Both the position numbers and the translations under genes were made by a program. Under the pieces are notes generated by a model that saw only the letters and a list, made by a program, of their open reading frames with translations, was not told the DNA's origin and made no database searches. This document shows, piece after piece, positions 1 through 64,000 of a stretch of DNA of 64,000 nucleotides. The DNA lies in the NCBI GenBank assembly GCA_002297045.1, contig DBJE01000013.1, positions 127,791 to 191,790 of the forward strand, written 5' to 3'. Numbering within the stretch: position 1 is the first letter of the stretch; every line of letters begins with the position of its first letter. Source of the DNA: Bacillales bacterium UBA784. GTDB taxonomy: Bacteria > Bacillota_I > Bacilli_A > RFN20 > CAG-288.

Positions 1-1407
1 AAAGGACAGGGATATGACCATATCTCTGCCTTTGCCTTCAAACTTTCTAAGGATGCAGAAAGGGAAGTGGAAAGCGATCCGGAGGAAGGAATCTTCCGTT
101 CCCTTTCGGAAGCCATCAAGACGAGGAAAAAGGGTAATCCTGTCCGTGCCGTATTCGGCGAGGGTATTCCTCTCGACCTTAAAGGCAAACTGAGGAAGAC
201 CTTCGATATCAAACCGGACGATTTGATTCAGGTCGGCGGACGGTACCATAATAATAAGGATTTAAGGAAGTTCCCTTACTTTGGAAACAAGGCGTTGAAA
301 AACGTCCCCTGGGAAAGCAAGGAACTCTCCGAGGTGGTGAACGGAGAGTCTTTGCTCGATGCCATCGAGAAAAAGGATAGGCTTATCCATGTTCCTTATC
401 AGTCCTTCGATGCCTTCGTGAAGCTTCTCCAGGAGGCCGCCATTGCTCCCGATGTCGTTTCCATTAAAGCTGCCATTTATCGTGCAGCCAATCATTCTAA
501 GGTGGTCCGCGCCCTCTGCCAGGCTGCCCGCAACGGAAAGAAAGTGACTTGCAGGGTTGAATTAAGGGCTCGCTTTGATGAAAGCAGCAATAGGCTCATT
601 TCCAAGAAACTGAGAGATGCCGGCGTGGATGTCCTTACCGGACTTGAAGGATTCAAGGTCCATGGCAAGGTAGTAGTCATCAAACGGAAAAAGAAGAACG
701 ATATTGCCGTTGTCTCTACCGGAAACTTCCATGAGGGGAACGCCTCCCTTTATACCGACTGTCTTCTTTTCACGGCGAATAAGAAAATAACCGAAGATGT
801 CCAGAGCATTTTCAAGTTCCTTGCTAAGCCCTTCACCCAGCCTACCTTCCATAAGCTGTTTGTCTCTCCGAACGATAGGCAGAAGCCTTTTGAGAAGCTT
901 ATCGATCAGGAAATCAATAATGCCAGAAAAGGTCTCCCGGCATCCATCTGTATCAAGATTAACCACATTACGGATGAAAAGAGGGTAGAATGCCTCTATC
1001 GGGCAAGCCAGGCAGGAGTAAAACTGAAACTTCTTGTCCGCGGGAACTGCTCGCTTGTCCCTGGCATTAAAGGACTAAGCGAGAATAGGGAAATCCATGG
1101 CATCATCGACCGATATCTTGAGCATTCCCGTATCTTCATCTTTGAAAATGGCGGGAAACCTCTTTATTATAGGGGCAGTGCTGATTTCAGGCCGAGAAAC
1201 CTTTATAATCGTGTAGAAGTTGTTACTCCGGTCTACGATAAGGAATGCCAGCGACGGCTACAGGAGATTTTCGACTTAGGATTTGCCGATAACACCAAGT
1301 CTTTCCTTATCGACGGGAAAGGCACCAATGAGAGATTCCTTAAAGGACCGAACAAAGTCGAATCACAGAAGGAACTCTATCTTGCCCTTTCTTCGGATAA
1401 GAAATAA
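1..1407 (+). CDS. ppk: Polyphosphate kinase 1 (PPK1), C-terminal ~468 codons; the 5' end lies outside the window
   Basis: The frame of track ORF 67..1407 stays open back to base 1. PPK1 motifs are present: HVPYQSFD, SIKAAIYR, NGKKVTCRVEL-ARFDE, GSADF-PRN. TAA at 1405-1407. AGG at 1189-1191 falls where PPK1s have Met (SADWM-RN). Confidence 0.9.
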   Translation, partial: KGQGYDHISAFAFKLSKDAEREVESDPEEGIFRSLSEAIKTRKKGNPVRAVFGEGIPLDLKGKLRKTFDIKPDDLIQVGGRYHNNKDLRKFPYFGNKALKNVPWESKELSEVVNGESLLDAIEKKDRLIHVPYQSFDAFVKLLQEAAIAPDVVSIKAAIYRAANHSKVVRALCQAARNGKKVTCRVELRARFDESSNRLISKKLRDAGVDVLTGLEGFKVHGKVVVIKRKKKNDIAVVSTGNFHEGNASLYTDCLLFTANKKITEDVQSIFKFLAKPFTQPTFHKLFVSPNDRQKPFEKLIDQEINNARKGLPASICIKINHITDEKRVECLYRASQAGVKLKLLVRGNCSLVPGIKGLSENREIHGIIDRYLEHSRIFIFENGGKPLYYRGSADFRPRNLYNRVEVVTPVYDKECQRRLQEIFDLGFADNTKSFLIDGKGTNERFLKGPNKVESQKELYLALSSDKK

Positions 1408-1469
1408 ATGAGAGAAATTTCGTCATCTTTTCTCTACACCTTTATAATGAAGAAAAGAAGGGCCAGCCT

Positions 1470-2381
1470 ATGAGGAAACCAGGTTATTATGCTGCCATCG
1501 ATGTCGGCAGTAATGCAGTCAGAAGGATTATCAAGGATGTCTACGGCAGGAAAAAGGATAAGATTCTTGCCTCTACGGTACAGGAAGTCCGGATCCCTAT
1601 CCGGCTTGGCGCTGACGTCTTTTCAACTGGGAGCATTTCCTTCCGGAAAGAGCAGCAGCTCATCGACACAAGGATTTGTTTCCGCTCGCTAAGGAACATC
1701 TATTCGGTAACGGCCTATAAGGCGTATGCCACCTCCGCGAGGCGGGAAGCAAAAAACGGAGAAGAAGTCATTGAGCGGATCAAGAAGGAATCCGGAATCG
1801 ATAGGCAGATTGTTTCCGGAACAACAGAGGCAAATACCATCACCTATATTCTAAAGGATCTTCATCTGGATAAAGGTGTCTTTGTAGCCGTGGATGTCGG
1901 AGGAGGCAGCACGGAGGTCTCTTTGATCGTCGATGGAAAGGATATCAAATCCGACTCCTTCCCTATCGGGACCCTCCGGATTCTTGCCGGCAAGGACAAA
2001 AAGGAGACCTGGTCTGCCTTTAAGGATACCTTGAAACGTTACCATGATAAATATGGTGACATTAATATCATCGCGACCGGGGGAAACATCAACCGGTACT
2101 GGAAACTCTCCGAACACAAGTCCAAGCAGAAAGTCAATCTTCTTGATAAGGACGAACTTTTTGAGATCTATGACAAGCTTTCTTCCTTAAGTACAGAAGA
2201 ACGGAAGGAAAAATACTCTCTTAAACCGGACCGTGCCGATGTCATTGTCCCTGCAGGGGAGATCTTTATTACTGCCTGTAAGTGCCTAGATAGTGACTAT
2301 CTCTATGTCCCGATGACCGGACTTGGCGATGGGATTGTCAACGACCTGATTCTTGGAAGTAATATCAATCAGGTTATCTAG
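1470..2381 (+). CDS. ppx: Ppx/GppA-family exopolyphosphatase (short form, actin-like ATPase domains only)
   Basis: YAAIDVGSNAVR and VDVGGGSTE phosphate-binding motifs of the Ppx/GppA fold. Lies immediately downstream of ppk. Confidence 0.8.
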   Translation: MRKPGYYAAIDVGSNAVRRIIKDVYGRKKDKILASTVQEVRIPIRLGADVFSTGSISFRKEQQLIDTRICFRSLRNIYSVTAYKAYATSARREAKNGEEVIERIKKESGIDRQIVSGTTEANTITYILKDLHLDKGVFVAVDVGGGSTEVSLIVDGKDIKSDSFPIGTLRILAGKDKKETWSAFKDTLKRYHDKYGDINIIATGGNINRYWKLSEHKSKQKVNLLDKDELFEIYDKLSSLSTEERKEKYSLKPDRADVIVPAGEIFITACKCLDSDYLYVPMTGLGDGIVNDLILGSNINQVI

Positions 2382-2576
2382 TCCTTTTTCCCTGCCTGCC
2401 TTGCTTTTTTCGGTTGCTGGTTTTTTCTTTGGTCTTATTGAAACCGGTCGTCTTTCCACAAATTAGAAGAAAGGCTACGTTTGTTTCTTCTCCTGGCTGT
2501 GTCCGTTCCTTAGGTAAAGGCTTTCATCTTTTTTCCTCTTTTTCTTTTCCGGATTGTTCCTATAATATCTGTTCGT

Positions 2577-3053
2577 ATGCTAACTAATGTAAACAGCTTA
2601 GAAGAAGAAAAGACCTTAGGAAGAAGGATCCATCAGACCTCGAGCAAGCTGGCCGCCTATATCAACCAGCGAAGGAAAGAGAGAAATCTGCCAAGGAAAG
2701 GCTATGAAGGAAATCTTCTCTTCTTTATCTTCTCTAATCCAGGATGTCTTGCCAAAGACATCCAACGAGAGTTCCGGATTTCTAAGGCGACCGTCTCTTC
2801 CTCCATCCAAAACAGGGAGAAAAAGGGGTGGCTTACCCGGAAGGATGGGAAGGACAGACGCTACAAGGTGCTCTGCGTCACGAAAGAAGGCAGAAAAGCC
2901 TGCCGCCCTTATACCGAGTTCTTTCTCGACATCAATAAAGAAGTTGAGAGTCAGATTTCTATAGCTGACAAGGAGACGACATTACGTGTCCTGAACCAGA
3001 TTCTGCTGAATCTGGAACAGGCAAAAAAAGGAGAAAACAATGAAAACCATTAA
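2577..3053 (+). CDS. MarR-family transcriptional regulator
   Basis: 158 aa with a winged-HTH pattern (ISKATVSSSIQN-EKKGWLTRK..DRRYKVL). It overlaps the downstream ABC exporter gene by 14 nt, suggesting one operon. Confidence 0.75.
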   Translation: MLTNVNSLEEEKTLGRRIHQTSSKLAAYINQRRKERNLPRKGYEGNLLFFIFSNPGCLAKDIQREFRISKATVSSSIQNREKKGWLTRKDGKDRRYKVLCVTKEGRKACRPYTEFFLDINKEVESQISIADKETTLRVLNQILLNLEQAKKGENNENH

Positions 3054-4809
3054 GCGATTATTAACCTATAGGAATGGTTACTGGAAGGATACGACATGGA
3101 CATGGATTTCGGTTGCTTTGGAAGCGGCACTTGAAATCCTTGTCGCTTTCTTCCTTCAGTATTTATTAAAAGGCGTGGAAGAAAGCTCCGCCTTAATGAT
3201 CGGAAGGTGGGCAGGAATTATCGGCGGTCTTGCAATCCTTGCCGCCGTCAGGGGTATTTTCGCCGGATACTGGGCTTCTTCTGCCGCAGCCGGCTTTGGA
3301 AAGAACCTCCGTCAGGCAAGGTATGAGAAGGTGCAAACCTATTCTTTTAAGAACATTGATAAGTTCTCCTGTCCTTCCATTGTCACTCGAAGGACGACCG
3401 ATAGGGCAAATATCCAAAGGTCGGTCATGATGATTCTCCGCAGGGTCATCCGTGCCCCTTTAAGGATGATCTTTGCTAGGGTCATGGCGTTTGTTACCGC
3501 TCCTTCCTTAGCCTGGATTTTCCTAATCATCATTCCGGTTCTTTTCGTTGTCTTAAGGGTCATCGCCAATTCCGCCCACAAGCTCTTCATTAAGATTTTC
3601 GACACTTACGATGATTTGAACCAGGATGTCCAGGAGGATGTCGACGGCATCCGTGTCATCAAGTCCTTTGACCGGAAGGACTATCATACAAGAAAGTTCC
3701 ATTCTGTCTCGGAAGGCATCTATAAATCGTATATCAAAGCCGAATTCCGTCTTGCCTTCAATGGCCCTAGGAGGAACATTGCCGTCTATGGTGCTAGGAG
3801 GTTCATCTCCTATTTCGGCGCAAAAAAGATTATTGAGAGCGACAACGGAAAACTTCATGGAGTAGCCGGATTAGAAATCACACAGCTCACAACTCTCTTC
3901 ACTTACATCAGGATGATTATGATGGCACTTATGATGGTTTCCATGATTTATGTTAGGATCATCATCTCCCGGAATAGTGCAGAGCGTTGCATCGAAATCC
4001 TGGATGAGAAATCTGATATTGTATCTCCGGCTAATCCGCTAAAGAAGGTGGAGAACGGACAGGTCGATTTTGATGATGTCTCCTTCTCCTACGGCGGAGG
4101 GAAGAATGTCCTTGAGCATGTCAACCTTCACTTCCTTCCTGGGGAAACCGTTGGCATCATCGGACCAACCGGTTCAAGCAAGACCACTCTTGTCTCCCTT
4201 ATTGCACGGCTCTATGATGCGACTAGTGGCGAGGTGAAAGTGGGCGGACATAACGTTAAGGAATATGATGTCGCCACTCTCCGTGATGCCGTCGCCGTCG
4301 TCCTTCAGAAGAACACTTTGTTTACCGGGACTATCCGGGACAACCTCAAATGGGGAAATGAACAGGCAACCGATGAAGAAATCAGGAAGGCCTGTGATAT
4401 TGCCCAGGCCAGTGAATTCCTCAATCGGTTCCCTAAAGGACTGGATACAAGGCTTGTCGAGGGAGGAAACAATGTTTCCGGCGGTCAGAAGCAGCGTCTA
4501 TGTATCGCCAGAGCCCTATTAAAGAACCCGAAGATCCTGATTCTCGATGATTCGACTTCCGCCTGCGATACCCATACGGATGCTTTAATCCGGGAAGGGC
4601 TAAGCAAGGAGCGGATGGATGTCACTAAGTTCATCATTGCCCAGCGTGTCCTTTCTATCCGTGACTGCAAGACGATTATCGTCAGGGATGCCGGAGGTAA
4701 GATCGTTGCAAAGGGCAACAACGATGAACTGAGGCAGAACTGTCCGGTTTATAAGGAACTCTATGAGTCCCAGCTTGGAGGAGGTGACTTCGATGTCAAA
4801 GCAGATTAA
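3040..4809 (+). CDS. ABC exporter, fused permease/ATPase (heterodimer subunit 1)
   Basis: N-terminal multi-TM exporter domain plus an NBD: Walker A GPTGSSKTT, signature VSGGQKQR, Walker B ILILDDSTS. Confidence 0.9.
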   Translation: MKTIKRLLTYRNGYWKDTTWTWISVALEAALEILVAFFLQYLLKGVEESSALMIGRWAGIIGGLAILAAVRGIFAGYWASSAAAGFGKNLRQARYEKVQTYSFKNIDKFSCPSIVTRRTTDRANIQRSVMMILRRVIRAPLRMIFARVMAFVTAPSLAWIFLIIIPVLFVVLRVIANSAHKLFIKIFDTYDDLNQDVQEDVDGIRVIKSFDRKDYHTRKFHSVSEGIYKSYIKAEFRLAFNGPRRNIAVYGARRFISYFGAKKIIESDNGKLHGVAGLEITQLTTLFTYIRMIMMALMMVSMIYVRIIISRNSAERCIEILDEKSDIVSPANPLKKVENGQVDFDDVSFSYGGGKNVLEHVNLHFLPGETVGIIGPTGSSKTTLVSLIARLYDATSGEVKVGGHNVKEYDVATLRDAVAVVLQKNTLFTGTIRDNLKWGNEQATDEEIRKACDIAQASEFLNRFPKGLDTRLVEGGNNVSGGQKQRLCIARALLKNPKILILDDSTSACDTHTDALIREGLSKERMDVTKFIIAQRVLSIRDCKTIIVRDAGGKIVAKGNNDELRQNCPVYKELYESQLGGGDFDVKAD

Positions 4810-6829
4810 TAAGAGGAATGAATCCTCGATTGTCATTAAGGAAAAGCATCCGGCTAAGCGTCTTCTCTCCTATGTGTTCAAGTACTATCCTTGGAGGTTC
4901 TTCGGTGTCTGTGTGTCCATTCTCTTTTCCGCCTTTGCCACGGTCGCAGGAAGCTATTTTGCCGGTAATATTCTTATCGATAAATTCCTTACCCCTGCCA
5001 TTTATGTCAGGGACGGAACGACCGGTAATCCGCTTAGGAATAACGGCAGCCCGGTAAGGCAGGCTGACCCTAAGGCAACCTTTGCCTCCCTTACCTTCGC
5101 CGGCAGGAACTTTAATGAAGTCAGGCTTGTTCTTCTTGCCATTTTCGTCCTTGGTATCTTAGGCGGGTTCTTCTATAACTATGGCAGGGCAAAGATTGCC
5201 CAAGGCGTACAGAAGATCATCCGTGACGAGAGGTTCTCCCATAGGCTTGACCTTCCTGTCTCCTATTTCGATCAGCATACCCACGGTGACATCAGGTCCG
5301 TCTATTCCAACGATGTCGATGCTCTCCGGGAAAGGCTTGCCCGTGCCGTCCCTAGGTCCTTCTCTTCCCTTGTGACTAGGCTCCTTTGCCTTGTGATGAG
5401 GGTAGGAACGGATATCTATAGGACAATCCTTGTTGCCTTCTTTGCTGTGCTGATGTTCTTCCTTACCCGGTACTTTGCCGGACACTCCGGAAAATATTTT
5501 GCCCAGCAGCAGTGGGAACTTGGAAGAATCAACGGTTATATCGAAGAGAGGATTTCCGGCCAGAAGGTCATCAAGGTCTTCAACCACGAAAAAGAGAACA
5601 TCGAAGGCTTCCGGAAGCATAACGAGGAGCTCTTCGATGATGCCGTGAAGGCTAACCGCTATGCCAACACTTTAAGGCCGATGATCAATCAGCTTGGTAA
5701 CCTTCAGTATGCTATCGTCGCCTTCTTCGGCGGAAGGAGGATGATTTACAAGGTTCCGGCCGTCCATCTTTTCTCTTCCGTCAGTCAGGATGGTATTCTT
5801 GGCTTCTATACAATCGGTATCATCTCTTCCTTCCTTAGGTACAGTAAGGCCTTTGTCCAGCCTATCGGACAGATTAGTCAGCAGCTGAACTCTATCGCCC
5901 TTGCCTTAGCAGGCTCAGGACGTATCTTCTCTCTGATTGATGAGAAGAAGGAAACCGATGACGGGTATGTCGAGCTAGTCAACGCAAAGATGGATGAGGA
6001 TGGCAATCCTGTCGAAACTATTGAACACACCGGAAGGTGGGCATGGAAGCATCCGCATAAGGATAACTCCCCTGTCTCCTACACTTGGCTTAAGGGTGAC
6101 ATCACTCTTGACCATGTCGACTTCGGCTACACAAAGGAAAAGATCGTCCTTCACGATATTACCCTGTATGCTAAGCCCGGACAGAAGGTGGCTTTTGTCG
6201 GTCCTACCGGCGCCGGAAAGACGACGATTACCAACCTTCTTAACCGTTTCTACGATATTGCCGACGGAAAGATCCGGTATGACGGAATCAATATCAATAA
6301 GATTAAGAAATCCGATCTGAGAAGATCCCTTGGCATGGTCTTCCAGGACACGAAGCTCTTTACCGGAACGGTAAGGGAGAATATCCGCTACGGAAAGCTT
6401 GATGCCACGGATGAAGAAGTCAAGGCTGCGGCTAAGCTTGCCAATGCCGATAGCTTCATCGAGCAGCTCCCTGAGGGCTATAACACCATGCTCAAGGATT
6501 CCGGCTCCGGACTCTCCCAGGGTCAGAGACAGCTTCTTGCCATCGCAAGAGCCGCTGTCGCCAATCCGCCTGTCCTTATCCTTGACGAAGCCACTTCTTC
6601 CATCGACTCCCGTACGGAAGCCTTGGTCCAGAAGGGCAGGGATGCCATCAGGAAGGGACGCACTGTCTTTGTCATCGCCCACCGGCTTAGCACCATCAAG
6701 AACGCGGATGTCATCATGGTCCTTGAAAACGGAAGAATCATCGAACGGGGCAACCATGAACAGCTTCTTGCCCAGAAAGGCAAGTACTATCAGCTCTACA
6801 CCGGTAACGCCATCACTTCTGCCGAGTAG
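4793..6829 (+). CDS. ABC exporter, fused permease/ATPase (heterodimer subunit 2)
   Basis: Walker A GPTGAGKTT, signature LSQGQRQL, Walker B VLILDEATS, H-loop VIAHRL. ATG 4793 is preceded by GGAGGAGG and is preferred over the in-frame track start 4763. Confidence 0.9.
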   Translation: MSKQINKRNESSIVIKEKHPAKRLLSYVFKYYPWRFFGVCVSILFSAFATVAGSYFAGNILIDKFLTPAIYVRDGTTGNPLRNNGSPVRQADPKATFASLTFAGRNFNEVRLVLLAIFVLGILGGFFYNYGRAKIAQGVQKIIRDERFSHRLDLPVSYFDQHTHGDIRSVYSNDVDALRERLARAVPRSFSSLVTRLLCLVMRVGTDIYRTILVAFFAVLMFFLTRYFAGHSGKYFAQQQWELGRINGYIEERISGQKVIKVFNHEKENIEGFRKHNEELFDDAVKANRYANTLRPMINQLGNLQYAIVAFFGGRRMIYKVPAVHLFSSVSQDGILGFYTIGIISSFLRYSKAFVQPIGQISQQLNSIALALAGSGRIFSLIDEKKETDDGYVELVNAKMDEDGNPVETIEHTGRWAWKHPHKDNSPVSYTWLKGDITLDHVDFGYTKEKIVLHDITLYAKPGQKVAFVGPTGAGKTTITNLLNRFYDIADGKIRYDGININKIKKSDLRRSLGMVFQDTKLFTGTVRENIRYGKLDATDEEVKAAAKLANADSFIEQLPEGYNTMLKDSGSGLSQGQRQLLAIARAAVANPPVLILDEATSSIDSRTEALVQKGRDAIRKGRTVFVIAHRLSTIKNADVIMVLENGRIIERGNHEQLLAQKGKYYQLYTGNAITSAE

Positions 6830-6844
6830 TTTAGAAAAAAGAGA

Positions 6845-6880
6845 CCTCTGTCTGAAGAACTTCGGACAGAGGCTTTTTTC
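6845..6880 (+). terminator. Rho-independent terminator after the ABC exporter operon
   Basis: CCTCTGTC (6845-6852) pairs with GACAGAGG (6865-6872), with an inner GAAG/CTTC extension, followed by a T6 run at 6874-6879. Confidence 0.85.
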
Positions 6881-7024
6881 TTTGGCTCTGACTTCCTTCT
6901 TTTTTGAAACGATGGGACGGATTTGGACAGTTTTCCACATTTATGGCTTATATTCTGCATGAATGTTGACTTGAAAGCCCTTTTCTCTTATTCTAAATTA
7001 GATTTGAAAGGGGTCGTTTCTTAA

Positions 7025-9967
7025 ATGAACAAGAAAACAAAATTCGGTCTGTCTTTGTTAAGCCTTATTCTTCTTGCCTCCTGCCATACGAACAATTCTA
7101 ATGCCTCTTCTTCTGCCACAGAGCCTGCTTCTCCAAGCCAGCGGGTTACTGAGCCTCAGCCTACGGAAAAGCCGACCGCTAAGCCGACAGATGGATCTTT
7201 ATCCAATAGCGAAGAGCCTTCGGAAACGACAAAGCCTTCTGTGTCTGTCGTTGAAGAGTTTGCTATCATAGTCGATGCAGGCGAAGGGGCAACGATAATC
7301 GGTCTTCCTGCTAAGGCTAAGGAAGGGGAAACGGTTTCTTTTACGGTTACCTTGGCCGCTGAGAAAGAGCTCTCCTATGTCACCATCGACGGGGAGAATA
7401 CCTTAGATTCTAATGAACAGGGAGTCTATTCCTTTGTCAGGCCTAAGCATGCTCTGACTGTCTCTGCCATCACCCAGGATAAGCGGTATAACAATACGGT
7501 CACTCAGGTCGAAGGTGCCACTATCGCCCTTTCTTCCACTTATGCCAAAAAAGGGGAGAAGATTGATGTCCGTGTCACGATCTCTGACCCTGCTAAGTCT
7601 ACCCCCACGGTCAAGGTTGACGGAACGGATGTTGAGATGGCCATCACCGGCGATGAGGGAAGGAAGACCTTCACAGGAAGCTTCACCCAGCCTGGGAAAG
7701 ACGTCTCTGTTGTCGTTACTTTAAATGATGCACCGGCAGCCCCGGCAAAGTATGCCATCGAGGATGAGACCGGTGACGGAGTCATCGTCAAAGGTCCTTC
7801 TTCTGCGGCAAAGGGAGAGAAGGTTACCTTTGTCCTCGGACTTGAGGAAGGATATGAATTCTCCGGCGATGTCAAAGTCTATAAGAAGGGTGAGGAAGCC
7901 ACTCTCGTCGACGTGACAAAGGAAGAAGACGGATCCTATTCCTTCACTAGGCCGGATTATCCGGTTGTCATCACCCGGGAGACGAGTGCCTCTATCTTCC
8001 AAATCAATGTCGAAGGGGAAGAGGGCAAGCTTGGAAAAGAGAATGTCAAAGCTCCGGAATATGCTGTCTATAACACGAAGGTCACGTTGACTGCCAAGGG
8101 AAATGAGACCTATGACGTAGGGGATATCCTTGTCGACGGACAGCCGGCGACAAAGGAAGAGGATGGCTCCTATTCGTTCACTAGGCCTTCCCATGCCGTC
8201 ACCATCAAGGTTGTCTCTGCTGTCCACTACTATCCTGTCAAACTTGTTAACTCTGACCATGTCACCCTTTCCGCCTATACCTATGATGAGAAAACGAAGA
8301 CCTATAGTCCTATCGCAAAAGAAGGAATCAGGTATTCCGACCACCTTTATATTAAGGCTACCGTCAATAATCCTGAAGGAGAGGAATATGCGGTTGATTC
8401 CGTTAAAGTCAAAAATGCTACGGATGGGAAAGCATCTGATAGGACACTCAATGCCGATGGCTATTATGAGTTTAAGTCCCAAACTATCAGTTCTGATTTT
8501 GGACTGGAAGTCGTAGTAACAGAAGATAAGGTGCTACTTGCTGCAGATAGCCCTTTGGTTGGAACACATGCCGGCTTTAAAAAAGGATATAGTGGGTTAG
8601 CCGACGGAAAGCTCATCTTGAACCGCTTTGGAAAGGGTTATTTTGACGATGCTGCCGTAACGAGGCAGAATTACGATTCATCGGCGAAGACGTTTGAATT
8701 ACAGAAAGGAACCGATACGTATAAGGCCGGCTATTTTGACTCCGGTCTCATTTATGTCAATACTGGTACGTCTTCCTTCGCATTAGACAAAATCTATTTT
8801 TATCTATCCAATGCTTCTTCTCTGAAAACCAAATATGTTCTCCTTGATGGAGGAACTTCTTTGTATAGTTCAACTAGGATGCTTATCGAAATCGGTGACG
8901 GAAATAAGACTGTCTACGCCCTTGTGAATAAAACGGACGAGTCAGTTAAATCCGTCAGCCTTAACTTGAAGCAAGGACAGGGAATCACTTCCACTGGCGC
9001 CGTCTTTGAACTTAAGGAGGGGGAAACTTCCCTTGGATACTATCAGAACGATGAGGGAAAACTGGTAAAATACACACTTATTACCGGGACTTATACCGGA
9101 GACCTCGGCTCGATTACGATTGACGGCCTTGGCAAGGCATCCGTAGTTAAAGGGGAAGAAACCAAAGAGGCAACCTACACGATGACTTCTGACGGAAAAT
9201 ACATTTCCCTTGTTCTTGATAATCAGACCTATTTCCTGGCACTTGAAGATAAAACTTATAGTTATGTCCGATATGTGTCTGGTGATTACTATGGTAGGAG
9301 GCTTGGAAAGAATAGTAGCAGCTATGCTTTGGAATGGCATCTTTCGGCTAAGTTCACTGCTGCGACAAGCAAATACGCTGATCCTGTGGAGGGAACATTT
9401 GATGCAAGCGGAAACTTTACTGCTTCCGGATATACATTAGTTTCGATTTCCCCTGATCAGAAAGGCATTGTTGTCCGTAAGGGCACTGGCAGCAGCGCTA
9501 GCTATTATGTGATGACCTCTGATGCAACTGGTAAATCTGATCTTACTTTCGCCTCTATCGGTGATGCTACTTCCTTTGTCGCCACCATTCATGGTTCGAA
9601 AACCGGAGCCATTACTTCCTCTGTCTACTTCGATGGAAAAGACTATCATTGGGGAACAATCTCTACCGTGGATTTTGCTACAGCTGGGACTGCCTTTACC
9701 TTCACTGACAATGATAAGAAAGTCTATAATTTGGTGAACAGGAACGGCAAAGTTGCTGTCAATAGCCTTGTCGGTGAGTATTCCTCGACTGAAGCGGAAA
9801 ATAGTCTTGGCAAGCTAGTTCTAAACGTTGACGGAACTGGAACGCTTGGGGAAACGGCCATAACCTATACTGTCAATGATGAGAAGACTATTACGATAGT
9901 AGCCGGCGAGTCGACCTATAAAATGGTCTTAGATTCAGATAAGAAGACTTATACGACTCAGAAATAA
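7025..9967 (+). CDS. Large surface lipoprotein with tandem beta-rich (Ig-like / InlB-B-repeat-like) modules
   Basis: Signal peptide with lipobox LLASC (Cys20), then a Ser/Pro/Thr/Glu-rich linker, repeated ~80-aa modules, and a ~480-aa unique C-terminal region. Confidence 0.85.
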   Translation: MNKKTKFGLSLLSLILLASCHTNNSNASSSATEPASPSQRVTEPQPTEKPTAKPTDGSLSNSEEPSETTKPSVSVVEEFAIIVDAGEGATIIGLPAKAKEGETVSFTVTLAAEKELSYVTIDGENTLDSNEQGVYSFVRPKHALTVSAITQDKRYNNTVTQVEGATIALSSTYAKKGEKIDVRVTISDPAKSTPTVKVDGTDVEMAITGDEGRKTFTGSFTQPGKDVSVVVTLNDAPAAPAKYAIEDETGDGVIVKGPSSAAKGEKVTFVLGLEEGYEFSGDVKVYKKGEEATLVDVTKEEDGSYSFTRPDYPVVITRETSASIFQINVEGEEGKLGKENVKAPEYAVYNTKVTLTAKGNETYDVGDILVDGQPATKEEDGSYSFTRPSHAVTIKVVSAVHYYPVKLVNSDHVTLSAYTYDEKTKTYSPIAKEGIRYSDHLYIKATVNNPEGEEYAVDSVKVKNATDGKASDRTLNADGYYEFKSQTISSDFGLEVVVTEDKVLLAADSPLVGTHAGFKKGYSGLADGKLILNRFGKGYFDDAAVTRQNYDSSAKTFELQKGTDTYKAGYFDSGLIYVNTGTSSFALDKIYFYLSNASSLKTKYVLLDGGTSLYSSTRMLIEIGDGNKTVYALVNKTDESVKSVSLNLKQGQGITSTGAVFELKEGETSLGYYQNDEGKLVKYTLITGTYTGDLGSITIDGLGKASVVKGEETKEATYTMTSDGKYISLVLDNQTYFLALEDKTYSYVRYVSGDYYGRRLGKNSSSYALEWHLSAKFTAATSKYADPVEGTFDASGNFTASGYTLVSISPDQKGIVVRKGTGSSASYYVMTSDATGKSDLTFASIGDATSFVATIHGSKTGAITSSVYFDGKDYHWGTISTVDFATAGTAFTFTDNDKKVYNLVNRNGKVAVNSLVGEYSSTEAENSLGKLVLNVDGTGTLGETAITYTVNDEKTITIVAGESTYKMVLDSDKKTYTTQK
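7253..8524 (+). repeat. About five tandem ~80-aa protein modules inside the lipoprotein gene
   Basis: The recurring module end is G(S/V)YSF(T/V)-AGG-P...(V/I)T(V/I). KEEDGSYSFT-AGG-P occurs twice (around 7917-7975 and 8150-8210) and GVYSFV-AGG-PKHALTV occurs once. With AGG=Met this gives the F-x-M-P ending common in such repeats. Confidence 0.6.
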
Positions 9968-10007
9968 TAAAAGTACAATCGCTAGAATTTCTTTGTCCGA
10001 ATCAAAA

Positions 10008-10037
10008 AATTGCCCTTGGTTTTCCAGGGCAATTTTT
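10008..10037. terminator. Bidirectional hairpin terminator between convergent genes
   Basis: AATTGCCCTTGG / CCAGGGCAATT stem with one bulge, flanked by an A-run upstream and a T-run downstream. Sits between the 9967 (+) and 10047 (-) gene ends. Confidence 0.75.
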
Positions 10038-10046
10038 ATGTACTTT

Positions 10047-10697
10047 CTAATTCTTCTTTTCTTTTTTGACAAACAAATGGGGAAGGAGGAAGGAAATCCC
10101 TAGTCTGTCTGCCCCTTTCTTGAGAGAAAAGACAATGATGCTTCCGACGACTAGGTTTACGCTTAGCTCAACCCCGAAATTTGCCGCGCTTGAAGCAAAG
10201 GCCATAGCGAAGAAGACAATGGCATTGGTATCCGTTCCGTTCCTAGAGAAGAAGAACAGGGCATAGAAGAGAAGGAAGAAGACGGTGTTAAACAGGGAAA
10301 CAGAGGCAGAGGCTACCATGGAAGAAATGATTCCCCGCTTTTCAAAGCGGTGAATCAAATCATAAAGAAGCCCGGCTAAGAACCCGGCAAGCCTTCTTGC
10401 CACATAGACCGTGACAAGGAAGCCGATAGGTGAATACTGGAAGAGGACAGGGCCGCTAGGATCCCTTCCGGTCAGTCCCTGAATCAAGGAGAAGGTTCCC
10501 CAGACAAATCCGGCCAGTGTCCCTCCGATAGGGCCGAAAAGGCAGGCAATGATGGCGACAGGGATTCCCCTTAATGTGATATTGAATAAGCCAAGATTAA
10601 TGGTAGAAAGTCCGGGAACGAAGGAAAAAATGGCCATGATGGCAATCCTGATTGCCCCAAGGGACATCGAATATACGGCATTGTTTCTCCGTTTCAT
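10047..10697 (-). CDS. ECF-transporter substrate-specific (S) component, probably pantothenate-type by context
   Basis: 216 aa with ~6 TM helices and Gly-rich helices typical of ECF S components. Overlaps coaX by 4 nt. The substrate assignment is contextual only. Confidence 0.6.
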   Translation of the reverse strand: MKRRNNAVYSMSLGAIRIAIMAIFSFVPGLSTINLGLFNITLRGIPVAIIACLFGPIGGTLAGFVWGTFSLIQGLTGRDPSGPVLFQYSPIGFLVTVYVARRLAGFLAGLLYDLIHRFEKRGIISSMVASASVSLFNTVFFLLFYALFFFSRNGTDTNAIVFFAMAFASSAANFGVELSVNLVVGSIIVFSLKKGADRLGISFLLPHLFVKKEKKN

Positions 10698-11467
10698 TTG
10701 TTTTCCCCCTTTTGATTCTTTTTATAGATTTCGGCAAGTCCTTCAAAGGTCAGATCCGGATCGTAGGTGAAATCAAAGAGCCTATCCTTGATTAGTCTTG
10801 CGCAGCTTCCCGTAAGGATAGGGATTAAATCGGTTCCCCTTTCGCTTTCCCTTTTCTTCTTCCTCTCCCGGCATAGCCTTGAATAGCCAAAGAGAATTCC
10901 GGAATTCCTGCTTTCCTTTGTGGATTTCCCAATCAGACGTTTCGGCTTCTCTAGTTCAATGTCGCATAACTGAGCAGAATTCTGCCACCTATAGGAGGAA
11001 GAGGACATCCTTCCCGGGAACAGGGCACCGCCATAGAACTCTTTTTTCGAGGTGCAGACGATAAAGGAGCTGACGGAGGAAAGGTCGGCAATGAAATAAT
11101 TATCTGTTCCTTTTTTCCTCGCACCGACGCAGTCGGCAAGAAGGTCGCTTCCGACTTCAGAGGGATTATCCATCCGGATGGCCAAGCCGATCTTGAGCGA
11201 GTGGTTGACGACAAGGCATTCCTTGCCTAAAAGACGGGAGGCGGCATTCTTTATCCGGTTTGTCCTCGATGGGACGACGGAAGAGAGGATTGCTCCTTCT
11301 ATTTCCTCCGGTCTGACTGACTGGTAGGCAAGGTACTGTTTCCTAAGGAGTTGATACTCCCCTTCCGACTTCCTTTTGTCGCAGTAGGTTCTGTACTGTG
11401 CTTTTGCTTTCGTATCGAAAAGACACCTATCTAGGGAATCGTTCCCTAAATCCATGATGAAGATCAT
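10694..11467 (-). CDS. coaX: Type III pantothenate kinase
   Basis: N-terminal MDLGN(D/T)S, GGALFPG, and IGKSTKES-(AGG)-NSGILFGY (canonical T..AMQSG). GAAGGAGGGG RBS lies before ATG 11467. Confidence 0.8.
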   Translation of the reverse strand: MIFIMDLGNDSLDRCLFDTKAKAQYRTYCDKRKSEGEYQLLRKQYLAYQSVRPEEIEGAILSSVVPSRTNRIKNAASRLLGKECLVVNHSLKIGLAIRMDNPSEVGSDLLADCVGARKKGTDNYFIADLSSVSSFIVCTSKKEFYGGALFPGRMSSSSYRWQNSAQLCDIELEKPKRLIGKSTKESRNSGILFGYSRLCRERKKKRESERGTDLIPILTGSCARLIKDRLFDFTYDPDLTFEGLAEIYKKNQKGENK

Positions 11468-11795
11468 GTCCCCTCCTTCTACAGTCCTTTGATAAGGTAC
11501 CGTGCGAGCAAGTCATTAAGACGGCAAGAAGTCTATTCCTTCCTTTCTCTGATGTCAAGAAGGAAGATAATCTCCTTGAAGATACACTATCCTCCAGGGC
11601 GGGGAATCAGAATTAAATGCATCGAACAAAAAAGAAAGAATAAAAAGAAGAGCGCTTTCATAACGATGTTATCAGACTGGAAATCAGATTAAACAGAAAA
11701 TAAAAATCAATTAGGGAAGGAGAATAGAGAAAACAGGAAAGTCCAAGCACAGATAAGGATTGCTATTTTCTTCCCACTTTCTTAAAATAAGTGAC

Positions 11796-12212
11796 ATGAA
11801 AAGAATAAAAAATCTACTTAAGGACAAGCTGTTTCTGACTCTGTTTAGATGTACTGTCTCCCTTCTTTTCGGAAGGATATTTTTCCTCTGTTATTATTTT
11901 ACACATGAAAGCACTTACAGTTCGTTATCTACGGCATTTTTCATTCCTGGTGCCGTCCTTCTTTTTATTGGTGTTTTCTCCCTGATCAATCATCTTGGCG
12001 GAAGGGATTTTGTCAGCTATGCTTCCATCAACACCCTTTCGTTTCTGAAAAAGAATCCGGAAAAGCCTTTCGAGGACCTTGTCGCCTATAAGGAATATAA
12101 GGAAGGCAAGCGGGAATTTGAAGGACCGGTCTATCTTCCTTATCTGATTTTCGGCGCGGTTTTTACTGCGCTGGCAATTATATTTTACATACTATACGTC
12201 AAAAGCTTTTAG
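11796..12212 (+). CDS. Hypothetical small membrane protein (DUF3899-like)
   Basis: 3-4 predicted TM helices. ATG at 11796 was chosen over the non-ATG track start 11760. No clear RBS. Confidence 0.45.
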   Translation: MKRIKNLLKDKLFLTLFRCTVSLLFGRIFFLCYYFTHESTYSSLSTAFFIPGAVLLFIGVFSLINHLGGRDFVSYASINTLSFLKKNPEKPFEDLVAYKEYKEGKREFEGPVYLPYLIFGAVFTALAIIFYILYVKSF

Positions 12213-12298
12213 TTGAACTTCGCTTTTCTTCCTTCTAAATTATTCCCACTCTTTTCGTGTAGGCATTGCTGCGGAAAGATATTTAGGAGGATTGACTC

Positions 12299-14605
12299 AT
12301 GAAAAAAACAAAAGCAAGGCTGACTTCTCTTCTTTCTCTTCTTCTTCTCGCTGGATGCAACGGCAAGACATCCGGCAGTGGTTCTGCGACGGTCCCTGGG
12401 GGAGATAGCACACCCGAAAAACCCTCGACCGAAACAAAGACCGAGTCGTTTACCGGTACGGCAAACCTCACCGGTCTATCCGCAGACGAGAAGACCGTCC
12501 TTCTTGGACAGATGGAGGCCTATGCACAGAAGTATCACCTTACCGGTATACCTCTTTACGGATCTGGCGGTTATACGCTGATTAACGAACGTATTTCTCT
12601 TCCGGTGGGGAAGAATGTCCCTAATTACGGATATGGAATCCTGAGAGAAGGATATATTAAAACTGGCAGGACTGCCGAACAGGAACCGGTTGAGGCATAT
12701 CGGGGCTATTACCACACTGCGGTTGCCAGTGTAATGAATAATCTCTCGACAATCGATGCCTCGGATACCGGTACCGCTTCTCTGGTTGAATATATTTCCT
12801 CTGGACTTTACAGCACGCGGCTAGTCAAAAACAAGGATGCACAGAAAAGCTACGATGACCAATATGAATGGTATGGTTCTCTTGCTAAGGAGGATGCTCC
12901 GGAAGGAATCGATGATGATTATGCCACGACCCATTCCTCGAAGAAGTGGAGAATCAAGGTAAAGACCGGCGCGAACAGCGGACTGAAATATAAGACTCTG
13001 TCCACGAAGTCGATTGACGGAACGAAGATTTCCTCGTTCAATGACACTCCGGTGACGGTTGACGACTATATCTTTGCCCTTAAAGTTATGTCGACCTATA
13101 AGTACGGAAACTACTATTATTTCCAGTATTCTTCCGACACCTCGGAGATTGTCGGACTTGCCGACTATGTCAACGCCACTGCCGAAGTAGGGCTTACCAG
13201 CGATGCCGCTAAGACGGCATGGAACAAGGTCGGATACAAGAAAATCGATGATGAGACTATCGAAGTCGAATTTGCCCATCCGACAGATGAGTTCGGGGCC
13301 AGGTACCGATTAAGTGGCGTTCTGCTCTCTCCGATTAATGAAAAATTCTATACCTTAGTCACGACCTTGGATTCCGACGGAACAATTGACGGCGATGATT
13401 TCGATAACGGCCGATATGCTAAGACGGTCAGCGACAAGGATAAGGGAGTCGACCTTACGCCGGCCGATACCACCCTGTCCTTAGGCGCCTATACCATCCA
13501 GAGCTATGAAAGCGGAACAGGAACAGATAACCGTATTGTCTTTGTCAAGAATCCGGACTGGGTCGATACGGTGACCGAAAAGGCGGAAACCGGATATGAC
13601 ATCTACCGGATTCCCGGCATCGTTGTCAATATCAATGCGGCTAGGAAAACCGATTCGACCGCAAATTACAATAACTTCAAGGCCGGCAAAACGGATATTT
13701 CCTCTATTCCTGCTTCGGAAAAGGAAGCAGAGGCGGGAGACAAGCCCTATAAGTATTATGAGGAAGGCGATTCGGTCTGGAAACTCCAGGTCAACAGTCT
13801 GACGCAGGAGGAATGGAACAGCATCTTCAAAAAAGGCGGCGAAGTCATTGAGGACTATCAGACCGAGAATCCTTCCGACTACTATCAGTGCAAACCGATT
13901 AGGAGCAACGATGACTTTATCAACGGCTTTTATACGGCAATCAACCGTGAGGCCTTAGCCAATCTGGTATCTGCCGATATTGGCGATTCCTTCTTCTCCG
14001 ACCTTTATGAAATCGATCCAATCAACCATGTTTCCTATAACTCGACTCAAGCCCATAAGGACGCAAGGAAGAATTATTATCCCGATACCCACGGCTATAA
14101 CCTTGAGGCATCCAAACAGCTCTTCTCCCGTGCTATCGATTCCGAAATTGCGGCTGGACATTATACGGCCGGAACAAAGGAAAAACCGACAGAAATCCAT
14201 GTCCAGGTCGCCTATCAGACCGAAAGCCAGATTACCCAGGAAGGCAATGCCATCAAGAAGTATGTCGAGGACTCTTTCAATGCGGTCGGACTGGACAAAG
14301 GTGTCAAACTGGTAATCGATAACTATGCCCCATCCGAATGGAGCGATATCTATTACAACAGGACCCTGGTCGGGAAATTCGACTTTGCCTTCGCCGCTAT
14401 CTCCGGCTCTACCCTCGATCCAATCAGCTTCAGGAATACCCTCTGCTCCAATTCCCGTTCCACCTTTACCCTTTCCTGGGGTGCCCATACCAATGAGGAT
14501 ACCGGGGAAATCGTCTATGACGGAAAATCCTACTCCTTTGATGCAAGGTATGAGGCTCTTGTCTTAGGCGATGCCGAAATTCAGGATGGTAAGCTAGTCT
14601 ACTAA
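12299..14605 (+). CDS. Opp/Dpp-type (family 5) ABC substrate-binding lipoprotein, unusually long (768 aa)
   Basis: Signal peptide with lipobox LLLAGC, first gene of a permease/ATPase operon, family-5 SBP-like core. AGGAGG RBS upstream. Confidence 0.8.
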   Translation: MKKTKARLTSLLSLLLLAGCNGKTSGSGSATVPGGDSTPEKPSTETKTESFTGTANLTGLSADEKTVLLGQMEAYAQKYHLTGIPLYGSGGYTLINERISLPVGKNVPNYGYGILREGYIKTGRTAEQEPVEAYRGYYHTAVASVMNNLSTIDASDTGTASLVEYISSGLYSTRLVKNKDAQKSYDDQYEWYGSLAKEDAPEGIDDDYATTHSSKKWRIKVKTGANSGLKYKTLSTKSIDGTKISSFNDTPVTVDDYIFALKVMSTYKYGNYYYFQYSSDTSEIVGLADYVNATAEVGLTSDAAKTAWNKVGYKKIDDETIEVEFAHPTDEFGARYRLSGVLLSPINEKFYTLVTTLDSDGTIDGDDFDNGRYAKTVSDKDKGVDLTPADTTLSLGAYTIQSYESGTGTDNRIVFVKNPDWVDTVTEKAETGYDIYRIPGIVVNINAARKTDSTANYNNFKAGKTDISSIPASEKEAEAGDKPYKYYEEGDSVWKLQVNSLTQEEWNSIFKKGGEVIEDYQTENPSDYYQCKPIRSNDDFINGFYTAINREALANLVSADIGDSFFSDLYEIDPINHVSYNSTQAHKDARKNYYPDTHGYNLEASKQLFSRAIDSEIAAGHYTAGTKEKPTEIHVQVAYQTESQITQEGNAIKKYVEDSFNAVGLDKGVKLVIDNYAPSEWSDIYYNRTLVGKFDFAFAAISGSTLDPISFRNTLCSNSRSTFTLSWGAHTNEDTGEIVYDGKSYSFDARYEALVLGDAEIQDGKLVY

Positions 14606-14628
14606 GGATTCTGTTTCCTCTTGAAATA

Positions 14629-14662
14629 AGCTGAACCGGGTTTTTATCCGGTTCAGCTTTTG
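14629..14662 (+). terminator. Hairpin (attenuating terminator) between the SBP gene and the permease genes
   Basis: Perfect 11-bp stem AGCTGAACCGG / CCGGTTCAGCT followed by TTTTG. Confidence 0.8.
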
Positions 14663-14706
14663 TCTCAATTGAGTTATAAAAACAAATTTATAGAAAGGAG
14701 TGCAAA

Positions 14707-15738
14707 ATGGTAAAATATGTCATTAAGCGTTTACTGCTTGCTATTGTTACCCTGTTTCTCATCTTATCGCTGACATTTATCCTTATTCAGCTTTTACCGT
14801 TTGAAAAACCTGTCGGAACCAGTGCACAGCAGGTCGCTTATTATACAAAGCAGGCTACCCTCGGGTATCTTGTCCGGACAAGCGAAGTGAACAATAAGCT
14901 CGGCACGCCCTTGTATACCACTACAATATCCGATACAACCTACTATTTTTACCAGGCTCCGATTCTCGGACAGTATCTTTCCTGGCTGAAGAATATCTTC
15001 ACGGCCTGGGACTGGGGACTGAGCAAATCGGTTCAGGCCAACGTTCCGGTCATGACCATTATTGCTAAGGGCCTTCCGGTAACTATCGAGGTTAATGTCC
15101 TTTCGGTCGTTCTTTCTGTCCCTCTTGGTATCGGACTTGGAATCTGGGCTGCCTTGAAAAAGAACAAACCGACCGACCATATTATTTCTACCCTGATTAG
15201 GATTTTTATTTCCGTTCCGAGCTTTGTCATCATCACCTTCCTGATTCTTACCTTCGGCTACAGGTGGAAAATCCTTCCTACCGAGTGGGCAAAGTCAACT
15301 TCGCCTCTCTCGGCTAAGGTGGCCGCCTTTGTTATCCCCGTCCTCTCCCTATCCTTCTCCAGTATCTGCGGATACTGCCGGTTTACCCGTGCCGAACTCT
15401 GCGATGTTCTCTCTTCCGACTATCTTCTTTTGGCCAGAACCAAGGGACTGACAAAGAAACAATCGGTTATGCGCCACGCCTTACGCAACGCCATGGTACC
15501 GATTCTTCCTTCCATTCTTGCCGAGGTTGTCGGCATTCTCTCCGGGTCGATGATCCTAGAGACACTTTACAACATACCCGGAATCGGGAATCTCTTCTAT
15601 GAGGCTTTACGGGCTAAGGATTACAACCTACTTATGGCCGATAGGGCTCTCTTTACCAGTATCGGCCTTCTTGCCGGAATTGTCCTAGACCTTTCCTATG
15701 GATTCCTTGATCCGAGAATCAGAATGGGGGAAAAGTAA
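14707..15738 (+). CDS. Opp/Dpp-type ABC permease (OppB-like)
   Basis: 343 aa, 6 TM, BPD-transporter EAA-type loop (LLARTKGLTKKQSV-RHALRNA). Confidence 0.9.
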   Translation: MVKYVIKRLLLAIVTLFLILSLTFILIQLLPFEKPVGTSAQQVAYYTKQATLGYLVRTSEVNNKLGTPLYTTTISDTTYYFYQAPILGQYLSWLKNIFTAWDWGLSKSVQANVPVMTIIAKGLPVTIEVNVLSVVLSVPLGIGLGIWAALKKNKPTDHIISTLIRIFISVPSFVIITFLILTFGYRWKILPTEWAKSTSPLSAKVAAFVIPVLSLSFSSICGYCRFTRAELCDVLSSDYLLLARTKGLTKKQSVMRHALRNAMVPILPSILAEVVGILSGSMILETLYNIPGIGNLFYEALRAKDYNLLMADRALFTSIGLLAGIVLDLSYGFLDPRIRMGEK

Positions 15739-15739
15739 A

Positions 15740-17602
15740 ATGGAAAAGTTCAACTATTGCGATTCGTCCGGAAAATCCCATTCCGTCCAGCTTGATGCAA
15801 AGGAATTTGAGTTTGCCCAAAAGGATAAGGCGATAACCGATGTCAAATTCAAAGGCAAGCCGGTCACATTTGCTAAGGATGCCTTTATCCGGTTCTGCAA
15901 GAATAAATCCAGCATTGTCGCCGCTGTTATCCTAGGACTGATTGTCCTTCTTTCCTTCATTCTTCCCTTTGCCATTCCCTATGATGTCTCCAATACTCAT
16001 GCCGAGGAAACTTTCCTGGCCCCGAAAATTTTCCGTACCGGAACCGGTTTTCTTGACGGAACTAAGCAGTATAAGGATGTCGTCTATGATGAATCCACCG
16101 GATATCCTTCTACCTCTTCCCAGCTAGACAACGGATCGATTCTGATGGATACAAGGAAGATCTATGACGGATATACGGATACTGCCTATTCCTTTGCCCA
16201 TAACGGATATGTCCGTATCGGAAACACTTCTAGCGAGGCTTCCTCCTACCTCAGCACCAAAGTTCTTACCCTGACGGACAGGAAAAACGTTACGTTGGAG
16301 TTCGAAATCGAATCCGGGCTTGATCCGGAAAACTTTGACAATTCCTCCTACAATGTGACACTGGAATACCTTGACGGAACGGAAAATAAGTCAATCAGCG
16401 TCCTCAAAAACTCCTATCGGTACGGAAGCGTATCTCTGTCCCTTGACGGCTTTCTAAAGGATGTCTCAAACGGAAATCTCTCGGTTTCCTTTTCTGTCGA
16501 TCCGATTAAGGAAACCGGTAAAGCCGTTTATCTAAAGTCTCTCACTCTTAAGGATAACGGAAATACGGTTTACTCCTTCAGTGATGCCGCTCAGGCTATT
16601 TACCATAAGGAACTCTCCCTAAACGGCAACGGAGTCTCCCTTTTCCAGGGTGTAATTAAATACTGCTCGTTCTCCTACGATACCTACAATGCCAAATACG
16701 GGGACAGAAGCAGGTCTATCGGCGAATCGGAAAGGAAGGAATATATCGATAAGGGGTATCTCAGCTATGACTTTTCTGTCGGCCCTTCCTCCTTTAAGAT
16801 TCTAAACGGGGACAGATGTCCGATTAAGTCCGTTTCTAAGCAGAATACCGTCGAGGGCCTGATTACCGTAACGACACTTGACTGCGTCGTTACCTACTAT
16901 AAGTACCTTGGCTATAGCAGAAGGCCGATTCATCTTTTCGGAACGAACGGACAGGGAAAGGACAGGTTGAAATATGTGGCTGAGGGAACCAGAAACTCTT
17001 TGGGCATCGGCATCCTTATCTCCCTGATTACCTTCCTCTTCGGCCTGATCTATGGTGCTATCGAGGGTTATTTCGGTGGTACAGTCGATTTGATCAGGGA
17101 ACGGATTGTCGATATCCTCGGCTACATTCCCTGGATTGTCGTCGTTACTCTCTGCGTCCTTCACTTTGGACAAGGATTCGGTGTCTTTATCCTGGCGAGG
17201 TGTCTCACTGGGTGGATTTCGACTTCGTCGATCACCAGAACACAATTCTACCGGTTCAAGAAGCGGGAATATGTACTTGCCTCAAAGAGCCTAGGGGCTA
17301 AGGATTCGCGTCTTATCTTTACCCACATCCTTCCCAATTCCCTAGGAACGATTGTCACCTCTTCCGTTTTAAGGATCCCTTCCGTTATCTTCTCCGAGGC
17401 GAGTATTTCCTATCTCGGAATCGGACTTAAGGGGCTCTCCTCATTAGGCGTCATCCTCAGCGACAACCAGGTCTACATCAATTCCTATTCCTATCTTCTC
17501 ATCTTCCCTTCTGTTGTCTTGGCCCTGATGATGATCTGCTTCAATCTTTTCGGTAACGGATTGCGTGATGCCCTTAACCCATCACTGAAAGGAAGTGATT
17601 GA
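15740..17602 (+). CDS. Opp/Dpp-type ABC permease (OppC-like) with a ~330-aa extracytoplasmic insert after TM1
   Basis: The C-terminal 270 aa form a typical OppC core (ASKSLGAKDSRLIFTHILPN). ATG 15740 follows the oppB stop and is in frame with track start 15698. TGA stop at 17600-17602. Confidence 0.85.
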   Translation: MEKFNYCDSSGKSHSVQLDAKEFEFAQKDKAITDVKFKGKPVTFAKDAFIRFCKNKSSIVAAVILGLIVLLSFILPFAIPYDVSNTHAEETFLAPKIFRTGTGFLDGTKQYKDVVYDESTGYPSTSSQLDNGSILMDTRKIYDGYTDTAYSFAHNGYVRIGNTSSEASSYLSTKVLTLTDRKNVTLEFEIESGLDPENFDNSSYNVTLEYLDGTENKSISVLKNSYRYGSVSLSLDGFLKDVSNGNLSVSFSVDPIKETGKAVYLKSLTLKDNGNTVYSFSDAAQAIYHKELSLNGNGVSLFQGVIKYCSFSYDTYNAKYGDRSRSIGESERKEYIDKGYLSYDFSVGPSSFKILNGDRCPIKSVSKQNTVEGLITVTTLDCVVTYYKYLGYSRRPIHLFGTNGQGKDRLKYVAEGTRNSLGIGILISLITFLFGLIYGAIEGYFGGTVDLIRERIVDILGYIPWIVVVTLCVLHFGQGFGVFILARCLTGWISTSSITRTQFYRFKKREYVLASKSLGAKDSRLIFTHILPNSLGTIVTSSVLRIPSVIFSEASISYLGIGLKGLSSLGVILSDNQVYINSYSYLLIFPSVVLALMMICFNLFGNGLRDALNPSLKGSD

Positions 17603-17603
17603 T

Positions 17604-19190
17604 ATGGAAGAAAAAAAGAAAGTACTGTCTGTCCATAATCTCCGTGTTTCATTTAAATCGGATTACGGGATCGTCCATGCCGTCCGCGGCGTCTCTTTCG
17701 ACCTCTACAAAGGGGAGACCCTTTGTATAGTCGGAGAATCGGGAAGCGGAAAATCGGTCACTTCAAAGACCATCATGGGTATCCTTCCTCCATCGGCGAG
17801 GATTGAGGAAGGAAGCATTGATTTCGAGGGTGAAGACCTGACTAAGGTGTCTGAGGAGGAATTCCATAATATCCGGGGGAAGAAGATAGGAAGGATCTTC
17901 CAGGATCCTCTCTCTTCCCTAAACCCAATCAGGAAAGTCGGAAAACAGATTACGGAGGCAAGGCTCATCAACAGAAACAGGCTTGACCGCCTTTTCGAAT
18001 CAAAGATTCAGAAGGAAAGGACAGCATTGAAGAACGCCCAGTCAAAGAGAAGCAGCGAGAAGGAAAAGACCTATGCTGCTGAGGAGTTCTTCCTTTCCGA
18101 CAGCAAGAAGAAACTCGCAGATCTTCTCTATTCCCATCCCGAATGGTCTAAGGCGGATAAGAAAGAAGTGATTCGGGAAGAGAAGAAAAAGCAAAAGGAC
18201 GGCTATAAGAAAATCAAAAGCGAGGGAAAGAAAAAACGAACGGAAATCGATCGTGAGTATCATCAGGCTGCTCCCTCTCTTAAGGCAGCCCTCAGCCAAA
18301 AGAAGAAGATTGCCAAGAAAGAAGTCTCTCTTTACTATGCTAAACTGAAAAAGAAAAAGAAAAGGCAACTGCTCAGTCTGAAGAAAGAAAGGACGCTATG
18401 TGACAATCTTGAAACGGCAAAAAAGGATTTTTCCGCTAAGAAGAAACAGATTGAAGACGAATTCATCTCCAAGACGAAGATCACAAAGGCAAGGGCTAAG
18501 GAAAAGGCTCTTTCAGTCAGGAAGGAAGTCGGTATTCCTCAGCCGGAGCTCCGCTTTAAGCAGTATCCCTTTGAGTTTTCTGGAGGAAGGCGGCAACGTA
18601 TTGTCATTGCTATCGCCCTTACGGCCAATCCGGAAATCCTTATCTGCGATGAACCGACTACTGCTCTGGATGTGACGATTCAGGCCCAGATTCTCGAACT
18701 GATCAATAAGATTAAGAAGGACCGGAACAGGTCAATTATCTTTATCACCCATGACCTTGGCGTTGTTGCCAATAGGGCTGACCGGGTAGCGGTCAGGTAT
18801 GCCGGTAAGATTGTCGAAGTCGGTACGGTCTATGAAATCTTCTTTGAACCGAAGCATCCTTATACCTGGGCACTTCTCTCTTCCATTCCGGACATTGACT
18901 CTAAGGAGAAACTTGATGCCATTCCTGGTACTCCGCCTAATCTTGTCCACCCTCCGAAAGGGGATGCATTTGCCGAACGGAACAGATATGCCCTTAAGAT
19001 TGACTATGAATATGAACCGCCTGAATTCACTCTCTCTCCCACCCATAAGGCCTCTACCTGGCTACTCTATAAGAAATTCGCACCTAAGGTAACGAGGCCC
19101 CCGATTATCGAGAAGAGAATACAGCGGGCATTAGAGGAGGAAAAAGAATATGAACAGAAACAAAAAGAACAAGGAAAACCTTCAGCCTGA
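17604..19190 (+). CDS. Opp/Dpp-type ABC ATPase (OppD-like) with a ~170-aa Lys-rich insert
   Basis: Walker A GESGSGKS, Q-loop IFQDP, signature FSGG-(AGG)-RQR, Walker B ILICDEPTTALD, THDLGVV, and a C-terminal oligopeptide-ATPase extension. ATG 17604 follows AAAGGAAG. Confidence 0.9.
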   Translation: MEEKKKVLSVHNLRVSFKSDYGIVHAVRGVSFDLYKGETLCIVGESGSGKSVTSKTIMGILPPSARIEEGSIDFEGEDLTKVSEEEFHNIRGKKIGRIFQDPLSSLNPIRKVGKQITEARLINRNRLDRLFESKIQKERTALKNAQSKRSSEKEKTYAAEEFFLSDSKKKLADLLYSHPEWSKADKKEVIREEKKKQKDGYKKIKSEGKKKRTEIDREYHQAAPSLKAALSQKKKIAKKEVSLYYAKLKKKKKRQLLSLKKERTLCDNLETAKKDFSAKKKQIEDEFISKTKITKARAKEKALSVRKEVGIPQPELRFKQYPFEFSGGRRQRIVIAIALTANPEILICDEPTTALDVTIQAQILELINKIKKDRNRSIIFITHDLGVVANRADRVAVRYAGKIVEVGTVYEIFFEPKHPYTWALLSSIPDIDSKEKLDAIPGTPPNLVHPPKGDAFAERNRYALKIDYEYEPPEFTLSPTHKASTWLLYKKFAPKVTRPPIIEKRIQRALEEEKEYEQKQKEQGKPSA

Positions 19191-20472
19191 TCTGACGGAG
19201 AATGCGTCATTGACCGGACGGTTTTCCTCCTCCGACCCTGCCTTAGACGATGAGGAACATGCCTTTAACGAAACTAAGGACGATCCCTGGAGGACAAAGG
19301 AAATCAATCTTGCCCATCATGGTAAGGTCAAGTTCCGTCAGGATTATGCTGATGACCATGTCCTTCTTTCCGTCAACCACCTTAAGGAATTCTTTACCCT
19401 CGGCCATTTTCCTCACAAGAAATGGCTCAAGGCGGTCCATGATATTTCCTTCCAGATTCATGAGGGGGAATGCAGGGGACTAGTCGGTGAATCCGGTTGC
19501 GGTAAGTCTACTACTGGACGGACCATCAGGCGTCTTTATCCTGCCACTTCCGGTTCGGTCTACTATAAAGGCTTCCGGATTCAGGCCGGCTCCCGGTGGA
19601 ATAAGAAGGAAATCAAGTGGAAGACGAAGAAAGGAAAGGAACAGATTGAGAAAATCAAAAGTGATGCTTCCCTTCCGGACAGCGTCAAGAAAGACAGAAT
19701 CCACGATATCAAGCTGAAGATAAAGGAGATCAGACGGATTCAGAAGGAAAAGATCAGACAGATAAACTACGATAACCGGCATGTCGATGATAAGCTGCTA
19801 AATGAAATTCAGATGATCTTCCAGGATCCGATTGATTCCCTTGATCCTCATAGGACTGTTGAGGAGATTATTTCCGAGGGTCTTAAGATTCAGGGCTTCC
19901 GTAATCGGAAGGAAAACCACGAAAAGGTTGTTTCCGTGTTAAAGGAAGTCGGACTGATTGAGGACTATTGCTCCCGTTATCCCCATGAGTTTTCCGGTGG
20001 GCAGCGTCAGCGTGTCGGTATTGCCCGTGCCTTAGTCAGGAATCCTAAGCTTCTTATCTGCGATGAACCTATCTCCGCCCTTGACGTCTCTATCCGTGCC
20101 CAGGTGATCAACCTTCTTAACGAACTGAAGGAAAAGAGAAACCTTTCCATTCTTTTTATTGCCCACGACCTCTCCGTCGTCAAATACTTCTGCGACAAGA
20201 TTGCCGTCAGGTATTTCGGAGACAGGGTTGAACTGGCTCCCTCTGATGAGCTCTTTGCCCATCCTCTCCATCCCTATACCCGTTCTCTTCTTTCCGCCAT
20301 TCCTAAGCCGAATCCCTTTACGGAGAAACGGCGGGAGAGAATCCACTACGATCCTTCAAAAGCGCACGACTATTCAATCGATAAACCCTCCTTCAGAGAG
20401 GTAGAGAAGGATCACTTTGTTCTCTGCAACGATGCCGAATTCCGAAAGTATAAGGAAGAAGTGAAGAAATAG
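19150..20472 (+). CDS. Opp/Dpp-type ABC ATPase (OppF-like) with an internal Lys-rich insert
   Basis: Walker A GESGCGKST, IFQDP, FSGGQRQRVGIARAL, LLICDEPISALD, AHDLSVV. GGAGGAGG RBS. Confidence 0.9.
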   Translation: MNRNKKNKENLQPDLTENASLTGRFSSSDPALDDEEHAFNETKDDPWRTKEINLAHHGKVKFRQDYADDHVLLSVNHLKEFFTLGHFPHKKWLKAVHDISFQIHEGECRGLVGESGCGKSTTGRTIRRLYPATSGSVYYKGFRIQAGSRWNKKEIKWKTKKGKEQIEKIKSDASLPDSVKKDRIHDIKLKIKEIRRIQKEKIRQINYDNRHVDDKLLNEIQMIFQDPIDSLDPHRTVEEIISEGLKIQGFRNRKENHEKVVSVLKEVGLIEDYCSRYPHEFSGGQRQRVGIARALVRNPKLLICDEPISALDVSIRAQVINLLNELKEKRNLSILFIAHDLSVVKYFCDKIAVRYFGDRVELAPSDELFAHPLHPYTRSLLSAIPKPNPFTEKRRERIHYDPSKAHDYSIDKPSFREVEKDHFVLCNDAEFRKYKEEVKK

Positions 20473-20475
20473 GAA

Positions 20476-20526
20476 AAACCGTCTTTCATCCAATCTATGA
20501 TTTGGAAGGAAGACGGTTTATTTTTC
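20476..20526 (+). terminator. Terminator after the opp operon
   Basis: AAACCGTCTT (20476-20485) pairs with AAGACGGTTT (20510-20519) across a 24-nt loop, followed by a T-run at 20521-20525. Confidence 0.6.
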
Positions 20527-20548
20527 TTTTGAAAAACAGTCGAGACTC

Positions 20549-20773
20549 CTATTTCTTTTTATCATCATCCTTTTTTGAGGTTGACTTATCTTTCTTGTCG
20601 TTTATTTTCTCTATGATGGTATCGGTAAGAAGGGCTAACGAATACCTTAGAGCGCAAAGAATTATGGAAATAGGAAAGCCTGGAAGGACAAATTCATTAT
20701 CGCAGAGAGCAAGTACAAAAGCAGCACAGGCAAGGATGATACTCCTAATTTTGACAATTGTGGTTTTTTTCAT
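20549..20773 (-). CDS. Hypothetical small membrane protein with a Lys/Asp-rich tail
   Basis: 74 aa, two hydrophobic helices, C-terminal KKDKSTSKKDDDKKK. Starts 3 nt after the stop of the upstream minus-strand ORF. Confidence 0.45.
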   Translation of the reverse strand: MKKTTIVKIRSIILACAAFVLALCDNEFVLPGFPISIILCALRYSLALLTDTIIEKINDKKDKSTSKKDDDKKK

Positions 20774-20775
20774 AT

Positions 20776-21240
20776 TTAATACCGGTAAGTGACGTTCCTT
20801 GTGTCCCAGTTTGCAATGTGATTGATTTTGTTTCCTAGGAATCTGGCATATGCGGATATATTAATGGATGCGACTCGGCCGGTTGATGCCCATGATGTTC
20901 CAAACGAGAGCCTTTGATTATTAAAAGTTGATCCGAAAAACCAATAGCGACTCACTTTCCAGCTGACAGCATGATTGGCAGAATCGTATGTTGTATGGAT
21001 TGTCGGGCCTGCATCTGTCTCAAAAGAAATGCCGATATTCGCACTGGCTGAAGACCCAAGGTTTAGACTTGCGTTTACGCTTTTTGCACGTTTTGTGTCT
21101 TTTGGAGAATAATCTATGATATTGTCAGATGTATAACAAAGCTGATTCTTGATTTCCATCAAATCACAATTTCCAGTTGTTTCACACTTATTATTTACCG
21201 CAGTCGCATTTGTTTTTAAGGCAAAGTAGGGGAGTAGCAT
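20776..21240 (-). CDS. Hypothetical Cys-containing beta-rich protein, possibly 5'-truncated
   Basis: The track ORF 20776..21498 has no plausible start for its hydrophobic N-terminal part and runs into the IS remnant. The first ATG is at 21240. No family recognised. Confidence 0.35.
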   Translation of the reverse strand: MLLPYFALKTNATAVNNKCETTGNCDLMEIKNQLCYTSDNIIDYSPKDTKRAKSVNASLNLGSSASANIGISFETDAGPTIHTTYDSANHAVSWKVSRYWFFGSTFNNQRLSFGTSWASTGRVASINISAYARFLGNKINHIANWDTRNVTYRY

Positions 21241-21475
21241 AAAGTTTGTGTAAGGAGGGCAGGACAACGATAGTGAATTTTCTTGGATGCCCTCATTCAC
21301 AGGAAGCTGGGGTTTCCTGGAGGGTGTGCATGGCAAAGCGATGAGAGGAAGAGAGGCCGAAAATCCTAATAGAATAGTCGGGAGGAATGGCAGACAACCT
21401 GTACGCGAGAGTCTTCTCCGCTGACGGACCGGTACGCCTCGGAGTTCAGACTCTTTGGTGGAAAGCCCATAGGCC

Positions 21476-21770
21476 TTTCCTCGATGATATCCCCGCATCC
21501 CGACTTTGCACAGATAGGGGATATGATGATGAACGCATTCAGAGGAAGGGAGCCGGAGAAATCCTGGCGGGATTCTTGATGGTCCAGTCGATGGCGTGGA
21601 AAGGCAACTGCCGTAATAACCTCATCATGGAGAACTTCTTCGGACGGCTGAAGGTCGAGATATTTACGGCGAGGAGGAACCCTATCCGGACTACGGCAGT
21701 CGGAAGAAAGCCATCGAGGACAATATCCCTTAGTACAACTTTGACTAGCTGAAAGAGTATCTTCATTGAA
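21476..21770 (+). pseudogene. IS3-family transposase remnant (C-terminal part of the DDE/integrase domain)
   Basis: CTD-GYDDE ... VQSMAWKGNCRNNLIMENFFGRLKVEIF matches the IS3 pattern SMSRKGNC-DNA-(M/I)ESFFG-LK-E. The tail (KKAIEDNIP*YNFD*LKE) is frameshifted and contains stops. The N-terminal two thirds are missing. Confidence 0.75.
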
Positions 21771-21861
21771 AACAGCCTTTGGAGTCTCTTTCCAATTTAG
21801 GTACTATTTGATAACATTTCCCTTATCGGTCCGGATTTTCGGGCACGGAACATATCCGAGA

Positions 21862-21895
21862 AACAAAAAGCCGGAAGACGCAGAGCGTCTTCCGG
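21862..21895 (-). terminator. Rho-independent terminator after nrdD
   Basis: Perfect 11-bp stem CCGGAAGACGC / GCGTCTTCCGG (21871-21895), followed on the minus strand by a T-run (A-run 21865-21869 on plus). Confidence 0.9.
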
Positions 21896-21902
21896 TGTTC
21901 TT

Positions 21903-24308
21903 CTATTTTCCTTTAGAGTGAAGATAGCCGCTGATTTCCGAGACGGTCTTAAACTGATGGAGTCCGTCTTTTTCCTGGATTAGGAGGGTAGGGGCAATCT
22001 GGATGTGATGTTCTTTGGCAAACTCGAGTCCACCTTGGTCGGCGACAATCAAATCATAGTCGATTCCTGCCTGGGCGAGGAGTCTTTTCGCCACTTTGCA
22101 GTTCGGGCAGGTCGAAGTAGTGACTAGAATTGGTTTTGCCGCCTTTATCGATGGGGTGCTATTTTTTTCACCGAGAGACACTGCCGTTGAGGGAATATCC
22201 TTATTTGGCGTTTCCTTTCCGAAAAGCTCGTCCGGTTTATAAGTTTTTCTCGTCCTGAATTCACTTGCCTTCCCGTCATTCCAGTTTTTCACCGGACGGT
22301 AGTAGCCGGTGATACGGGAATAGACTTCCGCTTCCTTGTGACAGATCGGACATTCGAAGTGCTCTCCGGCAAGATAGCCATGCTCCGGACAGACGGAATA
22401 GGTCGGAGAAAGGGTGAAGTAAGGAAGCTTGAAGTTGTAGGCAATCTTCTTGACAAGGCTTGCCGCAGAGTGCCAGTCAGGCAGACGCTCCCCTAAAAAG
22501 GCATGGAAGACAGTTCCGGAGGTATAGAGGACCTGGAGGTTGTCCTCCCTCTCTAAGGCCTTAAAGGGATCATCCGTATAGCCGACAGGGAGATGGGAGG
22601 AGTTGGTATAAAAGGGAGCATTCCCCTTCTTTGCTGCGGTGATGATATCGGGGAAGTCCTTGACGTCGTGTTTGGCAAAGCGGTAAGTGGTGGATTCTGC
22701 CGGTGTCGCTTCCAGATTGAAGAGTGCATCGTACTTTTCCTGGTAGTCTGAAAGCTTAGAGCGCCTGTGGGTAAGAATCTCAGCGGCCAGGGCATTTCCC
22801 TGTTCTGTGGTCAGATCCCCGCCTTTGAACCAATGGGCGTTTAAAAGAGCCTCGTTCCTGCCGACCAGACCGATTGTGGAGAAGTGGTTCTTGAAGGTTC
22901 CAAGATAGCGTTTTGTATAAGGATACCTCCCTTGGTTCCTAAGTTTAGTGATGACCTTCCGTTTGATGTCAAGTGAGCGTGCGGCGATATCCCTGTATTT
23001 GTCTAGCCTTCTATAGAAGTCTTCTTTGTCCTTGCTTAGATAGGCGATGCGGGGAAGATTGAGGGTGACAACACCGATGGAACCGGTGGATTCCCCGGAA
23101 CCGAAGTATCCTCCGCCTTTTTTGCGGAGCTCACGGAGATCAAGCCGCAGACGGCAGCACCTCGAGCGGACATCGCTCGGCTTCCTGTCAGAGTTGATGT
23201 AGTTAGAGAAGTAGGGGGTTCCATACTTTGCGGTCCTTTCAAAGAGCAGGCGGTTGTTCTCATTGTCCGACCAGTCAAAGTCCTTGGTGATGGAATAGGT
23301 CGGAATCGGATACTGGAATCCTCTTCCGTTGGCATCTCCCTCAATCCTGATTTCGATAAAGGCCTTATTGACCCTGTCCCTTTCCTTCTTGCAGTCCCCA
23401 TAGGTGAAATTCTGCTCTTTTCCTCCGACGATGGCCGGGACGTTTTTCCTGTCCTCCGGAACGGTCCAGTCTAAGGTGACATTGGAGAAAGGAGCCTGGG
23501 TTCCCCATCTTGAGGGAGTATTTACGCCATAAATGAAGGACTGGATACACTGCTTGACTTCCTTATAACTGAGGTTATCGATTCTGACAAACGGAGCCAA
23601 ATAGGTATCAAAGGAGGAAAAGGCCTGTGCCCCTGCCCATTCGTTCTGCCTGATGCCAAGGAAGTTGACCATCTGGCTGCAGAGGGTGGAAAGATGCTTG
23701 GCCGGGGCCGAGGTAATCCGGCCGACCACTCCGCCAAGGCCGTCCTTGATGAGCTGCTTTAGCGACCAGCCTGCACAGTATCCGGAAAGCATCGACAGGT
23801 CGTGAAGGTGGAAGAAGCACTGCTTATGGGCATCGGAAATCTCTTTATCATAGATTTCACTTAGCCAGTAGTTTGCCGTGATGGCGCCGGAATTAGACAG
23901 GATAAGCCCGCCAAGACTCCTCGTCACGGTAGAGTTCTCCTTCACCCGCCAGTCCTTTTCCGTTCCAATATAGCCGTCGACCAGTTTCTTGTAGTCGATG
24001 AGGGTGTTCTCGGCATCGCGGACCTTCTCATGCTGATTCCGGTAAAGAATATAAGCTTTGGCAGTCTTGGCATAATTGCACTGCCTTAAGGCTTTCTCGA
24101 CTTCGTCCTGAATTTCTTCGACCGAGGCTATCTTCCTGTTCTTGGCATTCCTGGATGCCTCGACGATAAGCTCGATTGCTCTTGCCATCGTGGAGACGTC
24201 CCGTGCCGGAATTTCCCCAGTGGCAATAAATGCCTTTGCCACGGCGTTTTCGATTTTTTCTGCTTCAAAGGCGACCTTTTCGCCGTTCCGTTTAATAATG
24301 CTTTCCAT
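21903..24308 (-). CDS. nrdD: Anaerobic ribonucleoside-triphosphate reductase (class III) with a C-terminal glutaredoxin/NrdH-like domain
   Basis: N-terminal ATP-cone (IIKRNGEKV.F..EKI), S-(AGG)-CCRLRLD, Zn site CPEHG...CPIC, glycyl-radical motif RITGYYRPV (Gly codon 22305-22307). An extra ~85 aa follow, with CPNC (22098-22109) in a thioredoxin-fold context. Confidence 0.93.
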   Translation of the reverse strand: MESIIKRNGEKVAFEAEKIENAVAKAFIATGEIPARDVSTMARAIELIVEASRNAKNRKIASVEEIQDEVEKALRQCNYAKTAKAYILYRNQHEKVRDAENTLIDYKKLVDGYIGTEKDWRVKENSTVTRSLGGLILSNSGAITANYWLSEIYDKEISDAHKQCFFHLHDLSMLSGYCAGWSLKQLIKDGLGGVVGRITSAPAKHLSTLCSQMVNFLGIRQNEWAGAQAFSSFDTYLAPFVRIDNLSYKEVKQCIQSFIYGVNTPSRWGTQAPFSNVTLDWTVPEDRKNVPAIVGGKEQNFTYGDCKKERDRVNKAFIEIRIEGDANGRGFQYPIPTYSITKDFDWSDNENNRLLFERTAKYGTPYFSNYINSDRKPSDVRSRCCRLRLDLRELRKKGGGYFGSGESTGSIGVVTLNLPRIAYLSKDKEDFYRRLDKYRDIAARSLDIKRKVITKLRNQGRYPYTKRYLGTFKNHFSTIGLVGRNEALLNAHWFKGGDLTTEQGNALAAEILTHRRSKLSDYQEKYDALFNLEATPAESTTYRFAKHDVKDFPDIITAAKKGNAPFYTNSSHLPVGYTDDPFKALEREDNLQVLYTSGTVFHAFLGERLPDWHSAASLVKKIAYNFKLPYFTLSPTYSVCPEHGYLAGEHFECPICHKEAEVYSRITGYYRPVKNWNDGKASEFRTRKTYKPDELFGKETPNKDIPSTAVSLGEKNSTPSIKAAKPILVTTSTCPNCKVAKRLLAQAGIDYDLIVADQGGLEFAKEHHIQIAPTLLIQEKDGLHQFKTVSEISGYLHSKGK

Positions 24309-24334
24309 TCTTCTTTCCCCATTGTCTTCTTCCC

Positions 24335-24856
24335 TTATAGACCATAATTTAGCGAGGATAATTCGGTGGCCTGTCCGTCTTTTAGTGATTTCTTTAAATC
24401 AATCAGACGTTGGTTGACTGACCCCCGGAAAAGGCAGGACTCGCTTCGCTTTTCCCTGATAAAGGGACCATCCACGAGAACGTCAAGGTAGGATAGGACT
24501 TCCTTCGCCTTCCCTCCTGCCTTACCGTCCCTGATTTGTTCATACGTCCATCCGGTGTAGCACCAGAGGGACACTTTTTCTTTTTTCAGCTCCTTTGCGA
24601 TTTCCAGCAGGGCATCTGCCTGATAGAAGGGATCGCCGCCGGAGAAAGTCACTCCATCGATGTATTTGGTTGTGCGGATATCTTCAAGAAGCTTTTCGAC
24701 GCTGACGATGTTTCCTTTATCCCTCGGCCATGTCTCCCTATTGTGACAGCCCTTACAATGATGAAGGCAGCCTTGAAAAAAGATGGTATACCGGATGCCT
24801 GGACCATTAACCGAAGAGTGCCGTTCGATTCCGGCAAGGCGGATAGTTTTTTCCAT
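24335..24856 (-). CDS. nrdG: Anaerobic RNR activating protein (radical SAM)
   Basis: CLHHCKGCHN radical-SAM cluster motif and GVTFSGGDP. ATG 24856 is preceded by GGGAGG and preferred over track start 24919. Confidence 0.9.
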   Translation of the reverse strand: MEKTIRLAGIERHSSVNGPGIRYTIFFQGCLHHCKGCHNRETWPRDKGNIVSVEKLLEDIRTTKYIDGVTFSGGDPFYQADALLEIAKELKKEKVSLWCYTGWTYEQIRDGKAGGKAKEVLSYLDVLVDGPFIREKRSESCLFRGSVNQRLIDLKKSLKDGQATELSSLNYGL

Positions 24857-25168
24857 GTCTGACGCCTCCCGGAACGATTGACTAAGTACTATTCTGTGGC
24901 TCTGCGGAAGATTAGTCAATGAATATTTTTTAGGAAAAAACTAGGATTAAAAGAAAGAAAAAGAAACAATCCTACAAAGGAAAACAGGTTGAAGAAAACA
25001 AAAGAATGGTTTCCTTAGGCGTAATCAAAACAATGTGAAAAAATTTTCAATTTTGTTTTTGTAAGAAAACAATGTTGAATCTAATTTCTTATAAAATTTT
25101 TTCTGTTTTTTTCCTGTCTTTGGTATACCGCTTTCATAATAGACAGAGGAATGAAAAAATGTCCAGAA

Positions 25169-25198
25169 GAAAAAACTCTCCCGGTTTTTCCGGGAGAG
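25169..25198 (-). terminator. Terminator after the metal ABC importer operon
   Basis: Perfect 9-bp stem CTCTCCCGG / CCGGGAGAG (25176-25198) followed by a T-run on the minus strand. Confidence 0.85.
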
Positions 25199-25201
25199 CG
25201 C

Positions 25202-26026
25202 TTAGTTTTTGTTTGTCCGTCTCTTTCTTTTTCCGATTAGTGTGAGGAGGGCATGGATTAGGAAGACAAGAAGGAGGATGCAGACCGATAGAGTGACGAT
25301 GGTCGCCCCGGGTTTAAGGTTGAGATAATAGGCTGCGGTTAGGCCGAGCACCATGGATGCGATAGAGAAAACGACAGAGAGGATTAATGTCCATTTATAT
25401 CCTTTCTTGAACTGAAGGGCTATGGCGGTGGGGAGGACGACGAGCGAGGAGACGACGAGGCTTCCGACAATCTTGCTACCTACCGCGATAGTAATGCTGA
25501 GAAGAAGATCCCTGGTAAAGGAGACAAGGGAGACTTTTATGCCGTTCACTTTGCTCTCGCTTTCACTATAGAGGACGGAGAAAATCTGAGGGTAGAAGAT
25601 GATGGAGAGAAGGACCACGACAAGAGTAAGGATAATGGTGAAGATGAGTTCCCCGTTTGTAATGAGAAGGATGGATCCGAAGAGATAGGAATCGAAGTTT
25701 GCGGCTTTCGTATAACTTGACAATATTCCGGCTAGACCGATTGCCCCGCTTAGTACGATGGCGACACCCCTCTCTGCGTATTTGCTGAACTTCTTCCGCC
25801 TCAGATCGATGATGAAGAAGGAAACAATACAGGCAATGACTGCTCCGATCCTAGGAGAGAAACCGGCGGCAAGTCCGATGGCTACTCCGGCCAAGGAGGA
25901 ATGGGCCAAGGCATCCCCTGAGGAAGAAAGACGTTTGAAGACGGCGGTCGATCCGACTAAAGGGAGCAAGATTCCAAGAAAGATTGCAGCGACTAGGGCA
26001 ATCCGCCTGAAACTATAGGTCAACAT
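25202..26026 (-). CDS. Metal (Zn/Mn-type) ABC importer permease (ZnuB/TroC-like)
   Basis: 274 aa, ~8 TM, ABC-3 family pattern. Third gene of the SBP-ATPase-permease operon. Confidence 0.85.
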   Translation of the reverse strand: MLTYSFRRIALVAAIFLGILLPLVGSTAVFKRLSSSGDALAHSSLAGVAIGLAAGFSPRIGAVIACIVSFFIIDLRRKKFSKYAERGVAIVLSGAIGLAGILSSYTKAANFDSYLFGSILLITNGELIFTIILTLVVVLLSIIFYPQIFSVLYSESESKVNGIKVSLVSFTRDLLLSITIAVGSKIVGSLVVSSLVVLPTAIALQFKKGYKWTLILSVVFSIASMVLGLTAAYYLNLKPGATIVTLSVCILLLVFLIHALLTLIGKRKRRTNKN

Positions 26027-26672
26027 GGTGATGGCCTCTCTTTAGTTCGTCCTGGTAAGGCATCCTCTTCCCCTGTTCGATGAAGTAGATCCGGTCTGCC
26101 CTTTTGAGATCTTCAGGGTGATGGGAGACAAAAAGGATGGATTTTTTCTTTTCGTGTAGCTTATCGATTGATTCAATCAGGCTTTCATGGGATAAGTCGT
26201 CCCTTCCCGCATCCGGCTCATCAAGGACGATGAGGTCCGGATCCTTGACTAGGGCTTTGGCAATCTTCACTCTCTGCTGCTGTCCCCCGGAAAGCTCGTT
26301 TATCCTACGCTTCTTGAGAGGGATAAGATTAAATTCCTCAAGAATCTTTTCCACTTTTTCCTTTCTTTCCTTAAAACGGAAAGAAGGAAGGGCTCCAACC
26401 AAGCCTAAAGAAACAATTTCCTCCACAGTGGCAGGAAAGGAACTGTCGGAAAGAGATGTTGTCTGGGCAATATAGCTGACCTTTTTTGCTTCTAAGGTCA
26501 CTTTCCCGCTGACTGGCTTAAGAAGCCCAAGGCAAAGCTTGAGGAAAGTTGATTTTCCTCCTCCGTTCGGTCCTAAAATACCGACGAAATCCCCCTCTTT
26601 CCTATCAAAACTGACATCGTTCAGCACTTTGACGTCGGAATAGGAAAAGTAAACGTGTTCAAAAGTAATCAC
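26013..26672 (-). CDS. Metal ABC importer ATPase (ZnuC-like)
   Basis: Walker A GPNGGGKST, signature LSGGQQQRV, Walker B LIVLDEPDAG. Confidence 0.9.
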   Translation of the reverse strand: MITFEHVYFSYSDVKVLNDVSFDRKEGDFVGILGPNGGGKSTFLKLCLGLLKPVSGKVTLEAKKVSYIAQTTSLSDSSFPATVEEIVSLGLVGALPSFRFKERKEKVEKILEEFNLIPLKKRRINELSGGQQQRVKIAKALVKDPDLIVLDEPDAGRDDLSHESLIESIDKLHEKKKSILFVSHHPEDLKRADRIYFIEQGKRMPYQDELKRGHHHVDL

Positions 26673-27547
26673 TGATTCTCCTTCTTTTCAGTATCTGCCG
26701 CTACAATCTTGTTCAGGTTGTCTTCCCTGACGGAGATGTAGTCCTCAGTATTTTCCTCTTCTTTGCTTAAACCTTCAAGAGGATTAAGCGTTTCCGTCTT
26801 CACTCCTGTCTCTTTTTTGATGGCATCGGCAATGTCCGGTCCGACGGCATCCTCATAGAAAATCGTTGTGATGTGATAGGTGTTCACTGCATCGATGATT
26901 TTCTCCCTGTCCTTGGCAGTAGGAGTTGCATCCGGCTCAAGTCCGGAAACATAAATCTGCGTCATTCCATAATCATGGCAGAGGTATCCAAAGGCAGCGT
27001 GAGAGACCACAATATACTTATTGTTCAGTTTTGCGGTCTTTTCCTGATAATCCTGGTCGAGCTTATCGAATTTGGCAATGGCAGTATCGTAGTTCTTTTT
27101 GAAGTAATCCGCATTTTCTTTATCCCTTTCGCAGACAAGGTCAAGGATGTTCTTCCTCTCCTTTTTGGCGTTCTTGACGGAAAGCCAGACGTGGGGGTCA
27201 AGAGTATTGTTGACATTCCTTGTCTCGATTCCTTCTGTGACGAGGTGTGCCTTGCTCTTGTACTCTTTAGGAAGAGAATCGCTCCATTTGTCGAGCCCTA
27301 ACCCATTGAGAAGAAGAAGCGGACTATCTTTCCTTTCGGCAATCTGTTTGGCCGTTGGCTCATAGTCATGCGGTTCCTGTCCATAGGGGGTTAGATTCTC
27401 AACCTGATATTTGTCTCCGACAATCTTTTTGGTGAAGTCATAGATAGTATAGAAAGAGGTATAGATGGTGTTTTCCGCTGTATGCTTATTCCCGCAGGAA
27501 AAAAGAGCAAGAAGCGAAAAGACGACGGCTGATTTTCCTAATTTCAT
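26669..27547 (-). CDS. Metal-binding ABC substrate-binding lipoprotein (ZnuA/AdcA/TroA cluster-9 family)
   Basis: Signal peptide with lipobox LFSCGN, conserved HDYEP and DPHVWLS metal-ligand motifs. GGAGGA RBS. Confidence 0.88.
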   Translation of the reverse strand: MKLGKSAVVFSLLALFSCGNKHTAENTIYTSFYTIYDFTKKIVGDKYQVENLTPYGQEPHDYEPTAKQIAERKDSPLLLLNGLGLDKWSDSLPKEYKSKAHLVTEGIETRNVNNTLDPHVWLSVKNAKKERKNILDLVCERDKENADYFKKNYDTAIAKFDKLDQDYQEKTAKLNNKYIVVSHAAFGYLCHDYGMTQIYVSGLEPDATPTAKDREKIIDAVNTYHITTIFYEDAVGPDIADAIKKETGVKTETLNPLEGLSKEEENTEDYISVREDNLNKIVAADTEKKENQ

Positions 27548-27584
27548 TCTGCAATCCTCCGATTTTCTTTTTTAAAATGCAAAT

Positions 27585-27597
27585 GCAAATCATTTGC
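27585..27597. promoter_or_regulatory. Candidate Zur/Fur-type operator in the divergent znuA-like / fur-like intergenic region
   Basis: Perfect 6-1-6 palindrome GCAAAT-C-ATTTGC in an AT-rich context (aaaTGCAAATCATTTGCGttt). It lies 38-50 nt upstream of the znuA-like ATG. Confidence 0.55.
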
Positions 27598-27658
27598 GTT
27601 TCATAATATACTCCCCTCCCCTTGATTTGTAAAGCGGAAAGATAGAAAATAGGAACAA

Positions 27659-28075
27659 ATGAAGAACGCGACATTTGAATCCCTTGGGATAAAGACGACG
27701 AAACATAGTCTTGCTATCTATGACTACCTAAGAAAAAAAGACTTCCCTGTTACGGCAAAGGAGATTTTTTCTTCGCTAAGGAAGAGTGGAATCGATTTGT
27801 CCACCATCTATCGCACCTTAAAGACATTCCAGGACTGTGGGCTAGTCAAAAAGGAAGTCAACGAAAAAAAGGAGAATGTCTTTTCTTTAGTCAAGGATGA
27901 AGATAATCATATTCTTGTCTGTACGAAGTGTCATAAGCGAGTCCTTCTCCACGGATGCCCTTACCATGAAGTGAATGAACAGATTGAGAAAGAGACCGGA
28001 TTTCTTGTCAACGACCAGAACACGGAAATCTATGGACTCTGCCCTGACTGCCAGAAAAAGCTGAAACGGAAATAA
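27659..28075 (+). CDS. Fur-family metalloregulator (Zur-like by context)
   Basis: 138 aa with an N-terminal winged helix, structural Zn motifs CTKCHK and CPDC, and HGCPYHE. Divergent from the metal importer operon. Confidence 0.8.
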   Translation: MKNATFESLGIKTTKHSLAIYDYLRKKDFPVTAKEIFSSLRKSGIDLSTIYRTLKTFQDCGLVKKEVNEKKENVFSLVKDEDNHILVCTKCHKRVLLHGCPYHEVNEQIEKETGFLVNDQNTEIYGLCPDCQKKLKRK

Positions 28076-28287
28076 CTGGATCCGATTTACCGATAAACGA
28101 CTGGCAGAAGCGGACAGGGGTTCCCTTTCTTCCTCTTAGGTTGACATAATTTTGGTTTATGAAATTTCAAAGGAGCAGGGACTTTTAAACCATGGATGAA
28201 AAAAGGTCATAGGCTTTCTCTTCTAGAGATAGTTCCCTGGCCATTTTTCTTTCCTTTGGATTCTGTCCTTTTTCGAGGAAGAGAAAT

Positions 28288-28812
28288 CTATCTGACGGCC
28301 TCTAAGATCGGCTTTAGGGAATCAAAATCGACAAAGTCTACTTTTTTTCCGTAGCTTTCCCTCAGCCCTTTGTCCTCCTGTTTCAGGCATTCAGCCGGCT
28401 TGTTTTTCAGGGAATTATAGACAATCTTCATCCTGGCCTTGTGAAGAAAATTTAATTTGCTGTAATCGATTCCTCCTCTAAGGTGAAAATAGGATGAATT
28501 CTTTAATAGTTGCTTTGGGACCTGGTTTTGCACAAGATTTCTGATCTTGTCAATATTTTCCTTATCTGATACATCTGCCAATCCTACCGTGGCGATAATC
28601 AGCTTTGTATCCGGAGATACCTTTTTCAGTGTCTTCTTTAGCCCTTTGATGCTCCTTGCATAGAGGGCGCCAAAATAAACGATTTGATTGTAACCGGACA
28701 AGGCTTTTGCTTCTTTATAGCTAACAATAGGAAAATGGGTCGTTTCGGCGAATTTTTCCGCATATCGTTTCGTCGTCCCATATTGGCTTCCATAGATGAT
28801 TAAAGTATTCAT
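28288..28812 (-). CDS. Flavodoxin-domain protein
   Basis: MNTLIIYGSQYGTTKRYAE FMN-binding P-loop-like start. ATG 28812 is preceded by GGAGGA and preferred over track start 28827. Confidence 0.7.
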   Translation of the reverse strand: MNTLIIYGSQYGTTKRYAEKFAETTHFPIVSYKEAKALSGYNQIVYFGALYARSIKGLKKTLKKVSPDTKLIIATVGLADVSDKENIDKIRNLVQNQVPKQLLKNSSYFHLRGGIDYSKLNFLHKARMKIVYNSLKNKPAECLKQEDKGLRESYGKKVDFVDFDSLKPILEAVR

Positions 28813-29217
28813 TTGTCGTTCCTCCAAGAACTTGACTATTGAATCGGAAAGAGAAAGGGCGGAGTAAGGAAAGTAGGAATCTATTCCGCGAAAGTAGGAA
28901 ATAAGCCTTCCCTAAAAATCTTATCATTCATCATGTAAAGAAGACAAGACACAGGGATAAAAATGAAAGGATAGGCAAGGGAGTATCTAAGATTCTCATC
29001 TTTTGTCTAGCCTCTCTGGCCTTTTCTTCTCTAATCTTTCAGATTGGGCAAGAAAAAAGCTATGACTTATCCGGCTTTGTCGGCTAAAGCCGGACTTTGA
29101 CGATTCGCCCTAGGACGTTAGTCCGGGATATGCCTAAAAGCAAACTCTCCGATTTTCTATAGCTTAACCATAAAATTCTGTTTAGGAAAAGAAAAACGGT
29201 TTTTTATCTTTTCTAAT

Positions 29218-29252
29218 AAGAAAACGCCTCCTTTCTTACCAAAAGGAGGCGG
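29218..29252 (-). terminator. Terminator after hypA
   Basis: CGCCTCCTTT (29225-29234) pairs with AAAGGAGGCG (29242-29251), followed by a T-run on the minus strand. Confidence 0.85.
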
Positions 29253-29256
29253 ATTG

Positions 29257-29604
29257 CTACTCAACTTCGATATTCTTAATACTCGCTTCGTTTCCGCTGA
29301 CTAAGTAAGTGTCCTTACTATGACAGTATGGGCATTCTCTTCCTGATTCGGTGGTGGAATAGGTTTTCTTGCAATTATTGCAGTAACTAATTGCCTTAAT
29401 GACCTCTAAGGAAAGGGCACAGCCTTTCCTATAGGTGGAACGGTTGTCTACCGCCCATTTCCAGCAGTCTTCCCTATAGGAAGGGACAATTCCGGAAACT
29501 TCCCCGATTTCAAGAGTCACCTTCGTCACTCTCTTGACGTTGTTCTCCTTGGCAATCTTGTCCACTTCCTTGATGATATGGAAGACAATGCCTAGCTCAT
29601 GCAT
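29257..29604 (-). CDS. hypA: Nickel-insertion metallochaperone HypA
   Basis: Begins MHELGI (conserved MHE Ni site) and has the Zn site CNNC...CPYC. 115 aa. ATG 29604 overlaps the upstream gene's stop by 8 nt. The track ORF extension to 29808 is an overlap artefact. Confidence 0.88.
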   Translation of the reverse strand: MHELGIVFHIIKEVDKIAKENNVKRVTKVTLEIGEVSGIVPSYREDCWKWAVDNRSTYRKGCALSLEVIKAISYCNNCKKTYSTTESGRECPYCHSKDTYLVSGNEASIKNIEVE

Positions 29605-32524
29605 CGTAGTTGACGGAATTGCCAGTATGCGGATACTTCTTGGTGAATTCCTTGTTCTTCTTAAACGTTTTTCGCTTCTTGCGCCTTTCCCGTGCTTCCT
29701 TGGAGCCGGAATGGGCGATAATCTTAAATCCGCGCTTGATGGCATAGCCGGCAAGACCGGTAATCTTGTCTTCCGCTCTTCTCCTGTCTGTCCTTTCCGG
29801 ATGATCACGGACTAGGTGGATGGCATCAAACTGGCAGCGGGTCGTGCAGATACCGCAGCCGATGCATTTGTTTGGATCGACGATTGAGGCTCCGCACTCA
29901 AGACAGCGGGCGGTCTCTTTTTTCACCTGTTCCTCGGTGAAGGTGCCATGTCCGTCACGGAAGCTCCTCTTCTGGTCGAAGGAAGTATCGTTGTTCTTTA
30001 CTTCCTCTCTTCCGGCATGGTCATAGTCGTCAAGCTGAATGTCAAACTTATTGAATTCGACAAAATACCGGCGGTCCCGCCCAATTGTCCTAGAGGCATT
30101 CTCATGGACATGGCGGTGAAGACTTTCTGCGGCTTCATGCCCTTGGGCAATGGCGTTGATGACAAACTTCGGACCGGTATAGACATCTCCCCCGACGAAG
30201 ATGTCCGGATCAGCAGTCTGATAGGTGAACTTATCGGCAAGAGGATAGTTGCCATGCCAATAGGTGACCTTTGTCCCCTTTAATAGATCTCCATAGACAA
30301 TCGTCTGACCGATGGCGAAGATAAGATGTTTGCAGGGAAGTGTCCTTGTCCTGTTTTCGTCATAGAGAGGAGAGAACTTCTTCGTCTCCGGATCGATGAC
30401 CCGGATGCACTTCTTCAGGATGATTCCGGAAACATGGCCGTTTTCATCGACTAGGACTTCCTTAGGACCCCAGCTAGGCTGAATCCTGACATTTTCCTCT
30501 CTTGCTTCGGCAATTTCCTCTTTGCTTGCCGGCCTGATGTCTTCACTTTCCAGGCAACACCTGGTAACACTTGCGGCATGGAACCGGTGAGCGGTACGGG
30601 CGCAGTCGATGGCGACATTTCCTCCGCCGATGACGACGACATCCCCGCCAAGGACTTGGTTCTGGTTTTCGCTGGCCTGATGGAGGAAGTCGACGGCAAT
30701 CCTTGTGCCTTCTGCCCTATCGTTCTTTACGCCAGGACGTTTGCCGCCCTGGCAGCCGATAGCCACATAGAAAGCCTTGTAACCCTGTTTCTTTAATTCG
30801 TCAATCGTCACGTCTTTTCCGACTTCTGTGTTGCAACGGATTTCAACGCCAAGTTTCTTCAGAACATCGATTTCCGCATCGATGACATTTTTCTCAAGCT
30901 TATAGGAAGGAATTCCGTATCTCCTCCTACCGCCAGGAAGCTTTGCCTTTTCAAAGACAGTCGGGCGGTAGCCCATGACGGCAAGATAGTAGGCGCAGCT
31001 AAGTCCGGCAGGACCGGCTCCGATGATGGCAATCTTTTCCTCCCATTCTCCGTTCACCTTGGCAATGACCTTATCTGGGATATAACGGTCCTTTTCATTG
31101 ATTTCCTTGTTGGCGAGGAATTTCTTTACTTCATCGATGGCGACAGCCTTATCGATGGTTCCTCTCGTACAGGCGCTTTCGCACTTGCGGTTACATACCC
31201 GTCCGCAGACGGCCGGGAAAGGATTCTCCTTTTTAATCAGGGCAAGAGCTTCTCTGTACCGCCCCTGGCTAGCCCTCTTTAAATAGGCTTCGACTGGGAC
31301 ATGGGCCGGACAGGCAACCTTGCAAGGTGCCGTTCCGCTCTTGTAGGTGTTATAACGTGCGGTATCCCGGTAGTTCTCATCCCAGGCATATTTGCCCCAG
31401 TGGATTTTATCCGGAAGTGGAGCCTTAGGATATTGCCTTGGCCCTTCCTTGGTGCAGAGTTTCTGCCCTAACTTGACGGCACCGGCAGGGCAGGACTCAA
31501 CGCAGTAGCCACAGGCTACGCAGTTTTTCGGATCGACCTTTGCCGTATAAGAGGAACGAGACCTGTTTGGAGTGTTATATAAAAGGGAGGTCCGTAAGGC
31601 ATTACAGATTTTCACATCGCAGTTGCAGATATCGAAAATGTGGTCTTCCCCATCGATATTCGTGATTTGGTGAACAAAGCCGTTTTCTTCTGATTTTTTG
31701 AGGATGTCTAATGCTTCTTCTTTGTCGATGTATCTTGCCCGTCCTGTTTCCACGGCATAGTCGGCCCTGTCACCGACCTGGATGCACCAGTCTTTCGGAT
31801 CATCAGCACAGCCTTCTCCAAGCCTTGTACGGGAATAACGGCAGGAGCAGAGACCGGCCGAAAGATGACCGTCGTACTTTTTCAGCCAGTAGGAAATCTT
31901 TTCCAGTTTTACGGCTTCGTTATTGCTGTCGATTGCTTTTTCCACTGGGATGACATGCCTACCTATGCCGTTGCCGCCAGGACGGACCATGGAAGTAATC
32001 TTCTCGAGTGGCAGGAAAGTCCTCCGTTCGAAGAAAGAGGCAACTGCAGGATTCTTGTCTACACGGTCTATTGTGGAATTGAATAGTTCAGCAGAGCCGG
32101 GAACGAAATAAGAGACACGATATCGTTTTTCTTTCGGTGCATCCTTTATCGGACCATCGTCATTATAATGGTCTCCATAGTCGTATTCGATTAAGCCATG
32201 GGTGCAAAGAAGTTCTAGATTTTCCTTGAAATCAAGAGGGGAGAATTCCTTTTTATTTTTTTCATAAAGCTGTTCGAAGGTATACCATTTTCTTTGCTTC
32301 CTTCTAAGGACGATGTCAGCCTCTTTCTCCGTGATGATTTCCCGTAATCCCCAGAATTCCGGATCCTTAGTTTTTACGCCAGGGATTTTCGTTGCGACAT
32401 TATCGGTAATCCTGCGTCCGAGCTTACAAAGCTTCTTAAAATAACGTTCTTCATCCTTGTTCTTCGGCTTTGCATTTTCGTACTTGGATATCGTCTCAGG
32501 ATTAATCTTATATTGTTCAGGCAT
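29597..32524 (-). CDS. Multidomain Fe-S flavoprotein with a GltD/NfnB-like NAD(P)H:FAD oxidoreductase core
   Basis: 975 aa. It has a Cys-rich N-terminal module (CSC...GEGC...CNC..C), a CVACGYCVESCP ferredoxin motif, a GltD-like core (CPAHVP, AVCGRVC, IIGAGPAGL, PGG-(AGG)(AGG)-RYGIP, VIGGGNVAIDCART), and a C-terminal 2x[4Fe-4S] domain (CIGCGICTTRC). Confidence 0.8.
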   Translation of the reverse strand: MPEQYKINPETISKYENAKPKNKDEERYFKKLCKLGRRITDNVATKIPGVKTKDPEFWGLREIITEKEADIVLRRKQRKWYTFEQLYEKNKKEFSPLDFKENLELLCTHGLIEYDYGDHYNDDGPIKDAPKEKRYRVSYFVPGSAELFNSTIDRVDKNPAVASFFERRTFLPLEKITSMVRPGGNGIGRHVIPVEKAIDSNNEAVKLEKISYWLKKYDGHLSAGLCSCRYSRTRLGEGCADDPKDWCIQVGDRADYAVETGRARYIDKEEALDILKKSEENGFVHQITNIDGEDHIFDICNCDVKICNALRTSLLYNTPNRSRSSYTAKVDPKNCVACGYCVESCPAGAVKLGQKLCTKEGPRQYPKAPLPDKIHWGKYAWDENYRDTARYNTYKSGTAPCKVACPAHVPVEAYLKRASQGRYREALALIKKENPFPAVCGRVCNRKCESACTRGTIDKAVAIDEVKKFLANKEINEKDRYIPDKVIAKVNGEWEEKIAIIGAGPAGLSCAYYLAVMGYRPTVFEKAKLPGGRRRYGIPSYKLEKNVIDAEIDVLKKLGVEIRCNTEVGKDVTIDELKKQGYKAFYVAIGCQGGKRPGVKNDRAEGTRIAVDFLHQASENQNQVLGGDVVVIGGGNVAIDCARTAHRFHAASVTRCCLESEDIRPASKEEIAEAREENVRIQPSWGPKEVLVDENGHVSGIILKKCIRVIDPETKKFSPLYDENRTRTLPCKHLIFAIGQTIVYGDLLKGTKVTYWHGNYPLADKFTYQTADPDIFVGGDVYTGPKFVINAIAQGHEAAESLHRHVHENASRTIGRDRRYFVEFNKFDIQLDDYDHAGREEVKNNDTSFDQKRSFRDGHGTFTEEQVKKETARCLECGASIVDPNKCIGCGICTTRCQFDAIHLVRDHPERTDRRRAEDKITGLAGYAIKRGFKIIAHSGSKEARERRKKRKTFKKNKEFTKKYPHTGNSVNYDA

Positions 32525-32527
32525 AAG

Positions 32528-33199
32528 TTATCTTTTCCACCTTTCGATTTTCTCTTCCCTGAATTTAGCTAATTCATCCCTTCCTTCTCCGGTTTTTGCC
32601 GAAATCTTCCTGATTACTGATTTTGGATTGCGCTCTTTAATCCATTTTTCAGCATTCTCATAGGAGAAGTCGAAGTAGTCCTTGGTATCCCTTTTAGTGA
32701 TGACGACTAAGTCAGCCTTCTGGAACATCAGCGGATATTTTTCCGGTTTGTCATCTCCTTCCGGTAAAGAGAGAAGAGCCCTGTTATAACAGGCACCGGT
32801 ATCAAATTCTGCCGGGCAGACAAGGTTTCCGACGTTTTCCAGAATGAGGAAGTCGAAGTGTTTCCCTTCTAAGGAATCCCTTGCCTCTTTTGTCCTATCT
32901 GCATCAAGATGGCACCTTCCGCCCGTATGGACCTGAAGGGATTCGCATCCGGTTTTTTCCGATACGGATATGGCATCGATGGAGGAATCAATGTCCGCCT
33001 CCCTTACTCCGATGGAGTATTTCTTTTTCCTTTTGTTTATCAGGGAAATCAGTAGAGTGGTTTTCCCTGCACCCGGAGAAGACCTGACGTTAAGAAGGAA
33101 AGTCCCCGTCTTTTTTAGTTCAGTCCGAAGTGAATCGGCTTCTTTGCTATTTGGTCCAAATACGCTTTCGTGGACTTCAATTACCTTTGGTTGATTCAT
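32528..33199 (-). CDS. hypB: Nickel-insertion GTPase HypB
   Basis: NV-(AGG)-SSPGAGKTTLL P-loop, ENVGNLVCPAEFD, ITKRD. ATG 33199 is preceded by GGAGG and preferred over track start 33277. Confidence 0.88.
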   Translation of the reverse strand: MNQPKVIEVHESVFGPNSKEADSLRTELKKTGTFLLNVRSSPGAGKTTLLISLINKRKKKYSIGVREADIDSSIDAISVSEKTGCESLQVHTGGRCHLDADRTKEARDSLEGKHFDFLILENVGNLVCPAEFDTGACYNRALLSLPEGDDKPEKYPLMFQKADLVVITKRDTKDYFDFSYENAEKWIKERNPKSVIRKISAKTGEGRDELAKFREEKIERWKR

Positions 33200-33357
33200 T
33201 AAGGAGCCTCCATTCCATAATTTCCTATTCCCATAATCATAGCAGAAGTTAAGAAACTTCACTAGTAGAATTAACAAAGGAAGCGATAATTAGCTAAGGC
33301 TAACATAATAAATAAAGTGTCCATCACAATTACGTTATAGAAAATGCTTCTTGTTTT

Positions 33358-33750
33358 CTAAAGCCTTCTCTTTAAGGGAATGTGCTGGATAGTGTCCCTT
33401 ATTGAATGAGCCAGTATGGAAAAGATAGGCCCATATTGGATATTGCCGCTATTGTCTTTTAGGCGGAAGGTCGGCATTCCGACAAGCATTCCCTTTTCGT
33501 TGAACAGTCCTTCCCTTCTGTTTCCTTTGATTATCGTCATATCGGATTGCATGACTACTCTCTCTTTTCCCTCAATAAGAATGCGGACAGGAGGAATACC
33601 GATTATTCCTTCCGTAGAACTTAGGCCATGGTTAAGAGCGTTTCCTATGGCGAATACTTTTTTTCCCGACTGCAAGTCGCTGACACGCTTGGTGGCTTCC
33701 GGGCAATCCTTCGTGGGAGCATCTGTTCCCTTAAGGGCGGCCCTGGACAA
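33358..33750 (-). pseudogene. Remnant of a trypsin-like (S1C/HtrA-type) serine protease, active-site Ser lost
   Basis: VFAIGNALNHGLSSTEGIIG...MQSDMTIIKGN-R-(AGG)-EGLFNEKGMLVG aligns to AiGnPlG..tvT.GIiS...iQtDA.InpGNSGGpL.n..G.lvG, but GNSGG is replaced. The N-terminal His/Asp half is absent or scrambled upstream. Confidence 0.55.
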
Positions 33751-34356
33751 TGATTGCCACCTTTTAAGTCCACCCCTTTCACGCCTTTCTCAGGGACCCT
33801 TGGGTCCGCTTTTCCACTTAATGAGGGAGGGTGGCTATCCCCCATCTTTCGGAAAGCATGGTCTTTCCGTCGGCTTTCCTTACGCATAATAGAAGGCTGT
33901 GGCAGTAACGGAGGAATGTGTTCTTGTTCTCACCTGCCACAAGCGGGAGCCCTATCGTCGTCCTGGCGAGAATCAGATCAAGGAGCTTCTGGAACTCTTA
34001 TATCTGTCGGCGCCTTTTTTCTAATATTAAAAATCCATCATAAGATGACCGATAAAGTAAATCGGTGTTTTTAAGTAGGATAGGCCACCGGTCCTGGCCT
34101 ATCCGGGAGCCAAGGCAAAGCCGTTGTTTCCGTCAAAATCCATGTGGATGCAATTGCTATTATCATCGATGTCAATGGTCTTAACTACTTGCTCTATAGA
34201 TGTCGTCTCCCAATTCAGACAATCGGGTTATTCACTTTTTTCTTTGATTTTACTCACGGAATTATCTTCAACAAAGCATGCACAGTCGTAAGAATCATCC
34301 CCGCAAGGGTAATTCTGCGGATACGTCCTGCCCAGCAAAAAGCAGTGAAAAAAACT

Positions 34357-34800
34357 TTAAAGGAGCAGAATTCCTCGGTAATTGCTTCCGTAGGCCCAGC
34401 TTTTGTAAGAACTATAATGTATCATCTCTTCTCCTTCCGTATCGATCTTCTGAATCCTTAGATTCCATATTCCGATGTTGTCCTGATCTTTATCGTCAAT
34501 ATCGCAGATATAGGCACTAACATAATAATGGGAAAGGGTAGTAACCAAGTCGTCTGCTACTGTTGGAATAAAACGTATGACTAATCCTTCGTCGAATTCA
34601 GACTCATCGCCGACTCCACAGGAAAGACTGTAGAAAACAAACTCTCCGCTATAATTTCTAATCAGATTTCGGACATCGTCCATAAAATCCGGAATTTCAG
34701 AAGCAATGTTTTGGGCAAACATGCCATAGACTCCTTCCTCATCTTTGGCCTCAACCTTTTCGAAAAAAGAAGAGAATGTTTCTACGATGACATCCTCCAA
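34357..34800 (-). pseudogene. DUF5104-like protein fragment lacking its signal peptide
   Basis: The FFEKVEAKDEEGVYGMFAQNIASEIPDFMDDVRNLIRNYSGEF pattern resembles DUF5104 lipoproteins. The ORF starts at a TTG with no RBS and no signal sequence. Confidence 0.4.
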
Positions 34801-34873
34801 ACGTTTCGTATATTAGCAGAACGTTGAAAGGACTAGCCTAGGAACTGCCCGAAGAACAATCAGGGGTCTTGTC

Positions 34874-35330
34874 TTATTCATATTTGTCCTTCGTAATAAA
34901 TTTTAACCGGAAAACGGAATCAGAGGGATCGTATATCCATCTTTCGCTTTCTACCACCCATCGTGAGTGAAACTTCTGTTCTAACATTTCATCAAAGGAG
35001 TCCCCATAACCTAACGTGTCGAATCTGACCGTGTAGACTGCCTTCAGCTTCGTCGCATCGCTTAGCGTCTCATGGGCATAATCCGGGTCAAACCCGGTAA
35101 TCCACCACTGCTTTGACAAGTAGCCGGCTGCCTTTGAGGGATCCCAGTTGATGATCTTCTTCCAGTTTTCCGAGTAGACCGATGTCCGGGTAGTAGACTT
35201 GAAGGGTCCTGTCTATGGCCAGCACTTTGTTGACGTACCAAAAGCTCGGAATTTCCAAGTCTCTTGTAGATTCCCCTTTCCCCGTCGTATCCGATCTCCC
35301 AATAGTCTCCCTTCCATCCCTGCATTCCCC
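34874..35330 (-). pseudogene. Frameshifted hypothetical gene
   Basis: The coding-like sequence is split over three frames: MQGWKGDYWEIGYDGERGIYK..., then YVNKVLAIDRTLQVYYPD, then VYSENWKKIINWDPSKAAGYLSKQWWITGFDPDY... No single frame has a start plus full length. Confidence 0.5.
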
Positions 35331-35461
35331 TTTTTTTTAGTGTATAGATGAAACAGGGATAAAACAATTAGCAATAAGACAGAAAGTGGCATCTATGTAT
35401 TCTTTGATACGGAATATGTGCTTAAAAAGGGGGCGGTAGTTTTGTCAGCCTCTGAATGATA

Positions 35462-36913
35462 TTAGGCTGCCTGAGCGTCCATTGCCGCAAAGGACTCCTT
35501 CTGCCTGTGGAGGATGACGGGAATATAGATTAGGCAGACGATGACCCAGGAAATCGGGAACGTGGCAAAGAGCCAGAAGATGGTGTGGAAGAAATCCAAA
35601 GGGAAGAGCGTGTAAAGGAAAAGAATCCGGCTCCCGGTAACGCCAAGAAGGATGATGACTGCCGGGGAAACCGAATGTTTCCTTCCGCGCAGATAATTGC
35701 TGTCGACTACCCTAAAGCCATCAAGAACCTGGGAAGTAATCCTGATTTTCCTTCTTTCCTGTCCGGCGAGGATGGCGCTTTCCTGGTTGACGACCTCTCC
35801 TTCCTGTGTTTTGGTCAGAAACACCTGCAGGAGTTGCTTGGAGAACACCATGGAAAAAAAGGATGCCGTTAAAGTGAATATCCTCATCCAGATTTGGCTG
35901 TACCAGAATACCTTCTTGATGTTCTCCTTTTTCTTTGCCCCAAAGTTCTGTCCGACAAAGGAGATGCAGGCTGATGCACAGGCATCGCAGAGGGCAAAGA
36001 TATAGTTTTCAATGGTGTTGGATGCGGCAGAACCGGCCACGATTTCATCATCACTGATGACAACGCCACCTAAAGTCAATCCATGGATTGTGTAAAGCGA
36101 GGATTGGATAAGGACGTTAGGGATTCCAAAGCCTAAGCCCTGAATTCCGGAAGGAATACCGATTTTCAGAATTTCTTCAATCGTTTTTCTGTCTGGCTTA
36201 ATCTCGCTGAAGGTAAGACGGGCAAAGCCTTTCTTGTTGAAATAAAGAATGACTGTGACAAGGATGGCAGAAAGTGCCTCGCTTAAGACTGTGGCGTAGG
36301 CAACACCAGCCACATCCCTTTTTCCGTAAATGACAAAAAGAAGGTCAGCGACGATGTTGATTACTCCCGATGAGGCAAGGACATAGAGAGGACGGCGGGA
36401 ATCGCCAAGCCCCATCCTTAACTGGGAACCAAAGTCGTAAATCATCAGGAAAGGCATCCCGATAAAATAAATATGAAGATAGGTAATCGAATTCTGCAGA
36501 ATGTCAGCGGGCGTATTCCTCCAGTTTAAAAGGACAGGGGTCCTAAAATATCCGACTATGGCAACAAGGATTCCGGTGACAATGGCGAGGAAGTAGGAAT
36601 TCCCCATGATTCTGTGAGCCTGTTCCTTGTTATTTGAGCCACGGGCATTTCCTATTGCCACGTTTGATCCAAGGGTCATGGAGACGAAGACAGTGACGAC
36701 AAGATTGATTAAGGCGGTATTGGAACCGATGGCGGACATCGAGTTAGAGCCGCCTCCGAAATTGGCGACGGTGAATAAATCGACGGTGGAGAAAAGAAGC
36801 TGTAAGATGGTCGAAAATGCCATTGGCAAGGCAAAAAGAGGGATTTTCCAGAAAAGGTTACCAGTGGTCAGGTCCCTTTCGGAGATAGATTTCTTCTTTT
36901 TAGTAAGTTCCAT
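35462..36913 (-). CDS. MATE-family efflux transporter
   Basis: 483 aa, 12 TM, N-terminal LTTGNLFWKIPLFALP typical of MATE/NorM proteins. Confidence 0.88.
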   Translation of the reverse strand: MELTKKKKSISERDLTTGNLFWKIPLFALPMAFSTILQLLFSTVDLFTVANFGGGSNSMSAIGSNTALINLVVTVFVSMTLGSNVAIGNARGSNNKEQAHRIMGNSYFLAIVTGILVAIVGYFRTPVLLNWRNTPADILQNSITYLHIYFIGMPFLMIYDFGSQLRMGLGDSRRPLYVLASSGVINIVADLLFVIYGKRDVAGVAYATVLSEALSAILVTVILYFNKKGFARLTFSEIKPDRKTIEEILKIGIPSGIQGLGFGIPNVLIQSSLYTIHGLTLGGVVISDDEIVAGSAASNTIENYIFALCDACASACISFVGQNFGAKKKENIKKVFWYSQIWMRIFTLTASFFSMVFSKQLLQVFLTKTQEGEVVNQESAILAGQERRKIRITSQVLDGFRVVDSNYLRGRKHSVSPAVIILLGVTGSRILFLYTLFPLDFFHTIFWLFATFPISWVIVCLIYIPVILHRQKESFAAMDAQAA

Positions 36914-37206
36914 AAAACAAAGTTCTTTAGTGACTTGAATACTCTATTCCTTTTATTTTCCTTTCTTCTATAAAAGTGCTTACACGTTTGGACTAGAAAT
37001 GGCACGGAACCGATTCATTCCTTGTCTCTGTTTTTTTGATTCTCGCCTTCTCTTGCTAAAGTAGGAAAACAAATAGACTTTTCAGAAGAATTCGTAATGA
37101 AAATTAAGCAAATTGTAAATTAATGTAAAATACATTTATTGGGACAAACTGCCGGAATATAATTAATTGTAGACATTTTTTCTTTATTTGCCTACAGGAG
37201 GGATAA

Positions 37207-38118
37207 ATGACAGGAATAATCGAAATCGAACACCTCTCTAAGTCTTTTGGTTCAGTCAAGGCGGTCGATGATTTAAGTCTTTCCGTACGGAAGGGGGAAC
37301 TTTATGCTTTCCTTGGCGTCAATGGCGCAGGAAAGTCGACAACCATCAACATTCTTTGCGGTCAGCTGACAAAAGACACGGGAAAAATCTTTATTGACGG
37401 ACATGACCTAGATTCCGGAAGGGCAGTGATTAAACGGAAGCTTGGGGTCGTTTTTCAGAATTCGGTACTCGATGCCCATCTATCGGTGTATGACAATTTA
37501 GCAAGCCGTGCCTCTCTTTATGGAATCAAGGGGCAGCAATTGAAAGACAGAATCGATGAACTTGCAAAGAGGCTTGACTTCTCCTCTCTGAGGAAGAGAA
37601 CGGTTGGTAAGCTTTCCGGAGGCCAGAGACGGAGAATCGATGTTGCCCGTGCCCTTATCCATGAGCCGCAGATTCTTATTCTTGACGAGCCGACAACGGG
37701 ACTTGATCCGCAGACACGGGTCAATCTTTGGAATGTCGTCCAGAACCTACGGCAAAAGAAAGAAAGGACGGTCTTTCTTACCACGCACTATAGGGAAGAG
37801 GCTGCGGATGCGGACTATGTCGTCATACTCGATTCGGGAAAGATTGCCGCTGAAGGAACGCCGGTGGAACTGAAGAACAAATATACTGGCGACTTTATTA
37901 CCCTTTATAATCAGAAGGAAGATTTGGTCAAGACTCTGAATCTCCCCTATGAAAAGAAAAAGGATTCGTTCCGTATCAGGGTTCCTTCGACTAAGGATGC
38001 CCGGAATCTTTTGATTGAGCATCCCGAAGTTTTCGATGATTTCGAAATCACGAAGGGAAAGAGGGATGATGTCTTTCTTGCTGTGACTGGTAAGAATCTG
38101 GAAGGAGGAAGGAAATGA
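37207..38118 (+). CDS. ABC-2-type exporter ATPase (DrrA-like)
   Basis: Walker A GVNGAGKST, signature LSGGQRRR (AGA-CGG-AGA at 37627-37635), Walker B ILILDEPTTGLD. ACAGGAGGGA RBS. Confidence 0.9.
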   Translation: MTGIIEIEHLSKSFGSVKAVDDLSLSVRKGELYAFLGVNGAGKSTTINILCGQLTKDTGKIFIDGHDLDSGRAVIKRKLGVVFQNSVLDAHLSVYDNLASRASLYGIKGQQLKDRIDELAKRLDFSSLRKRTVGKLSGGQRRRIDVARALIHEPQILILDEPTTGLDPQTRVNLWNVVQNLRQKKERTVFLTTHYREEAADADYVVILDSGKIAAEGTPVELKNKYTGDFITLYNQKEDLVKTLNLPYEKKKDSFRIRVPSTKDARNLLIEHPEVFDDFEITKGKRDDVFLAVTGKNLEGGRK

Positions 38119-39029
38119 ATACACTATTCTCTTTGACGAAGCGAAACGTCAAACTGTTTTTTAAAGATAAGGCTAGGTTCTTCACTTCGCTTATCACTCC
38201 TGTGATTCTGCTCGTTCTTTTTATTACCTTCTTAGGCGATATCTATAGAGATGGATTTAAAAACAATCTTGCTCAATTTCAGATTTCTGATAAACTGGTA
38301 AACGCCTTCGCCGGAGGACAGGTTGTCGCCTGCATCTTAGCTGTCTCCTGCGTGACCGTTGCCTTCTGCTCGAACTTCCTCATGGTTCAGGACAAAGTGA
38401 CCGGAACAATAAAGGATTTCACTTCTTCTCCGGCAAAGCCTTGGATTATTGCCCTGTCCTACTTCCTGGCCACGTTGATTTCTACCCTCTTTGTCTGTTA
38501 CTTAGGCGCTGCCGCCTGCTTCATCTACCTCGCCGTCGTCGGATTCTATAGGACTGCCGTCGATGTCATCCTTCTCCTTGTCGACATTTTCCTTCTTACT
38601 CTCTTTGGTACGGCCCTTTCCTCGTTGATTAACTTCTTCCTTTCCACCCAGGGACAGATCAGTGCGGTAGGAACCATTGTCTCCGCCGGGTACGGCTTTA
38701 TCTGCGGTGCCTATAGGCCGATTAACTCTATGGGAAAAGGATTGCAGGTTTTCACTTCCTTCCTTCCCAATGTCTATGGGACCATCCTGACTAGACAGCA
38801 CTGCCTTAACGGTGCAAGGACTGCCCTGAAAGACGAAGGCGTCCCCCAGGTAGCAATCGATAAAATATCAGATTATTTCGACCTGAATTTCTATTTCTTC
38901 GACCATAAGGTTCCTTCCTATGCAAGGTACATCATCCTTATTTCCTCTATCCTTGTCTTAATTGCTGTTTACGTCGCTCTCAACTATATAAAGAGGCGTA
39001 AGAAGAAGTTTATCCGGCTGAAAAAATAG
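38115..39029 (+). CDS. ABC-2-type exporter permease
   Basis: 304 aa, 6 TM, 4-nt ATGA overlap with the ATPase gene. Confidence 0.85.
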   Translation: MNTLFSLTKRNVKLFFKDKARFFTSLITPVILLVLFITFLGDIYRDGFKNNLAQFQISDKLVNAFAGGQVVACILAVSCVTVAFCSNFLMVQDKVTGTIKDFTSSPAKPWIIALSYFLATLISTLFVCYLGAAACFIYLAVVGFYRTAVDVILLLVDIFLLTLFGTALSSLINFFLSTQGQISAVGTIVSAGYGFICGAYRPINSMGKGLQVFTSFLPNVYGTILTRQHCLNGARTALKDEGVPQVAIDKISDYFDLNFYFFDHKVPSYARYIILISSILVLIAVYVALNYIKRRKKKFIRLKK

Positions 39030-39051
39030 TTTTGCTTCCTTCATTAAAAAA

Positions 39052-39085
39052 GGAGACCGATCCGACTGACGGTCTCCTTTTCCTT
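39052..39085 (+). terminator. Terminator after the ABC-2 exporter operon
   Basis: GGAGACCG (39052-39059) pairs with CGGTCTCC (39070-39077), followed by TTTTCCTTT. Confidence 0.85.
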
Positions 39086-39145
39086 TGCATAGGGATTTCG
39101 TGAATCCTTCCTGTTCTTCTGAAGTCAGGAAAGACAGGGATTTCC

Positions 39146-39817
39146 TTATTGATTCCATCTGATTTTGGTAATCCGGTTTGGAACCTCGGGAAAAACGGGC
39201 TTAGTCTCACTAAGGGCAGGGATTTGGACGATGAAATAAAACGAATAGGTCGGGCTGTACCTATCTAAAGAAGAGACTTTCTCCAAATCGCTAGGATTTG
39301 ATGGAAAAGCCTTGGCGACAAGATAGATCCTCTTTTTCGTCTTTCCGCTCTGCGGATAGCAAAGCTTTAAAGACTATATTTCCCTGGAATGTTTGTAAAA
39401 CTGGGATTCCCATGAAAAGAGAAGAAGGTGGCTAGTGGTAAAGTCCCTGTGGGAAAGGATCAAATCTTTTCTTTCTGTCCTGAAATCCGGATAAGTGTCC
39501 GACAAGGACAAAAAACTCTCTTTAGAGGTGATAATCCTCGCATCAGGGAAGGAAGTATAGCTACAGGTTGTCTTAAGCCGGTCTGTGTCCTCCTTTTCTT
39601 CGGAAAAAGGATAGTCAATCGTGATGGTATCAAAGCGGATTTCTTCTGTTTTCCGGAAACCGTCGCTTTTCGGCCTTTCCTGGTTTAAAGAAGGGGAAAC
39701 ATCTTTAGTCGGTGAATCTGAGGATTTGAGACTGGTGATTGAACTCTTGCCAAAAGGGTTTTTGCAAGAGCCGAGAAGGAAGAAAAAACCGGAAAATATC
39801 AGGAATTTCTTTTTCAT
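39146..39817 (-). pseudogene. Lipoprotein paralogue 1, interrupted by an in-frame TAG
   Basis: MKKKFLIFSGFFFLLGSC lipobox. TAG at 39374-39376, then 75 further in-frame codons (SLKLCYPQSG...YFIVQIPALSETKPVFPEVP...) that are homologous to the C-termini of paralogues 2 and 3. Confidence 0.65.
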
Positions 39818-40211
39818 TGACCAAACATATTTTTTTAAGCTTAGCGTGGGGAAAAGAAAATATCCTATTTTCCCATAAAGAATAATATTTCTTCTTTATC
39901 CTGGACTCTAGGAGAGGATAAGAGCTTTTATTTCGACTATCTTAGGCCGGGCAGAAAATGATTTTCCAATCGACGATAAGCGTTCCGAAACAAAAAAAGA
40001 CAAGACTGAATGAGGAAGAAAACGGTCAATATTTTGTGTAAATAGGGTCATGCGACACCCTCTTTCCTTTACACGGACTATTCATATCAATCTGGATTTA
40101 TTTTTTTACCCAATGCATGTAGCCCTTTTAGAAAAAGACCTTCTTTGGCATGATAATCCTTGGAAGAAGGGATGTTTACGGCCGTTAGGAACACTATTGT
40201 TTATCTTTTTT

Positions 40212-40244
40212 TATAAAAAAATGACACCCTGTTAAAGAGTGTCA
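40212..40244 (-). terminator. Terminator downstream of tRNA-Arg
   Basis: TGACACCCT / AGAGTGTCA stem (one mismatch) followed on the minus strand by a T7 run. Confidence 0.7.
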
Positions 40245-40252
40245 AGCCTTGA

Positions 40253-40330
40253 TGGTGGCCCTGAAGGGACTTGAACCCTTGGCCCCCTGATTCGAAGTCA
40301 GATGCTCTAATCCAACTGAGCTACAGGGCC
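40253..40330 (-). tRNA. tRNA-Arg (anticodon UCG), CCA encoded
   Basis: Reverse complement GGCCCTG-TA-GCTC-AGTTGGATTA-GAGC-A-TCTGA-CTTCGAA-TCAGG-GGGCC-AAGGG-TTCAAGT-CCCTT-CAGGGCC-A-CCA. Full cloverleaf, anticodon TCG (reads CGN, not AGG). Confidence 0.92.
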
Positions 40331-40406
40331 GCTTCTTTTTATTATATAGCAAACAGAAAAGCGGAAGAAGGGGAACGAAGCGTCTTTTCTCTATCAACCT
40401 ATATCA

Positions 40407-41038
40407 TTACTTCCAGAGTATATCGATTACATTTTCATAGTAATCGGTTAACCTAACCGGACGTTGTCCGATTTTCGGAATCTGAACAAAGTAGTTTGCC
40501 CTGCCCCAGAATGTACCATCCCGCCCGGTCTCTGTCGGGTAGTTCTCTTTGCTCATTTTGAACGTAAGAAAATAATTGCCGATAAGGACTTTTTCGATTT
40601 CTGTATCGTGTCGGTTTCCTCTTACCAATTGTTGGACACAAATCAGATTATAGCGGGTGAAATCGATGTCAGAGGCAATCCAAGCCTCGTTCCGACTAAG
40701 AAATTCCTGATTGAAATCTTTCCTTCCTGCCTCACTTGTCAAAATAACGGCCTGACGGGGAAAAGAGTAGGGATTGCAGCTTTTTTCTTCCCGGTTGCCG
40801 TCACTGTCTTTATAGGAGAAGAGATATTTTGTTTTTCAAATCTGAAAGGCAGATTCTGTTTCACCTTCGAGAAAAGCAGGGGATTCTGCAGCACTTAAAG
40901 AAGGGGTACTAAAAGCAGAATGTTCCCTCTCTCCTGGATCAGAGTAAGGATCACGTCCTATGTTGTGACAGCCAAAACCGCTTAAAGCAATAAGACAAAG
41001 GAATATCCTTTTAATAGCTGATTGATTTTCTTCGCCAT
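40407..41038 (-). pseudogene. Lipoprotein paralogue 2, with a frameshift near the start and an in-frame TGA
   Basis: A GGAAGGAGG RBS plus ATG at 41038 opens an 18-codon frame. The signal peptide IFLCLIALSGFGC is in another frame. TGA at 40836-40838 is followed by in-frame homologous sequence ending NYFVQIPKIGQRPVRL. Confidence 0.6.
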
Positions 41039-41172
41039 TTAATACCTCCTTCCCACACAAACAGAAGAAACCAATGGATAATGTTTGTCTTTCCCTTGCC
41101 CGAAAGTTGGTGCGACCAGAAAAGAGAAAAAAGACAAGAGAACGGAAATCAATATTTGTTTTTTCATTATTG

Positions 41173-41862
41173 CTATCTCCAATCGTTTTTTTCAATGTCT
41201 CCTGGCGCCTCTAAAAACAATGGCTTATTGGTAAGTGTTTTCGGAATCTGCAGAATGAAATAAAAGTCATTGAACTCATGAAAAGGATAACTATCGCTTT
41301 CTGTCATACTTAGGTTAATGACTTCATCGGAGATGTTTCTTGCGGTAAGAAAGGCGTTGCTAGTGTCTTCTTTTCCATTTGGAACACATAGATTAAGAAC
41401 GGCTGACATGGAATGCTTCGAATAAGGGACATGAAACGAAAAAAGAACGAGACTGTTTAACTCAAAGCCCGTTTTTGAAAGAATGATGTCTTTTCTTTCC
41501 AGGAGAAAATCAGGGTAATCCTGGGCAAGGGAATTTAGTCCCTGCCTAGAGGTGAGAAGAGTGGCTTTCGGAAAGTCGGAGTAGTGGCAAGTAGGACCTT
41601 TCTCCCCTTGATTGTTTTTTCTGTAAATGGATAGTCGATTTTAATCTCTTTAAAAGGAACATTGATGATTTGATAGAGCTGTTCACCACTACTTTGGCTA
41701 TTCCCGTTTTCCGATGACTGAGAATGGCTTTCAGGCAATGAATCTGACTCCATTTCCTTTATTAAAGAAAGATTGCTGTTTTCTTCCTGAGGCAAGCCAT
41801 CGCTGTTGATTTTTGTACAGGAAAACTGAAAGGCAGGAAATAAGGAAATAATCTTTTTTCAT
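41173..41862 (-). pseudogene. Lipoprotein paralogue 3, out of frame at an A6 tract after the ATG plus a second frameshift
   Basis: ATG-AAAAAA-G (41862-41853). With one A fewer the frame reads MKKIISLFPAFQFSCTKINSDGLPQEEN... and continues into track ORF 41535..41795. A further shift is needed to join 41173..41409 (…YFILQIPKTLTNKPLFLEAP). Confidence 0.6.
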
Positions 41863-42335
41863 AAAATATCCCCCAATAGTATTTTAGCAACCTATAGGTT
41901 ATTTAGTTTTCTAGGTATAAACAATTTTATCGGCTAATCTTAATAGAACACCTAGCAAAAGAAAAAGTTGGTAATTAACGGAAATAATGAAAACATTTAG
42001 TTTATCTTTTAAAAATAGGAAAGGCATAAATAAAAAATATGAATAGTCCAGATTAAAATGAAACGCTTTTAACAGGCAAAATGAAAGAACCGGAAACTTG
42101 ACGGAATCTCAACGAGTATATATAAAACGACATATTCAGCAAATGCGTATAAAGATGAGCAGAAGATCCTAATTCTTATTCATTTGTATCAAGGGATAAT
42201 TCTGATGGACAAATCTGCCAAAATACGAGGAAGGAATAGCTTCCATTCCTAACTATCCTTTTCTCTGCTAAAAAATGATTGCACAGAAAAAAGAGTTAGA
42301 CCGATAAGCAACTATAAAATGCTATCGGTTCTGTT

Positions 42336-43064
42336 TTATTCTGCAGCCTTGCGGTAGTCGATGCCCTGGAAGGTGCAGAGATCAGCATATTCACGGGCAA
42401 TCTTTAGTTTCTCTTCCGTATCGATTGTCCAGGCGTTGAGGAGGTGCTTCTTTCGGTAGGAAATCACTTTCTTTGTTTTGAGCCTGACCCATTCGATATC
42501 AACGGAATCGAAGAGATGGCGGAAAAAGAAGACATCCCTTCTTTGCTTTGCGATAAGTAGGGAAGTATGGATGCCGGTCTTTTTCCTTCTGATCAGGGAG
42601 CGGGGATCAAAGGCGATGATCCTGTACTTGCTCTTGTCCTTGATTTTCGAAAGCTCTTCTCTTGCCTTTCTAGCCAGCGGGCCGTTGTTTCCTTTGTAGG
42701 TCTTCAGCTCTACGACAAGAGGAACCTGCTCATTGACTAAGGCTAAGACTTCCTGGAAAGTCGGAATCTTCTCTCCGTCGAGAAGCCGATAACCGTCTTG
42801 GATTTCCTTGACGGTCCTCTCTTCGACAATCCCTTCTTTTCCGGTCACCCGTTTCAGCTCGGAATCATGGACGACGACAAGGCGGTTATCCTTTGTCAGA
42901 TGGACGTCTAACTCAATGGTGTAATCGTGGTCGATGGCATTCTGGAAGGCTTTCCTACCATTCTCCGTAAACTCTTTATTATGAAGACCCCGGTGGGCGA
43001 TCCCTTTGAAAAAGCGGGGGTCAAGCTCCTGAATCTGTTTTTCTTTCTTTGTCATTTTAGTCAT
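42336..43064 (-). CDS. glpQ: Glycerophosphodiester phosphodiesterase
   Basis: GIAHRGL, ENG..AF, ELDVHLTKDN.LVV.HD motifs of the GDPD family. Confidence 0.88.
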   Translation of the reverse strand: MTKMTKKEKQIQELDPRFFKGIAHRGLHNKEFTENGRKAFQNAIDHDYTIELDVHLTKDNRLVVVHDSELKRVTGKEGIVEERTVKEIQDGYRLLDGEKIPTFQEVLALVNEQVPLVVELKTYKGNNGPLARKAREELSKIKDKSKYRIIAFDPRSLIRRKKTGIHTSLLIAKQRRDVFFFRHLFDSVDIEWVRLKTKKVISYRKKHLLNAWTIDTEEKLKIAREYADLCTFQGIDYRKAAE

Positions 43065-44493
43065 CCTGGTCTAACGCGGCGAGTCCTTTCTTGAACGAAG
43101 TCTTTTTCGACTTTATATTCTTGACGAAGAAGAAGACGGCAAAGGAAACCAAAATGCAGACTAAGGCATAGACGGGGAGATACTGCCATCCGAAGCTCGG
43201 ATGGAGAAGAAGAAGGCCAAGAAGGCAGGGAGTGATCGTCTGTGCTGCCCTAGAGGAGGCATAGTAATAGCCGGTGAAACGGCCGATCTTCTTACTTGTG
43301 CAAAGCTCGACGACCATTGGGAACGAGTTGACGTGGACAAGGGACCTGCCAAGTCCCTTGGCAAACCAGACGGCATAAATATAGATGGGGAAGGAATTGT
43401 ATCCATCGGTAGGTACTTTGATTGGAAGGGAGAAGGTGAGGATGACCCAGATAAGAAGGGAAAGTGCGGTCAAGGATAGTCCGGAGACGATTGTCCATTT
43501 CCGGCCGATCTTCTCGGCGACTAGACCCCCTAAGGCAAAGCCGATGACGCTTCCTAGTCCTCCGAGAATAGTATTGATGCTTAGGCTCTTTGTGGAAGAA
43601 TGGAGATAGTAGAGTGTATAGTTCGACATAAAGGTTCCTATTCCGTTGTCTGCCCTGAACCAGAAGAATTCGGCGGCAAGGATAAGAATCAGCCTGATTT
43701 TGTTTGCCGTTGGCCTAGGCCCGTTATCCGTGACTTTGTTTTCGACGGCTGCTTCTTCTTCTCCCCGTTTCCTTTCCCCTTCCCTTTCTTTCTCAATCTT
43801 GTTTTCGTCGATGCAGAAGAAAAGGACTAAGGCGGAGATTATCCTCAAGACGGAAGCGATAAGGAAGGGAAGCTCCACTGCCCAGATATTGCCTGTCGCC
43901 CAGGTTTCCTTATTGTTAGCCCCTAAATAGTCGGAGAGGACAAAGACCCTTCCGACGATCGTGGCAAAGGCGCCGCCGATATAGCCCATGATGTTGATAA
44001 TCCCATTTGCCTTTGAACGCAAGGGCTTTGGTGTCCTATCCGGCCTTAGGGCAACCGCAGGGTTCCGATACATCCTCATAAAGAAAACGACAATTGCCAT
44101 CATGGCAATCATTCCTCCAATATTGTTGTAATGGTAGAAGAGAGGAATGAAGGGGAAGGCGACGGCAGAGACAAAGGTTCCTACGAGGATATAGGGCCTA
44201 CGCTTTCCTATTTTCGTATGGGTCTTATCGGAGAGATGACCGAAGATAGGAAGCCTAATCAATGCGGCAAGGTTATCAATCGCCCTCCTTAATCCGACTA
44301 GGTACTGTACTTCCTCGCTCTTGTCCGTCTTTAGTGCTTTCTTAAAGGCCTCAGAAAGAAGAGGGGAACACCAGGAATCATAGACCTGCCAGAGAAGGAG
44401 GATTCCGAAAAAGGCAAAGCCGATAATCCTCGTCCGTCTGTAGTTCAGTTTCAGCTTCTGCGGCTTCTGACTGCTTTCGATTGGTTCAGCCAT
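43057..44493 (-). CDS. MFS transporter
   Basis: 12 TM with a central charged loop. ATG 44493 lies 6 nt after AAGGAG and is preferred over track start 44517. Overlaps glpQ by 8 nt. Confidence 0.8.
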   Translation of the reverse strand: MAEPIESSQKPQKLKLNYRRTRIIGFAFFGILLLWQVYDSWCSPLLSEAFKKALKTDKSEEVQYLVGLRRAIDNLAALIRLPIFGHLSDKTHTKIGKRRPYILVGTFVSAVAFPFIPLFYHYNNIGGMIAMMAIVVFFMRMYRNPAVALRPDRTPKPLRSKANGIINIMGYIGGAFATIVGRVFVLSDYLGANNKETWATGNIWAVELPFLIASVLRIISALVLFFCIDENKIEKEREGERKRGEEEAAVENKVTDNGPRPTANKIRLILILAAEFFWFRADNGIGTFMSNYTLYYLHSSTKSLSINTILGGLGSVIGFALGGLVAEKIGRKWTIVSGLSLTALSLLIWVILTFSLPIKVPTDGYNSFPIYIYAVWFAKGLGRSLVHVNSFPMVVELCTSKKIGRFTGYYYASSRAAQTITPCLLGLLLLHPSFGWQYLPVYALVCILVSFAVFFFVKNIKSKKTSFKKGLAALDQDD

Positions 44494-44580
44494 GATAAGC
44501 TCCTTTGAAATATACATCTAAAATTATAATGGTTTTTCTTCGGAAAAGAAGAACCGTTTCTTATCAGGAGAGTGACAAAA

Positions 44581-45216
44581 CTACTTTGCAAAGACTTCTT
44601 TGGCTTTCTTTGGCAACTCATCGATGGCAGAGATAGGATTCCTGTCGTCCTCTATCTTTCCAAAACCATAGGCGGCATGGATGAAAAGAACCCCGGCATG
44701 AAGGGATTCTGTCCTGTCTTTTTTGGTGTCTCCGATATAAATGACACGGTCGATTCTTTCCTTCTCTTTCCTGATTTGGATATTTCTCCATTTGGGAAGA
44801 TTCGTGTCCCCGGCACAGAGATGTCCGGCGAAAAGAGTATTGAAGTGATAGGAATCTAGATAACTTTCAATGTATCCGACATCCGCATTGCTGATGACAT
44901 AGAGAGGGTATTCTTTTCTTAGCTCCCTTAAAACCTCCTTTTCCTTCGGATAGAGCTTCCCCGGCATTTTGTAGAGAAACTTCACTTCATCTCTCACGCA
45001 GGTCCGGAAAGTCTCTAACGCCTTATCCCTCTCCCTTCCAGGGAAGGCGATGGGCGCCGTCTCTTCCGGAGTCAGCCCCCTATGTCCTTTGATATCCTTT
45101 TCCGTAAAGGAATAAGGAAGATTTAGACGTTTCCTTGTCCTATTCCAGCTCTTTGTGATGGAACTGACGGCATCCCATAAGGTGCCATCTAAGTCAAAAA
45201 ACAGTGCTTTTTTCAT
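44581..45216 (-). CDS. HAD-superfamily hydrolase
   Basis: Motif I FFDLDGTLWD, motif II VISNA, motif IV YIGDTKKD. Confidence 0.85.
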   Translation of the reverse strand: MKKALFFDLDGTLWDAVSSITKSWNRTRKRLNLPYSFTEKDIKGHRGLTPEETAPIAFPGRERDKALETFRTCVRDEVKFLYKMPGKLYPKEKEVLRELRKEYPLYVISNADVGYIESYLDSYHFNTLFAGHLCAGDTNLPKWRNIQIRKEKERIDRVIYIGDTKKDRTESLHAGVLFIHAAYGFGKIEDDRNPISAIDELPKKAKEVFAK

Positions 45217-45532
45217 TGCTTGTTCTCTTTTCGGCTTCCATTTTACACGAAAAGGACAGGACAGGCCTATCCTGTCCTTGCCTTATCTTAGAAGGAAATC
45301 AAAGAAGCTCCTTCTTCTTTTTGCCGAAAATTCCTCCTACGTTATCGGGCCCTGTTCGGGAAGACCTTAAAGGTTTTTAATAATTCACATTTATCCCTTT
45401 CCGATAGCGTTTTACTTTTGGAGTTAAGCAAGTTTGCTGCTTTGAACTCCCAAGTTCTTATCGGTTTCCTCCTAAAGAGAGACGGACAGGAAGTTGACAA
45501 AGAGAAGAAAGGTGATGTTGTGGGTTAGGTTG

Positions 45533-45572
45533 ATCAGGGAGGCGCTTAAGATATCAGGGAGGCTTTTAAGAT
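45533..45572. repeat. Two adjacent 20-bp direct repeats
   Basis: ATCAGGGAGGCGCTTAAGAT (45533-45552) is immediately followed by ATCAGGGAGGCTTTTAAGAT (45553-45572), with 18/20 identity. Confidence 0.8.
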
Positions 45573-45768
45573 AAGGAAAAGGAAACCAAAGAAGAGAGGG
45601 GGCAATCCTGGAAACTACGATAAGGATAATCTTTGCTTAGACGGAATAGCCTTTAATAAGTAGGCATAGGCAACAATATAAAAAAATAAGATTGGTATCA
45701 TAGAGGGAAGTCAAGGCAATGGAAGAGTAACTCATGATTTTCTTGGCGGATGTCTGTTTTGACTTAGT

Positions 45769-46026
45769 TTAAGCCGGATAGAGGGCCAATAAAGTAACTA
45801 GTCCGATACAGACTAGCCTAAAGAGGAGGGTGGTTATGCCAAGCCTGCCAATGGGGGCAGCGACTTTCCCTATGCTGAAGCTGACAATGCTGACGATGGA
45901 AAAAGCGATGAACATCCTGGACGGAAGATAATGTTTTTTGTAATTCCTGTTTTCCGCCTTTATGGCTAAATGATATTGCAAACGCGGAAAGAGAGAAATA
46001 GGAATCATCTGTATGACTGGAACCAT
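45769..46026 (-). CDS. Hypothetical small membrane ORF (may be a gene fragment)
   Basis: 85 aa with two hydrophobic segments. Further hydrophobic, stop-interrupted reading frames lie downstream (45480-45768), suggesting a decayed membrane-protein gene. Confidence 0.3.
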   Translation of the reverse strand: MVPVIQMIPISLFPRLQYHLAIKAENRNYKKHYLPSRMFIAFSIVSIVSFSIGKVAAPIGRLGITTLLFRLVCIGLVTLLALYPA

Positions 46027-46173
46027 GGGTCTATGTCAAAACTGGGAGAACTATGGAAGAATTTAAAGATATAAGGCAGAGGATAAAATGTAAATTTTTG
46101 TAAATTTTATAGTTGTCTAAATAAAACAAACTATAATTTTGGGCGGAAATATTGTAAACACGGAGGACTATTT

Positions 46174-47916
46174 ATGAAAAAGGGTTTCATTATTGCCATT
46201 GCTGTCTTAAGTACGGCTGTCTTGGGGACTTCTATCGGCCTTTCTGCTTCTGCTCTTGCTATTGCTTCAAATGCTAAGAATAATGCATCAGTTGCCGGTG
46301 AAAAAGGCGACAAAGGCGACACCGGTGCGGTTTCCTATTCCAACACTATTCTTCCTTCTGAAAACGGAAAAGTCATTCCGAGTGTCGGCAGTGCGCTTGT
46401 TGGAAGCGATGTAACCTTTACCTTCGTTCCGGATGAGGGTGCAAGACTCGTCACTGCTGATATCTATTCCAATGGAAAGCTGACTACCTACCATGTCGGT
46501 TATGACAAAGAAATCGTTAATGATACAATCACTCTTCCTAGGATTGCCGGCGGATATGTCGTAAAGGGCAATTTCGATGCCAGCAAGGCCAGCGTCTTTA
46601 ACGGCGGTGATGGCAGTGAAGAATATCCATATCTAGTCGGAACAGAGGATTTCGGCAGCATTGAGGGCTATGTCAGTGCTGAACCGGAAAGATATACTTA
46701 TTTCAAGGTTGAAAAGCCGAATCAGAAAATTACCGGTTGGTCAAAGTTTATTAATCTGAACGGCAGCTTTGATTTTAATGGTGCTTCCCTCGATAATTCT
46801 AAACAATTCTTGTTTAACAAAATCATTGGAACAAAGGACAATCCGGGCAAGGTTTCGAATCTGACCATTAATAATCCGTCTATTTCGACCGGTGGTTTTG
46901 GTAGTGCCCTTGCGTTTTGCCCGGATGGAAGTGTGACACTTGAGAATGTCCATATTAATGGTGGATCCGTGACTACAACTAGTGGCGCCGGATCTTTCTT
47001 TGGCTTTATCCAGGCCTCCGATCATAGGGACTGGGAAGGAGCGAACGAAATCAATTTTGTCAATTGTTCTTCCAGTAGGTCCATTACCGGCTCTTTAAAC
47101 AGTATTGCCGGTTTTGTCGGCCCGGTTCGCTTCTCAAATGGAAGCATTAAATCCGGCTTTAAGATTAATATTCATGTCGATGAAAAATCCAAATATACGG
47201 GCAATCTTATTTTTGTGAATCCTGATAGTTCGAAAGTCTTATCGGATGAGTCGGATTATGTTATTGCCGATGATTGGTATGGCATGGTTCATAATAACTG
47301 CACGGTTACTGTCGATGGCGCCGATCAATTAGCTGATGTAACGAGCAAAAAAGCAACCGATAACAATTCGTATACTATATACAATTATAAGAAGAATAAG
47401 ACTAGGGCTAAAAACACAGTGTACAATACTACCGACGGGAACGAAAACTCTGCTTATAAAACTGATATCAGCACTTTTAAAGTAGCAAAGGTTTCTACTG
47501 CTGTAAAAGCGGTTTCTTCTATTGTCGTCGGTGTGACAGAGGCGAACTATGTTGCTAATAGGACCATGGATGACTCCCTGACATCCACAACCGAAGACGG
47601 AAAGGAATACTTTGTCACTTCCAAAGCTAAGTCTTATAAGATTGGTATCAATGGTCATTTCTATGATCAGAATGGAAATAAGATTACTTCCGGAACTCCG
47701 AACTGGACATTAACAGCCTCTAATGCCAATAGTTTTACTATCAATGGGGATTATCTGATGCTTCAAGGTGCTTCAGCTACAGAGGAATCCTGGAAGAAGG
47801 CTTTCGGCTTATATGGAGCTAAGGCTGTGGTCACTCAGTATGACAAAGATGGAAATGTTGTTGGATTGACGACTATTGCTTTTGCTAAAAAGTCTGCTTT
47901 TGAAGATCTTCAATAA
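46174..47916 (+). CDS. Membrane-anchored surface protein (short collagen-like GxxGxxGxx, Ig-like module, beta-helix/GLUG-like region)
   Basis: N-terminal TM anchor IIAIAVLSTAVLG, GEKGDKGDTG, repeated GGFGSALAF / AGSFFGFI / IAGFVGPV motifs. ACGGAGGA RBS. Confidence 0.75.
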   Translation: MKKGFIIAIAVLSTAVLGTSIGLSASALAIASNAKNNASVAGEKGDKGDTGAVSYSNTILPSENGKVIPSVGSALVGSDVTFTFVPDEGARLVTADIYSNGKLTTYHVGYDKEIVNDTITLPRIAGGYVVKGNFDASKASVFNGGDGSEEYPYLVGTEDFGSIEGYVSAEPERYTYFKVEKPNQKITGWSKFINLNGSFDFNGASLDNSKQFLFNKIIGTKDNPGKVSNLTINNPSISTGGFGSALAFCPDGSVTLENVHINGGSVTTTSGAGSFFGFIQASDHRDWEGANEINFVNCSSSRSITGSLNSIAGFVGPVRFSNGSIKSGFKINIHVDEKSKYTGNLIFVNPDSSKVLSDESDYVIADDWYGMVHNNCTVTVDGADQLADVTSKKATDNNSYTIYNYKKNKTRAKNTVYNTTDGNENSAYKTDISTFKVAKVSTAVKAVSSIVVGVTEANYVANRTMDDSLTSTTEDGKEYFVTSKAKSYKIGINGHFYDQNGNKITSGTPNWTLTASNANSFTINGDYLMLQGASATEESWKKAFGLYGAKAVVTQYDKDGNVVGLTTIAFAKKSAFEDLQ

Positions 47917-48032
47917 CATAGCGACGGATAGGAGGATTTTACTTTTGGTTCAATCTCTATTTAGTTGAGAATCTCTTTCCTTTTTGATATCATTTTGAAG
48001 TTTTCCGTCACTTGAAAGGGTTAACGAAAATC

Positions 48033-49709
48033 ATGAAGCTAAACTTGAAAAGTAAGTCCTCGTCTGCCTTTGTCTGGTCTCTGATTTATGGTGTCTGCGT
48101 ATTAGTTTCCGGCTTTCTTCTTGACACTTCCTTTTCTAATTTTAAACTAATTTCCAGCGCCAGAAGTGTCCTGAAAATACCTGCCATCAACGCAAGCGCC
48201 CGCTCCTGGCTTGTCTTAGTTGTTACAACGGCGTGGCTCCTTCTTTCCTTCTTTACTATCCTTCTGGAAAAGAATGCTGCTGAGAAGAGAGGGAAGAGCC
48301 TTTCCGATAACCGCTGGTTTGCTATTAGCCTTTCAACGGGAATCGGTCTGTTCATCCTTAGGATTCAGCTAGATATTCTTGCCCTTGTTCCTTTAAAACT
48401 CAGCTCTGTCCTTCAGGCCCTGATTTTCTTAGGAAGCTGCTATTTGTTTGCTTTGCCGATTTTCGTCATTTCCGCCGTTATTATCGCTGCCCTTTATTTC
48501 TTCTTAAAAAAGGCAATCCATGATGGAATTACCGATGAAGAAACCTCTCTTGATTCTTTGATTGAAGGCGGCAGCAACACGACAACAGAAGGAGAAGAAA
48601 CTATGCAAACCAAAGAAGAAGTATTCCCTGGTCTATGCTTTGTCGATACGAAATTCGAAAATGCTAAGCCGTCTGTTGTCCAGGATACCGACATTACTCT
48701 GAAAGACTTTGTCACCCGTTTCAGACTTTATCTCGCCCAGGAAGAGAAACTCTATTTTGATGAACTTGTCCTTCGGGAATTTGTTGCCGGAATGGCTTCC
48801 AGTCATCTTCTGATTCTTGAAGGCCTCTCCGGAACAGGTAAGTCTTCTCTTGCCCGGTATGTCTCAAAGTTTATCGGAGAACAGTCTTATTTCGAGTCCG
48901 TCCAGGCTTCCTGGCATGATAATACCGCCATTCTCGGTTATTACAACGACTTTTCCAAAAAGTATAAAGAAACTGAGTTCCTTAAACGGTTATATGAATT
49001 CACTTATCGTCCCAATGATGTCAACATCATGGTTCTCGATGAGGTGAACATCTCCCGTATCGAGTACTACTTTGCCGATTTCCTTTCCATCCTCGAATAT
49101 CCGACCGACCTATGGAAGGTGAAGATCAGGGAGCTTCCTTTTGGCTTTGTTCCTCCTTCTCATCTGGAAAACGGATTTGTGCAGATTCCTAAGGGTACCT
49201 GGTTTATCGGCACTGCGAACAAGGATGATTCCACCTACACCATTACCGACAAGGTATATGACCGTGCTATTTCCATATCCTTCAATTCCATTAATATCCC
49301 GTTCGAAGTCAACGAAAAGATTGATCCTATCCATATCTCCTATCCGCATCTTGTTTCTAGGTTTGAAGAAGCTAAGGGCAATATGGCTAACTGTCTGAGC
49401 AAAGAAGACATTGGAACCTTCCAAAAGATTACGAATTATATTTATCAGACCTTCGATATTGCCTTCGGCAACCGTGTCTGGAACCAGATTATCACTTTCG
49501 TTCCTGTCTTTGTCGCCTGTGGCGGAACCAAGCTTGAAGCATTGGACTTCCTTCTTGCAAGAAAGTACCTCTATAAACTCCAGGGACGTTATGAGAGTTT
49601 TATCAAGCCGGGACTTTTAAACCTTCAGAATAGGATTGCCAACACTTACGGCGAAGGAAACTTCAAGCAGACGAATCGTCTGCTGGAGAACATGATTCAT
49701 AAGCTTTAA
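48033..49709 (+). CDS. Membrane-anchored McrB-like AAA+ NTPase
   Basis: About 165 N-terminal aa contain 4-5 TM helices, followed by an acidic linker and an AAA+ core. The core has Walker A GLSGTGKSS (48822-48848), Walker B IMVLDEVN (DE at 49038-49043) followed by ISRIEYYFADFLSILE, and WFIGTANKDDSTYTITDKVYDRAISISF. This matches the McrB pattern DEINRAN..KVFGEL..L..IGTMNTADRS...D.ALRRRF. Confidence 0.75.
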   Translation: MKLNLKSKSSSAFVWSLIYGVCVLVSGFLLDTSFSNFKLISSARSVLKIPAINASARSWLVLVVTTAWLLLSFFTILLEKNAAEKRGKSLSDNRWFAISLSTGIGLFILRIQLDILALVPLKLSSVLQALIFLGSCYLFALPIFVISAVIIAALYFFLKKAIHDGITDEETSLDSLIEGGSNTTTEGEETMQTKEEVFPGLCFVDTKFENAKPSVVQDTDITLKDFVTRFRLYLAQEEKLYFDELVLREFVAGMASSHLLILEGLSGTGKSSLARYVSKFIGEQSYFESVQASWHDNTAILGYYNDFSKKYKETEFLKRLYEFTYRPNDVNIMVLDEVNISRIEYYFADFLSILEYPTDLWKVKIRELPFGFVPPSHLENGFVQIPKGTWFIGTANKDDSTYTITDKVYDRAISISFNSINIPFEVNEKIDPIHISYPHLVSRFEEAKGNMANCLSKEDIGTFQKITNYIYQTFDIAFGNRVWNQIITFVPVFVACGGTKLEALDFLLARKYLYKLQGRYESFIKPGLLNLQNRIANTYGEGNFKQTNRLLENMIHKL

Positions 49710-49711
49710 TT

Positions 49712-51088
49712 ATGATTAATGACTTTTTAAAGGAAACCCTGGACAAAAGGAAGGACTCGTTAAAGAGTTCTTCTTTTCTTGAATCCATTAAAAACGGTTC
49801 TATTCCTCTTTCGGTCATTTTCACGAAAGTCGAACTGGAAAGCCGTCTTGATGATATCGCCCTTTGTCTCGAGAGAATTTTAGGAATTGCCACAAAACCC
49901 CATTTTCAGTCCAGTACACAAGAGGTCATTAAGCTTAGTGAGACGACCTCCAGTATTTCCTCAAACCAGTTCAGGAAGACTAGGCAGCATCCCGCCCTTT
50001 GGAAGCAGAACGATAGCGGGAGTTATCCAGAGAAGGTCTATACTTCGGAAAAGACAGAGACAATCAATATTTACGAGAACCGCTTCATCATTCTTCTCCT
50101 GTCAAAGATTGTTGATGAGGTGTCTCTCATTTCCCAGGAATATGTTTCCCATCATCCCACCCTTATTTCAAATACTTCCTCCAAGTGCCTTACCTTTGAG
50201 GGGCCTGGCCCGTTTAACTCTTTTGACTTCCTGAAATTTCCCTATGAATTCAAGGTGTCTGCTCCAAACGAAGATGACAAGCTTGAAAACAGGTTCCTGA
50301 AAGTCAAAGGTAGGATTTCGGTCATTAAGCAGACTGACTTCTATTGTTCTTTATCTAAGCTCCCTCCGATAGACTTCATCAGTCCGACCAATATTCTGAT
50401 TCATGAGATTTCCTACAATTACTGCTATAAATTCTACATTAAGAACTTCCTGAACAAGTCGGAAGACAGGAACACGCTCTACTATAATTTCGTCATTCTG
50501 ACTCTGCTTAGTGTCCTTCCATTCCCTCTAGAGGATAAGAGAGCCCATTTAAGAATCGATGAATACAGCCGTTTACGTTTTGATCCTTCCCGGATCAAGA
50601 TTGGAAATGTAGTTCTCCGTCTCTATGAGGACGTTCCTGATCTTGGCTTCGTCCTAGAAACGAGGATAACGGATGATCAGGAGAACGTCCTTGATTCTTC
50701 CTCCTACTATCTATTGACGACGGAGAATTACAACGAGGACAACTCTCCTCTTATCCAGGAAGCCCTGAAGAAGAAACTAGGGCAATATACGGATGCTTTT
50801 GTCGTCACTTTGAACAACACGACAAGTGAATTAGACCATATACTCAACATCAAGTTCTCCAACGATAAATTCAAGTCCATATGGGAGAATTTTGCTAAGC
50901 AGATGACCTTTTTCGTCGATTTGCATGGCGACTCCTACTATTTGAACAACTGCCCAGTCTGCGGAAGTGATCTTATTGTCCACAAGGATAATGACGCATT
51001 CTGTGACAATTGTAAGAGCCATTTCCATCTTGCAAAAGTCAACGGAAAAGAAGTCCTGTGGATTAATTCTGTGTTGCGAAAGGAATAA
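49712..51088 (+). CDS. McrC/DUF2357-like partner protein with a C-terminal Zn-ribbon and no recognisable PD-(D/E)xK nuclease
   Basis: Starts 2 nt after the McrB-like stop. NIYENRFIILLLSKIV (YENR at 50072-50083) resembles the McrC N-domain motif (E. coli McrC NEDTLANRIIKSTLAIL). C-terminal CPVC...CDNC (50951-51013). Confidence 0.6.
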   Translation: MINDFLKETLDKRKDSLKSSSFLESIKNGSIPLSVIFTKVELESRLDDIALCLERILGIATKPHFQSSTQEVIKLSETTSSISSNQFRKTRQHPALWKQNDSGSYPEKVYTSEKTETINIYENRFIILLLSKIVDEVSLISQEYVSHHPTLISNTSSKCLTFEGPGPFNSFDFLKFPYEFKVSAPNEDDKLENRFLKVKGRISVIKQTDFYCSLSKLPPIDFISPTNILIHEISYNYCYKFYIKNFLNKSEDRNTLYYNFVILTLLSVLPFPLEDKRAHLRIDEYSRLRFDPSRIKIGNVVLRLYEDVPDLGFVLETRITDDQENVLDSSSYYLLTTENYNEDNSPLIQEALKKKLGQYTDAFVVTLNNTTSELDHILNIKFSNDKFKSIWENFAKQMTFFVDLHGDSYYLNNCPVCGSDLIVHKDNDAFCDNCKSHFHLAKVNGKEVLWINSVLRKE

Positions 51089-51125
51089 GATTCTTCTCCT
51101 CACTCTTGGTTTTGATCTTTTTTAA

Positions 51126-51163
51126 AAGGGTTTCCTTTCTTTTATGGGAAGCCCTTTTGTTTT
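51126..51163 (+). terminator. Terminator after the McrBC-like pair
   Basis: AAGGGTTTCC / GGAAGCCCTT stem (one mismatch) followed by TTTTGTTTT. Confidence 0.75.
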
Positions 51164-51317
51164 CATCCTTTTGATCTGTTTTCCATCTGTCTCTGCTATC
51201 TCCAGCCGAGTCCAGAAGCGGAGGAAGAATTTCCTGCAAGGTCGAAACCAAAAATGAAAGTTCTTCCTCATCCGTGACGGATGAAGTGTTCCGCGAACTA
51301 GTTGGTAGATGGTGACA

Positions 51318-51350
51318 ACAAAAATGCCTTGGGTTTATCGCCCAAGGCAT
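51318..51350 (-). terminator. Terminator after the small membrane-protein gene
   Basis: Perfect 10-bp stem ATGCCTTGGG / CCCAAGGCAT (51324-51350) followed on the minus strand by TTTTTGTTGT. Confidence 0.8.
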
Positions 51351-51487
51351 CAACGAAAATCAAGTGCTGATTCCGACCTACTCAGATTAGGCCTTTAATC
51401 AGTCTGCCTGCTTTAAGAATCAATCAAAACCAAATCAAGAAAGTTGTGGACACAATAAGTGTTCTCGCTCTCCCCTTAATTTTCGTT

Positions 51488-51694
51488 TTATTGGTTGTCG
51501 ACGAGTAATAGAATCCCAGCAATAAGATTCAGAAAAAGTAAGACGCAGACATTAAACCCAGTGGACAATTCTTTCTCGCCTTTGTATGCCTTATAGACAC
51601 TGACAGTCATAGGAATGCACCAGATTAGTGGAATCAATAACCAACCTATCGCAATTGTCGACAGAACACATAAGATAAATGCTGCTAGTTTCAT
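51488..51694 (-). CDS. Hypothetical small membrane protein (2 TM)
   Basis: 68 aa: MKLAAFILCVLSTIAIGWLLIPLIWCIP...VCVLLFLNLIAGILLL. AAGGGGG RBS 7 nt before the ATG. Has its own promoter and terminator. Confidence 0.6.
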   Translation of the reverse strand: MKLAAFILCVLSTIAIGWLLIPLIWCIPMTVSVYKAYKGEKELSTGFNVCVLLFLNLIAGILLLVDNQ

Positions 51695-51717
51695 TGAGAA
51701 ACCCCCTTTTCCAGTTC

Positions 51718-51744
51718 ATTTTACCCCCCCCCGCAAAAAGTCAA
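51718..51744 (-). promoter_or_regulatory. Sigma-70-type promoter with a G9 homopolymer in the spacer
   Basis: The minus strand reads TTGACT (51744-51739), then TTTTGC + G9 (the tract is C9 on plus, 51724-51732), then TAAAAT (51723-51718). The spacer is 15 nt. The -10 lies 23 nt upstream of ATG 51694. Confidence 0.6.
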
Positions 51745-52600
51745 GAAAAACATAATAATTCTTTCTTTAAATTGATAGAACATAGAACTTTCTGCCAAAA
51801 ACTTTGTGCTTAAAGGATGGTTTTCTAAAAAAGAATAAACGACAGCCTCCCGATTTCCGTGTGCAGTCGAAACTTTCGGTTATATCGGATGGCTTCCTAA
51901 ATTAGCAATAAGCCAATCTATCTGATTTTCCCTTTGACAAATGTAGGAATTTCCGCAAAGGCCCGATTTATATGCACCAAGGACCTATTTGTCGATTTCC
52001 GTACTTTGGATTTGGCGGCCTTGTAGCTATTTACAGATAAGCTCGGCTTTGGAGGACTGCCGAAAACGGCCTCCTTGCTTAACGACATGTGCATGATGGG
52101 ACTGAAGAAGCTCAGGGGCTGGATTTATCTGCACTGTCATTCTGGGAGTAGAAAGACGGTAGAAGACTTGTGGATACGCCGCAGATTCCTGCTTTCGTTG
52201 GCTGTAGCAGATTCCGTTACGTTGTTATCCGCGGCTAGGAACATCTCGGCAACGCCTCCCTACATGCATATGGGGGTGGAGGTGAACGCATTATCAGCAT
52301 GGGGTATATCCATCCCCGATTCAATCAAAATGCTTTGCTTGTGGAAAACGCGGATTTTCTCGGCTCACCTATGGAAGACACAGAAAAGACGAAAGCTTTG
52401 TGGCAACAAGGAACGCTTTTGATTATCCTTTTCAAAAGAACATATATATGTGCAAAAAAATGGAAAGAGTTAAATGAATGAGAAGAAACTATTTGTATTG
52501 TGTGAAAGAAATTCAACGGAAAACTCAAGAGAAGATATAGGTTTTTGAAGAAAGAAAAAGAACCCGCACGATATCACGTACGAGTTCGAATTATAGTCAA

Positions 52601-52677
52601 TGGTGACCCCAAAGGGATTCGGACCCTTGAATCCAGCCTTGAGAGGGCTGTGACTTAAACCGCTTGTCGATGGGGCC
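52601..52677 (-). tRNA. tRNA-Glu (anticodon CUC), CCA encoded, atypical T-loop
   Basis: Reverse complement GGCCCCA-TC-GAC-AAGCGGTTTAA-GTC-A-CAGCC-CTCTCAA-GGCTG-GATTC-AAGGG-TCCGAAT-CCCTT-TGGGGTC-A-CCA. Closely resembles Bacillus tRNA-Glu, but position 55 is C rather than the near-universal U. Confidence 0.8.
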
Positions 52678-52964
52678 AGGAACAAAGCCTATTTACTATA
52701 CAGGTTTTCATTTCGTTTATCAAGATGAAAAATGACGAGAAACACAACTTTGCATATAATTTTGCTTATGATGATAAAGACAAGTAAGCCTTGTAAAAAG
52801 TATTTAGTGTAGTATATAATTACCTTTGCGCCATAGTGCGTTATAACCATAGGTGCGGATCTTGCCGACTAGTCCTCTATGTCCATTATTGGTCAACCAC
52901 AAAGCGGGACATATTGGGTTGGCATCTTGAAACATCTAGAAGTTCAACAAAAAGGAGGCTCAAA

Positions 52965-54047
52965 ATGAGCGAAGAAGAGAAGAAAGTCGAAGTTGCTCCG
53001 GCCGAAGCCGAAGCCAATGTCAGGCAGAGCATTGAACATAAGCCTGATGACCCGGTCGTTTCCCCTAAGGCACTGCTTGCCGCAGGATGCCATTTCGGAC
53101 ACCGTGTTTCCCGTTGGAATCCGAAGAGGAGCAAGTATATCTACGGGAAGCGTAACAACCTTCATCTTATCGATTTGAACAAATCTGCTGCTCAGAGGCA
53201 GGTTGCCTACCAGGCCTTAAAGGATATTGTTTCCAAAGGCGGAAAGGTTCTCTTTGTCGGAACTAAGGCGTATGCCCAGAAGGCTATCACCGAGGAAGCC
53301 ATCCGTTCCGGTTCCTTCTATGTTGCTAAGCGTTGGCTTGGCGGCACCCTCACCAACTTCCATACTATTTTAAAACGTATCGGATTACTTCGTACGATCG
53401 AGCAGGAAGAATTATCCGGCGAATTAGAGAAACTTCCGAAGAAGGAAGCTGCCGAACGTCTTAAACTGAAAGCTAAATTATCCGCTAATCTGGAAGGCAT
53501 CAAGGAAATCCGCAAGCTTCCGGAAGCTGTTGTCATTGTCGATCCGAAGACTGAACATAATGCCGTTGCTGAGGCCCGTCTCCTCCACATCCCTGTTTTT
53601 GCCTTAGGCGATACCAACACTGATCCCGATTTAATCGACTACCTTGTTCCGGCAAACGATGATGGGGAAGCTTCCATTCGTTTGATTGTCGGCTTATTTG
53701 CCGATGCCGTTGTCGAAGGAAAAGGCGGCGAGCCGGTCTATGCCTATAAGGATGCTGATGCTGCTGCCCAGACGAGGGCTGACAGGCTCAAAGGTGTTGA
53801 CCAGACCGAGCAGATTAAGTCTATCCGTGCCAAGCTCCGTGATGATGCTATCGCAAGGCGTAAGAACGGAAAACGTAATGCCCGTAAACGTTTCATCAAG
53901 AAGAACTTCCATCGCTTCGGTGATCAGAATAAGCCGGAAGGGGAGAATAAGCCGGCTGCCGATGGAGCTGCTAAGCCCTCTGATGCTGCTGCCGAGACCC
54001 CTGCTGCTCCTGCTACCAATGCTGAGAACAACGGAGAAGCCAAGTAA
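52965..54047 (+). CDS. rpsB: 30S ribosomal protein S2 with N- and C-terminal extensions
   Basis: AAGGAGG RBS plus ATG 52965 (track start 52836 rejected). HFGH..S-WNPK-(AGG)-SKYIYGKRNNLHLIDL and other S2 motifs. ~100-aa Ala/Lys/Pro-rich C-terminal tail. Confidence 0.92.
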   Translation: MSEEEKKVEVAPAEAEANVRQSIEHKPDDPVVSPKALLAAGCHFGHRVSRWNPKRSKYIYGKRNNLHLIDLNKSAAQRQVAYQALKDIVSKGGKVLFVGTKAYAQKAITEEAIRSGSFYVAKRWLGGTLTNFHTILKRIGLLRTIEQEELSGELEKLPKKEAAERLKLKAKLSANLEGIKEIRKLPEAVVIVDPKTEHNAVAEARLLHIPVFALGDTNTDPDLIDYLVPANDDGEASIRLIVGLFADAVVEGKGGEPVYAYKDADAAAQTRADRLKGVDQTEQIKSIRAKLRDDAIARRKNGKRNARKRFIKKNFHRFGDQNKPEGENKPAADGAAKPSDAAAETPAAPATNAENNGEAK

Positions 54048-54946
54048 TGTCTGAGAGGATTGAATTAATCAAGCAGCTCCGTGAACGTACCGGAGCTGGA
54101 CTAAGGGACTGCAAGAAGGCTCTTCTTGCCAACGGAAACGACATCGATAAGTCAATCGATTGGCTCCGTGAGAAGGGTATTGCCAAACAGGCAAAGAAGG
54201 CTGCAACCCGTATTGCCGCAGAAGGTGTCGCTTGGTTAAGGACGGAAGGAAACAAAGCTGCCAGGATTGAAGTCAATTCCGAAACTGACTTCGTTGCCAA
54301 TTCTGATCCTTTCCGTGCCTTGGTCAAAACCATCAATACTCTTGTCCTTAAATACAGGCCGAAGACTGTCGAAGAAGCCAAAGAGCTGAAAGACGAGAAC
54401 GGCAAGAGCATTGCCGACCTCTTTGTCGATGCCGGCGTCAAGCTTGGAGAAAAGCTTGATTTCCGTCGTCTTGTCACTGTCGAAAAGGGTGCTGATGAAG
54501 TCTTTGGCCCCTATATCCATAGGAACGGAAAGATTGCCACCCTTGTCGTCTTAAAGGGCGGAAATGCTGAAGTGGCCAATAACATCGCTCTTAATGTCTG
54601 CTCCAATAATCCTTCTTATCTACATGAAAACGACATTCCCGAAGAAGTCATCAACAAGGAAATGCAGATTCAGCTCGAAGCGAGCGAACAGGATCCGAAG
54701 TTTGCCAGCAAGCCTGAGGCAATCAAACATAAGATTGTCCGCGGACGTGTTGAAAAGACTCTCTTTGAGTCCGTTCTTGATGATGAACCTCTTGTCACCG
54801 ATGATCAGAAGACCGTTGCCCAGTATTTAAAGGAGAATGGTGCTTCCCTTGTCTCCGCTTATCGTTATGCTGTCGGCGAAGGCATTGAAAAACGGCAGGA
54901 TGATTTTGCTGCCGAAGTTGCTGCCCAGGCGGGCGGAAGCAAGTAG
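54047..54946 (+). CDS. tsf: Elongation factor Ts
   Basis: LRERTGAGL-(AGG)-DCKKAL, WLREKGIAKQAKKA, EVNSETDFVA. Confidence 0.95.
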   Translation: MSERIELIKQLRERTGAGLRDCKKALLANGNDIDKSIDWLREKGIAKQAKKAATRIAAEGVAWLRTEGNKAARIEVNSETDFVANSDPFRALVKTINTLVLKYRPKTVEEAKELKDENGKSIADLFVDAGVKLGEKLDFRRLVTVEKGADEVFGPYIHRNGKIATLVVLKGGNAEVANNIALNVCSNNPSYLHENDIPEEVINKEMQIQLEASEQDPKFASKPEAIKHKIVRGRVEKTLFESVLDDEPLVTDDQKTVAQYLKENGASLVSAYRYAVGEGIEKRQDDFAAEVAAQAGGSK

Positions 54947-54962
54947 TTTCTCTTGCTGATAT

Positions 54963-54988
54963 GGCACTCCGTAAGGGGTGCCTTTTTT
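54963..54988 (+). terminator. Terminator after tsf
   Basis: GGCACTCC-GTAA-GGGGTGCC hairpin followed by T6. Confidence 0.85.
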
Positions 54989-55016
54989 GATACAATAGAA
55001 GAAGGAGATAAATGAA

Positions 55017-55733
55017 ATGCCAAAGTATAAACGTATCCTGCTGAAGATTTCCGGTGAAGCCTTGAAAGGCAAGGGAGATATCTATGATAAGGAATATCTT
55101 GAATCGGTCTACAAGATTGTTTCCCAGATTGCTTCTGCCGGGACAGAGGTCTGCCTTGTTGTCGGCGGAGGGAATATCTGGCGTGGAAGAGAGGCCGAAT
55201 CCTTAGGAATAGAAAAGACAACCGGAGATTATAGGGGAAGGTTGGCTACAATCAGGAACGCCATGTGCCTGCAGTCTTTTTTTGAAAACCGGGGGCTTGT
55301 CACCCGTGTCATGAGCTCGATTCCGGTTGCCCAATGCTGTGAACCCTACATCCGCCGAAGAGCCTTGCGCCATTTGGAAAAAGGCCGCGTAGTTATCTTT
55401 GCCGGCGGAATCGGGTCTCCTTTCTTTACCACGGACACCTGTGCCGCGCTGCGGGCAAAGGAGAGGAACTGCGATGGTATCTTTAGGGGAAAGAATGGCG
55501 TGGAAGGGGTCTATGACGATGATCCGAGAACGAACAAGAATGCTAAGCTAATCAAAAAAATCAGTTATGCCCAGCTTCTTAGCGAGAACCTTAAGGTCAG
55601 GGATAATACCGCTGTCGGTCTTCTCCTTGACTCTTCGGTCGATGTCCGCGTGTTCAATAGGAATGATCCGGAGAATGCCGTCCGGGTCCTCAACGGAGAA
55701 GATATCGGTACTATTGTGACTAACAGAAAATAG
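55017..55733 (+). CDS. pyrH: UMP kinase
   Basis: KRILLKISGEAL, VVGGGNIWRG, DY-(AGG)-G-(AGG)-LATI-(AGG)-NA, FAGGIGSPFFTTD. Confidence 0.95.
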   Translation: MPKYKRILLKISGEALKGKGDIYDKEYLESVYKIVSQIASAGTEVCLVVGGGNIWRGREAESLGIEKTTGDYRGRLATIRNAMCLQSFFENRGLVTRVMSSIPVAQCCEPYIRRRALRHLEKGRVVIFAGGIGSPFFTTDTCAALRAKERNCDGIFRGKNGVEGVYDDDPRTNKNAKLIKKISYAQLLSENLKVRDNTAVGLLLDSSVDVRVFNRNDPENAVRVLNGEDIGTIVTNRK

Positions 55734-55820
55734 CCCATTCTTTCTCTGCTGCTCTTTTATCCTTATGTGTTTTCTTGTAGAATAGTGAAAGAATAATCTT
55801 CTATGGAAGGAGGAGATTTT

Positions 55821-56363
55821 ATGTCTACTATTGATGCTTATACGAAAAAGATGGACCAGTCCATCGCTTCTTTGAAGGAAACCTTTGGTACCCTTCGTGC
55901 CGGCCGTGTCTCTGCTGCCCTGCTTGACAACGTGAAAGTCGATCTCTATGGTGAGAGGTCTCCTATCAAATATGGTGCAACGATTTCCGTCCTTTCGCCG
56001 ACAGACTTACAGGTCCGTCCTTTCGATGCTTCCACCCTTAAGAACAGGGTTGGCGGAATTAATAAGGCCGATCTTGGATGCACGGTTGCCCAGAACGGCA
56101 ATGCCATCATCTTAAAATTCCCGGCACCGAGTGAGGAACGCCGCCAGGATCTCATCCGTCAGGCAAAGAAGTGTGCCGAGGAAGGAAAGGTTGCCGTCCG
56201 TAATATCCGCCGGGATGCAAACAATGACATCAAGAAGGATAAAGACCTTTCCGAAGACAGGCGGGATAACAGGCTTGACGATATCCAGAAAGCCACGGAT
56301 AAGCATATCGACGAAATCGAAAAGCTTCTTTCTGCAAAGGTAAAGGATATCGAGACTATCTAA
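55821..56363 (+). CDS. frr: Ribosome recycling factor
   Basis: LRAGRVSAALLD..KVD.YG, RNIRRDANNDIKK. ATG 55821 follows GGAAGGAGGAG and is preferred over track start 55803. Confidence 0.92.
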   Translation: MSTIDAYTKKMDQSIASLKETFGTLRAGRVSAALLDNVKVDLYGERSPIKYGATISVLSPTDLQVRPFDASTLKNRVGGINKADLGCTVAQNGNAIILKFPAPSEERRQDLIRQAKKCAEEGKVAVRNIRRDANNDIKKDKDLSEDRRDNRLDDIQKATDKHIDEIEKLLSAKVKDIETI

Positions 56364-57403
56364 TGGCCAATCCGCTTTCCGAAAAGAATAAGGCTTCCAG
56401 GCTGACACGGACAATTTCCGGTATTGTTTTTGTCTGCCTTCTCATGCCGGCCGTTGCTCTTGGGGGATGGTTCTACTTTCTGCTCATTCTTTTCTTTGTC
56501 ACTGTTGCCTGCCATGAGAGGCTGGAGGCTCCTGGGAAAGGACGGTTTCCTCTTTACACAAAGCTAATCGTCTATTTCTTTAGGTATCTTTTTGCCTTAG
56601 GCGGACTGATCAAGTCCTGGGCTAGTGGGAATAACCCCTTTACGGATCCTTGGTACGGCTTTGCGGTTGACACTCTTTTCGTATCCTTGTTCGGCCTGAT
56701 TGCCTTCCTTCTGATTCTTTTTACCATCTCCATCTTCTCCCGGAAGGTTTCCCTTAATGATGTCACCTATCTTTTTTCCATGACCTTCCTCATCGGATTC
56801 GGTTTTCAGTGCATCTATTTTCTCCGGTTCTTTGGAAGGTCTGACCAGTTCAAAGAATACTATCTTTTACATCCTAAGCTTGATCAGCGCTGGTCAACCT
56901 GCTATTTAAGGGTCTTTACGGCGGTAGGAACCTGGATTGGCGATGTCGGAGCCTATTTTACCGGCAGGCTGTTCGGCAAGCATAAAAGGAACCCCCGTGT
57001 CTCTCCGAATAAGACCTGGGAAGGCTTCTTTGGCGGAGCCCTTTTCTCCATGGGATTTACCCTTGCCCTTGCCGCATTCTTTGAATTTGTCCCCTTCTTT
57101 TCCTCGCCTCTTCTTCCTGGGCTCAGGCAGTTTGGTTATTCTGAGACACTAAAGATACTTGGCCTTTTCTCCGGACAGGCATGGCTTTTGCTTGTCTTTG
57201 CCAGCCTGCTTTCCCCGGTAATCGGAAATATCGGAGGATTCCTCTTTTCTTTGATTAAGCGGACTGTCGGAATCAAGGACTTTGGCAAGATTAGGCCTGG
57301 CCATGGCGGAATCATCGATCGCTTTGATTCCCTTCTGACTAACGCAGCAATCATGTCTCTTTTCGTTCTTGCCCTGTCTCAGGGGTTTAAAGTCCTTCTA
57401 TGA
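56363..57403 (+). CDS. cdsA: Phosphatidate cytidylyltransferase, with a long N-terminal membrane extension
   Basis: GDVGAYFTGRLFGKHK.NP.VSPNKTWEGFFGG and GHGGIIDRFDS. TGA stop within an ATGA overlap with dxr (57400-57403). Confidence 0.9.
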   Translation: MANPLSEKNKASRLTRTISGIVFVCLLMPAVALGGWFYFLLILFFVTVACHERLEAPGKGRFPLYTKLIVYFFRYLFALGGLIKSWASGNNPFTDPWYGFAVDTLFVSLFGLIAFLLILFTISIFSRKVSLNDVTYLFSMTFLIGFGFQCIYFLRFFGRSDQFKEYYLLHPKLDQRWSTCYLRVFTAVGTWIGDVGAYFTGRLFGKHKRNPRVSPNKTWEGFFGGALFSMGFTLALAAFFEFVPFFSSPLLPGLRQFGYSETLKILGLFSGQAWLLLVFASLLSPVIGNIGGFLFSLIKRTVGIKDFGKIRPGHGGIIDRFDSLLTNAAIMSLFVLALSQGFKVLL

Positions 57404-58608
57404 GAGAGAACATTGTCGTCTTAGGGGCCACAGGAACAATCGGAAGCCTTACCTTATCCCTTCTTCGCTATTCCTTCGACTATTCCTTGGTCGGTATTTC
57501 TTTTTCCTCGCACTATGAAAAGAGGGAGGAATCCCTGCTTTATTTCCCTGAGCTTAAGTATGTCGGTATCGTCGATGAAAAGGCCGCCGCGGCCTTTTCC
57601 TCTCTCCACCCTTCCTATGTCGTCTTTAGCGGAAAAGATTCATCCTTAAAGGTAATTGAGGCATGCAAGGGTGCCACTGTCTTTAACTCCATCATGGGTA
57701 ATGACGGCCTTCTTCCTTCTTTGAAGGCCATAGATTTAAACCATGATCTTCTTCTTGCCAATAAGGAATCTTTGGTTATCGGCTCTTCCTTAAGGAAAAA
57801 AGCCAGGGAACACTCCTCTTCCCGCCTTTTCCCTGTCGATAGCGAGCATGTTGCCTTGGCTAAGCTCTTAGAAGAAGTCAAGGAACGGGGAATCGGCAAA
57901 AAGGCCATCCTGTCCCTAAGGATTACAGCCTCCGGGGGAGCCTTGAGAGATCTCCCTCTTAGCGCAAGGAAGGATGCCACACCGGAAAGGGTTCTCCGCC
58001 ATCCTACCTGGCAGAGGGGAAGCAAGATTACCGTCGATTCGGCAACTATGGTCAATAAGGCCTTTGAAATCAGGGAAGCGAAAGCGCTATTTCCAAGGCC
58101 AGGGAAGGTATCCTACCATGCCGTGGTTTGTAAGGAATCCCTTGTCCACGCCTTAGTCAGCTTCGTGGGCCAAGGAGGCAGAACGGAAACAATCTTTGAA
58201 TATTCTCCCTGTGATAGGCGTGTTTCTATCGCCTACGCCCTTTCCAAAGGCACCCTTCCTAGGCATAGAAACAGCCAGGAAGACAGGGAAAAAGTCAAAA
58301 AACTTCATTTTCTTCCTCTCGACCCTCTCCGCTATCCCTGCTTCCCGCTTGCCTTAAAAAGGAACTCCCTTTATGGAAACGAAGGAAGGATCTTCTTTAA
58401 TGCCGTCGACTCTTTGGCTATCTCTTCCTTCCTGAAGAAGGAAAGGGGATACCTAGACATCGGAAAATGTTTATCCTATACTTTAAATCACTTTCCCTGT
58501 GTGGAGGCTCTGACGAAAGAGAACCTTCCCCTTCTTCTCTCAAAAGCGGATGCCTTTGCCAAGGAAGTCATCGAAAAAGAGAAAAATAACACATGCCAGA
58601 ATTTTTAA
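57400..58608 (+). CDS. dxr: 1-deoxy-D-xylulose-5-phosphate reductoisomerase
   Basis: VLGATGTIGSLTL, LANKESLV, PVDSEH, ITASGGA, HPTWQ-(AGG)-GSKITVDSATMVNK. Confidence 0.92.
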   Translation: MRENIVVLGATGTIGSLTLSLLRYSFDYSLVGISFSSHYEKREESLLYFPELKYVGIVDEKAAAAFSSLHPSYVVFSGKDSSLKVIEACKGATVFNSIMGNDGLLPSLKAIDLNHDLLLANKESLVIGSSLRKKAREHSSSRLFPVDSEHVALAKLLEEVKERGIGKKAILSLRITASGGALRDLPLSARKDATPERVLRHPTWQRGSKITVDSATMVNKAFEIREAKALFPRPGKVSYHAVVCKESLVHALVSFVGQGGRTETIFEYSPCDRRVSIAYALSKGTLPRHRNSQEDREKVKKLHFLPLDPLRYPCFPLALKRNSLYGNEGRIFFNAVDSLAISSFLKKERGYLDIGKCLSYTLNHFPCVEALTKENLPLLLSKADAFAKEVIEKEKNNTCQNF

Positions 58609-59933
58609 AGACAATTTTGTACATTATCCTTTTCCTTGTCTGTCTCTCATTGGTCGTCTGCGTCCATGAGGCCGGACATCTTGCCGTAGCAAAGTTATGC
58701 AACGTCTATTGCTTTGAGTACTCCATCGGCTTCGGTCCTGCCTTTTATAAGCATAAATTCAGACACAAAGTGAAAAAGGACGGTAAGCCGGTTTTCGATG
58801 CCGACGGCAAGCCGGTCTATCGGCTTGGAGAGACACAGCTTTCTTTGCGCTGCCTTCCTTTCGGCGGATATGTCTCCATGGCCGGAGAGGACAGGGAGGC
58901 GACGGAAGACGGAACCCGGATTGAGGAAAAGAGAACCCTTAATGGGGCAAACCATGCTAAGCAGATTGCCATCAGGCTCGCCGGCATCGCAAGGAACTTC
59001 CTTCTTGCCATCCTCTTGTTCTTTGTTTCCTACCTGATGCCTCATAAGGTGAATAACTATGCGACAAACAGGGTGAACGTCGTGGAAGGGAATGCGGCCG
59101 AAAAGTATGGAAGGAAGTCCGGAGATAAAATCGTTTCCCTTTATCAGACTTACCACGTCTATAGCCAGGAGGAAAACCGGTATGTCGATATCGACTTCCC
59201 AAAGGAAAGCGACCGGGAAGAACTGACGGCCTATCTATCCTTTAACGAGGGGAAGGACACGGGTTCCTATAACGATGCCACCCATAGTTCGATTTCCTAT
59301 AGTTCCTTGAACGTCTATTCCGCTAGCGAGGCAGGACAGTTCACGCTTCCTGACGAATTCAAGTCTACCTTTGTCGACGGGAAGTCGACAAGAACCTTCC
59401 ATATCACCTATATTCCTAAGGAAAACAATCCGAATAACGAAAAGAAAACAATTCTTGTTCCTGTCGGGGTGACCCAGAACGTCGAGAAAGGGACTTACTC
59501 TTTTGACTATCTTGGCATCACCAATTGGCAGGATACGATCCATTATTCCTTTTCCCAGTCTTTTGTCGGCGCAAACAAGACCTTCGGACAGAGGTTTGTC
59601 GGTATTTACCAGGCATTAGGATCCCTTTTCACTCCTGAAGGATGGAAGAATGTCGGCGGAATCGTTTCTGTCTACCGCCTGACGACAAGCGGAGTGGAGT
59701 CCGGATCCCTTGCCAACGTCCTCTTCCTCTGGGGATATATCTCGTTGAACCTAGGCTGTTTTAACCTTCTCCCTCTTCCCGGCCTGGATGGCTGGCAGAC
59801 GAGGATTGCCCTTGGGGAGTCTGTTGCCCGGAAGAAGGCACCGACTAAGTTCAAGGCAATTGCAAACGGCATAGGAAGGGCCGTCCTTCTCATTCTTGCC
59901 GTTCTTCTTGTCGTCAAAGACTTCATTGTATAG
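58593..59933 (+). CDS. rseP: RIP site-2 metalloprotease (M50)
   Basis: HEAGHLAVAK HExxH in TM1, central PDZ-like region, C-terminal NLLPLPGLDG motif. Confidence 0.9.
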   Translation: MPEFLKTILYIILFLVCLSLVVCVHEAGHLAVAKLCNVYCFEYSIGFGPAFYKHKFRHKVKKDGKPVFDADGKPVYRLGETQLSLRCLPFGGYVSMAGEDREATEDGTRIEEKRTLNGANHAKQIAIRLAGIARNFLLAILLFFVSYLMPHKVNNYATNRVNVVEGNAAEKYGRKSGDKIVSLYQTYHVYSQEENRYVDIDFPKESDREELTAYLSFNEGKDTGSYNDATHSSISYSSLNVYSASEAGQFTLPDEFKSTFVDGKSTRTFHITYIPKENNPNNEKKTILVPVGVTQNVEKGTYSFDYLGITNWQDTIHYSFSQSFVGANKTFGQRFVGIYQALGSLFTPEGWKNVGGIVSVYRLTTSGVESGSLANVLFLWGYISLNLGCFNLLPLPGLDGWQTRIALGESVARKKAPTKFKAIANGIGRAVLLILAVLLVVKDFIV

Positions 59934-59993
59934 AACCTCTGTTGCTTCGAAAGAATCTAAAAAAGCATTCTCCGCAAAAAAGGAAAACAAAAA

Positions 59994-60024
59994 GGTGCCC
60001 AGGGACTTCCCTAGGCACCTTTTC
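59994..60024. terminator. Bidirectional terminator between rseP and hsp20
   Basis: GGTGCC-C-AGGGA-CT-TCCCT-A-GGCACC hairpin with A-rich sequence upstream and a T-run downstream. Confidence 0.85.
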
Positions 60025-60025
60025 C

Positions 60026-60517
60026 TTACTTCACTTCGATGTACTTCTCGGCATCGCTTTGCTGGACTGGTTTCTTAATCCGGACGGTAAGCAATCCGTT
60101 GTTCACACTGGCATCGATGTCCTGACGCTTGATGTCGTTGCCGACATAGAAACTACGGGTGAAGGAGCCTTCGTACCGCTCGCTATGGAGATATTTCCGT
60201 TTTCCGCCATCCTGATTGCTGTTCTTGACGATATGGGCATTGATGGAAAGATATCCCTTATCCAAAGAGATGCGGATGTTCTTCTTGTCTACTCCCGGAA
60301 CCTCGACTTCCAGCTTGTAGCCCTGCTCGTCTTCAATGATATCGGACTTCCTCACATTGGAAGGCTCTTCGTCACTGAAGCAGTCGTTCAAGAGTGACCA
60401 GAACGGATGATAGCTATTTAAGCCATAACCCTCGTTTCCGTTTCTCTGGACATGGTTCTCCTTCTGCTGGACCTGAACGTTCTTCTTTTCTTCGTTGTTC
60501 TTGAATTCCTCAGACAT
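60026..60517 (-). CDS. Small heat-shock protein (Hsp20/alpha-crystallin family)
   Basis: Alpha-crystallin domain (DIIEDEQGYKLEVEVPGVDKKNI.ISLDKGYLSI...GSFTRSFYV...ASVNNGLLTV.I). ATG 60517 follows AAAGGAGG and is preferred over track start 60550. Confidence 0.9.
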   Translation of the reverse strand: MSEEFKNNEEKKNVQVQQKENHVQRNGNEGYGLNSYHPFWSLLNDCFSDEEPSNVRKSDIIEDEQGYKLEVEVPGVDKKNIRISLDKGYLSINAHIVKNSNQDGGKRKYLHSERYEGSFTRSFYVGNDIKRQDIDASVNNGLLTVRIKKPVQQSDAEKYIEVK

Positions 60518-60543
60518 GGTAACATCCTCCTTTATTCTATTTA

Positions 60544-60570
60544 TTAGCACTCCTTATCTTCAAGTGCGAA
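60544..60570. promoter_or_regulatory. CIRCE-like inverted repeat 1 (HrcA operator type)
   Basis: TTAGCACTC-N9-AAGTGCGAA versus consensus TTAGCACTC-N9-GAGTGCTAA (left arm 9/9, right arm 7/9). Lies 27-53 nt upstream of the hsp20 ATG. Confidence 0.6.
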
Positions 60571-60589
60571 TAGTATTATAGAATAAACG

Positions 60590-60616
60590 TTAGCAAATTC
60601 AAGTGCTGAGTGCTAA
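60590..60616. promoter_or_regulatory. CIRCE-like inverted repeat 2
   Basis: TTAGCAAAT-N9-GAGTGCTAA (left arm 6/9, right arm 9/9). Confidence 0.5.
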
Positions 60617-60756
60617 AAATATTTTTAAAATTTAAAAAAGTTCCTTTATTATCGGAATATTCCGAAAAAAATATTTTTTCTTCTCCTGCCTTTTGCTTTG
60701 TCTGTTTGTTTCCCAAGGGGAAAGTCTTAAAATATTTAGGCGAGGTTTGACAATAT

Positions 60757-63700
60757 ATGGATGATCTTCTCCGCCGTTTCCTTACGAAAATCGGAATATC
60801 TGCTCTGGACTCCTTTTCCCAGGGTTCTTTTTTGGACTGCCATGTGGAAAAAGAGAGCAATCGGGTGGTCGGCACTATTCTCTTCCCCCATTATCTCGAC
60901 TATGCTTCCTATACTAGGCTGTTTGACACGATTTCCTCTTTTACGGCCAGAGGGGGCTTTGGCATTGCCTTAACCTTTAAATATAAGGATGAAGCCTTCT
61001 ATTTCCCCCGCCTTCTTGAGGAAGTCAAGGAAGCGAAGGGCTTTTCTAGGTTAGATGACGTCATTCTTTCCGACGAGGAAAAGAAGGCCGTCTTCTTTTA
61101 TTCCTCTGCCGCAGGGGCAAACGAAATTGACGAAGAGACGCGCTGGCTGAGAAATTTCCTTGATTCCATCACTTCTTCCTACCATATTCTTACCCAGGAA
61201 AAGGTCGACTATAATGACGACTTTGAGAAGAAGCAGGACGAAAACTACAAAAAGAGTGTCAGGCAGGCTGCGGAGAGAAGGGAACGGAACAAGGAGATCA
61301 ATAGGAACTATCAGCCCTGCAAGTTAAAGGACATCACCAATTTCCGCAAAGTCATCTGCTGCGGGACTATATTCAAAATCGAAGACCGTCAGACAAGAAA
61401 AAGGACGACCATCCGGAAAATCGAGTTTTCCGATGGTTCCGATTCGATATCGGCTAACCTGTTTGAAGGAAAGAGAAGGAGCCTTGAAGAACTGAGGAAA
61501 TATGACGTCGGTGTCAAGATTGAGGTCAAGGGCCAGCCGACCTACGATAAGTTCTCCCACAATGAGCTTGTCCTTTCCATCGATGAGATCAAAGTCCTTC
61601 CTCCCGACGAGCTAAGAAGGGATACCTATCCAAGAAAACGGGTCGAGCTTCATCTCCATACCAGAAGGTCCGCTTTTGACGGAGTCGCCTCTATTTCCGA
61701 TTATGCCTCCAGGGCGAAGAAATGGGGATGGAGTGCCCTTGCCGTCACCGACCACGGCGTCGTCCAGGCCTTCCCGGAAGCCCAGAAAGCCAGCAAGAAG
61801 ACAGGAATCAAGATTCTATATGGAAGCGAATTATATAGGCTCGAAGACCACTTCCGTTATATCTATAACCCCTGCGACCGGGTTCTGAAGAACGAGACCT
61901 TTGTTGTGTTCGATACCGAGACCACAGGACTTTCCTGCCGGTATGGCCGGCTGATTGAGTTCGGTGCCGTCAAGAGGGATCCCTCCGGACAGATTCTCGA
62001 CACCATCGATTTCTTCATCAATCCGGACAGGAAGCTTTCCTCTTTCTCCATTAATGTCTCCCATATCAGCCAGGAACAGGTCGACCACGGCAAGCCGATT
62101 AAGCAGGCTTTAAAGGACATCAAGGAATTCTTTAAGGATAGCATCATCGTCGCCCATAACGCCTCCTTCGACTTTGACTTCATTAATGAGGCATTGAAGA
62201 ATAACGGCAGGGAGACGCTCACTAATCCGGTCATCGACACTCTTCCTCTCTCCCGCTATCTATATCCGGAGAGGCGAAGCCACCGGGAGGAGGCCTTGGC
62301 AAGAAGGCTGCAGATTGATTTTGATTCAACCGGTGCCCACCGGGCAAATTATGATGCCGGACACCTGGCTACGATTTTCTCTTCCATGCTTTCCACTCTT
62401 GCTATACGGAATCCTGAAATAAAGACACACAAAGATTTAGCAAACCTCCCTGTCACTAAGGAAATGCTTTTGTCCTCTCATCCATACCATTGTACGGTCT
62501 ATGCCAAGAACAGGGATGGACTGAAGGATTTATACCGGATTATTTCTGAGTCCTCGACGATTTATATCGGTAAGGACCAGACTCCTTATACCCCAAAGAG
62601 CTATCTGGCCAAATACCGAAAAAACCTTCTTATCGGTTCCGCCTGCCTTAATGGTGAGGTCTGGGAGGCGGCAAGGAACAAGTCCAAGGAAGAACTGAAA
62701 AAGAAGAGGGACTTCTATGACTTTATCGAAGTCCAGCCTCCGGAGAATTATATCTACCAGGTCCATAAAGGGGAGATCGATTCTCTTGAAGAAGTCAAAA
62801 GGATCATCAAGGATGTCATTACGACCGGAAAGGAAGAGGGAAAAAGGGTGTGTGCCACAGGCGACTGCCACTATCTTAATCCCCAGGATAAAATCTACCG
62901 GGATGTCTTTATTTCCGCCAAGGGACTAAAGGGCGCACGTCATCCTCTCTGCCTTCAGCCTTACGACAATGCCTCGGAAGAGGCAAAGCAGAAATGGTAC
63001 CGTAACCCTCTTCCTAATCCAAACCAGCATCTGCGTACGACCGACGAAAGGAGGGAGTGCTTTTCCTTCCTTGGCGATAAGGCGTTAGAAGAGGAGATTG
63101 TCATTGATAATCCCTGCAAGGTATCCGATAGGATCTCCTCCGACATTAAGCCGACGAAGGATAAACTATATCCTCCGTCGATGCCAGGGTGTGAACAGAG
63201 GCTGATTGACCTTACTTACAAGACCGCCAAGGAAAGGTACGGAGATCCCCTTCCTGAAGTCATCGAACAGCGTCTGAAGACGGAGCTCGATGGTATCGTC
63301 TCCAACGGTTATTCCGTCATTTACTGGCTCTCCTCTCTCATCGTCCGATGGTCCAACACCCAAGGGTACCTGATTGGGTCGCGAGGTTCGGTCGGCTCTT
63401 CGTTGGTTGCGACAAGGTCCGGGATTACCGAAGTGAATCCTCTTCCTCCCCATTACCGCTGCCCGAACTGCCACCATCTGGAGTGGATTAGTGATCAGAG
63501 CGTAGACTCCGGCTTTGACCTTCCGGCGAAGAAGTGTCCTAAGTGCGGGGAAGAAAGGATAAAGGACGGCCAGAACATTCCTTTCGCCACCTTCCTCGGC
63601 TTTCATGCCGAGAAGGTTCCCGATATCGACCTGAACTTCCCTTCCGACTTCCAGTCGATTGCCCATGAGCATAGGAAGGAAAGGCTGAATAAGACCGGAA

Positions 63701-64000
63701 ACCACTGCTATAAAGCAGGAACCATTCAGACTGCGCAGGAAAAGAATGCCAGAGGCTATGTCCTTGGCTATTTCGAATCCTTAGGCAAAGATACGAGCAA
63801 AATCCGAAATGCGGAGCTAGACCACATCGCCAATGGGTGTGTGGGGACAAAGCGGTCTACCGGACAGCATCCGGGAGGCGTTATTGTCATTCCGGCGGGA
63901 AGGGAGGCCTATGACTTCACTCCTGTCCAGTACCCTGCCGACGACCCTAATTCCACCTGGAGGACGACCCATTATGACTTCCACGCCATCCACGACAATG
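60757..64000 (+). CDS. polC: DNA polymerase III PolC-type, N-terminal ~1081 codons; continues beyond the window
   Basis: The frame is open from ATG 60757 to the window end. It is absent from the ORF track because no stop is reached. It contains an OB-fold region, PHP motif HLHT-R-(AGG)-S, exonuclease motifs FVVFDTETTG and VAHNASFDFDF, GSRGSVGSSLVAT-(AGG)-SGITEVNPLPPHY, Zn finger CPNC...CPKC, and DIDLNF. Confidence 0.95.
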   Translation, partial: MDDLLRRFLTKIGISALDSFSQGSFLDCHVEKESNRVVGTILFPHYLDYASYTRLFDTISSFTARGGFGIALTFKYKDEAFYFPRLLEEVKEAKGFSRLDDVILSDEEKKAVFFYSSAAGANEIDEETRWLRNFLDSITSSYHILTQEKVDYNDDFEKKQDENYKKSVRQAAERRERNKEINRNYQPCKLKDITNFRKVICCGTIFKIEDRQTRKRTTIRKIEFSDGSDSISANLFEGKRRSLEELRKYDVGVKIEVKGQPTYDKFSHNELVLSIDEIKVLPPDELRRDTYPRKRVELHLHTRRSAFDGVASISDYASRAKKWGWSALAVTDHGVVQAFPEAQKASKKTGIKILYGSELYRLEDHFRYIYNPCDRVLKNETFVVFDTETTGLSCRYGRLIEFGAVKRDPSGQILDTIDFFINPDRKLSSFSINVSHISQEQVDHGKPIKQALKDIKEFFKDSIIVAHNASFDFDFINEALKNNGRETLTNPVIDTLPLSRYLYPERRSHREEALARRLQIDFDSTGAHRANYDAGHLATIFSSMLSTLAIRNPEIKTHKDLANLPVTKEMLLSSHPYHCTVYAKNRDGLKDLYRIISESSTIYIGKDQTPYTPKSYLAKYRKNLLIGSACLNGEVWEAARNKSKEELKKKRDFYDFIEVQPPENYIYQVHKGEIDSLEEVKRIIKDVITTGKEEGKRVCATGDCHYLNPQDKIYRDVFISAKGLKGARHPLCLQPYDNASEEAKQKWYRNPLPNPNQHLRTTDERRECFSFLGDKALEEEIVIDNPCKVSDRISSDIKPTKDKLYPPSMPGCEQRLIDLTYKTAKERYGDPLPEVIEQRLKTELDGIVSNGYSVIYWLSSLIVRWSNTQGYLIGSRGSVGSSLVATRSGITEVNPLPPHYRCPNCHHLEWISDQSVDSGFDLPAKKCPKCGEERIKDGQNIPFATFLGFHAEKVPDIDLNFPSDFQSIAHEHRKERLNKTGNHCYKAGTIQTAQEKNARGYVLGYFESLGKDTSKIRNAELDHIANGCVGTKRSTGQHPGGVIVIPAGREAYDFTPVQYPADDPNSTWRTTHYDFHAIHDN

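Follow-up and report, generated by a model that had tools for sequence, protein, structure and literature searches.

Sequence comparison indicates that the codon AGG has very likely been reassigned from arginine to methionine in the bacterial clade from which this DNA derives, and that AGG would now be the main methionine codon of that clade. In the window (the whole 64,000-nt stretch analysed), all 406 in-frame AGG codons are best read as methionine. Over 12.4 kb, the window shares 98.97% identity with GCA_002297105.1 (Bacillales bacterium UBA783), which is listed as s__UBA7642 sp002297045 and is one of the eight genomes for which AGG was assigned to methionine (Shulgina and Eddy, eLife 2021, PMC8629427). 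The window thus comes from a gut bacterium of the recoded, uncultivated Bacilli clade UBA7642 (family CAG-288, order RFN20), now Candidatus Enterosoma. A baboon source is taken from the description of the UBA genomes in PMC8629427; no link between run SRR1747054 and the wild-baboon project PRJNA271618 was found in the literature. A preliminary description of this DNA had pointed out that a 2021 Codetta screen inferred an AGG-to-methionine change in uncultivated Bacilli; this was right, and the screen covered the same species. The reassignment is therefore correct but already published for this species, and since the species is one of those in which it was first described, the window adds nothing new scientifically.

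Codon usage agrees closely with the published account. Among 48 long open reading frames (17,987 codons), AGG occurs in frame 406 times, or 226 per 10,000 codons, versus 132 occurrences (73 per 10,000) of ATG. AGG is thus a frequent rather than a rare codon in the window, as had been claimed, and it is the dominant methionine codon, matching the trait published for the recoded UBA7642 clade, in which AGG is used at 209-235 per 10,000 and AUG at 59-69 (PMC8629427). CGA, CGG and AGA are used at 19, 86 and 77 per 10,000, respectively, and GC content is ~46%; the corresponding values published for sp002297045 are AGG 228-235, ATG 58-63, CGA 18, CGG 103-111 and AGA 67-73 per 10,000, with a GC fraction of 0.458-0.462 (PMC8629427). 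ATG is kept at 35 of the 48 predicted starts.

The preliminary description had singled out 16 AGG codons at conserved methionine positions, and all 16 are present at the position, on the strand and in the peptide context quoted. In ribosomal protein S2 (WNPK-[AGG], 53127-53129, plus strand), EF-Ts (GAGL-[AGG]-DCKKAL, 54104-54106, plus), Dxr (HPTWQ-[AGG]-GSKITVDSATM, 58015-58017, plus) and PolC (HTR-[AGG]-S, 61666-61668, plus), the codon opposite AGG is ATG in all three standard-code outgroup orthologues; at a second PolC site (VAT-[AGG]-SGITEVNPL, 63415-63417, plus) a single outgroup is aligned, and it too has ATG. The UMP kinase gene pyrH (55017-55733, plus) contains seven AGG codons, at 55233, 55239, 55254, 55464, 55485, 55599 and 55659. 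The first three face ATG in all three outgroups, and among 117 homologues of less than 80% identity methionine is the commonest residue at six of the seven sites (76-117 of 117), with isoleucine at the other. Every CGN or AGA codon of pyrH falls at an arginine, lysine or variable polar column in the same 117 homologues, and none falls at methionine.

Similar correspondences were observed outside this set of genes. In the active-site region of the glycyl-radical enzyme NrdD (S-[AGG]-CCRLRLD, 23160-23162, minus strand), 127 of the 147 homologues that represent clusters at 50% identity have methionine. A 975-aa FAD-dependent, GltD-like oxidoreductase carries two adjacent AGG codons (PGG-[AGG][AGG]-RYGIP, 30923-30928, minus), of which that at 30926 corresponds to methionine in 119 of 119 homologues and that at 30923 to methionine in 89 and leucine in 30. 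Just before the P-loop of a HypB-like GTPase (NV-[AGG]-SSPGAGKT, 33083-33085, minus), three of three solved HypB structures (4LPS, 2HF8 and 2WSM) have methionine. The PPK1 motif SADF-[AGG]-PRN (1189-1191, plus) corresponds to SADWMTRN in E. coli PPK1 (1XDO). For OppD, the AGG of VAV-[AGG]-YAG (18795-18797, plus) aligns with methionine in three of four PDB domains, and that of SGG-[AGG]-RQR (18588-18590, plus) with methionine in one of four (M. tuberculosis DppD domain 1) and with glutamate or glutamine in the others. The lipoprotein repeat ending in YSFT-[AGG]-P (7949-7951, plus) offers context support within the window only: the motif YSF(T/V)-AGG-P occurs three times (7439, 7949 and 8183), with AGG every time. 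Conserved arginines named as controls are indeed specified by other codons, namely AGA-CGG-AGA in an ABC signature (SGGQ-AGA-CGG-AGA, 37627-37635, plus), AGA at 1195-1197 beside the PPK1 site, and CGT at both 20005 and 20011 in OppF.

In all, 132 of the 406 in-frame AGG codons were evaluated by alignment to standard-code homologues; their columns hold methionine or other hydrophobic residues and only very seldom arginine or lysine. For nine genes (S2 through PolC), three syntenic loci that use the standard code served as outgroups. The 89 AGG codons of these genes yield 252 aligned outgroup cells, including methionine in 108, leucine in 33, isoleucine in 32, valine in 12, arginine in three and lysine in five, and the opposing outgroup codon is ATG in 42, 31 and 35 cases for the three outgroups. 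Where all outgroups have methionine, the window uses AGG 20 times and ATG nine times. Where all have arginine (62 columns), it uses CGT 30, CGG 12, CGC 11, AGA five, CGA three, AAG one and AGG zero times. Arginine or lysine without any methionine in the outgroups was seen at four of 89 AGG sites versus 117 of 130 CGN/AGA sites (Fisher p = 5e-41).

Deep alignments were built for PyrH (117 homologues), the 975-aa oxidoreductase (119) and NrdD (150). NrdD was aligned with phmmer query-anchored alignments and not with MAFFT, because many of its homologues appear to carry inteins, and the other two sets were redone likewise. These apparent inteins are seen as up to five separate matched stretches per homologue and as lengths of up to 1,879 aa. 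Across the three alignments, the commonest residue at the 50 AGG sites is methionine at 28, leucine, isoleucine or valine at nine, lysine at three and arginine at one, versus arginine at 67 and lysine at nine of the 90 CGN/AGA sites. AGG is not restricted to invariant methionine positions.

In a Codetta-style likelihood test on 4,901 alignment columns, 60 of the 61 sense codons came out with their usual meaning, AGA as arginine among them. AGG alone deviates: over its 126 columns methionine is favoured by 292 nats over leucine and by 431 over arginine. This, together with the placement of CGN and AGA at arginine and lysine columns, bears out the proposal that no other codon is affected, and a tabulation of the kind suggested as a check gave, for the part of the window covered, the predicted enrichment of methionine with leucine and isoleucine, with few arginines and lysines. 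Translating AGG as methionine raised 11 of 14 Pfam domain scores (for instance ABC_membrane from 108.9 to 140.9, PP_kinase_C from 190.6 to 212.8 and Pan_kinase from 120.1 to 138.8) and lowered three by at most 1.8 bits. Codon exchange within the clade follows the same pattern. Relative to a sister recoded species, ten ATG codons of the window are replaced by AGG and two AGG codons by ATG; AGG is never paired with AGA or CGN between the two, and AGA pairs with CGT, CGG and AAA.

Some AGG codons do fall at columns dominated by arginine or lysine. These are NrdD 23007 (arginine in 72 of 148) and oxidoreductase 32411 (lysine in 97, arginine in 20), along with PolC 62305 and 62800 and two sites in the N-terminal part of PPK1 where the E. 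coli enzyme has arginine. A bona fide ATG shows a like exception, at 30974, where the column holds methionine 68, arginine 28 and lysine 18 times.

A reassigned AGG is expected to require a dedicated decoder, which had been predicted to be a methionine-like tRNA with anticodon CCU. Only two tRNAs were found in the window, tRNA-Arg(UCG) (40253-40330, minus), whose arginine identity base A20 is intact, and tRNA-Glu(CUC) (52601-52677, minus), which has a syntenic counterpart in the outgroups and no bearing on AGG; as stated earlier, neither is the AGG decoder. The predicted tRNA was found in the metagenome assembly that includes the window, on a different contig (ERZ27300223 k119_77510; the window's contig is k119_78932). 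This is a separate contig with no physical continuity, tied to the window by GC content, codon usage and species-level relatives. The 77-nt tRNA(CCU), GGCCGGGUAGCUCAGCAUGGUAGAGCAACCGUCUCCUAAGCGGUUUGUCACGAGUUCGAUUCUCGUCUCGGCCACCA, has G2:C71, C3:G70 and A73 and no A20, which are the published Met-type features, and it is identical at six loci, three of them contigs of the window's species and the others UBA4682, UMGS1247 and HGM10888. This genome's own tRNA-Arg(UCG) shares the acceptor-stem "Met elements".

The surroundings of tRNA(CCU) are conserved as well. A tRNA-Arg(CCG) lies 13 nt downstream, and a protein gene (612-614 aa) that is orthologous between loci lies upstream and may be the CDA36808.1 homologue of the published account (PMC8629427). 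In the window's species, a gene block of ~3.7 kb is inserted between tRNA(CCU) and this upstream gene. The same gene neighbourhood in a relative that uses the standard code holds an ordinary tRNA-Arg(CCU), and the syntenic outgroup tRNA(CCU) carries G73 and A20. A scan of genome contigs for the tandem tRNA(CCU)/tRNA(CCG) pattern matched UBA4682, UMGS1247 and HGM10888 and no representative of the window's species, whose loci were reached via the neighbouring 612-aa protein. One look-up with that protein (P0121) led to the HGM10888 lineage and not to that of the window, and the contigs of another (P0124) end 67-119 bp upstream of the 612-aa-protein gene and are therefore without tRNA(CCU). Neither tRNA-Met(CAU) nor tRNA-Arg(UCU) nor MetRS was found in the window, in its 10-kb flanks or in any of the recoded loci; the only tRNAs in these flanks and loci are tRNA-Gly(CCC), tRNA-Glu(CUC), tRNA-Leu(CAG/UAG) and two labelled Arg.

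These features are consistent with a mechanism along the lines put forward by Shulgina and Eddy (2021, PMC8629427). AGG would be read by the dedicated tRNA(CCU), which lacks the arginine identity base A20 and carries A73, G2:C71 and C3:G70. MetRS would charge this tRNA although it has C35 instead of A35, and ArgRS would presumably no longer do so because A20 is missing. The tRNA-Arg(UCU) would be kept off AGG by modification of U34, by low abundance, or by both. ATG remains in use for starts and as a lesser internal methionine codon, and AGA and the CGN codons still fall at arginine columns. MetRS anticodon-contact residues are reported to be unchanged (PMC8629427). The preliminary description knew of no biochemical characterisation, and this agrees with papers from 2026, in which charging of tRNA(CCU) is still "hypothesized" and the case is placed among "known or suspected" reassignments.

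The body of tRNA(CCU) may derive from a tRNA-Met rather than from a tRNA-Arg that switched identity. Compared over its full length with annotated phage tRNAs, tRNA(CCU) is closest to tRNA-Met(CAU), and the outgroup tRNA(CCU) matches tRNA-Arg. Because the tRNA-Met matches come from one phage family only, they are a lead and not evidence of ancestry. A search of E. coli genomes with tRNA(CCU) gave tRNA-Thr as the best match, at 77.5%, and was uninformative.

Several other explanations of the AGG pattern were considered. If the standard code still held and the lineage had simply exchanged many methionines for arginines, public gene calls made with table 11 would look as they do, with "R" at methionine columns in close relatives, but nothing beyond this default expectation speaks for it. 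This account would demand that arginine took the place of invariant methionines, buried or catalytic, across dozens of unrelated families, each time by way of AGG and in no case by CGN or AGA, and this is contradicted by the orthologue comparison, by the 431-nat penalty on arginine, by the Pfam scores, which drop under arginine, and by a CCU tRNA without A20. Lineage-specific replacement under the standard code is thus effectively refuted in silico by alignments, likelihood, Pfam and the tRNA, and we regard it as barely credible. A reading of AGG as leucine or isoleucine fits the ~30% of aligned cells that hold leucine, isoleucine or valine, but ATG codons show the same share. This reading is rejected, as very improbable, on the likelihood margin, on the many sites where methionine is invariant in 117-119 homologues, and on the shape of tRNA(CCU), which has no Leu-type long variable arm. 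For a systematic T-to-G sequencing or assembly error, or RNA editing, that turned ATG into AGG, there is no supporting point. The same AGG codons occur at 98.9-100% identity in independent assemblies (ENA, Logan, NCBI UBA783 and JGI) from different projects and assemblers, which refute it; the other 60 codons are normal, most predicted starts keep ATG, and a matching dedicated tRNA exists. The probability of such an artefact is negligible.

Another alternative is ambiguous decoding. Here AGG would mostly yield methionine via tRNA(CCU), a minority of arginine would enter through wobble of tRNA-Arg(UCU), and mixed proteins would result. The few AGG codons at columns dominated by arginine or lysine point this way, and U34 wobble was raised as a risk in the published account (PMC8629427). 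The rate of such exceptions is no higher than for ATG, however, and AGG is absent from the columns where all outgroups have arginine and is not exchanged with AGA or CGN in the clade. Heavy use of AGG at invariant catalytic methionines also argues against frequent misreading. We therefore consider ambiguous decoding unlikely and favour AGG as a dedicated methionine codon. If AGG decoding were ambiguous, this bacterium would offer a natural example of statistical proteins, here through a sense codon.

Sense-codon reassignments are very rare in bacteria, and we know of no other bacterial case of AGG reassigned to methionine. For this organism, proteins predicted with table 11 carry arginine for methionine at ~2.3% of residues (406 times in the window), and the public table 11 gene calls of close relatives carry the same mistranslated residue at methionine columns. 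Homology search, structure prediction and metaproteomic identification are weakened as a result. At 64 kb, one window is enough for the reassignment to be called very confidently.

Compared with the published Enterosoma/UBA7642 case (PMC8629427), the window shows no difference of substance. The species, the codon-usage profile and the showcase gene, uridylate kinase, are the same, as are the 77-nt tRNA(CCU) with A73, G2:C71, C3:G70 and no A20 and its tandem arrangement with tRNA-Arg(CCG) after a conserved upstream protein gene. Three minor additions can be made: a fourth species-level lineage (HGM10888) with an identical tRNA(CCU) and AGG-rich usage, the ~3.7 kb block next to tRNA(CCU) in the window's species, and the sharing of the acceptor-stem "Met elements" with tRNA-Arg(UCG). 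The organellar change of AGG to methionine (2019), as it is cited in PMC8629427, involves the same codon and new meaning and is convergent; its tRNA set is different, and the window is a free-living-type bacterial chromosome with rpsB, tsf, pyrH, polC and nrdD. The closest bacterial parallels in kind are other reassignments of arginine codons, namely CGG to tryptophan, CGG to glutamine and CGA/CGG to tryptophan (Anaerococcus, Onthovivens, Peptacetobacter and Absconditabacteria), where, as here, a dedicated tRNA has an anticodon one base away from that of the new amino acid. Those bacteria have genomes poor in GC and seldom use the reassigned codon, whereas here AGG has come back into heavy use as the main codon for methionine at ~46% GC, and CGG, unlike in the CGG-reassigned bacteria, is a normal and common arginine codon.

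AGG is an abundant codon in the window, as the preliminary description had stated. Among 17,987 codons from 48 long, non-overlapping ORFs it occurs 406 times (226 per 10,000), with ATG at 132 (73 per 10,000) and the remaining Arg codons at 19 to 86 per 10,000; the predicted start is ATG in 35 of the 48 ORFs. All 16 codons cited there as encoding Met in place of Arg are AGG, on the strands and in the contexts quoted, and the conserved arginines used as controls are encoded by other codons (AGA-CGG-AGA at 37627-37635, AGA at 1195, and CGT at 20005 and 20011 in OppF).

The placement of AGG at Met positions was assessed by four independent tests, based on orthologues, deep alignments, likelihood and Pfam profiles. 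Nine genes, from S2 to PolC, were aligned codon by codon, with AGG masked, to three syntenic standard-code outgroup loci (L036, L039 and L040), in which PyrH is 75%, 72% and 65% identical to the window PyrH and ATG and AGG are used at 169-232 and 32-50 per 10,000, respectively. Opposite 89 AGG codons, the 252 aligned outgroup cells contain Met 108 times, Leu 33, Ile 32, Val 12, Lys 5 and Arg 3, and ATG accounts for 42, 31 and 35 cases in the three outgroups. CGN and AGA codons align with Arg or Lys at 117 of 130 (AGG versus other Arg codons, Fisher p = 5e-41). Where all outgroups have Met, the window has AGG at 20 columns and ATG at 9; where all have Arg (n = 62), AGG is found at none. The previously cited sites in the S2-PolC cluster face ATG in every aligned outgroup.

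The deep alignments drew on 117 homologues of PyrH, 119 of the 975-aa FAD-dependent oxidoreductase and, for NrdD, 150 representatives obtained by clustering at 50% identity. Across these three sets, Met is the commonest aligned residue at 28 of 50 AGG sites; at others it is Leu (6 sites), Lys (3), Ile (2), Val (1) or Arg (1). Of 90 CGN/AGA sites, 67 align most often with Arg and 9 with Lys. At individual AGG sites, Met is seen in 119 of 119 (30926), 117 of 117 (55239) and 127 of 147 (23160) homologues. A Codetta-style log-likelihood over 4,901 aligned columns assigned 60 of the 61 sense codons their standard amino acid, in agreement with the claim that only AGG is affected; AGG, judged over 126 columns, was the sole deviant, and its best assignment was Met, 292 nats above Leu and 431 above Arg. 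For the Pfam test, nine proteins of the first 16 kb, none of them used in the other tests, were re-translated with AGG as Met. This raised 11 of 14 domain scores, including ABC_membrane (108.9 to 140.9 and 105.3 to 126.4), PP_kinase_C (190.6 to 212.8), Pan_kinase (120.1 to 138.8) and Ppx-GppA (106.4 to 119.1), and lowered three by at most 1.8 bits. Cited sites in other proteins also stood up against solved structures: SADF-x-PRN of PPK1 aligns with SADWMTRN of E. coli 1XDO, Met stands at x of NV-x-SSPGAGKT in each of the three HypB proteins with solved structures, and at x of the OppD motif VAV-x-YAG in three of the four domains aligned.

The claim that AGG falls at conserved Met holds for many sites, but many others lie at variable or generally hydrophobic positions. 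At a few, Arg or Lys predominates or is common: NrdD 23007 aligns with Arg in 72 of 148 homologues, oxidoreductase 32411 with Lys in 97 and Arg in 20, PolC 62305 and 62800 mostly with Arg or Lys, and two N-terminal AGG sites of PPK1 are opposite E. coli Arg. These few AGG codons at Arg/Lys-dominated columns are the sole hint compatible with any residual ambiguity in the decoding of AGG. Since genuine ATG codons behave alike (ATG 30974 aligns with Met 68, Arg 28 and Lys 18 times), we read these codons as ordinary substitutions. Exchanges within the recoded clade bear on the same question. Apparent Arg at PyrH Met columns occurs in only three 90%-identity clusters (the window's own, one at 90% and one at 87%), and the next relatives, at 76% identity, have Met there. 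Relative to the 87% sister species (L038), ten window ATG codons correspond to AGG and two window AGG codons to ATG; further partners of AGG are CTT or TTA (ten times) and AAG (a few cases), and AGA or CGN is never among them. The partners of window AGA are CGT, CGG and AAA. AGG and AGA are therefore in separate synonymous classes.

Within the window, ARAGORN detects only two tRNAs, tRNA-Arg(UCG) (40253-40330, minus strand) and tRNA-Glu(CUC) (52601-52677, minus strand), the same pair as first described. One genome per GTDB species was scanned for a tRNA(CCU) with G70, C71 and A73 followed by a close tRNA(CCG). The relevant matches were three genomes, those of Bacillales bacterium UBA4682, uncultured Mollicutes UMGS1247 and Bacilli bacterium HGM10888. 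In all three, 13 nt separate tRNA(CCU) from tRNA-Arg(CCG), and a gene of 609-614 aa and tRNA-Leu(CAG) lie on the opposite side. The window's own lineage was reached through the protein encoded beside tRNA(CCU), which led to contig k119_77510 (166,511 bp) of ENA assembly ERZ27300223. This assembly also holds the window's contig, k119_78932, and k119_77510 agrees with the window in GC and codon usage (GC 0.457, AGG 226 per 10,000). The anticipated CCU-anticodon tRNA with Met-type features is present on it (locus L030, 4383-4459), in tandem with tRNA-Arg(CCG) (4293-4369). A block of ~3.7 kb (L030:4460-8000; HTH_3, Peptidase_M78, DUF4417 and small ORFs) separates tRNA(CCU) from the 612-aa gene in the window's species. 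By gene calls this block is missing in the HGM10888 lineage, and it is also missing in UBA4682 and UMGS1247 (~110-140 bp spacing); a similar HTH_3/DUF4417 block lies beside tRNA-Glu(CUC) in outgroup L036. The block is probably a mobile element targeting tRNA genes.

The 77-nt tRNA(CCU), GGCCGGGTAGCTCAGCATGGTAGAGCAACCGTCTCCTAAGCGGTTTGTCACGAGTTCGATTCTCGTCTCGGCCACCA, is identical in all six loci and folds into a cloverleaf with G1:C72, G2:C71, C3:G70, A73 and the anticodon loop CUCCUAA. Its D-loop, AGCAUGGUA, is missing A20, which is kept (GGAUA or GGAUUA) in the adjoining tRNA-Arg(CCG) and in the window's tRNA-Arg(UCG). The latter also has a GGCC acceptor start, G2:C71, C3:G70 and A73, so these acceptor-stem Met elements are non-discriminating in this genome and the loss of A20 is the clearest identity change. 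We infer that MetRS would charge tRNA(CCU). Among annotated phage tRNAs, those most similar to tRNA(CCU) over its full length are tRNA-Met(cat) genes from Campylobacter phages (78-79% identity); the 5' two-thirds of tRNA(CCU) match tRNA-Arg of Synechococcus phages, and for the outgroup tRNA(CCU) the full-length match is tRNA-Arg. These resemblances may bear on the ancestry of tRNA(CCU).

Several window genes have further unusual features. OppC, OppD and OppF (15698-20472, plus strand) are of unusual length, at 634, 531 and 440 aa, respectively; the Pfam domain ABC_tran matches OppD and OppF in two separate pieces, between which OppD carries a Lys-rich insert of roughly 200 residues. In ribosomal protein S2 (52965-54047, plus strand; 360 aa), the Pfam domain covers residues 37-252, leaving a C-terminal extension of ~110 residues that is common to the outgroups (343-366 aa). 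The NRDD domain of NrdD (21903-24308, minus strand) is uninterrupted, and the protein also has a weak glutaredoxin-like stretch in its C-terminal part (residues 728-758). Many top NrdD representatives are much longer, up to 1,879 aa, with two to five separate matched stretches, which we read as frequent putative inteins. Between frr and cdsA (window 55803-57403), both the recoded clade and the nearest outgroup, L036, lack uppS; it is found there in the more distant L039 and L040. A three-gene block (46174-51088, plus strand) encodes a 580-aa protein of unknown function, a 565-aa protein whose weak AAA_5 match falls short of the Pfam cutoff, and a 458-aa DUF2357 protein; the latter two are possibly McrB-like and McrC-like, and the block resembles a restriction or defence island. 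Between strains it is only 94.7% identical, its flanks 98.9%, and in the adjoining 1.5 kb (51.1-52.6 kb) other strains instead have resolvase, HTH and DUF3990 genes.

Orthologues, deep alignments, likelihood, Pfam scores, clade exchanges and the CCU tRNA all support the reassignment, and on this sequence evidence AGG almost certainly means Met in the window's organism. The 2021 Codetta screen named in the preliminary description did report AGG-to-Met in uncultivated Bacilli, in eight faecal metagenome-assembled genomes of three species (Shulgina and Eddy, eLife 2021, PMC8629427), with the same tRNA(CCU) and synteny and with uridylate kinase as the example alignment. Its source data list UBA783 as sp002297045 with a Codetta assignment of Met for AGG. 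The window's Ppx protein (1470-2381) is identical to one on DBJF01000007.1 of this strain (GCA_002297105.1, Bacillales bacterium UBA783), a contig that shares 98.97% identity with window 1-12383 and 99.3% with the window's parent contig over 20.9 kb. In later papers the genus is named Candidatus Enterosoma, and charging of the tRNA is still presented as a hypothesis. The finding is thus correct but already known, since the 2021 description covers the window's own species; the phenomenon is remarkable, and the window adds no biology beyond that description. In codon usage and GC the window agrees with published sp002297045. In a standard-code relative (L041) the genes are arranged in the same way and tRNA(CCU) has G73, A20 and a GCU acceptor start, and this comparison, with the tRNA(CCU) described here, reproduces Fig. 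3C and 3D of PMC8629427. A fourth species-level lineage, beyond the three published species, is HGM10888 (L013 and L016). The housekeeping genes that it shares with the window's lineage are ~77% identical in nucleotides, its tRNA(CCU) is the identical one, and AGG reaches 278-302 per 10,000 codons at its loci.

Follow-up and report, generated by a model that had tools for sequence, protein, structure and literature searches.

A membrane-anchored, nuclease-less McrBC-derived gene pair of gut Bacilli, probably belonging to a cell-surface filament apparatus

The window analyzed here, a stretch of 64,000 nucleotides from Bacillales bacterium UBA784, carries a tandem pair of genes that a sequence-only reading had described as a McrBC-like module and a candidate defence or abortive-infection system. 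The two-gene layout was confirmed: gene A (48033..49709, + strand, 558 aa) ends with its stop codon at 49709, and the ATG of gene B (49712..51088, + strand, 458 aa) follows after a gap of 2 nt. Directly 5′ of gene A lies a gene for a collagen-like surface protein (hereafter Coll; 46174..47916, + strand), predicted to be exported or membrane-anchored. AGG had been read as Met in this DNA, and the codon counts bear this out, with 130 internal AGG to 47 ATG in 13 long ORFs. Homologues have Met or Leu at positions where gene A has AGG (residue 366 is M in 12 of 13 sequences), and a clade that decodes AGG as Met has already been published (PMC8629427).

Gene A encodes four transmembrane (TM) helices, which a short acidic linker joins to a McrB-like AAA+ GTPase core of the NxD type. 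The membrane domain (48066..48500, + strand) comprises TM1-TM4 at residues 12-30, 56-74, 103-121 and 138-156. Hydropathy and positive-inside analysis place its N- and C-terminal ends inside and the AAA+ domain in the cytoplasm. A membrane anchor had been claimed with 4-5 TM segments; the anchor stands, but the count is four, and the same plan recurs in three relatives (L003, L004 and L089). The AF2 model has long helices over the TM region, with pLDDT 71-88 for residues 11-160 but 65 at residues 111-120. Directly N-terminal of the AAA+ core is a hallmark motif, VFPGLCFVD (residues 197-205; 48621..48647, + strand), of which V197, F198, P199, L201 and D205 are invariant in alignment A1; conservation of V197 falls to at least 90% in alignment A4, and distant members (L088-L090) carry [VL]FPALTxID. 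The Walker A motif GLSGTGKS (residues 264-271; 48822..48845, + strand) aligns with GPPGVGKT of E. coli McrB; G264 and S266-G267-T268-G269-K270-S271 are invariant in both A1 and A4, and L265 is invariant in A1 and at least 90% conserved in A4. Walker B, IMVLDE (residues 332-337; 49026..49043, + strand), aligns with IFIIDE of E. coli McrB, has M333-V334-L335-D336-E337 invariant and extends to IMVLDEVN (residues 332-339). The GTPase signature N-K-D-D (residues 396-399; 49218..49229, + strand), an NxD followed by an acidic residue, is likewise invariant. The remaining motifs noted earlier, ISRIEYYFADFLSILEY and FIGTANKDDSTYTITDKVYDRA, were also found, and the core as a whole retains about 110 invariant positions though the sequences are just 44-74% identical overall.

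Assignment of gene A to the McrB family, and not to MoxR-type ATPases, proved sound. E. coli McrB aligns with it over the stretch between Walker A and the Nx(x)D loop, both included (hhalign probability 90.6%, E 1.3e-6, 173 columns; 21% identity over 185 residues) and is its sole PDB sequence match, whereas RavA reaches 6.9% over 42 columns; a MoxR-type identity was rejected on this comparison. N-K-D-D lines up position by position with the N-H-D-E of CoCoNuT-like GTPases from plasmids, where E. coli McrB has N-T-A-D, and the signature fits the published description of the NxD clade (PMC11090510). More than 7,900 homologues of A were found.

Gene B consists of a DUF2357 (McrC N-terminal) domain, a non-conserved β-rich region and a C4 zinc ribbon, and no TM segment was found in it. 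The DUF2357 domain (about residues 49-300; 49856..50611, + strand) matches Pfam PF09823 with 37.9 bits, above the gathering score of 23.3 bits, as do 18 of 30 diverse family members. Profile comparison by hhalign pairs B with DUF2357 partners of CoCoNuT-type systems at 97.3% (a Rhodoferax protein, 254 columns) and 96.1%, in agreement with the McrC-like identity first proposed, but E. coli McrC itself shows no detectable similarity (hhalign probability 0.2%). YENRF occupies residues 121-125 (nt 50072-50086), PTNILIHE lies within the domain at residues 225-232, and P63, P106, Y121, E122, N123 and Y235 are invariant. The family is large (815 cluster representatives at 50% identity), and B evolves fast, sparing the DUF2357 motifs and the Cys residues. 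By sequence, A and B are best described as a McrBC-derived pair of the NxD branch of McrB-like GTPases.

What occupies the position of the PD-(D/E)xK nuclease of McrC? In gene B this is a variable region (about residues 301-413; 50612..50950, + strand), and the earlier statement that it bears no nuclease signature is borne out: residues ~250-410 hold no conserved D, E or K among 79 sequences, no nuclease Pfam family matched any of 30 B members, and Foldseek returned no PD-(D/E)xK match and nothing significant against the PDB. The AF2 model gives this region an alpha/beta pattern with pLDDT 50-83. Because the model of B as a whole is only moderate (pLDDT 68), the C-terminal region may still be an inactivated or cryptic nuclease fold. 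The zinc ribbon that follows (residues 414-434; 50951..51013, + strand) is formed by CPVC (414-417) and CDNC (431-434), both of which had been pointed out before, and none of its four Cys varies among 79 family members. The B profile matches ribosomal-type zinc ribbons in the PDB (E 0.002-0.005) and several Zn-ribbon Pfam families below threshold. Nucleic acids are frequent ligands of zinc ribbons.

Coll is made up of a signal-anchor, a G-x-y run (GEKGDKGDTGAV) and a ~500-aa domain to which no fold could be assigned. Its N-terminus carries a single TM or signal segment, and the protein matches no Pfam or NCBIfam family. A weak promoter-like site, TTGAGA-17-TATCAT with extended TG (47965..47993, + strand; 10/12 matches in a consensus scan), sits between Coll and gene A, and co-transcription of the two is possible because no terminator separates them. 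An intrinsic terminator had been claimed for the pair, and one was found after gene B (51123..51168, + strand): a 14-bp hairpin at 51123-51159 with stem core GGGUUUCC/GGAAGCCC, followed by GUUUU, the 3′ arm ending in UUUU. The RNA fold of 51086-51185 reaches -24 kcal/mol (z = -3.76), a stability equalled by 0 of 200 shuffles; a pattern scan missed this terminator because its loop is 9 nt. Description of the locus as an accessory stretch next to tRNA-Glu did not hold up, as the tRNA lies 1.5 kb downstream on the opposite strand, close relatives share part of the gene order around the upstream MFS and GDPD genes, and no mobile elements were seen in the flanks.

Coll-A-B is a short form of a more widespread arrangement. 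Besides the window, four species-representative relatives (L006, L007, L008 and L043) have the short form, as do two near-identical metagenome contigs (L001 and L002). Coll, directly 5′ of A at all of these loci, is a conserved upstream partner of the pair, its G-x-y run varying from 4 to 19 triplets. In the full form, present at ~68 of 80 species-level loci, the pair sits within one fixed operon that runs from 2-7 exported fib paralogues and a SipW-type signal peptidase through A and B to an ABC ATPase, a permease with 12 TM segments, a ~830-aa protein and a Flg_new surface protein. A was detected in at least 584 species-representative genomes, every one of them from uncultured gut Bacilli or Mollicutes-like organisms. 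B directly follows A at 74 of 75 loci, mostly with a gap of 1-5 nt, and SipW directly precedes A at 60 of 70. Where at least 9 kb of downstream sequence was available, Big was present at 49 of 52 loci, Flg at 46, 12TM at 45 and ABC at 44. The SipW protein matches TIGR02228 with 65.9 bits (cutoff 51.85), and among 170 fib proteins the signal segment closes with G-F-[AS]-x-W in 136, a -3/-1 cleavage site cut after [AS]. No similarity of fib to TasA, BsaA or pilins emerged from profile searches of Pfam, NCBIfam and the PDB; the SipW linkage, the number of paralogues and the signal motif nevertheless suggest that fib proteins form a filament. We know of no NTPase requirement for TasA-type fibres. 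The window copy is paralogous to the full form, and in UBA743 both forms occur on a single contig (L006 and L060). SipW, fib, ABC and Big are absent from the window locus, and Coll is unrelated to fib, Big or Flg by hhalign. The window pair would be tied to surface structures only through its conserved upstream collagen-like gene and its paralogy. Among distant A-B pairs, some stand alone or in other contexts (L090), one (L089) lies amid glycosyltransferases, an acyltransferase and a LytS-type two-component system, and certain members have B fused to a GNAT acetyltransferase amid glycosyltransferase and acyltransferase genes.

These observations probably, though by no means certainly, mean that A and B form a nuclease-less, membrane-anchored GTPase module serving a cell-surface filament apparatus rather than restriction or phage defence, with CoCoPALM as the closest named group. 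In the ancestral form, the pair would be an internal part of the fib/SipW/ABC-exporter/Flg_new operon, whose large ~830-aa protein would be extracellular; the window copy would be an old paralogous duplicate (A′, B′), now linked to another surface protein, the collagen-like filament protein encoded directly upstream. We infer that A could assemble into a hexameric AAA+ ring beneath the membrane, held by 24 TM helices, and tight translational coupling would supply B in fixed proportion. The DUF2357 stalk of B might then enter the ring and stimulate GTP hydrolysis, as McrC does for McrB, with ring movements passing through a TM4-linker helix to the membrane domain of A. That domain may help to extract, polymerise or anchor filament subunits after signal-peptide removal. 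In this scheme the degenerate C-terminal region and zinc ribbon of B would have no nuclease function and would instead mediate docking or dimerisation.

The defence or abortive-infection role originally proposed, in which B activates the McrB-like NTPase and the TM domain of A acts as effector with no DNA cleavage, now appears unlikely. It has the McrBC ancestry of the pair in its favour, together with the promoter-like site and terminator of the window pair, neighbourhoods downstream of B that differ among relatives, and nearest outgroups that are plasmid CoCoNuT-like operons beside toxin-antitoxin genes; surface fibres being common phage receptors, a guard function is also conceivable. A even matches a PADLOC candidate model, PDC-M26A (E 3.9e-34). 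Plasmid CoCoNuT-like proteins match that model equally and the partner proteins match no PADLOC model, so the hit was rejected as a sign of defence, reflecting only the GTPase domain common to all NxD GTPases. Defence systems typically show a patchy, island-borne distribution, whereas this family is always paired and fixed in one SipW and fibre operon across its many host species. A search of 2.9 million viral contigs gave 48 candidate matches, none of them confirmed, and no close copies were found on phages or plasmids; homologues were in essence never associated with defence islands or mobile elements, the very finding that the sequence-only reading had said would count against defence. Housekeeping genes (MFS, HAD, tRNA-Glu, rpsB, tsf) flank the window pair, the core of A is conserved far beyond usual arms-race genes, and a recognisable sensor domain for foreign nucleic acid is absent. 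A surface-filament role is likelier because the relatives sit inside a conserved fibre operon in many gut Bacilli.

Less credible again is a nucleic-acid-directed, CoCoNuT-like regulator on the membrane, in which B would bind RNA (e.g., neighbouring secreted-protein mRNAs) and the GTPase would couple translation or stability to secretion or quality control. CoCoNuT members of the NxD clade, known by prediction, have been proposed to target RNA (PMC11090510), the invariant C4 ribbon of B resembles those of ribosomal proteins, B keeps a region at the nuclease position though catalytic residues are lost, and genes for abundantly secreted proteins always adjoin the pair. However, Pfam searches of 30 B members revealed no CSD, YTH, SmpB-like or similar RNA-binding domain, the zinc-ribbon matches are generic and below threshold, and the B-GNAT fusions of distant members, given their gene context, point to envelope chemistry rather than RNA. 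The lowest probability of all falls to a general envelope or division-site morphogenesis factor, which might for instance organise membrane domains or septal sites, co-regulated with surface genes but with no direct action on filament proteins. FtsB-like TM and coiled-coil fusions in related CoCoPALM GTPases (Bell et al., 2024; PMC11090510), the housekeeping-like, lineage-wide conservation of the pair and the setting of L089 are consistent with such a role. Against it stand the very tight and specific gene order from SipW to the ABC exporter and the fact that the window clade has a dedicated paralogue tied to another surface protein, and neither A nor its counterpart in L089 has a DivIC/FtsB Pfam match.

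The proposed filament-linked module can be set beside four known systems. E. coli K-12 McrB and McrC are, like A and B, an AAA+ GTPase and an activator from adjacent or overlapping genes; their Walker A, Walker B and Nx(x)D loop align with those of A, and the McrC N-terminal domain (Pfam DUF2357) is common to McrC and B. McrB, however, has a DNA-reader domain in place of the four TM helices of A and an NxxD rather than an NxD motif, the PD-(D/E)xK residues of McrC are absent from B, and the classical genes lie in a restriction-modification context rather than a surface-protein operon.

Outside the A-B family, the nearest relatives are CoCoNuT-like systems carried on plasmids, a group regarded as defensive. 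The comparison set (CnuB/CnuC type) came from plasmids of Deinococcus, Rhodoferax and Pseudanabaena (L092-L094). Their GTPase cores share the NxD and acidic signature and 34-37% identity with A over ~355 residues, and their partners are homologous to B in DUF2357 (hhalign 96-97%). Several CnuC types have lost or inactivated the McrC nuclease and kept CPxC zinc ribbons (PMC11090510). CoCoNuT GTPases differ in having long cytoplasmic coiled coils and no TM segment, in contrast to membrane-anchored A. They are also encoded on plasmids or in islands, together with kinases, additional AAA proteins, helicases, toxin-antitoxin genes and HEPN or other nucleases, none of which accompany the chromosomal, operon-fixed A-B family.

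The full form resembles B. subtilis tapA-sipW-tasA and C. perfringens sipW-bsaABC in combining an archaeal/ER-type signal peptidase I with several paralogous secreted proteins, and it shares the logic of substrates of ~25-30 kDa with a special signal peptide. SipW operons with several TasA/BsaA paralogues give rise to membrane-anchored surface filaments, modelled as assembling by donor-strand exchange (PMC11580942). Sequence similarity of fib to TasA, BsaA or camelysin is undetectable, and the known operons are without the McrB-like GTPase, DUF2357 protein and ABC exporter that the full form has.

The sequence-only reading recognised no named system here, but the name CoCoPALM has already been given to a signal-peptidase-linked, membrane-anchored McrBC clade whose full description was left for later work (Bell et al., 2024; PMC11090510). 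By its published description, CoCoPALM has a McrB-like GTPase of the NxD type that, like A, is anchored in the membrane through an N-terminal fusion and is paired with a McrC/DUF2357 homologue, as A is with B; the system does not constitute classical restriction. Its linked signal-peptidase-family gene, read by the authors as a pilus-assembly factor, has a parallel in the SipW gene that usually precedes A. The fusion in CoCoPALM is an FtsB-like TM and coiled coil and both of its proteins have coiled coils, whereas in the window A spans the membrane four times and has only a short acidic linker, and B is free of long coiled coils; and in place of the signal peptidase, the window locus has a collagen-like protein.

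The pair of genes described in the sequence-only reading was recovered intact. Gene A (48033-49709, forward strand) and gene B (49712-51088) lie in the same orientation with a gap of 2 nt, every motif quoted for their products is present, and the domain-level interpretation of the pair was right. The accompanying remark that AGG should be read as methionine also holds: across 13 long ORFs of the window internal AGG occurs 130 times against 47 for ATG, and the AGG codons in A sit on columns where homologues carry Met or Leu, e.g., residue 366, a column with M in 12 of the 13 sequences. This matches the AGG->Met clade that has been published for RFN20 Bacilli (GTDB UBA7642, CAG-288, RFN20; PMC8629427). 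On the strength of the codon counts, the conserved columns and this published clade, A and B were translated with AGG as M (four sites in A and seven in B). Table-11 translations of the window are wrong at each AGG, and rpsB (52962-54047) and tsf (54047-54946) offer window examples of the reassigned codon.

By hhalign the A family profile matches E. coli McrB at 90.6% probability (E 1.3e-6), the 173 aligned columns running from Walker A through to the signature loop; the MoxR-type ATPase RavA gives only 6.9% over 42 columns. E. coli McrB is the sole PDB sequence match of A; a PDB profile search with the A family gave no significant match, and Pfam returned AAA_5 alone, below threshold. Structural comparison of the A model (AF2, pLDDT 75) by Foldseek was non-discriminating, with MCM, RavA, NorQ, BrxL and McrB at similarly weak scores: MCM and RavA stood on top, T. 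gammatolerans McrB was at rank 48, and all AAA+ scores of the group were weak. The possibility that A is a MoxR/dynein-type housekeeping ATPase was checked and came out against MoxR and for McrB, because of the hhalign values and because the partner is a DUF2357 protein and not a VWA protein. Judged from its sequence, A is a McrB-like GTPase, nearer McrB than MoxR/RavA, and both Walker motifs and the Nx(x)D loop line up with those of McrB. The Walker A, Walker B, NxD and arginine (R411) positions are intact, and GTPase activity is predicted from this conservation of motifs.

Within the A family N396-K-D398-D399 is invariant. In a joint alignment the T-A-N-K-D-D-S-T of A corresponds to T-A-N-H-D-E-T-T of plasmid CoCoNuT-like GTPases; the E. 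coli McrB sequence here is M-N-T-A-D-R-S. The NxD clade of McrB-like GTPases has been defined by "NxD, usually followed by E or a second D" (Bell et al., 2024; PMC11090510), and A is placed in this clade because its invariant signature matches both that of the plasmid GTPases and the published definition. A second motif, VFPGLCxVD, lies at residues 197-205 (window 48621-48647), after the acidic linker and ahead of the AAA+ core. Five of its positions are invariant, it takes the form [VL]FP[GA]L[CT]x[IV]D in the wider family, and E. coli McrB has no counterpart to it.

Classical McrB carries a reader domain for modified DNA at its N-terminus, where A instead has a membrane domain of four TM helices (residues 12-30, 56-74, 103-121, and 138-156). 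Searches of A against Pfam and NCBIfam revealed no DNA-binding family. The N-terminus and the 75-102 loop are rich in K/R, which places the AAA+ domain in the cytoplasm. The linker that follows is short and disordered in the window protein (AF2 pLDDT below 50, residues 167-191) and long, acidic and helical in the distant homologue of locus L089. The four-TM plan recurs in distant A homologues, and distant A-B pairs retain the anchor.

B scores 37.9 bits on PF09823 (DUF2357), for which the gathering score is 23.3, and 18 of 30 diverse members of its family match the same Pfam entry. By hhalign the B family profile matches annotated plasmid DUF2357 proteins at 97.3% and 96.1% over ~250 columns (B residues ~49-300); no similarity to E. 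coli McrC was detectable. Conservation among 79 members is concentrated in three places: the DUF2357 domain (P63, W97, P106-E107, Y121-E122-N123, T226-N227, and Y235), the four zinc-ribbon cysteines, each of which is 100% conserved, and W450. The apparent lack of a nuclease signature noted from sequence was confirmed on inspection of residues, families and fold. No conserved D, E or K occurs at residues ~250-410 of the 79 sequences, Pfam finds no nuclease family among 30 members, and Foldseek of the B model (AF2, only pLDDT 68) against the PDB gave no PD-(D/E)xK match and nothing significant. The D...(D/E)xK catalytic nuclease of McrC in classical McrBC thus has no recognisable equivalent in B by these three lines of evidence. 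From the DUF2357 match together with the lack of conserved nuclease residues it follows that B consists of an activator domain of McrC type, a degenerate region and, after it, a zinc ribbon. The order of secondary structure at residues 253-405 of this weak model (AF2, pLDDT 68) is compatible with a degenerate PD-(D/E)xK fold, and the degenerate region could conceivably be such a fold in inactivated form. Helices at 115-147 and 189-206 flank a disordered insert in the same model.

A word-indexed homologue search for B found only 12-13 matches even with a 30-sequence profile; exhaustive search gave a family of 815 representatives at 50% clustering. Some distant members have additional domains. 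Two proteins, P0265 and P0278, are fused to a GNAT acetyltransferase, and those at L088 (1090-4377) and L090 (1649-4150) carry one to three copies of a ~150-aa C-terminal repeat (…YY.ELKN.I..YKKVS.R.SW..E.F….K.RL..RGKTLV.FFALD…TPMMVK…) without a Pfam match, separated by acidic, Pro/Glu-rich linkers.

Upstream of A lies Coll (46174-47916, forward strand), a gene for a surface protein with a signal-anchor, the collagen-like run GEKGDKGDTGAV and a ~500-aa domain that belongs to no family in Pfam or NCBIfam. Close relatives differ in the number of G-x-y triplets (4 to 19), suggestive of a stalk whose length varies. A sequence scan finds a promoter-like site on the forward strand between Coll and A, and the A-B pair ends, as had been claimed, in a terminator of its own, a strong forward-strand hairpin at 51123-51159 (z = -3.76) followed by a U-run. 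Just downstream of B a convergent ORF of 68 aa (51488-51694, reverse strand), very hydrophobic by eye, has a strong terminator of its own (51351-51323, reverse strand); it matches no family and is not kept beside the pair in relatives. The proposed accessory setting beside tRNA-Glu was not supported, and neither was integration there or a mobile island: the tRNA gene lies at a distance of 1.5 kb and is oppositely oriented. The flanking genes are housekeeping in nature (HAD, MFS, tRNA-Glu, rpsB and tsf). Upstream, the MFS and GDPD genes show partial synteny with relatives, and the downstream genes differ. Incidental inspection of the flanks showed nothing of a mobile element.

Homologues of A number more than 7,900 in the protein collection. 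A scan of species representatives places A in at least 584 genomes, all from uncultured gut Bacilli or "Mollicutes"-like bacteria, including UBA Bacillales, Ca. Onthovivens, Ca. Enteromonas, Anaeroplasmataceae, and CAG:324. ORFs were called in the 80 best loci and labelled by phmmer, which reveals a conserved operon around the pair. In 74 of 75 loci the next gene after A is B, usually at a distance of 1-5 nt, and a SipW-type signal peptidase that passes TIGR02228 (65.9 bits, cutoff 51.85) is immediately upstream of A in 60 of 70. On the 5' side of SipW are 2-7 paralogous proteins of 230-290 aa (hereafter fib). Where 9 kb or more of sequence is available downstream of B (52 loci), there follow genes for an ABC ATPase (44), a 12-TM permease (45), a protein of ~830 aa (hereafter Big; 49) and a Flg_new-repeat protein (46). 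The main exception to this gene order is an extra gene of 838-889 aa between SipW and A at L026, L028 and L039. A G-F-(A/S)-x-W sequence closes the N-terminal hydrophobic segment in 136 of 170 fib proteins; it reads as a putative -3/-1 signal-peptidase site, cleavage at which would expose a hydrophobic new N-terminus. Fib belongs to no Pfam family, NCBIfam has none for fib, Big or the 12-TM protein, and PDB profile searches with fib and with Big gave no significant match; the 12-TM protein is assigned to PF09847 from a precomputed match only.

Within the 64-kb window there is no SipW, fib, Big or 12-TM homologue, and hhalign finds no relation of Coll to fib, Big or Flg. This short form, Coll-A-B, is limited among species representatives to the window and L006, L007, L008 and L043, with the near-identical metagenome contigs L001/L002 in addition. 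Their A proteins are 58-84% identical to that of the window, and their B proteins hold substitutions in common (family-wide R75 becomes K74-L75, and D93 is not kept). The MAG UBA743 holds both arrangements on one contig (DBKT01000004.1), ~190 kb apart: the short form at L006 and, at L060, the full operon, whose A is 41% identical to window A. It follows that the A-B of the window is an old paralogue of the pair in the operon, and not a remnant.

What, then, is the role of such a pair? The functional reading as a candidate defence or abortive-infection system is not supported, and gene context weighs most in this. Among 2.9 million viral contigs there were 48 pattern matches, none of which encodes a relative, and phage records contain two distant matches, below 30% identity. 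The sole near-full-length match among phage records (H16; MT835511.1, 39950-41206) is encoded on a human faecal contig entered as 'Bacteriophage sp.' and lacking annotation, and is 30% identical to the AAA+ core of A over 99% of the length. Matches on plasmids stay under 37% identity throughout and belong to CoCoNuT-like or classical McrB-like proteins. In the PADLOC search that had been proposed, the candidate model PDC-M26A does match A (E 3.9e-34, residues 222-356 against profile positions 298-431 of 724), but over part of the GTPase domain only. All NxD GTPases tested give a similar match (111-152 bits), and no PADLOC model matches B or the partners of those GTPases. Membership of the pair in PDC-M26, a system not found in a literature search, was rejected because the match is limited to the GTPase domain of A and no component partner is matched. 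Locus L089 encodes a distant pair whose B (10001-13144) is joined to a GNAT acetyltransferase; the genes after this pair are for an 8-TM protein, a LytS-type histidine kinase and an acyltransferase_3, and then for a response regulator and glycosyltransferases. This neighbourhood again points to envelope biology and not to defence.

A membrane-effector defence or Abi system would account for an McrB-type core joined to a membrane domain and for the PADLOC match, and it sits poorly with the viral records and with the gene neighbourhoods; it is an unlikely reading. That the pair is a membrane-tethered RNA-directed regulator acting in the manner of CoCoNuT would suit the NxD signature, and we consider it rather improbable, below the defence reading. 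A general envelope or division factor would fit the breadth of the family; this we rank lowest. On balance A-B is somewhat more probably than not a surface-filament-associated module, and not a defence system. What the sequences show is a membrane-anchored McrB-type NTPase, a translationally coupled McrC-type activator that lacks nuclease residues, and a fixed linkage to genes for exported surface proteins; any particular mechanical model carries much less weight than the general statement.

In the McrBC structures, as reviewed in PMC11090510, McrC reaches into the hexamer of McrB with its N-terminal domain, and GTP hydrolysis is thereby stimulated. By analogy, A may form a ring beneath the membrane into which B would insert as a switch, and the energy could be spent on the membrane side in extracting, polymerising or anchoring filament subunits. 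More tentatively, and with well under even confidence, A-B may power, or serve as platform for, a surface-filament machine of a kind not described before: an exapted restriction-enzyme GTPase ring, membrane-anchored by four TM helices per subunit, with a nuclease-less McrC relative as its switch. It would drive filaments, either SipW-processed (fib) or collagen-like (Coll), to assemble or to become anchored. Such a machine would be core to a whole lineage, at order level, of gut Bacilli with reduced genomes, and the AGG->Met clade would have a second copy with a specialised role.

If the surface-filament reading is right, a molecular motor of defence type (McrBC) would here clearly have been taken over for making or holding a structure on the cell surface, and A-B would be the sole NTPase besides the ABC exporter in an operon that at least 584 uncultured gut species have kept. 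Uncultured RFN20, Onthovivens and Anaeroplasma-like bacteria probably owe a major feature of their surface, such as an adhesin, a fibre or a matrix, to this operon. A practical consequence is that the context of a PADLOC candidate match, or of an McrB/DUF2357 pair, should be checked before a defence system is called.

Among annotated proteins the nearest to A are "AAA family ATPases" of ~800 aa that are encoded on plasmids of Deinococcus, Rhodoferax and Pseudanabaena and share 34-37% identity with it over ~355 residues. A "DUF2357 domain-containing protein" follows each of them, with a kinase and further AAA proteins in the operon, the same layout as in CoCoNuT systems (Bell et al., 2024). The operon is conserved on the plasmids of Deinococcus sp. 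AJ005, Rhodoferax antarcticus and Pseudanabaena sp. ABRG5-3 (L092, L093 and L094) in the order Ser/Thr kinase, ~1100-aa AAA protein, ~490-aa protein, ~800-aa NxD McrB-like GTPase and DUF2357 protein, and resembles a CoCoNuT system with a 5' extension. That of Pseudanabaena adjoins a helicase-related gene and a Phd/VapC toxin-antitoxin pair.

A nearer likeness is to CoCoPALM, a class named by Bell et al. (2024; PMC11090510) and deferred to a future paper; the supplements contain no CoCoPALM entries, and a literature search found no follow-up. By the published description, the A-B family resembles it in the NxD motif, membrane anchoring, the link to a signal peptidase and the McrC partner. The window pair differs in its four TM helices, lack of long coiled coils, lack of a local signal peptidase and collagen-like partner. 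The signal-peptidase link thus holds for the family, by the SipW count directly upstream of A (60/70), and is absent from the short-form locus of the window. Where CoCoPALM has an FtsB-like TM and coiled coil, the anchor of A has four helices and no DivIC/FtsB match (Pfam only), and in place of coiled coils in both proteins the models of window A and B contain no long one. The surface-filament reading, if true, would give this class concrete content in an operon parts list, a topology, a motif set and a paralogous collagen-linked offshoot. The basic idea has already been flagged in the literature; what the genomes bring out is the full parts list and breadth of an McrBC-derived membrane module in the surface-fibre operon of an uncultured gut lineage.

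Comparison can also be made with the SipW-TasA/BsaA fibre operons (PMC11580942). McrB and SipW are both mentioned in that study by coincidence, McrB being there an E. coli strain genotype only. Fib has no detectable similarity to TasA, BsaA, camelysin or any solved structure (Pfam, NCBIfam and PDB profile), and the full operon is similar to these fibre operons in its logic, with only the SipW enzyme and the logic of the signal site common to both.
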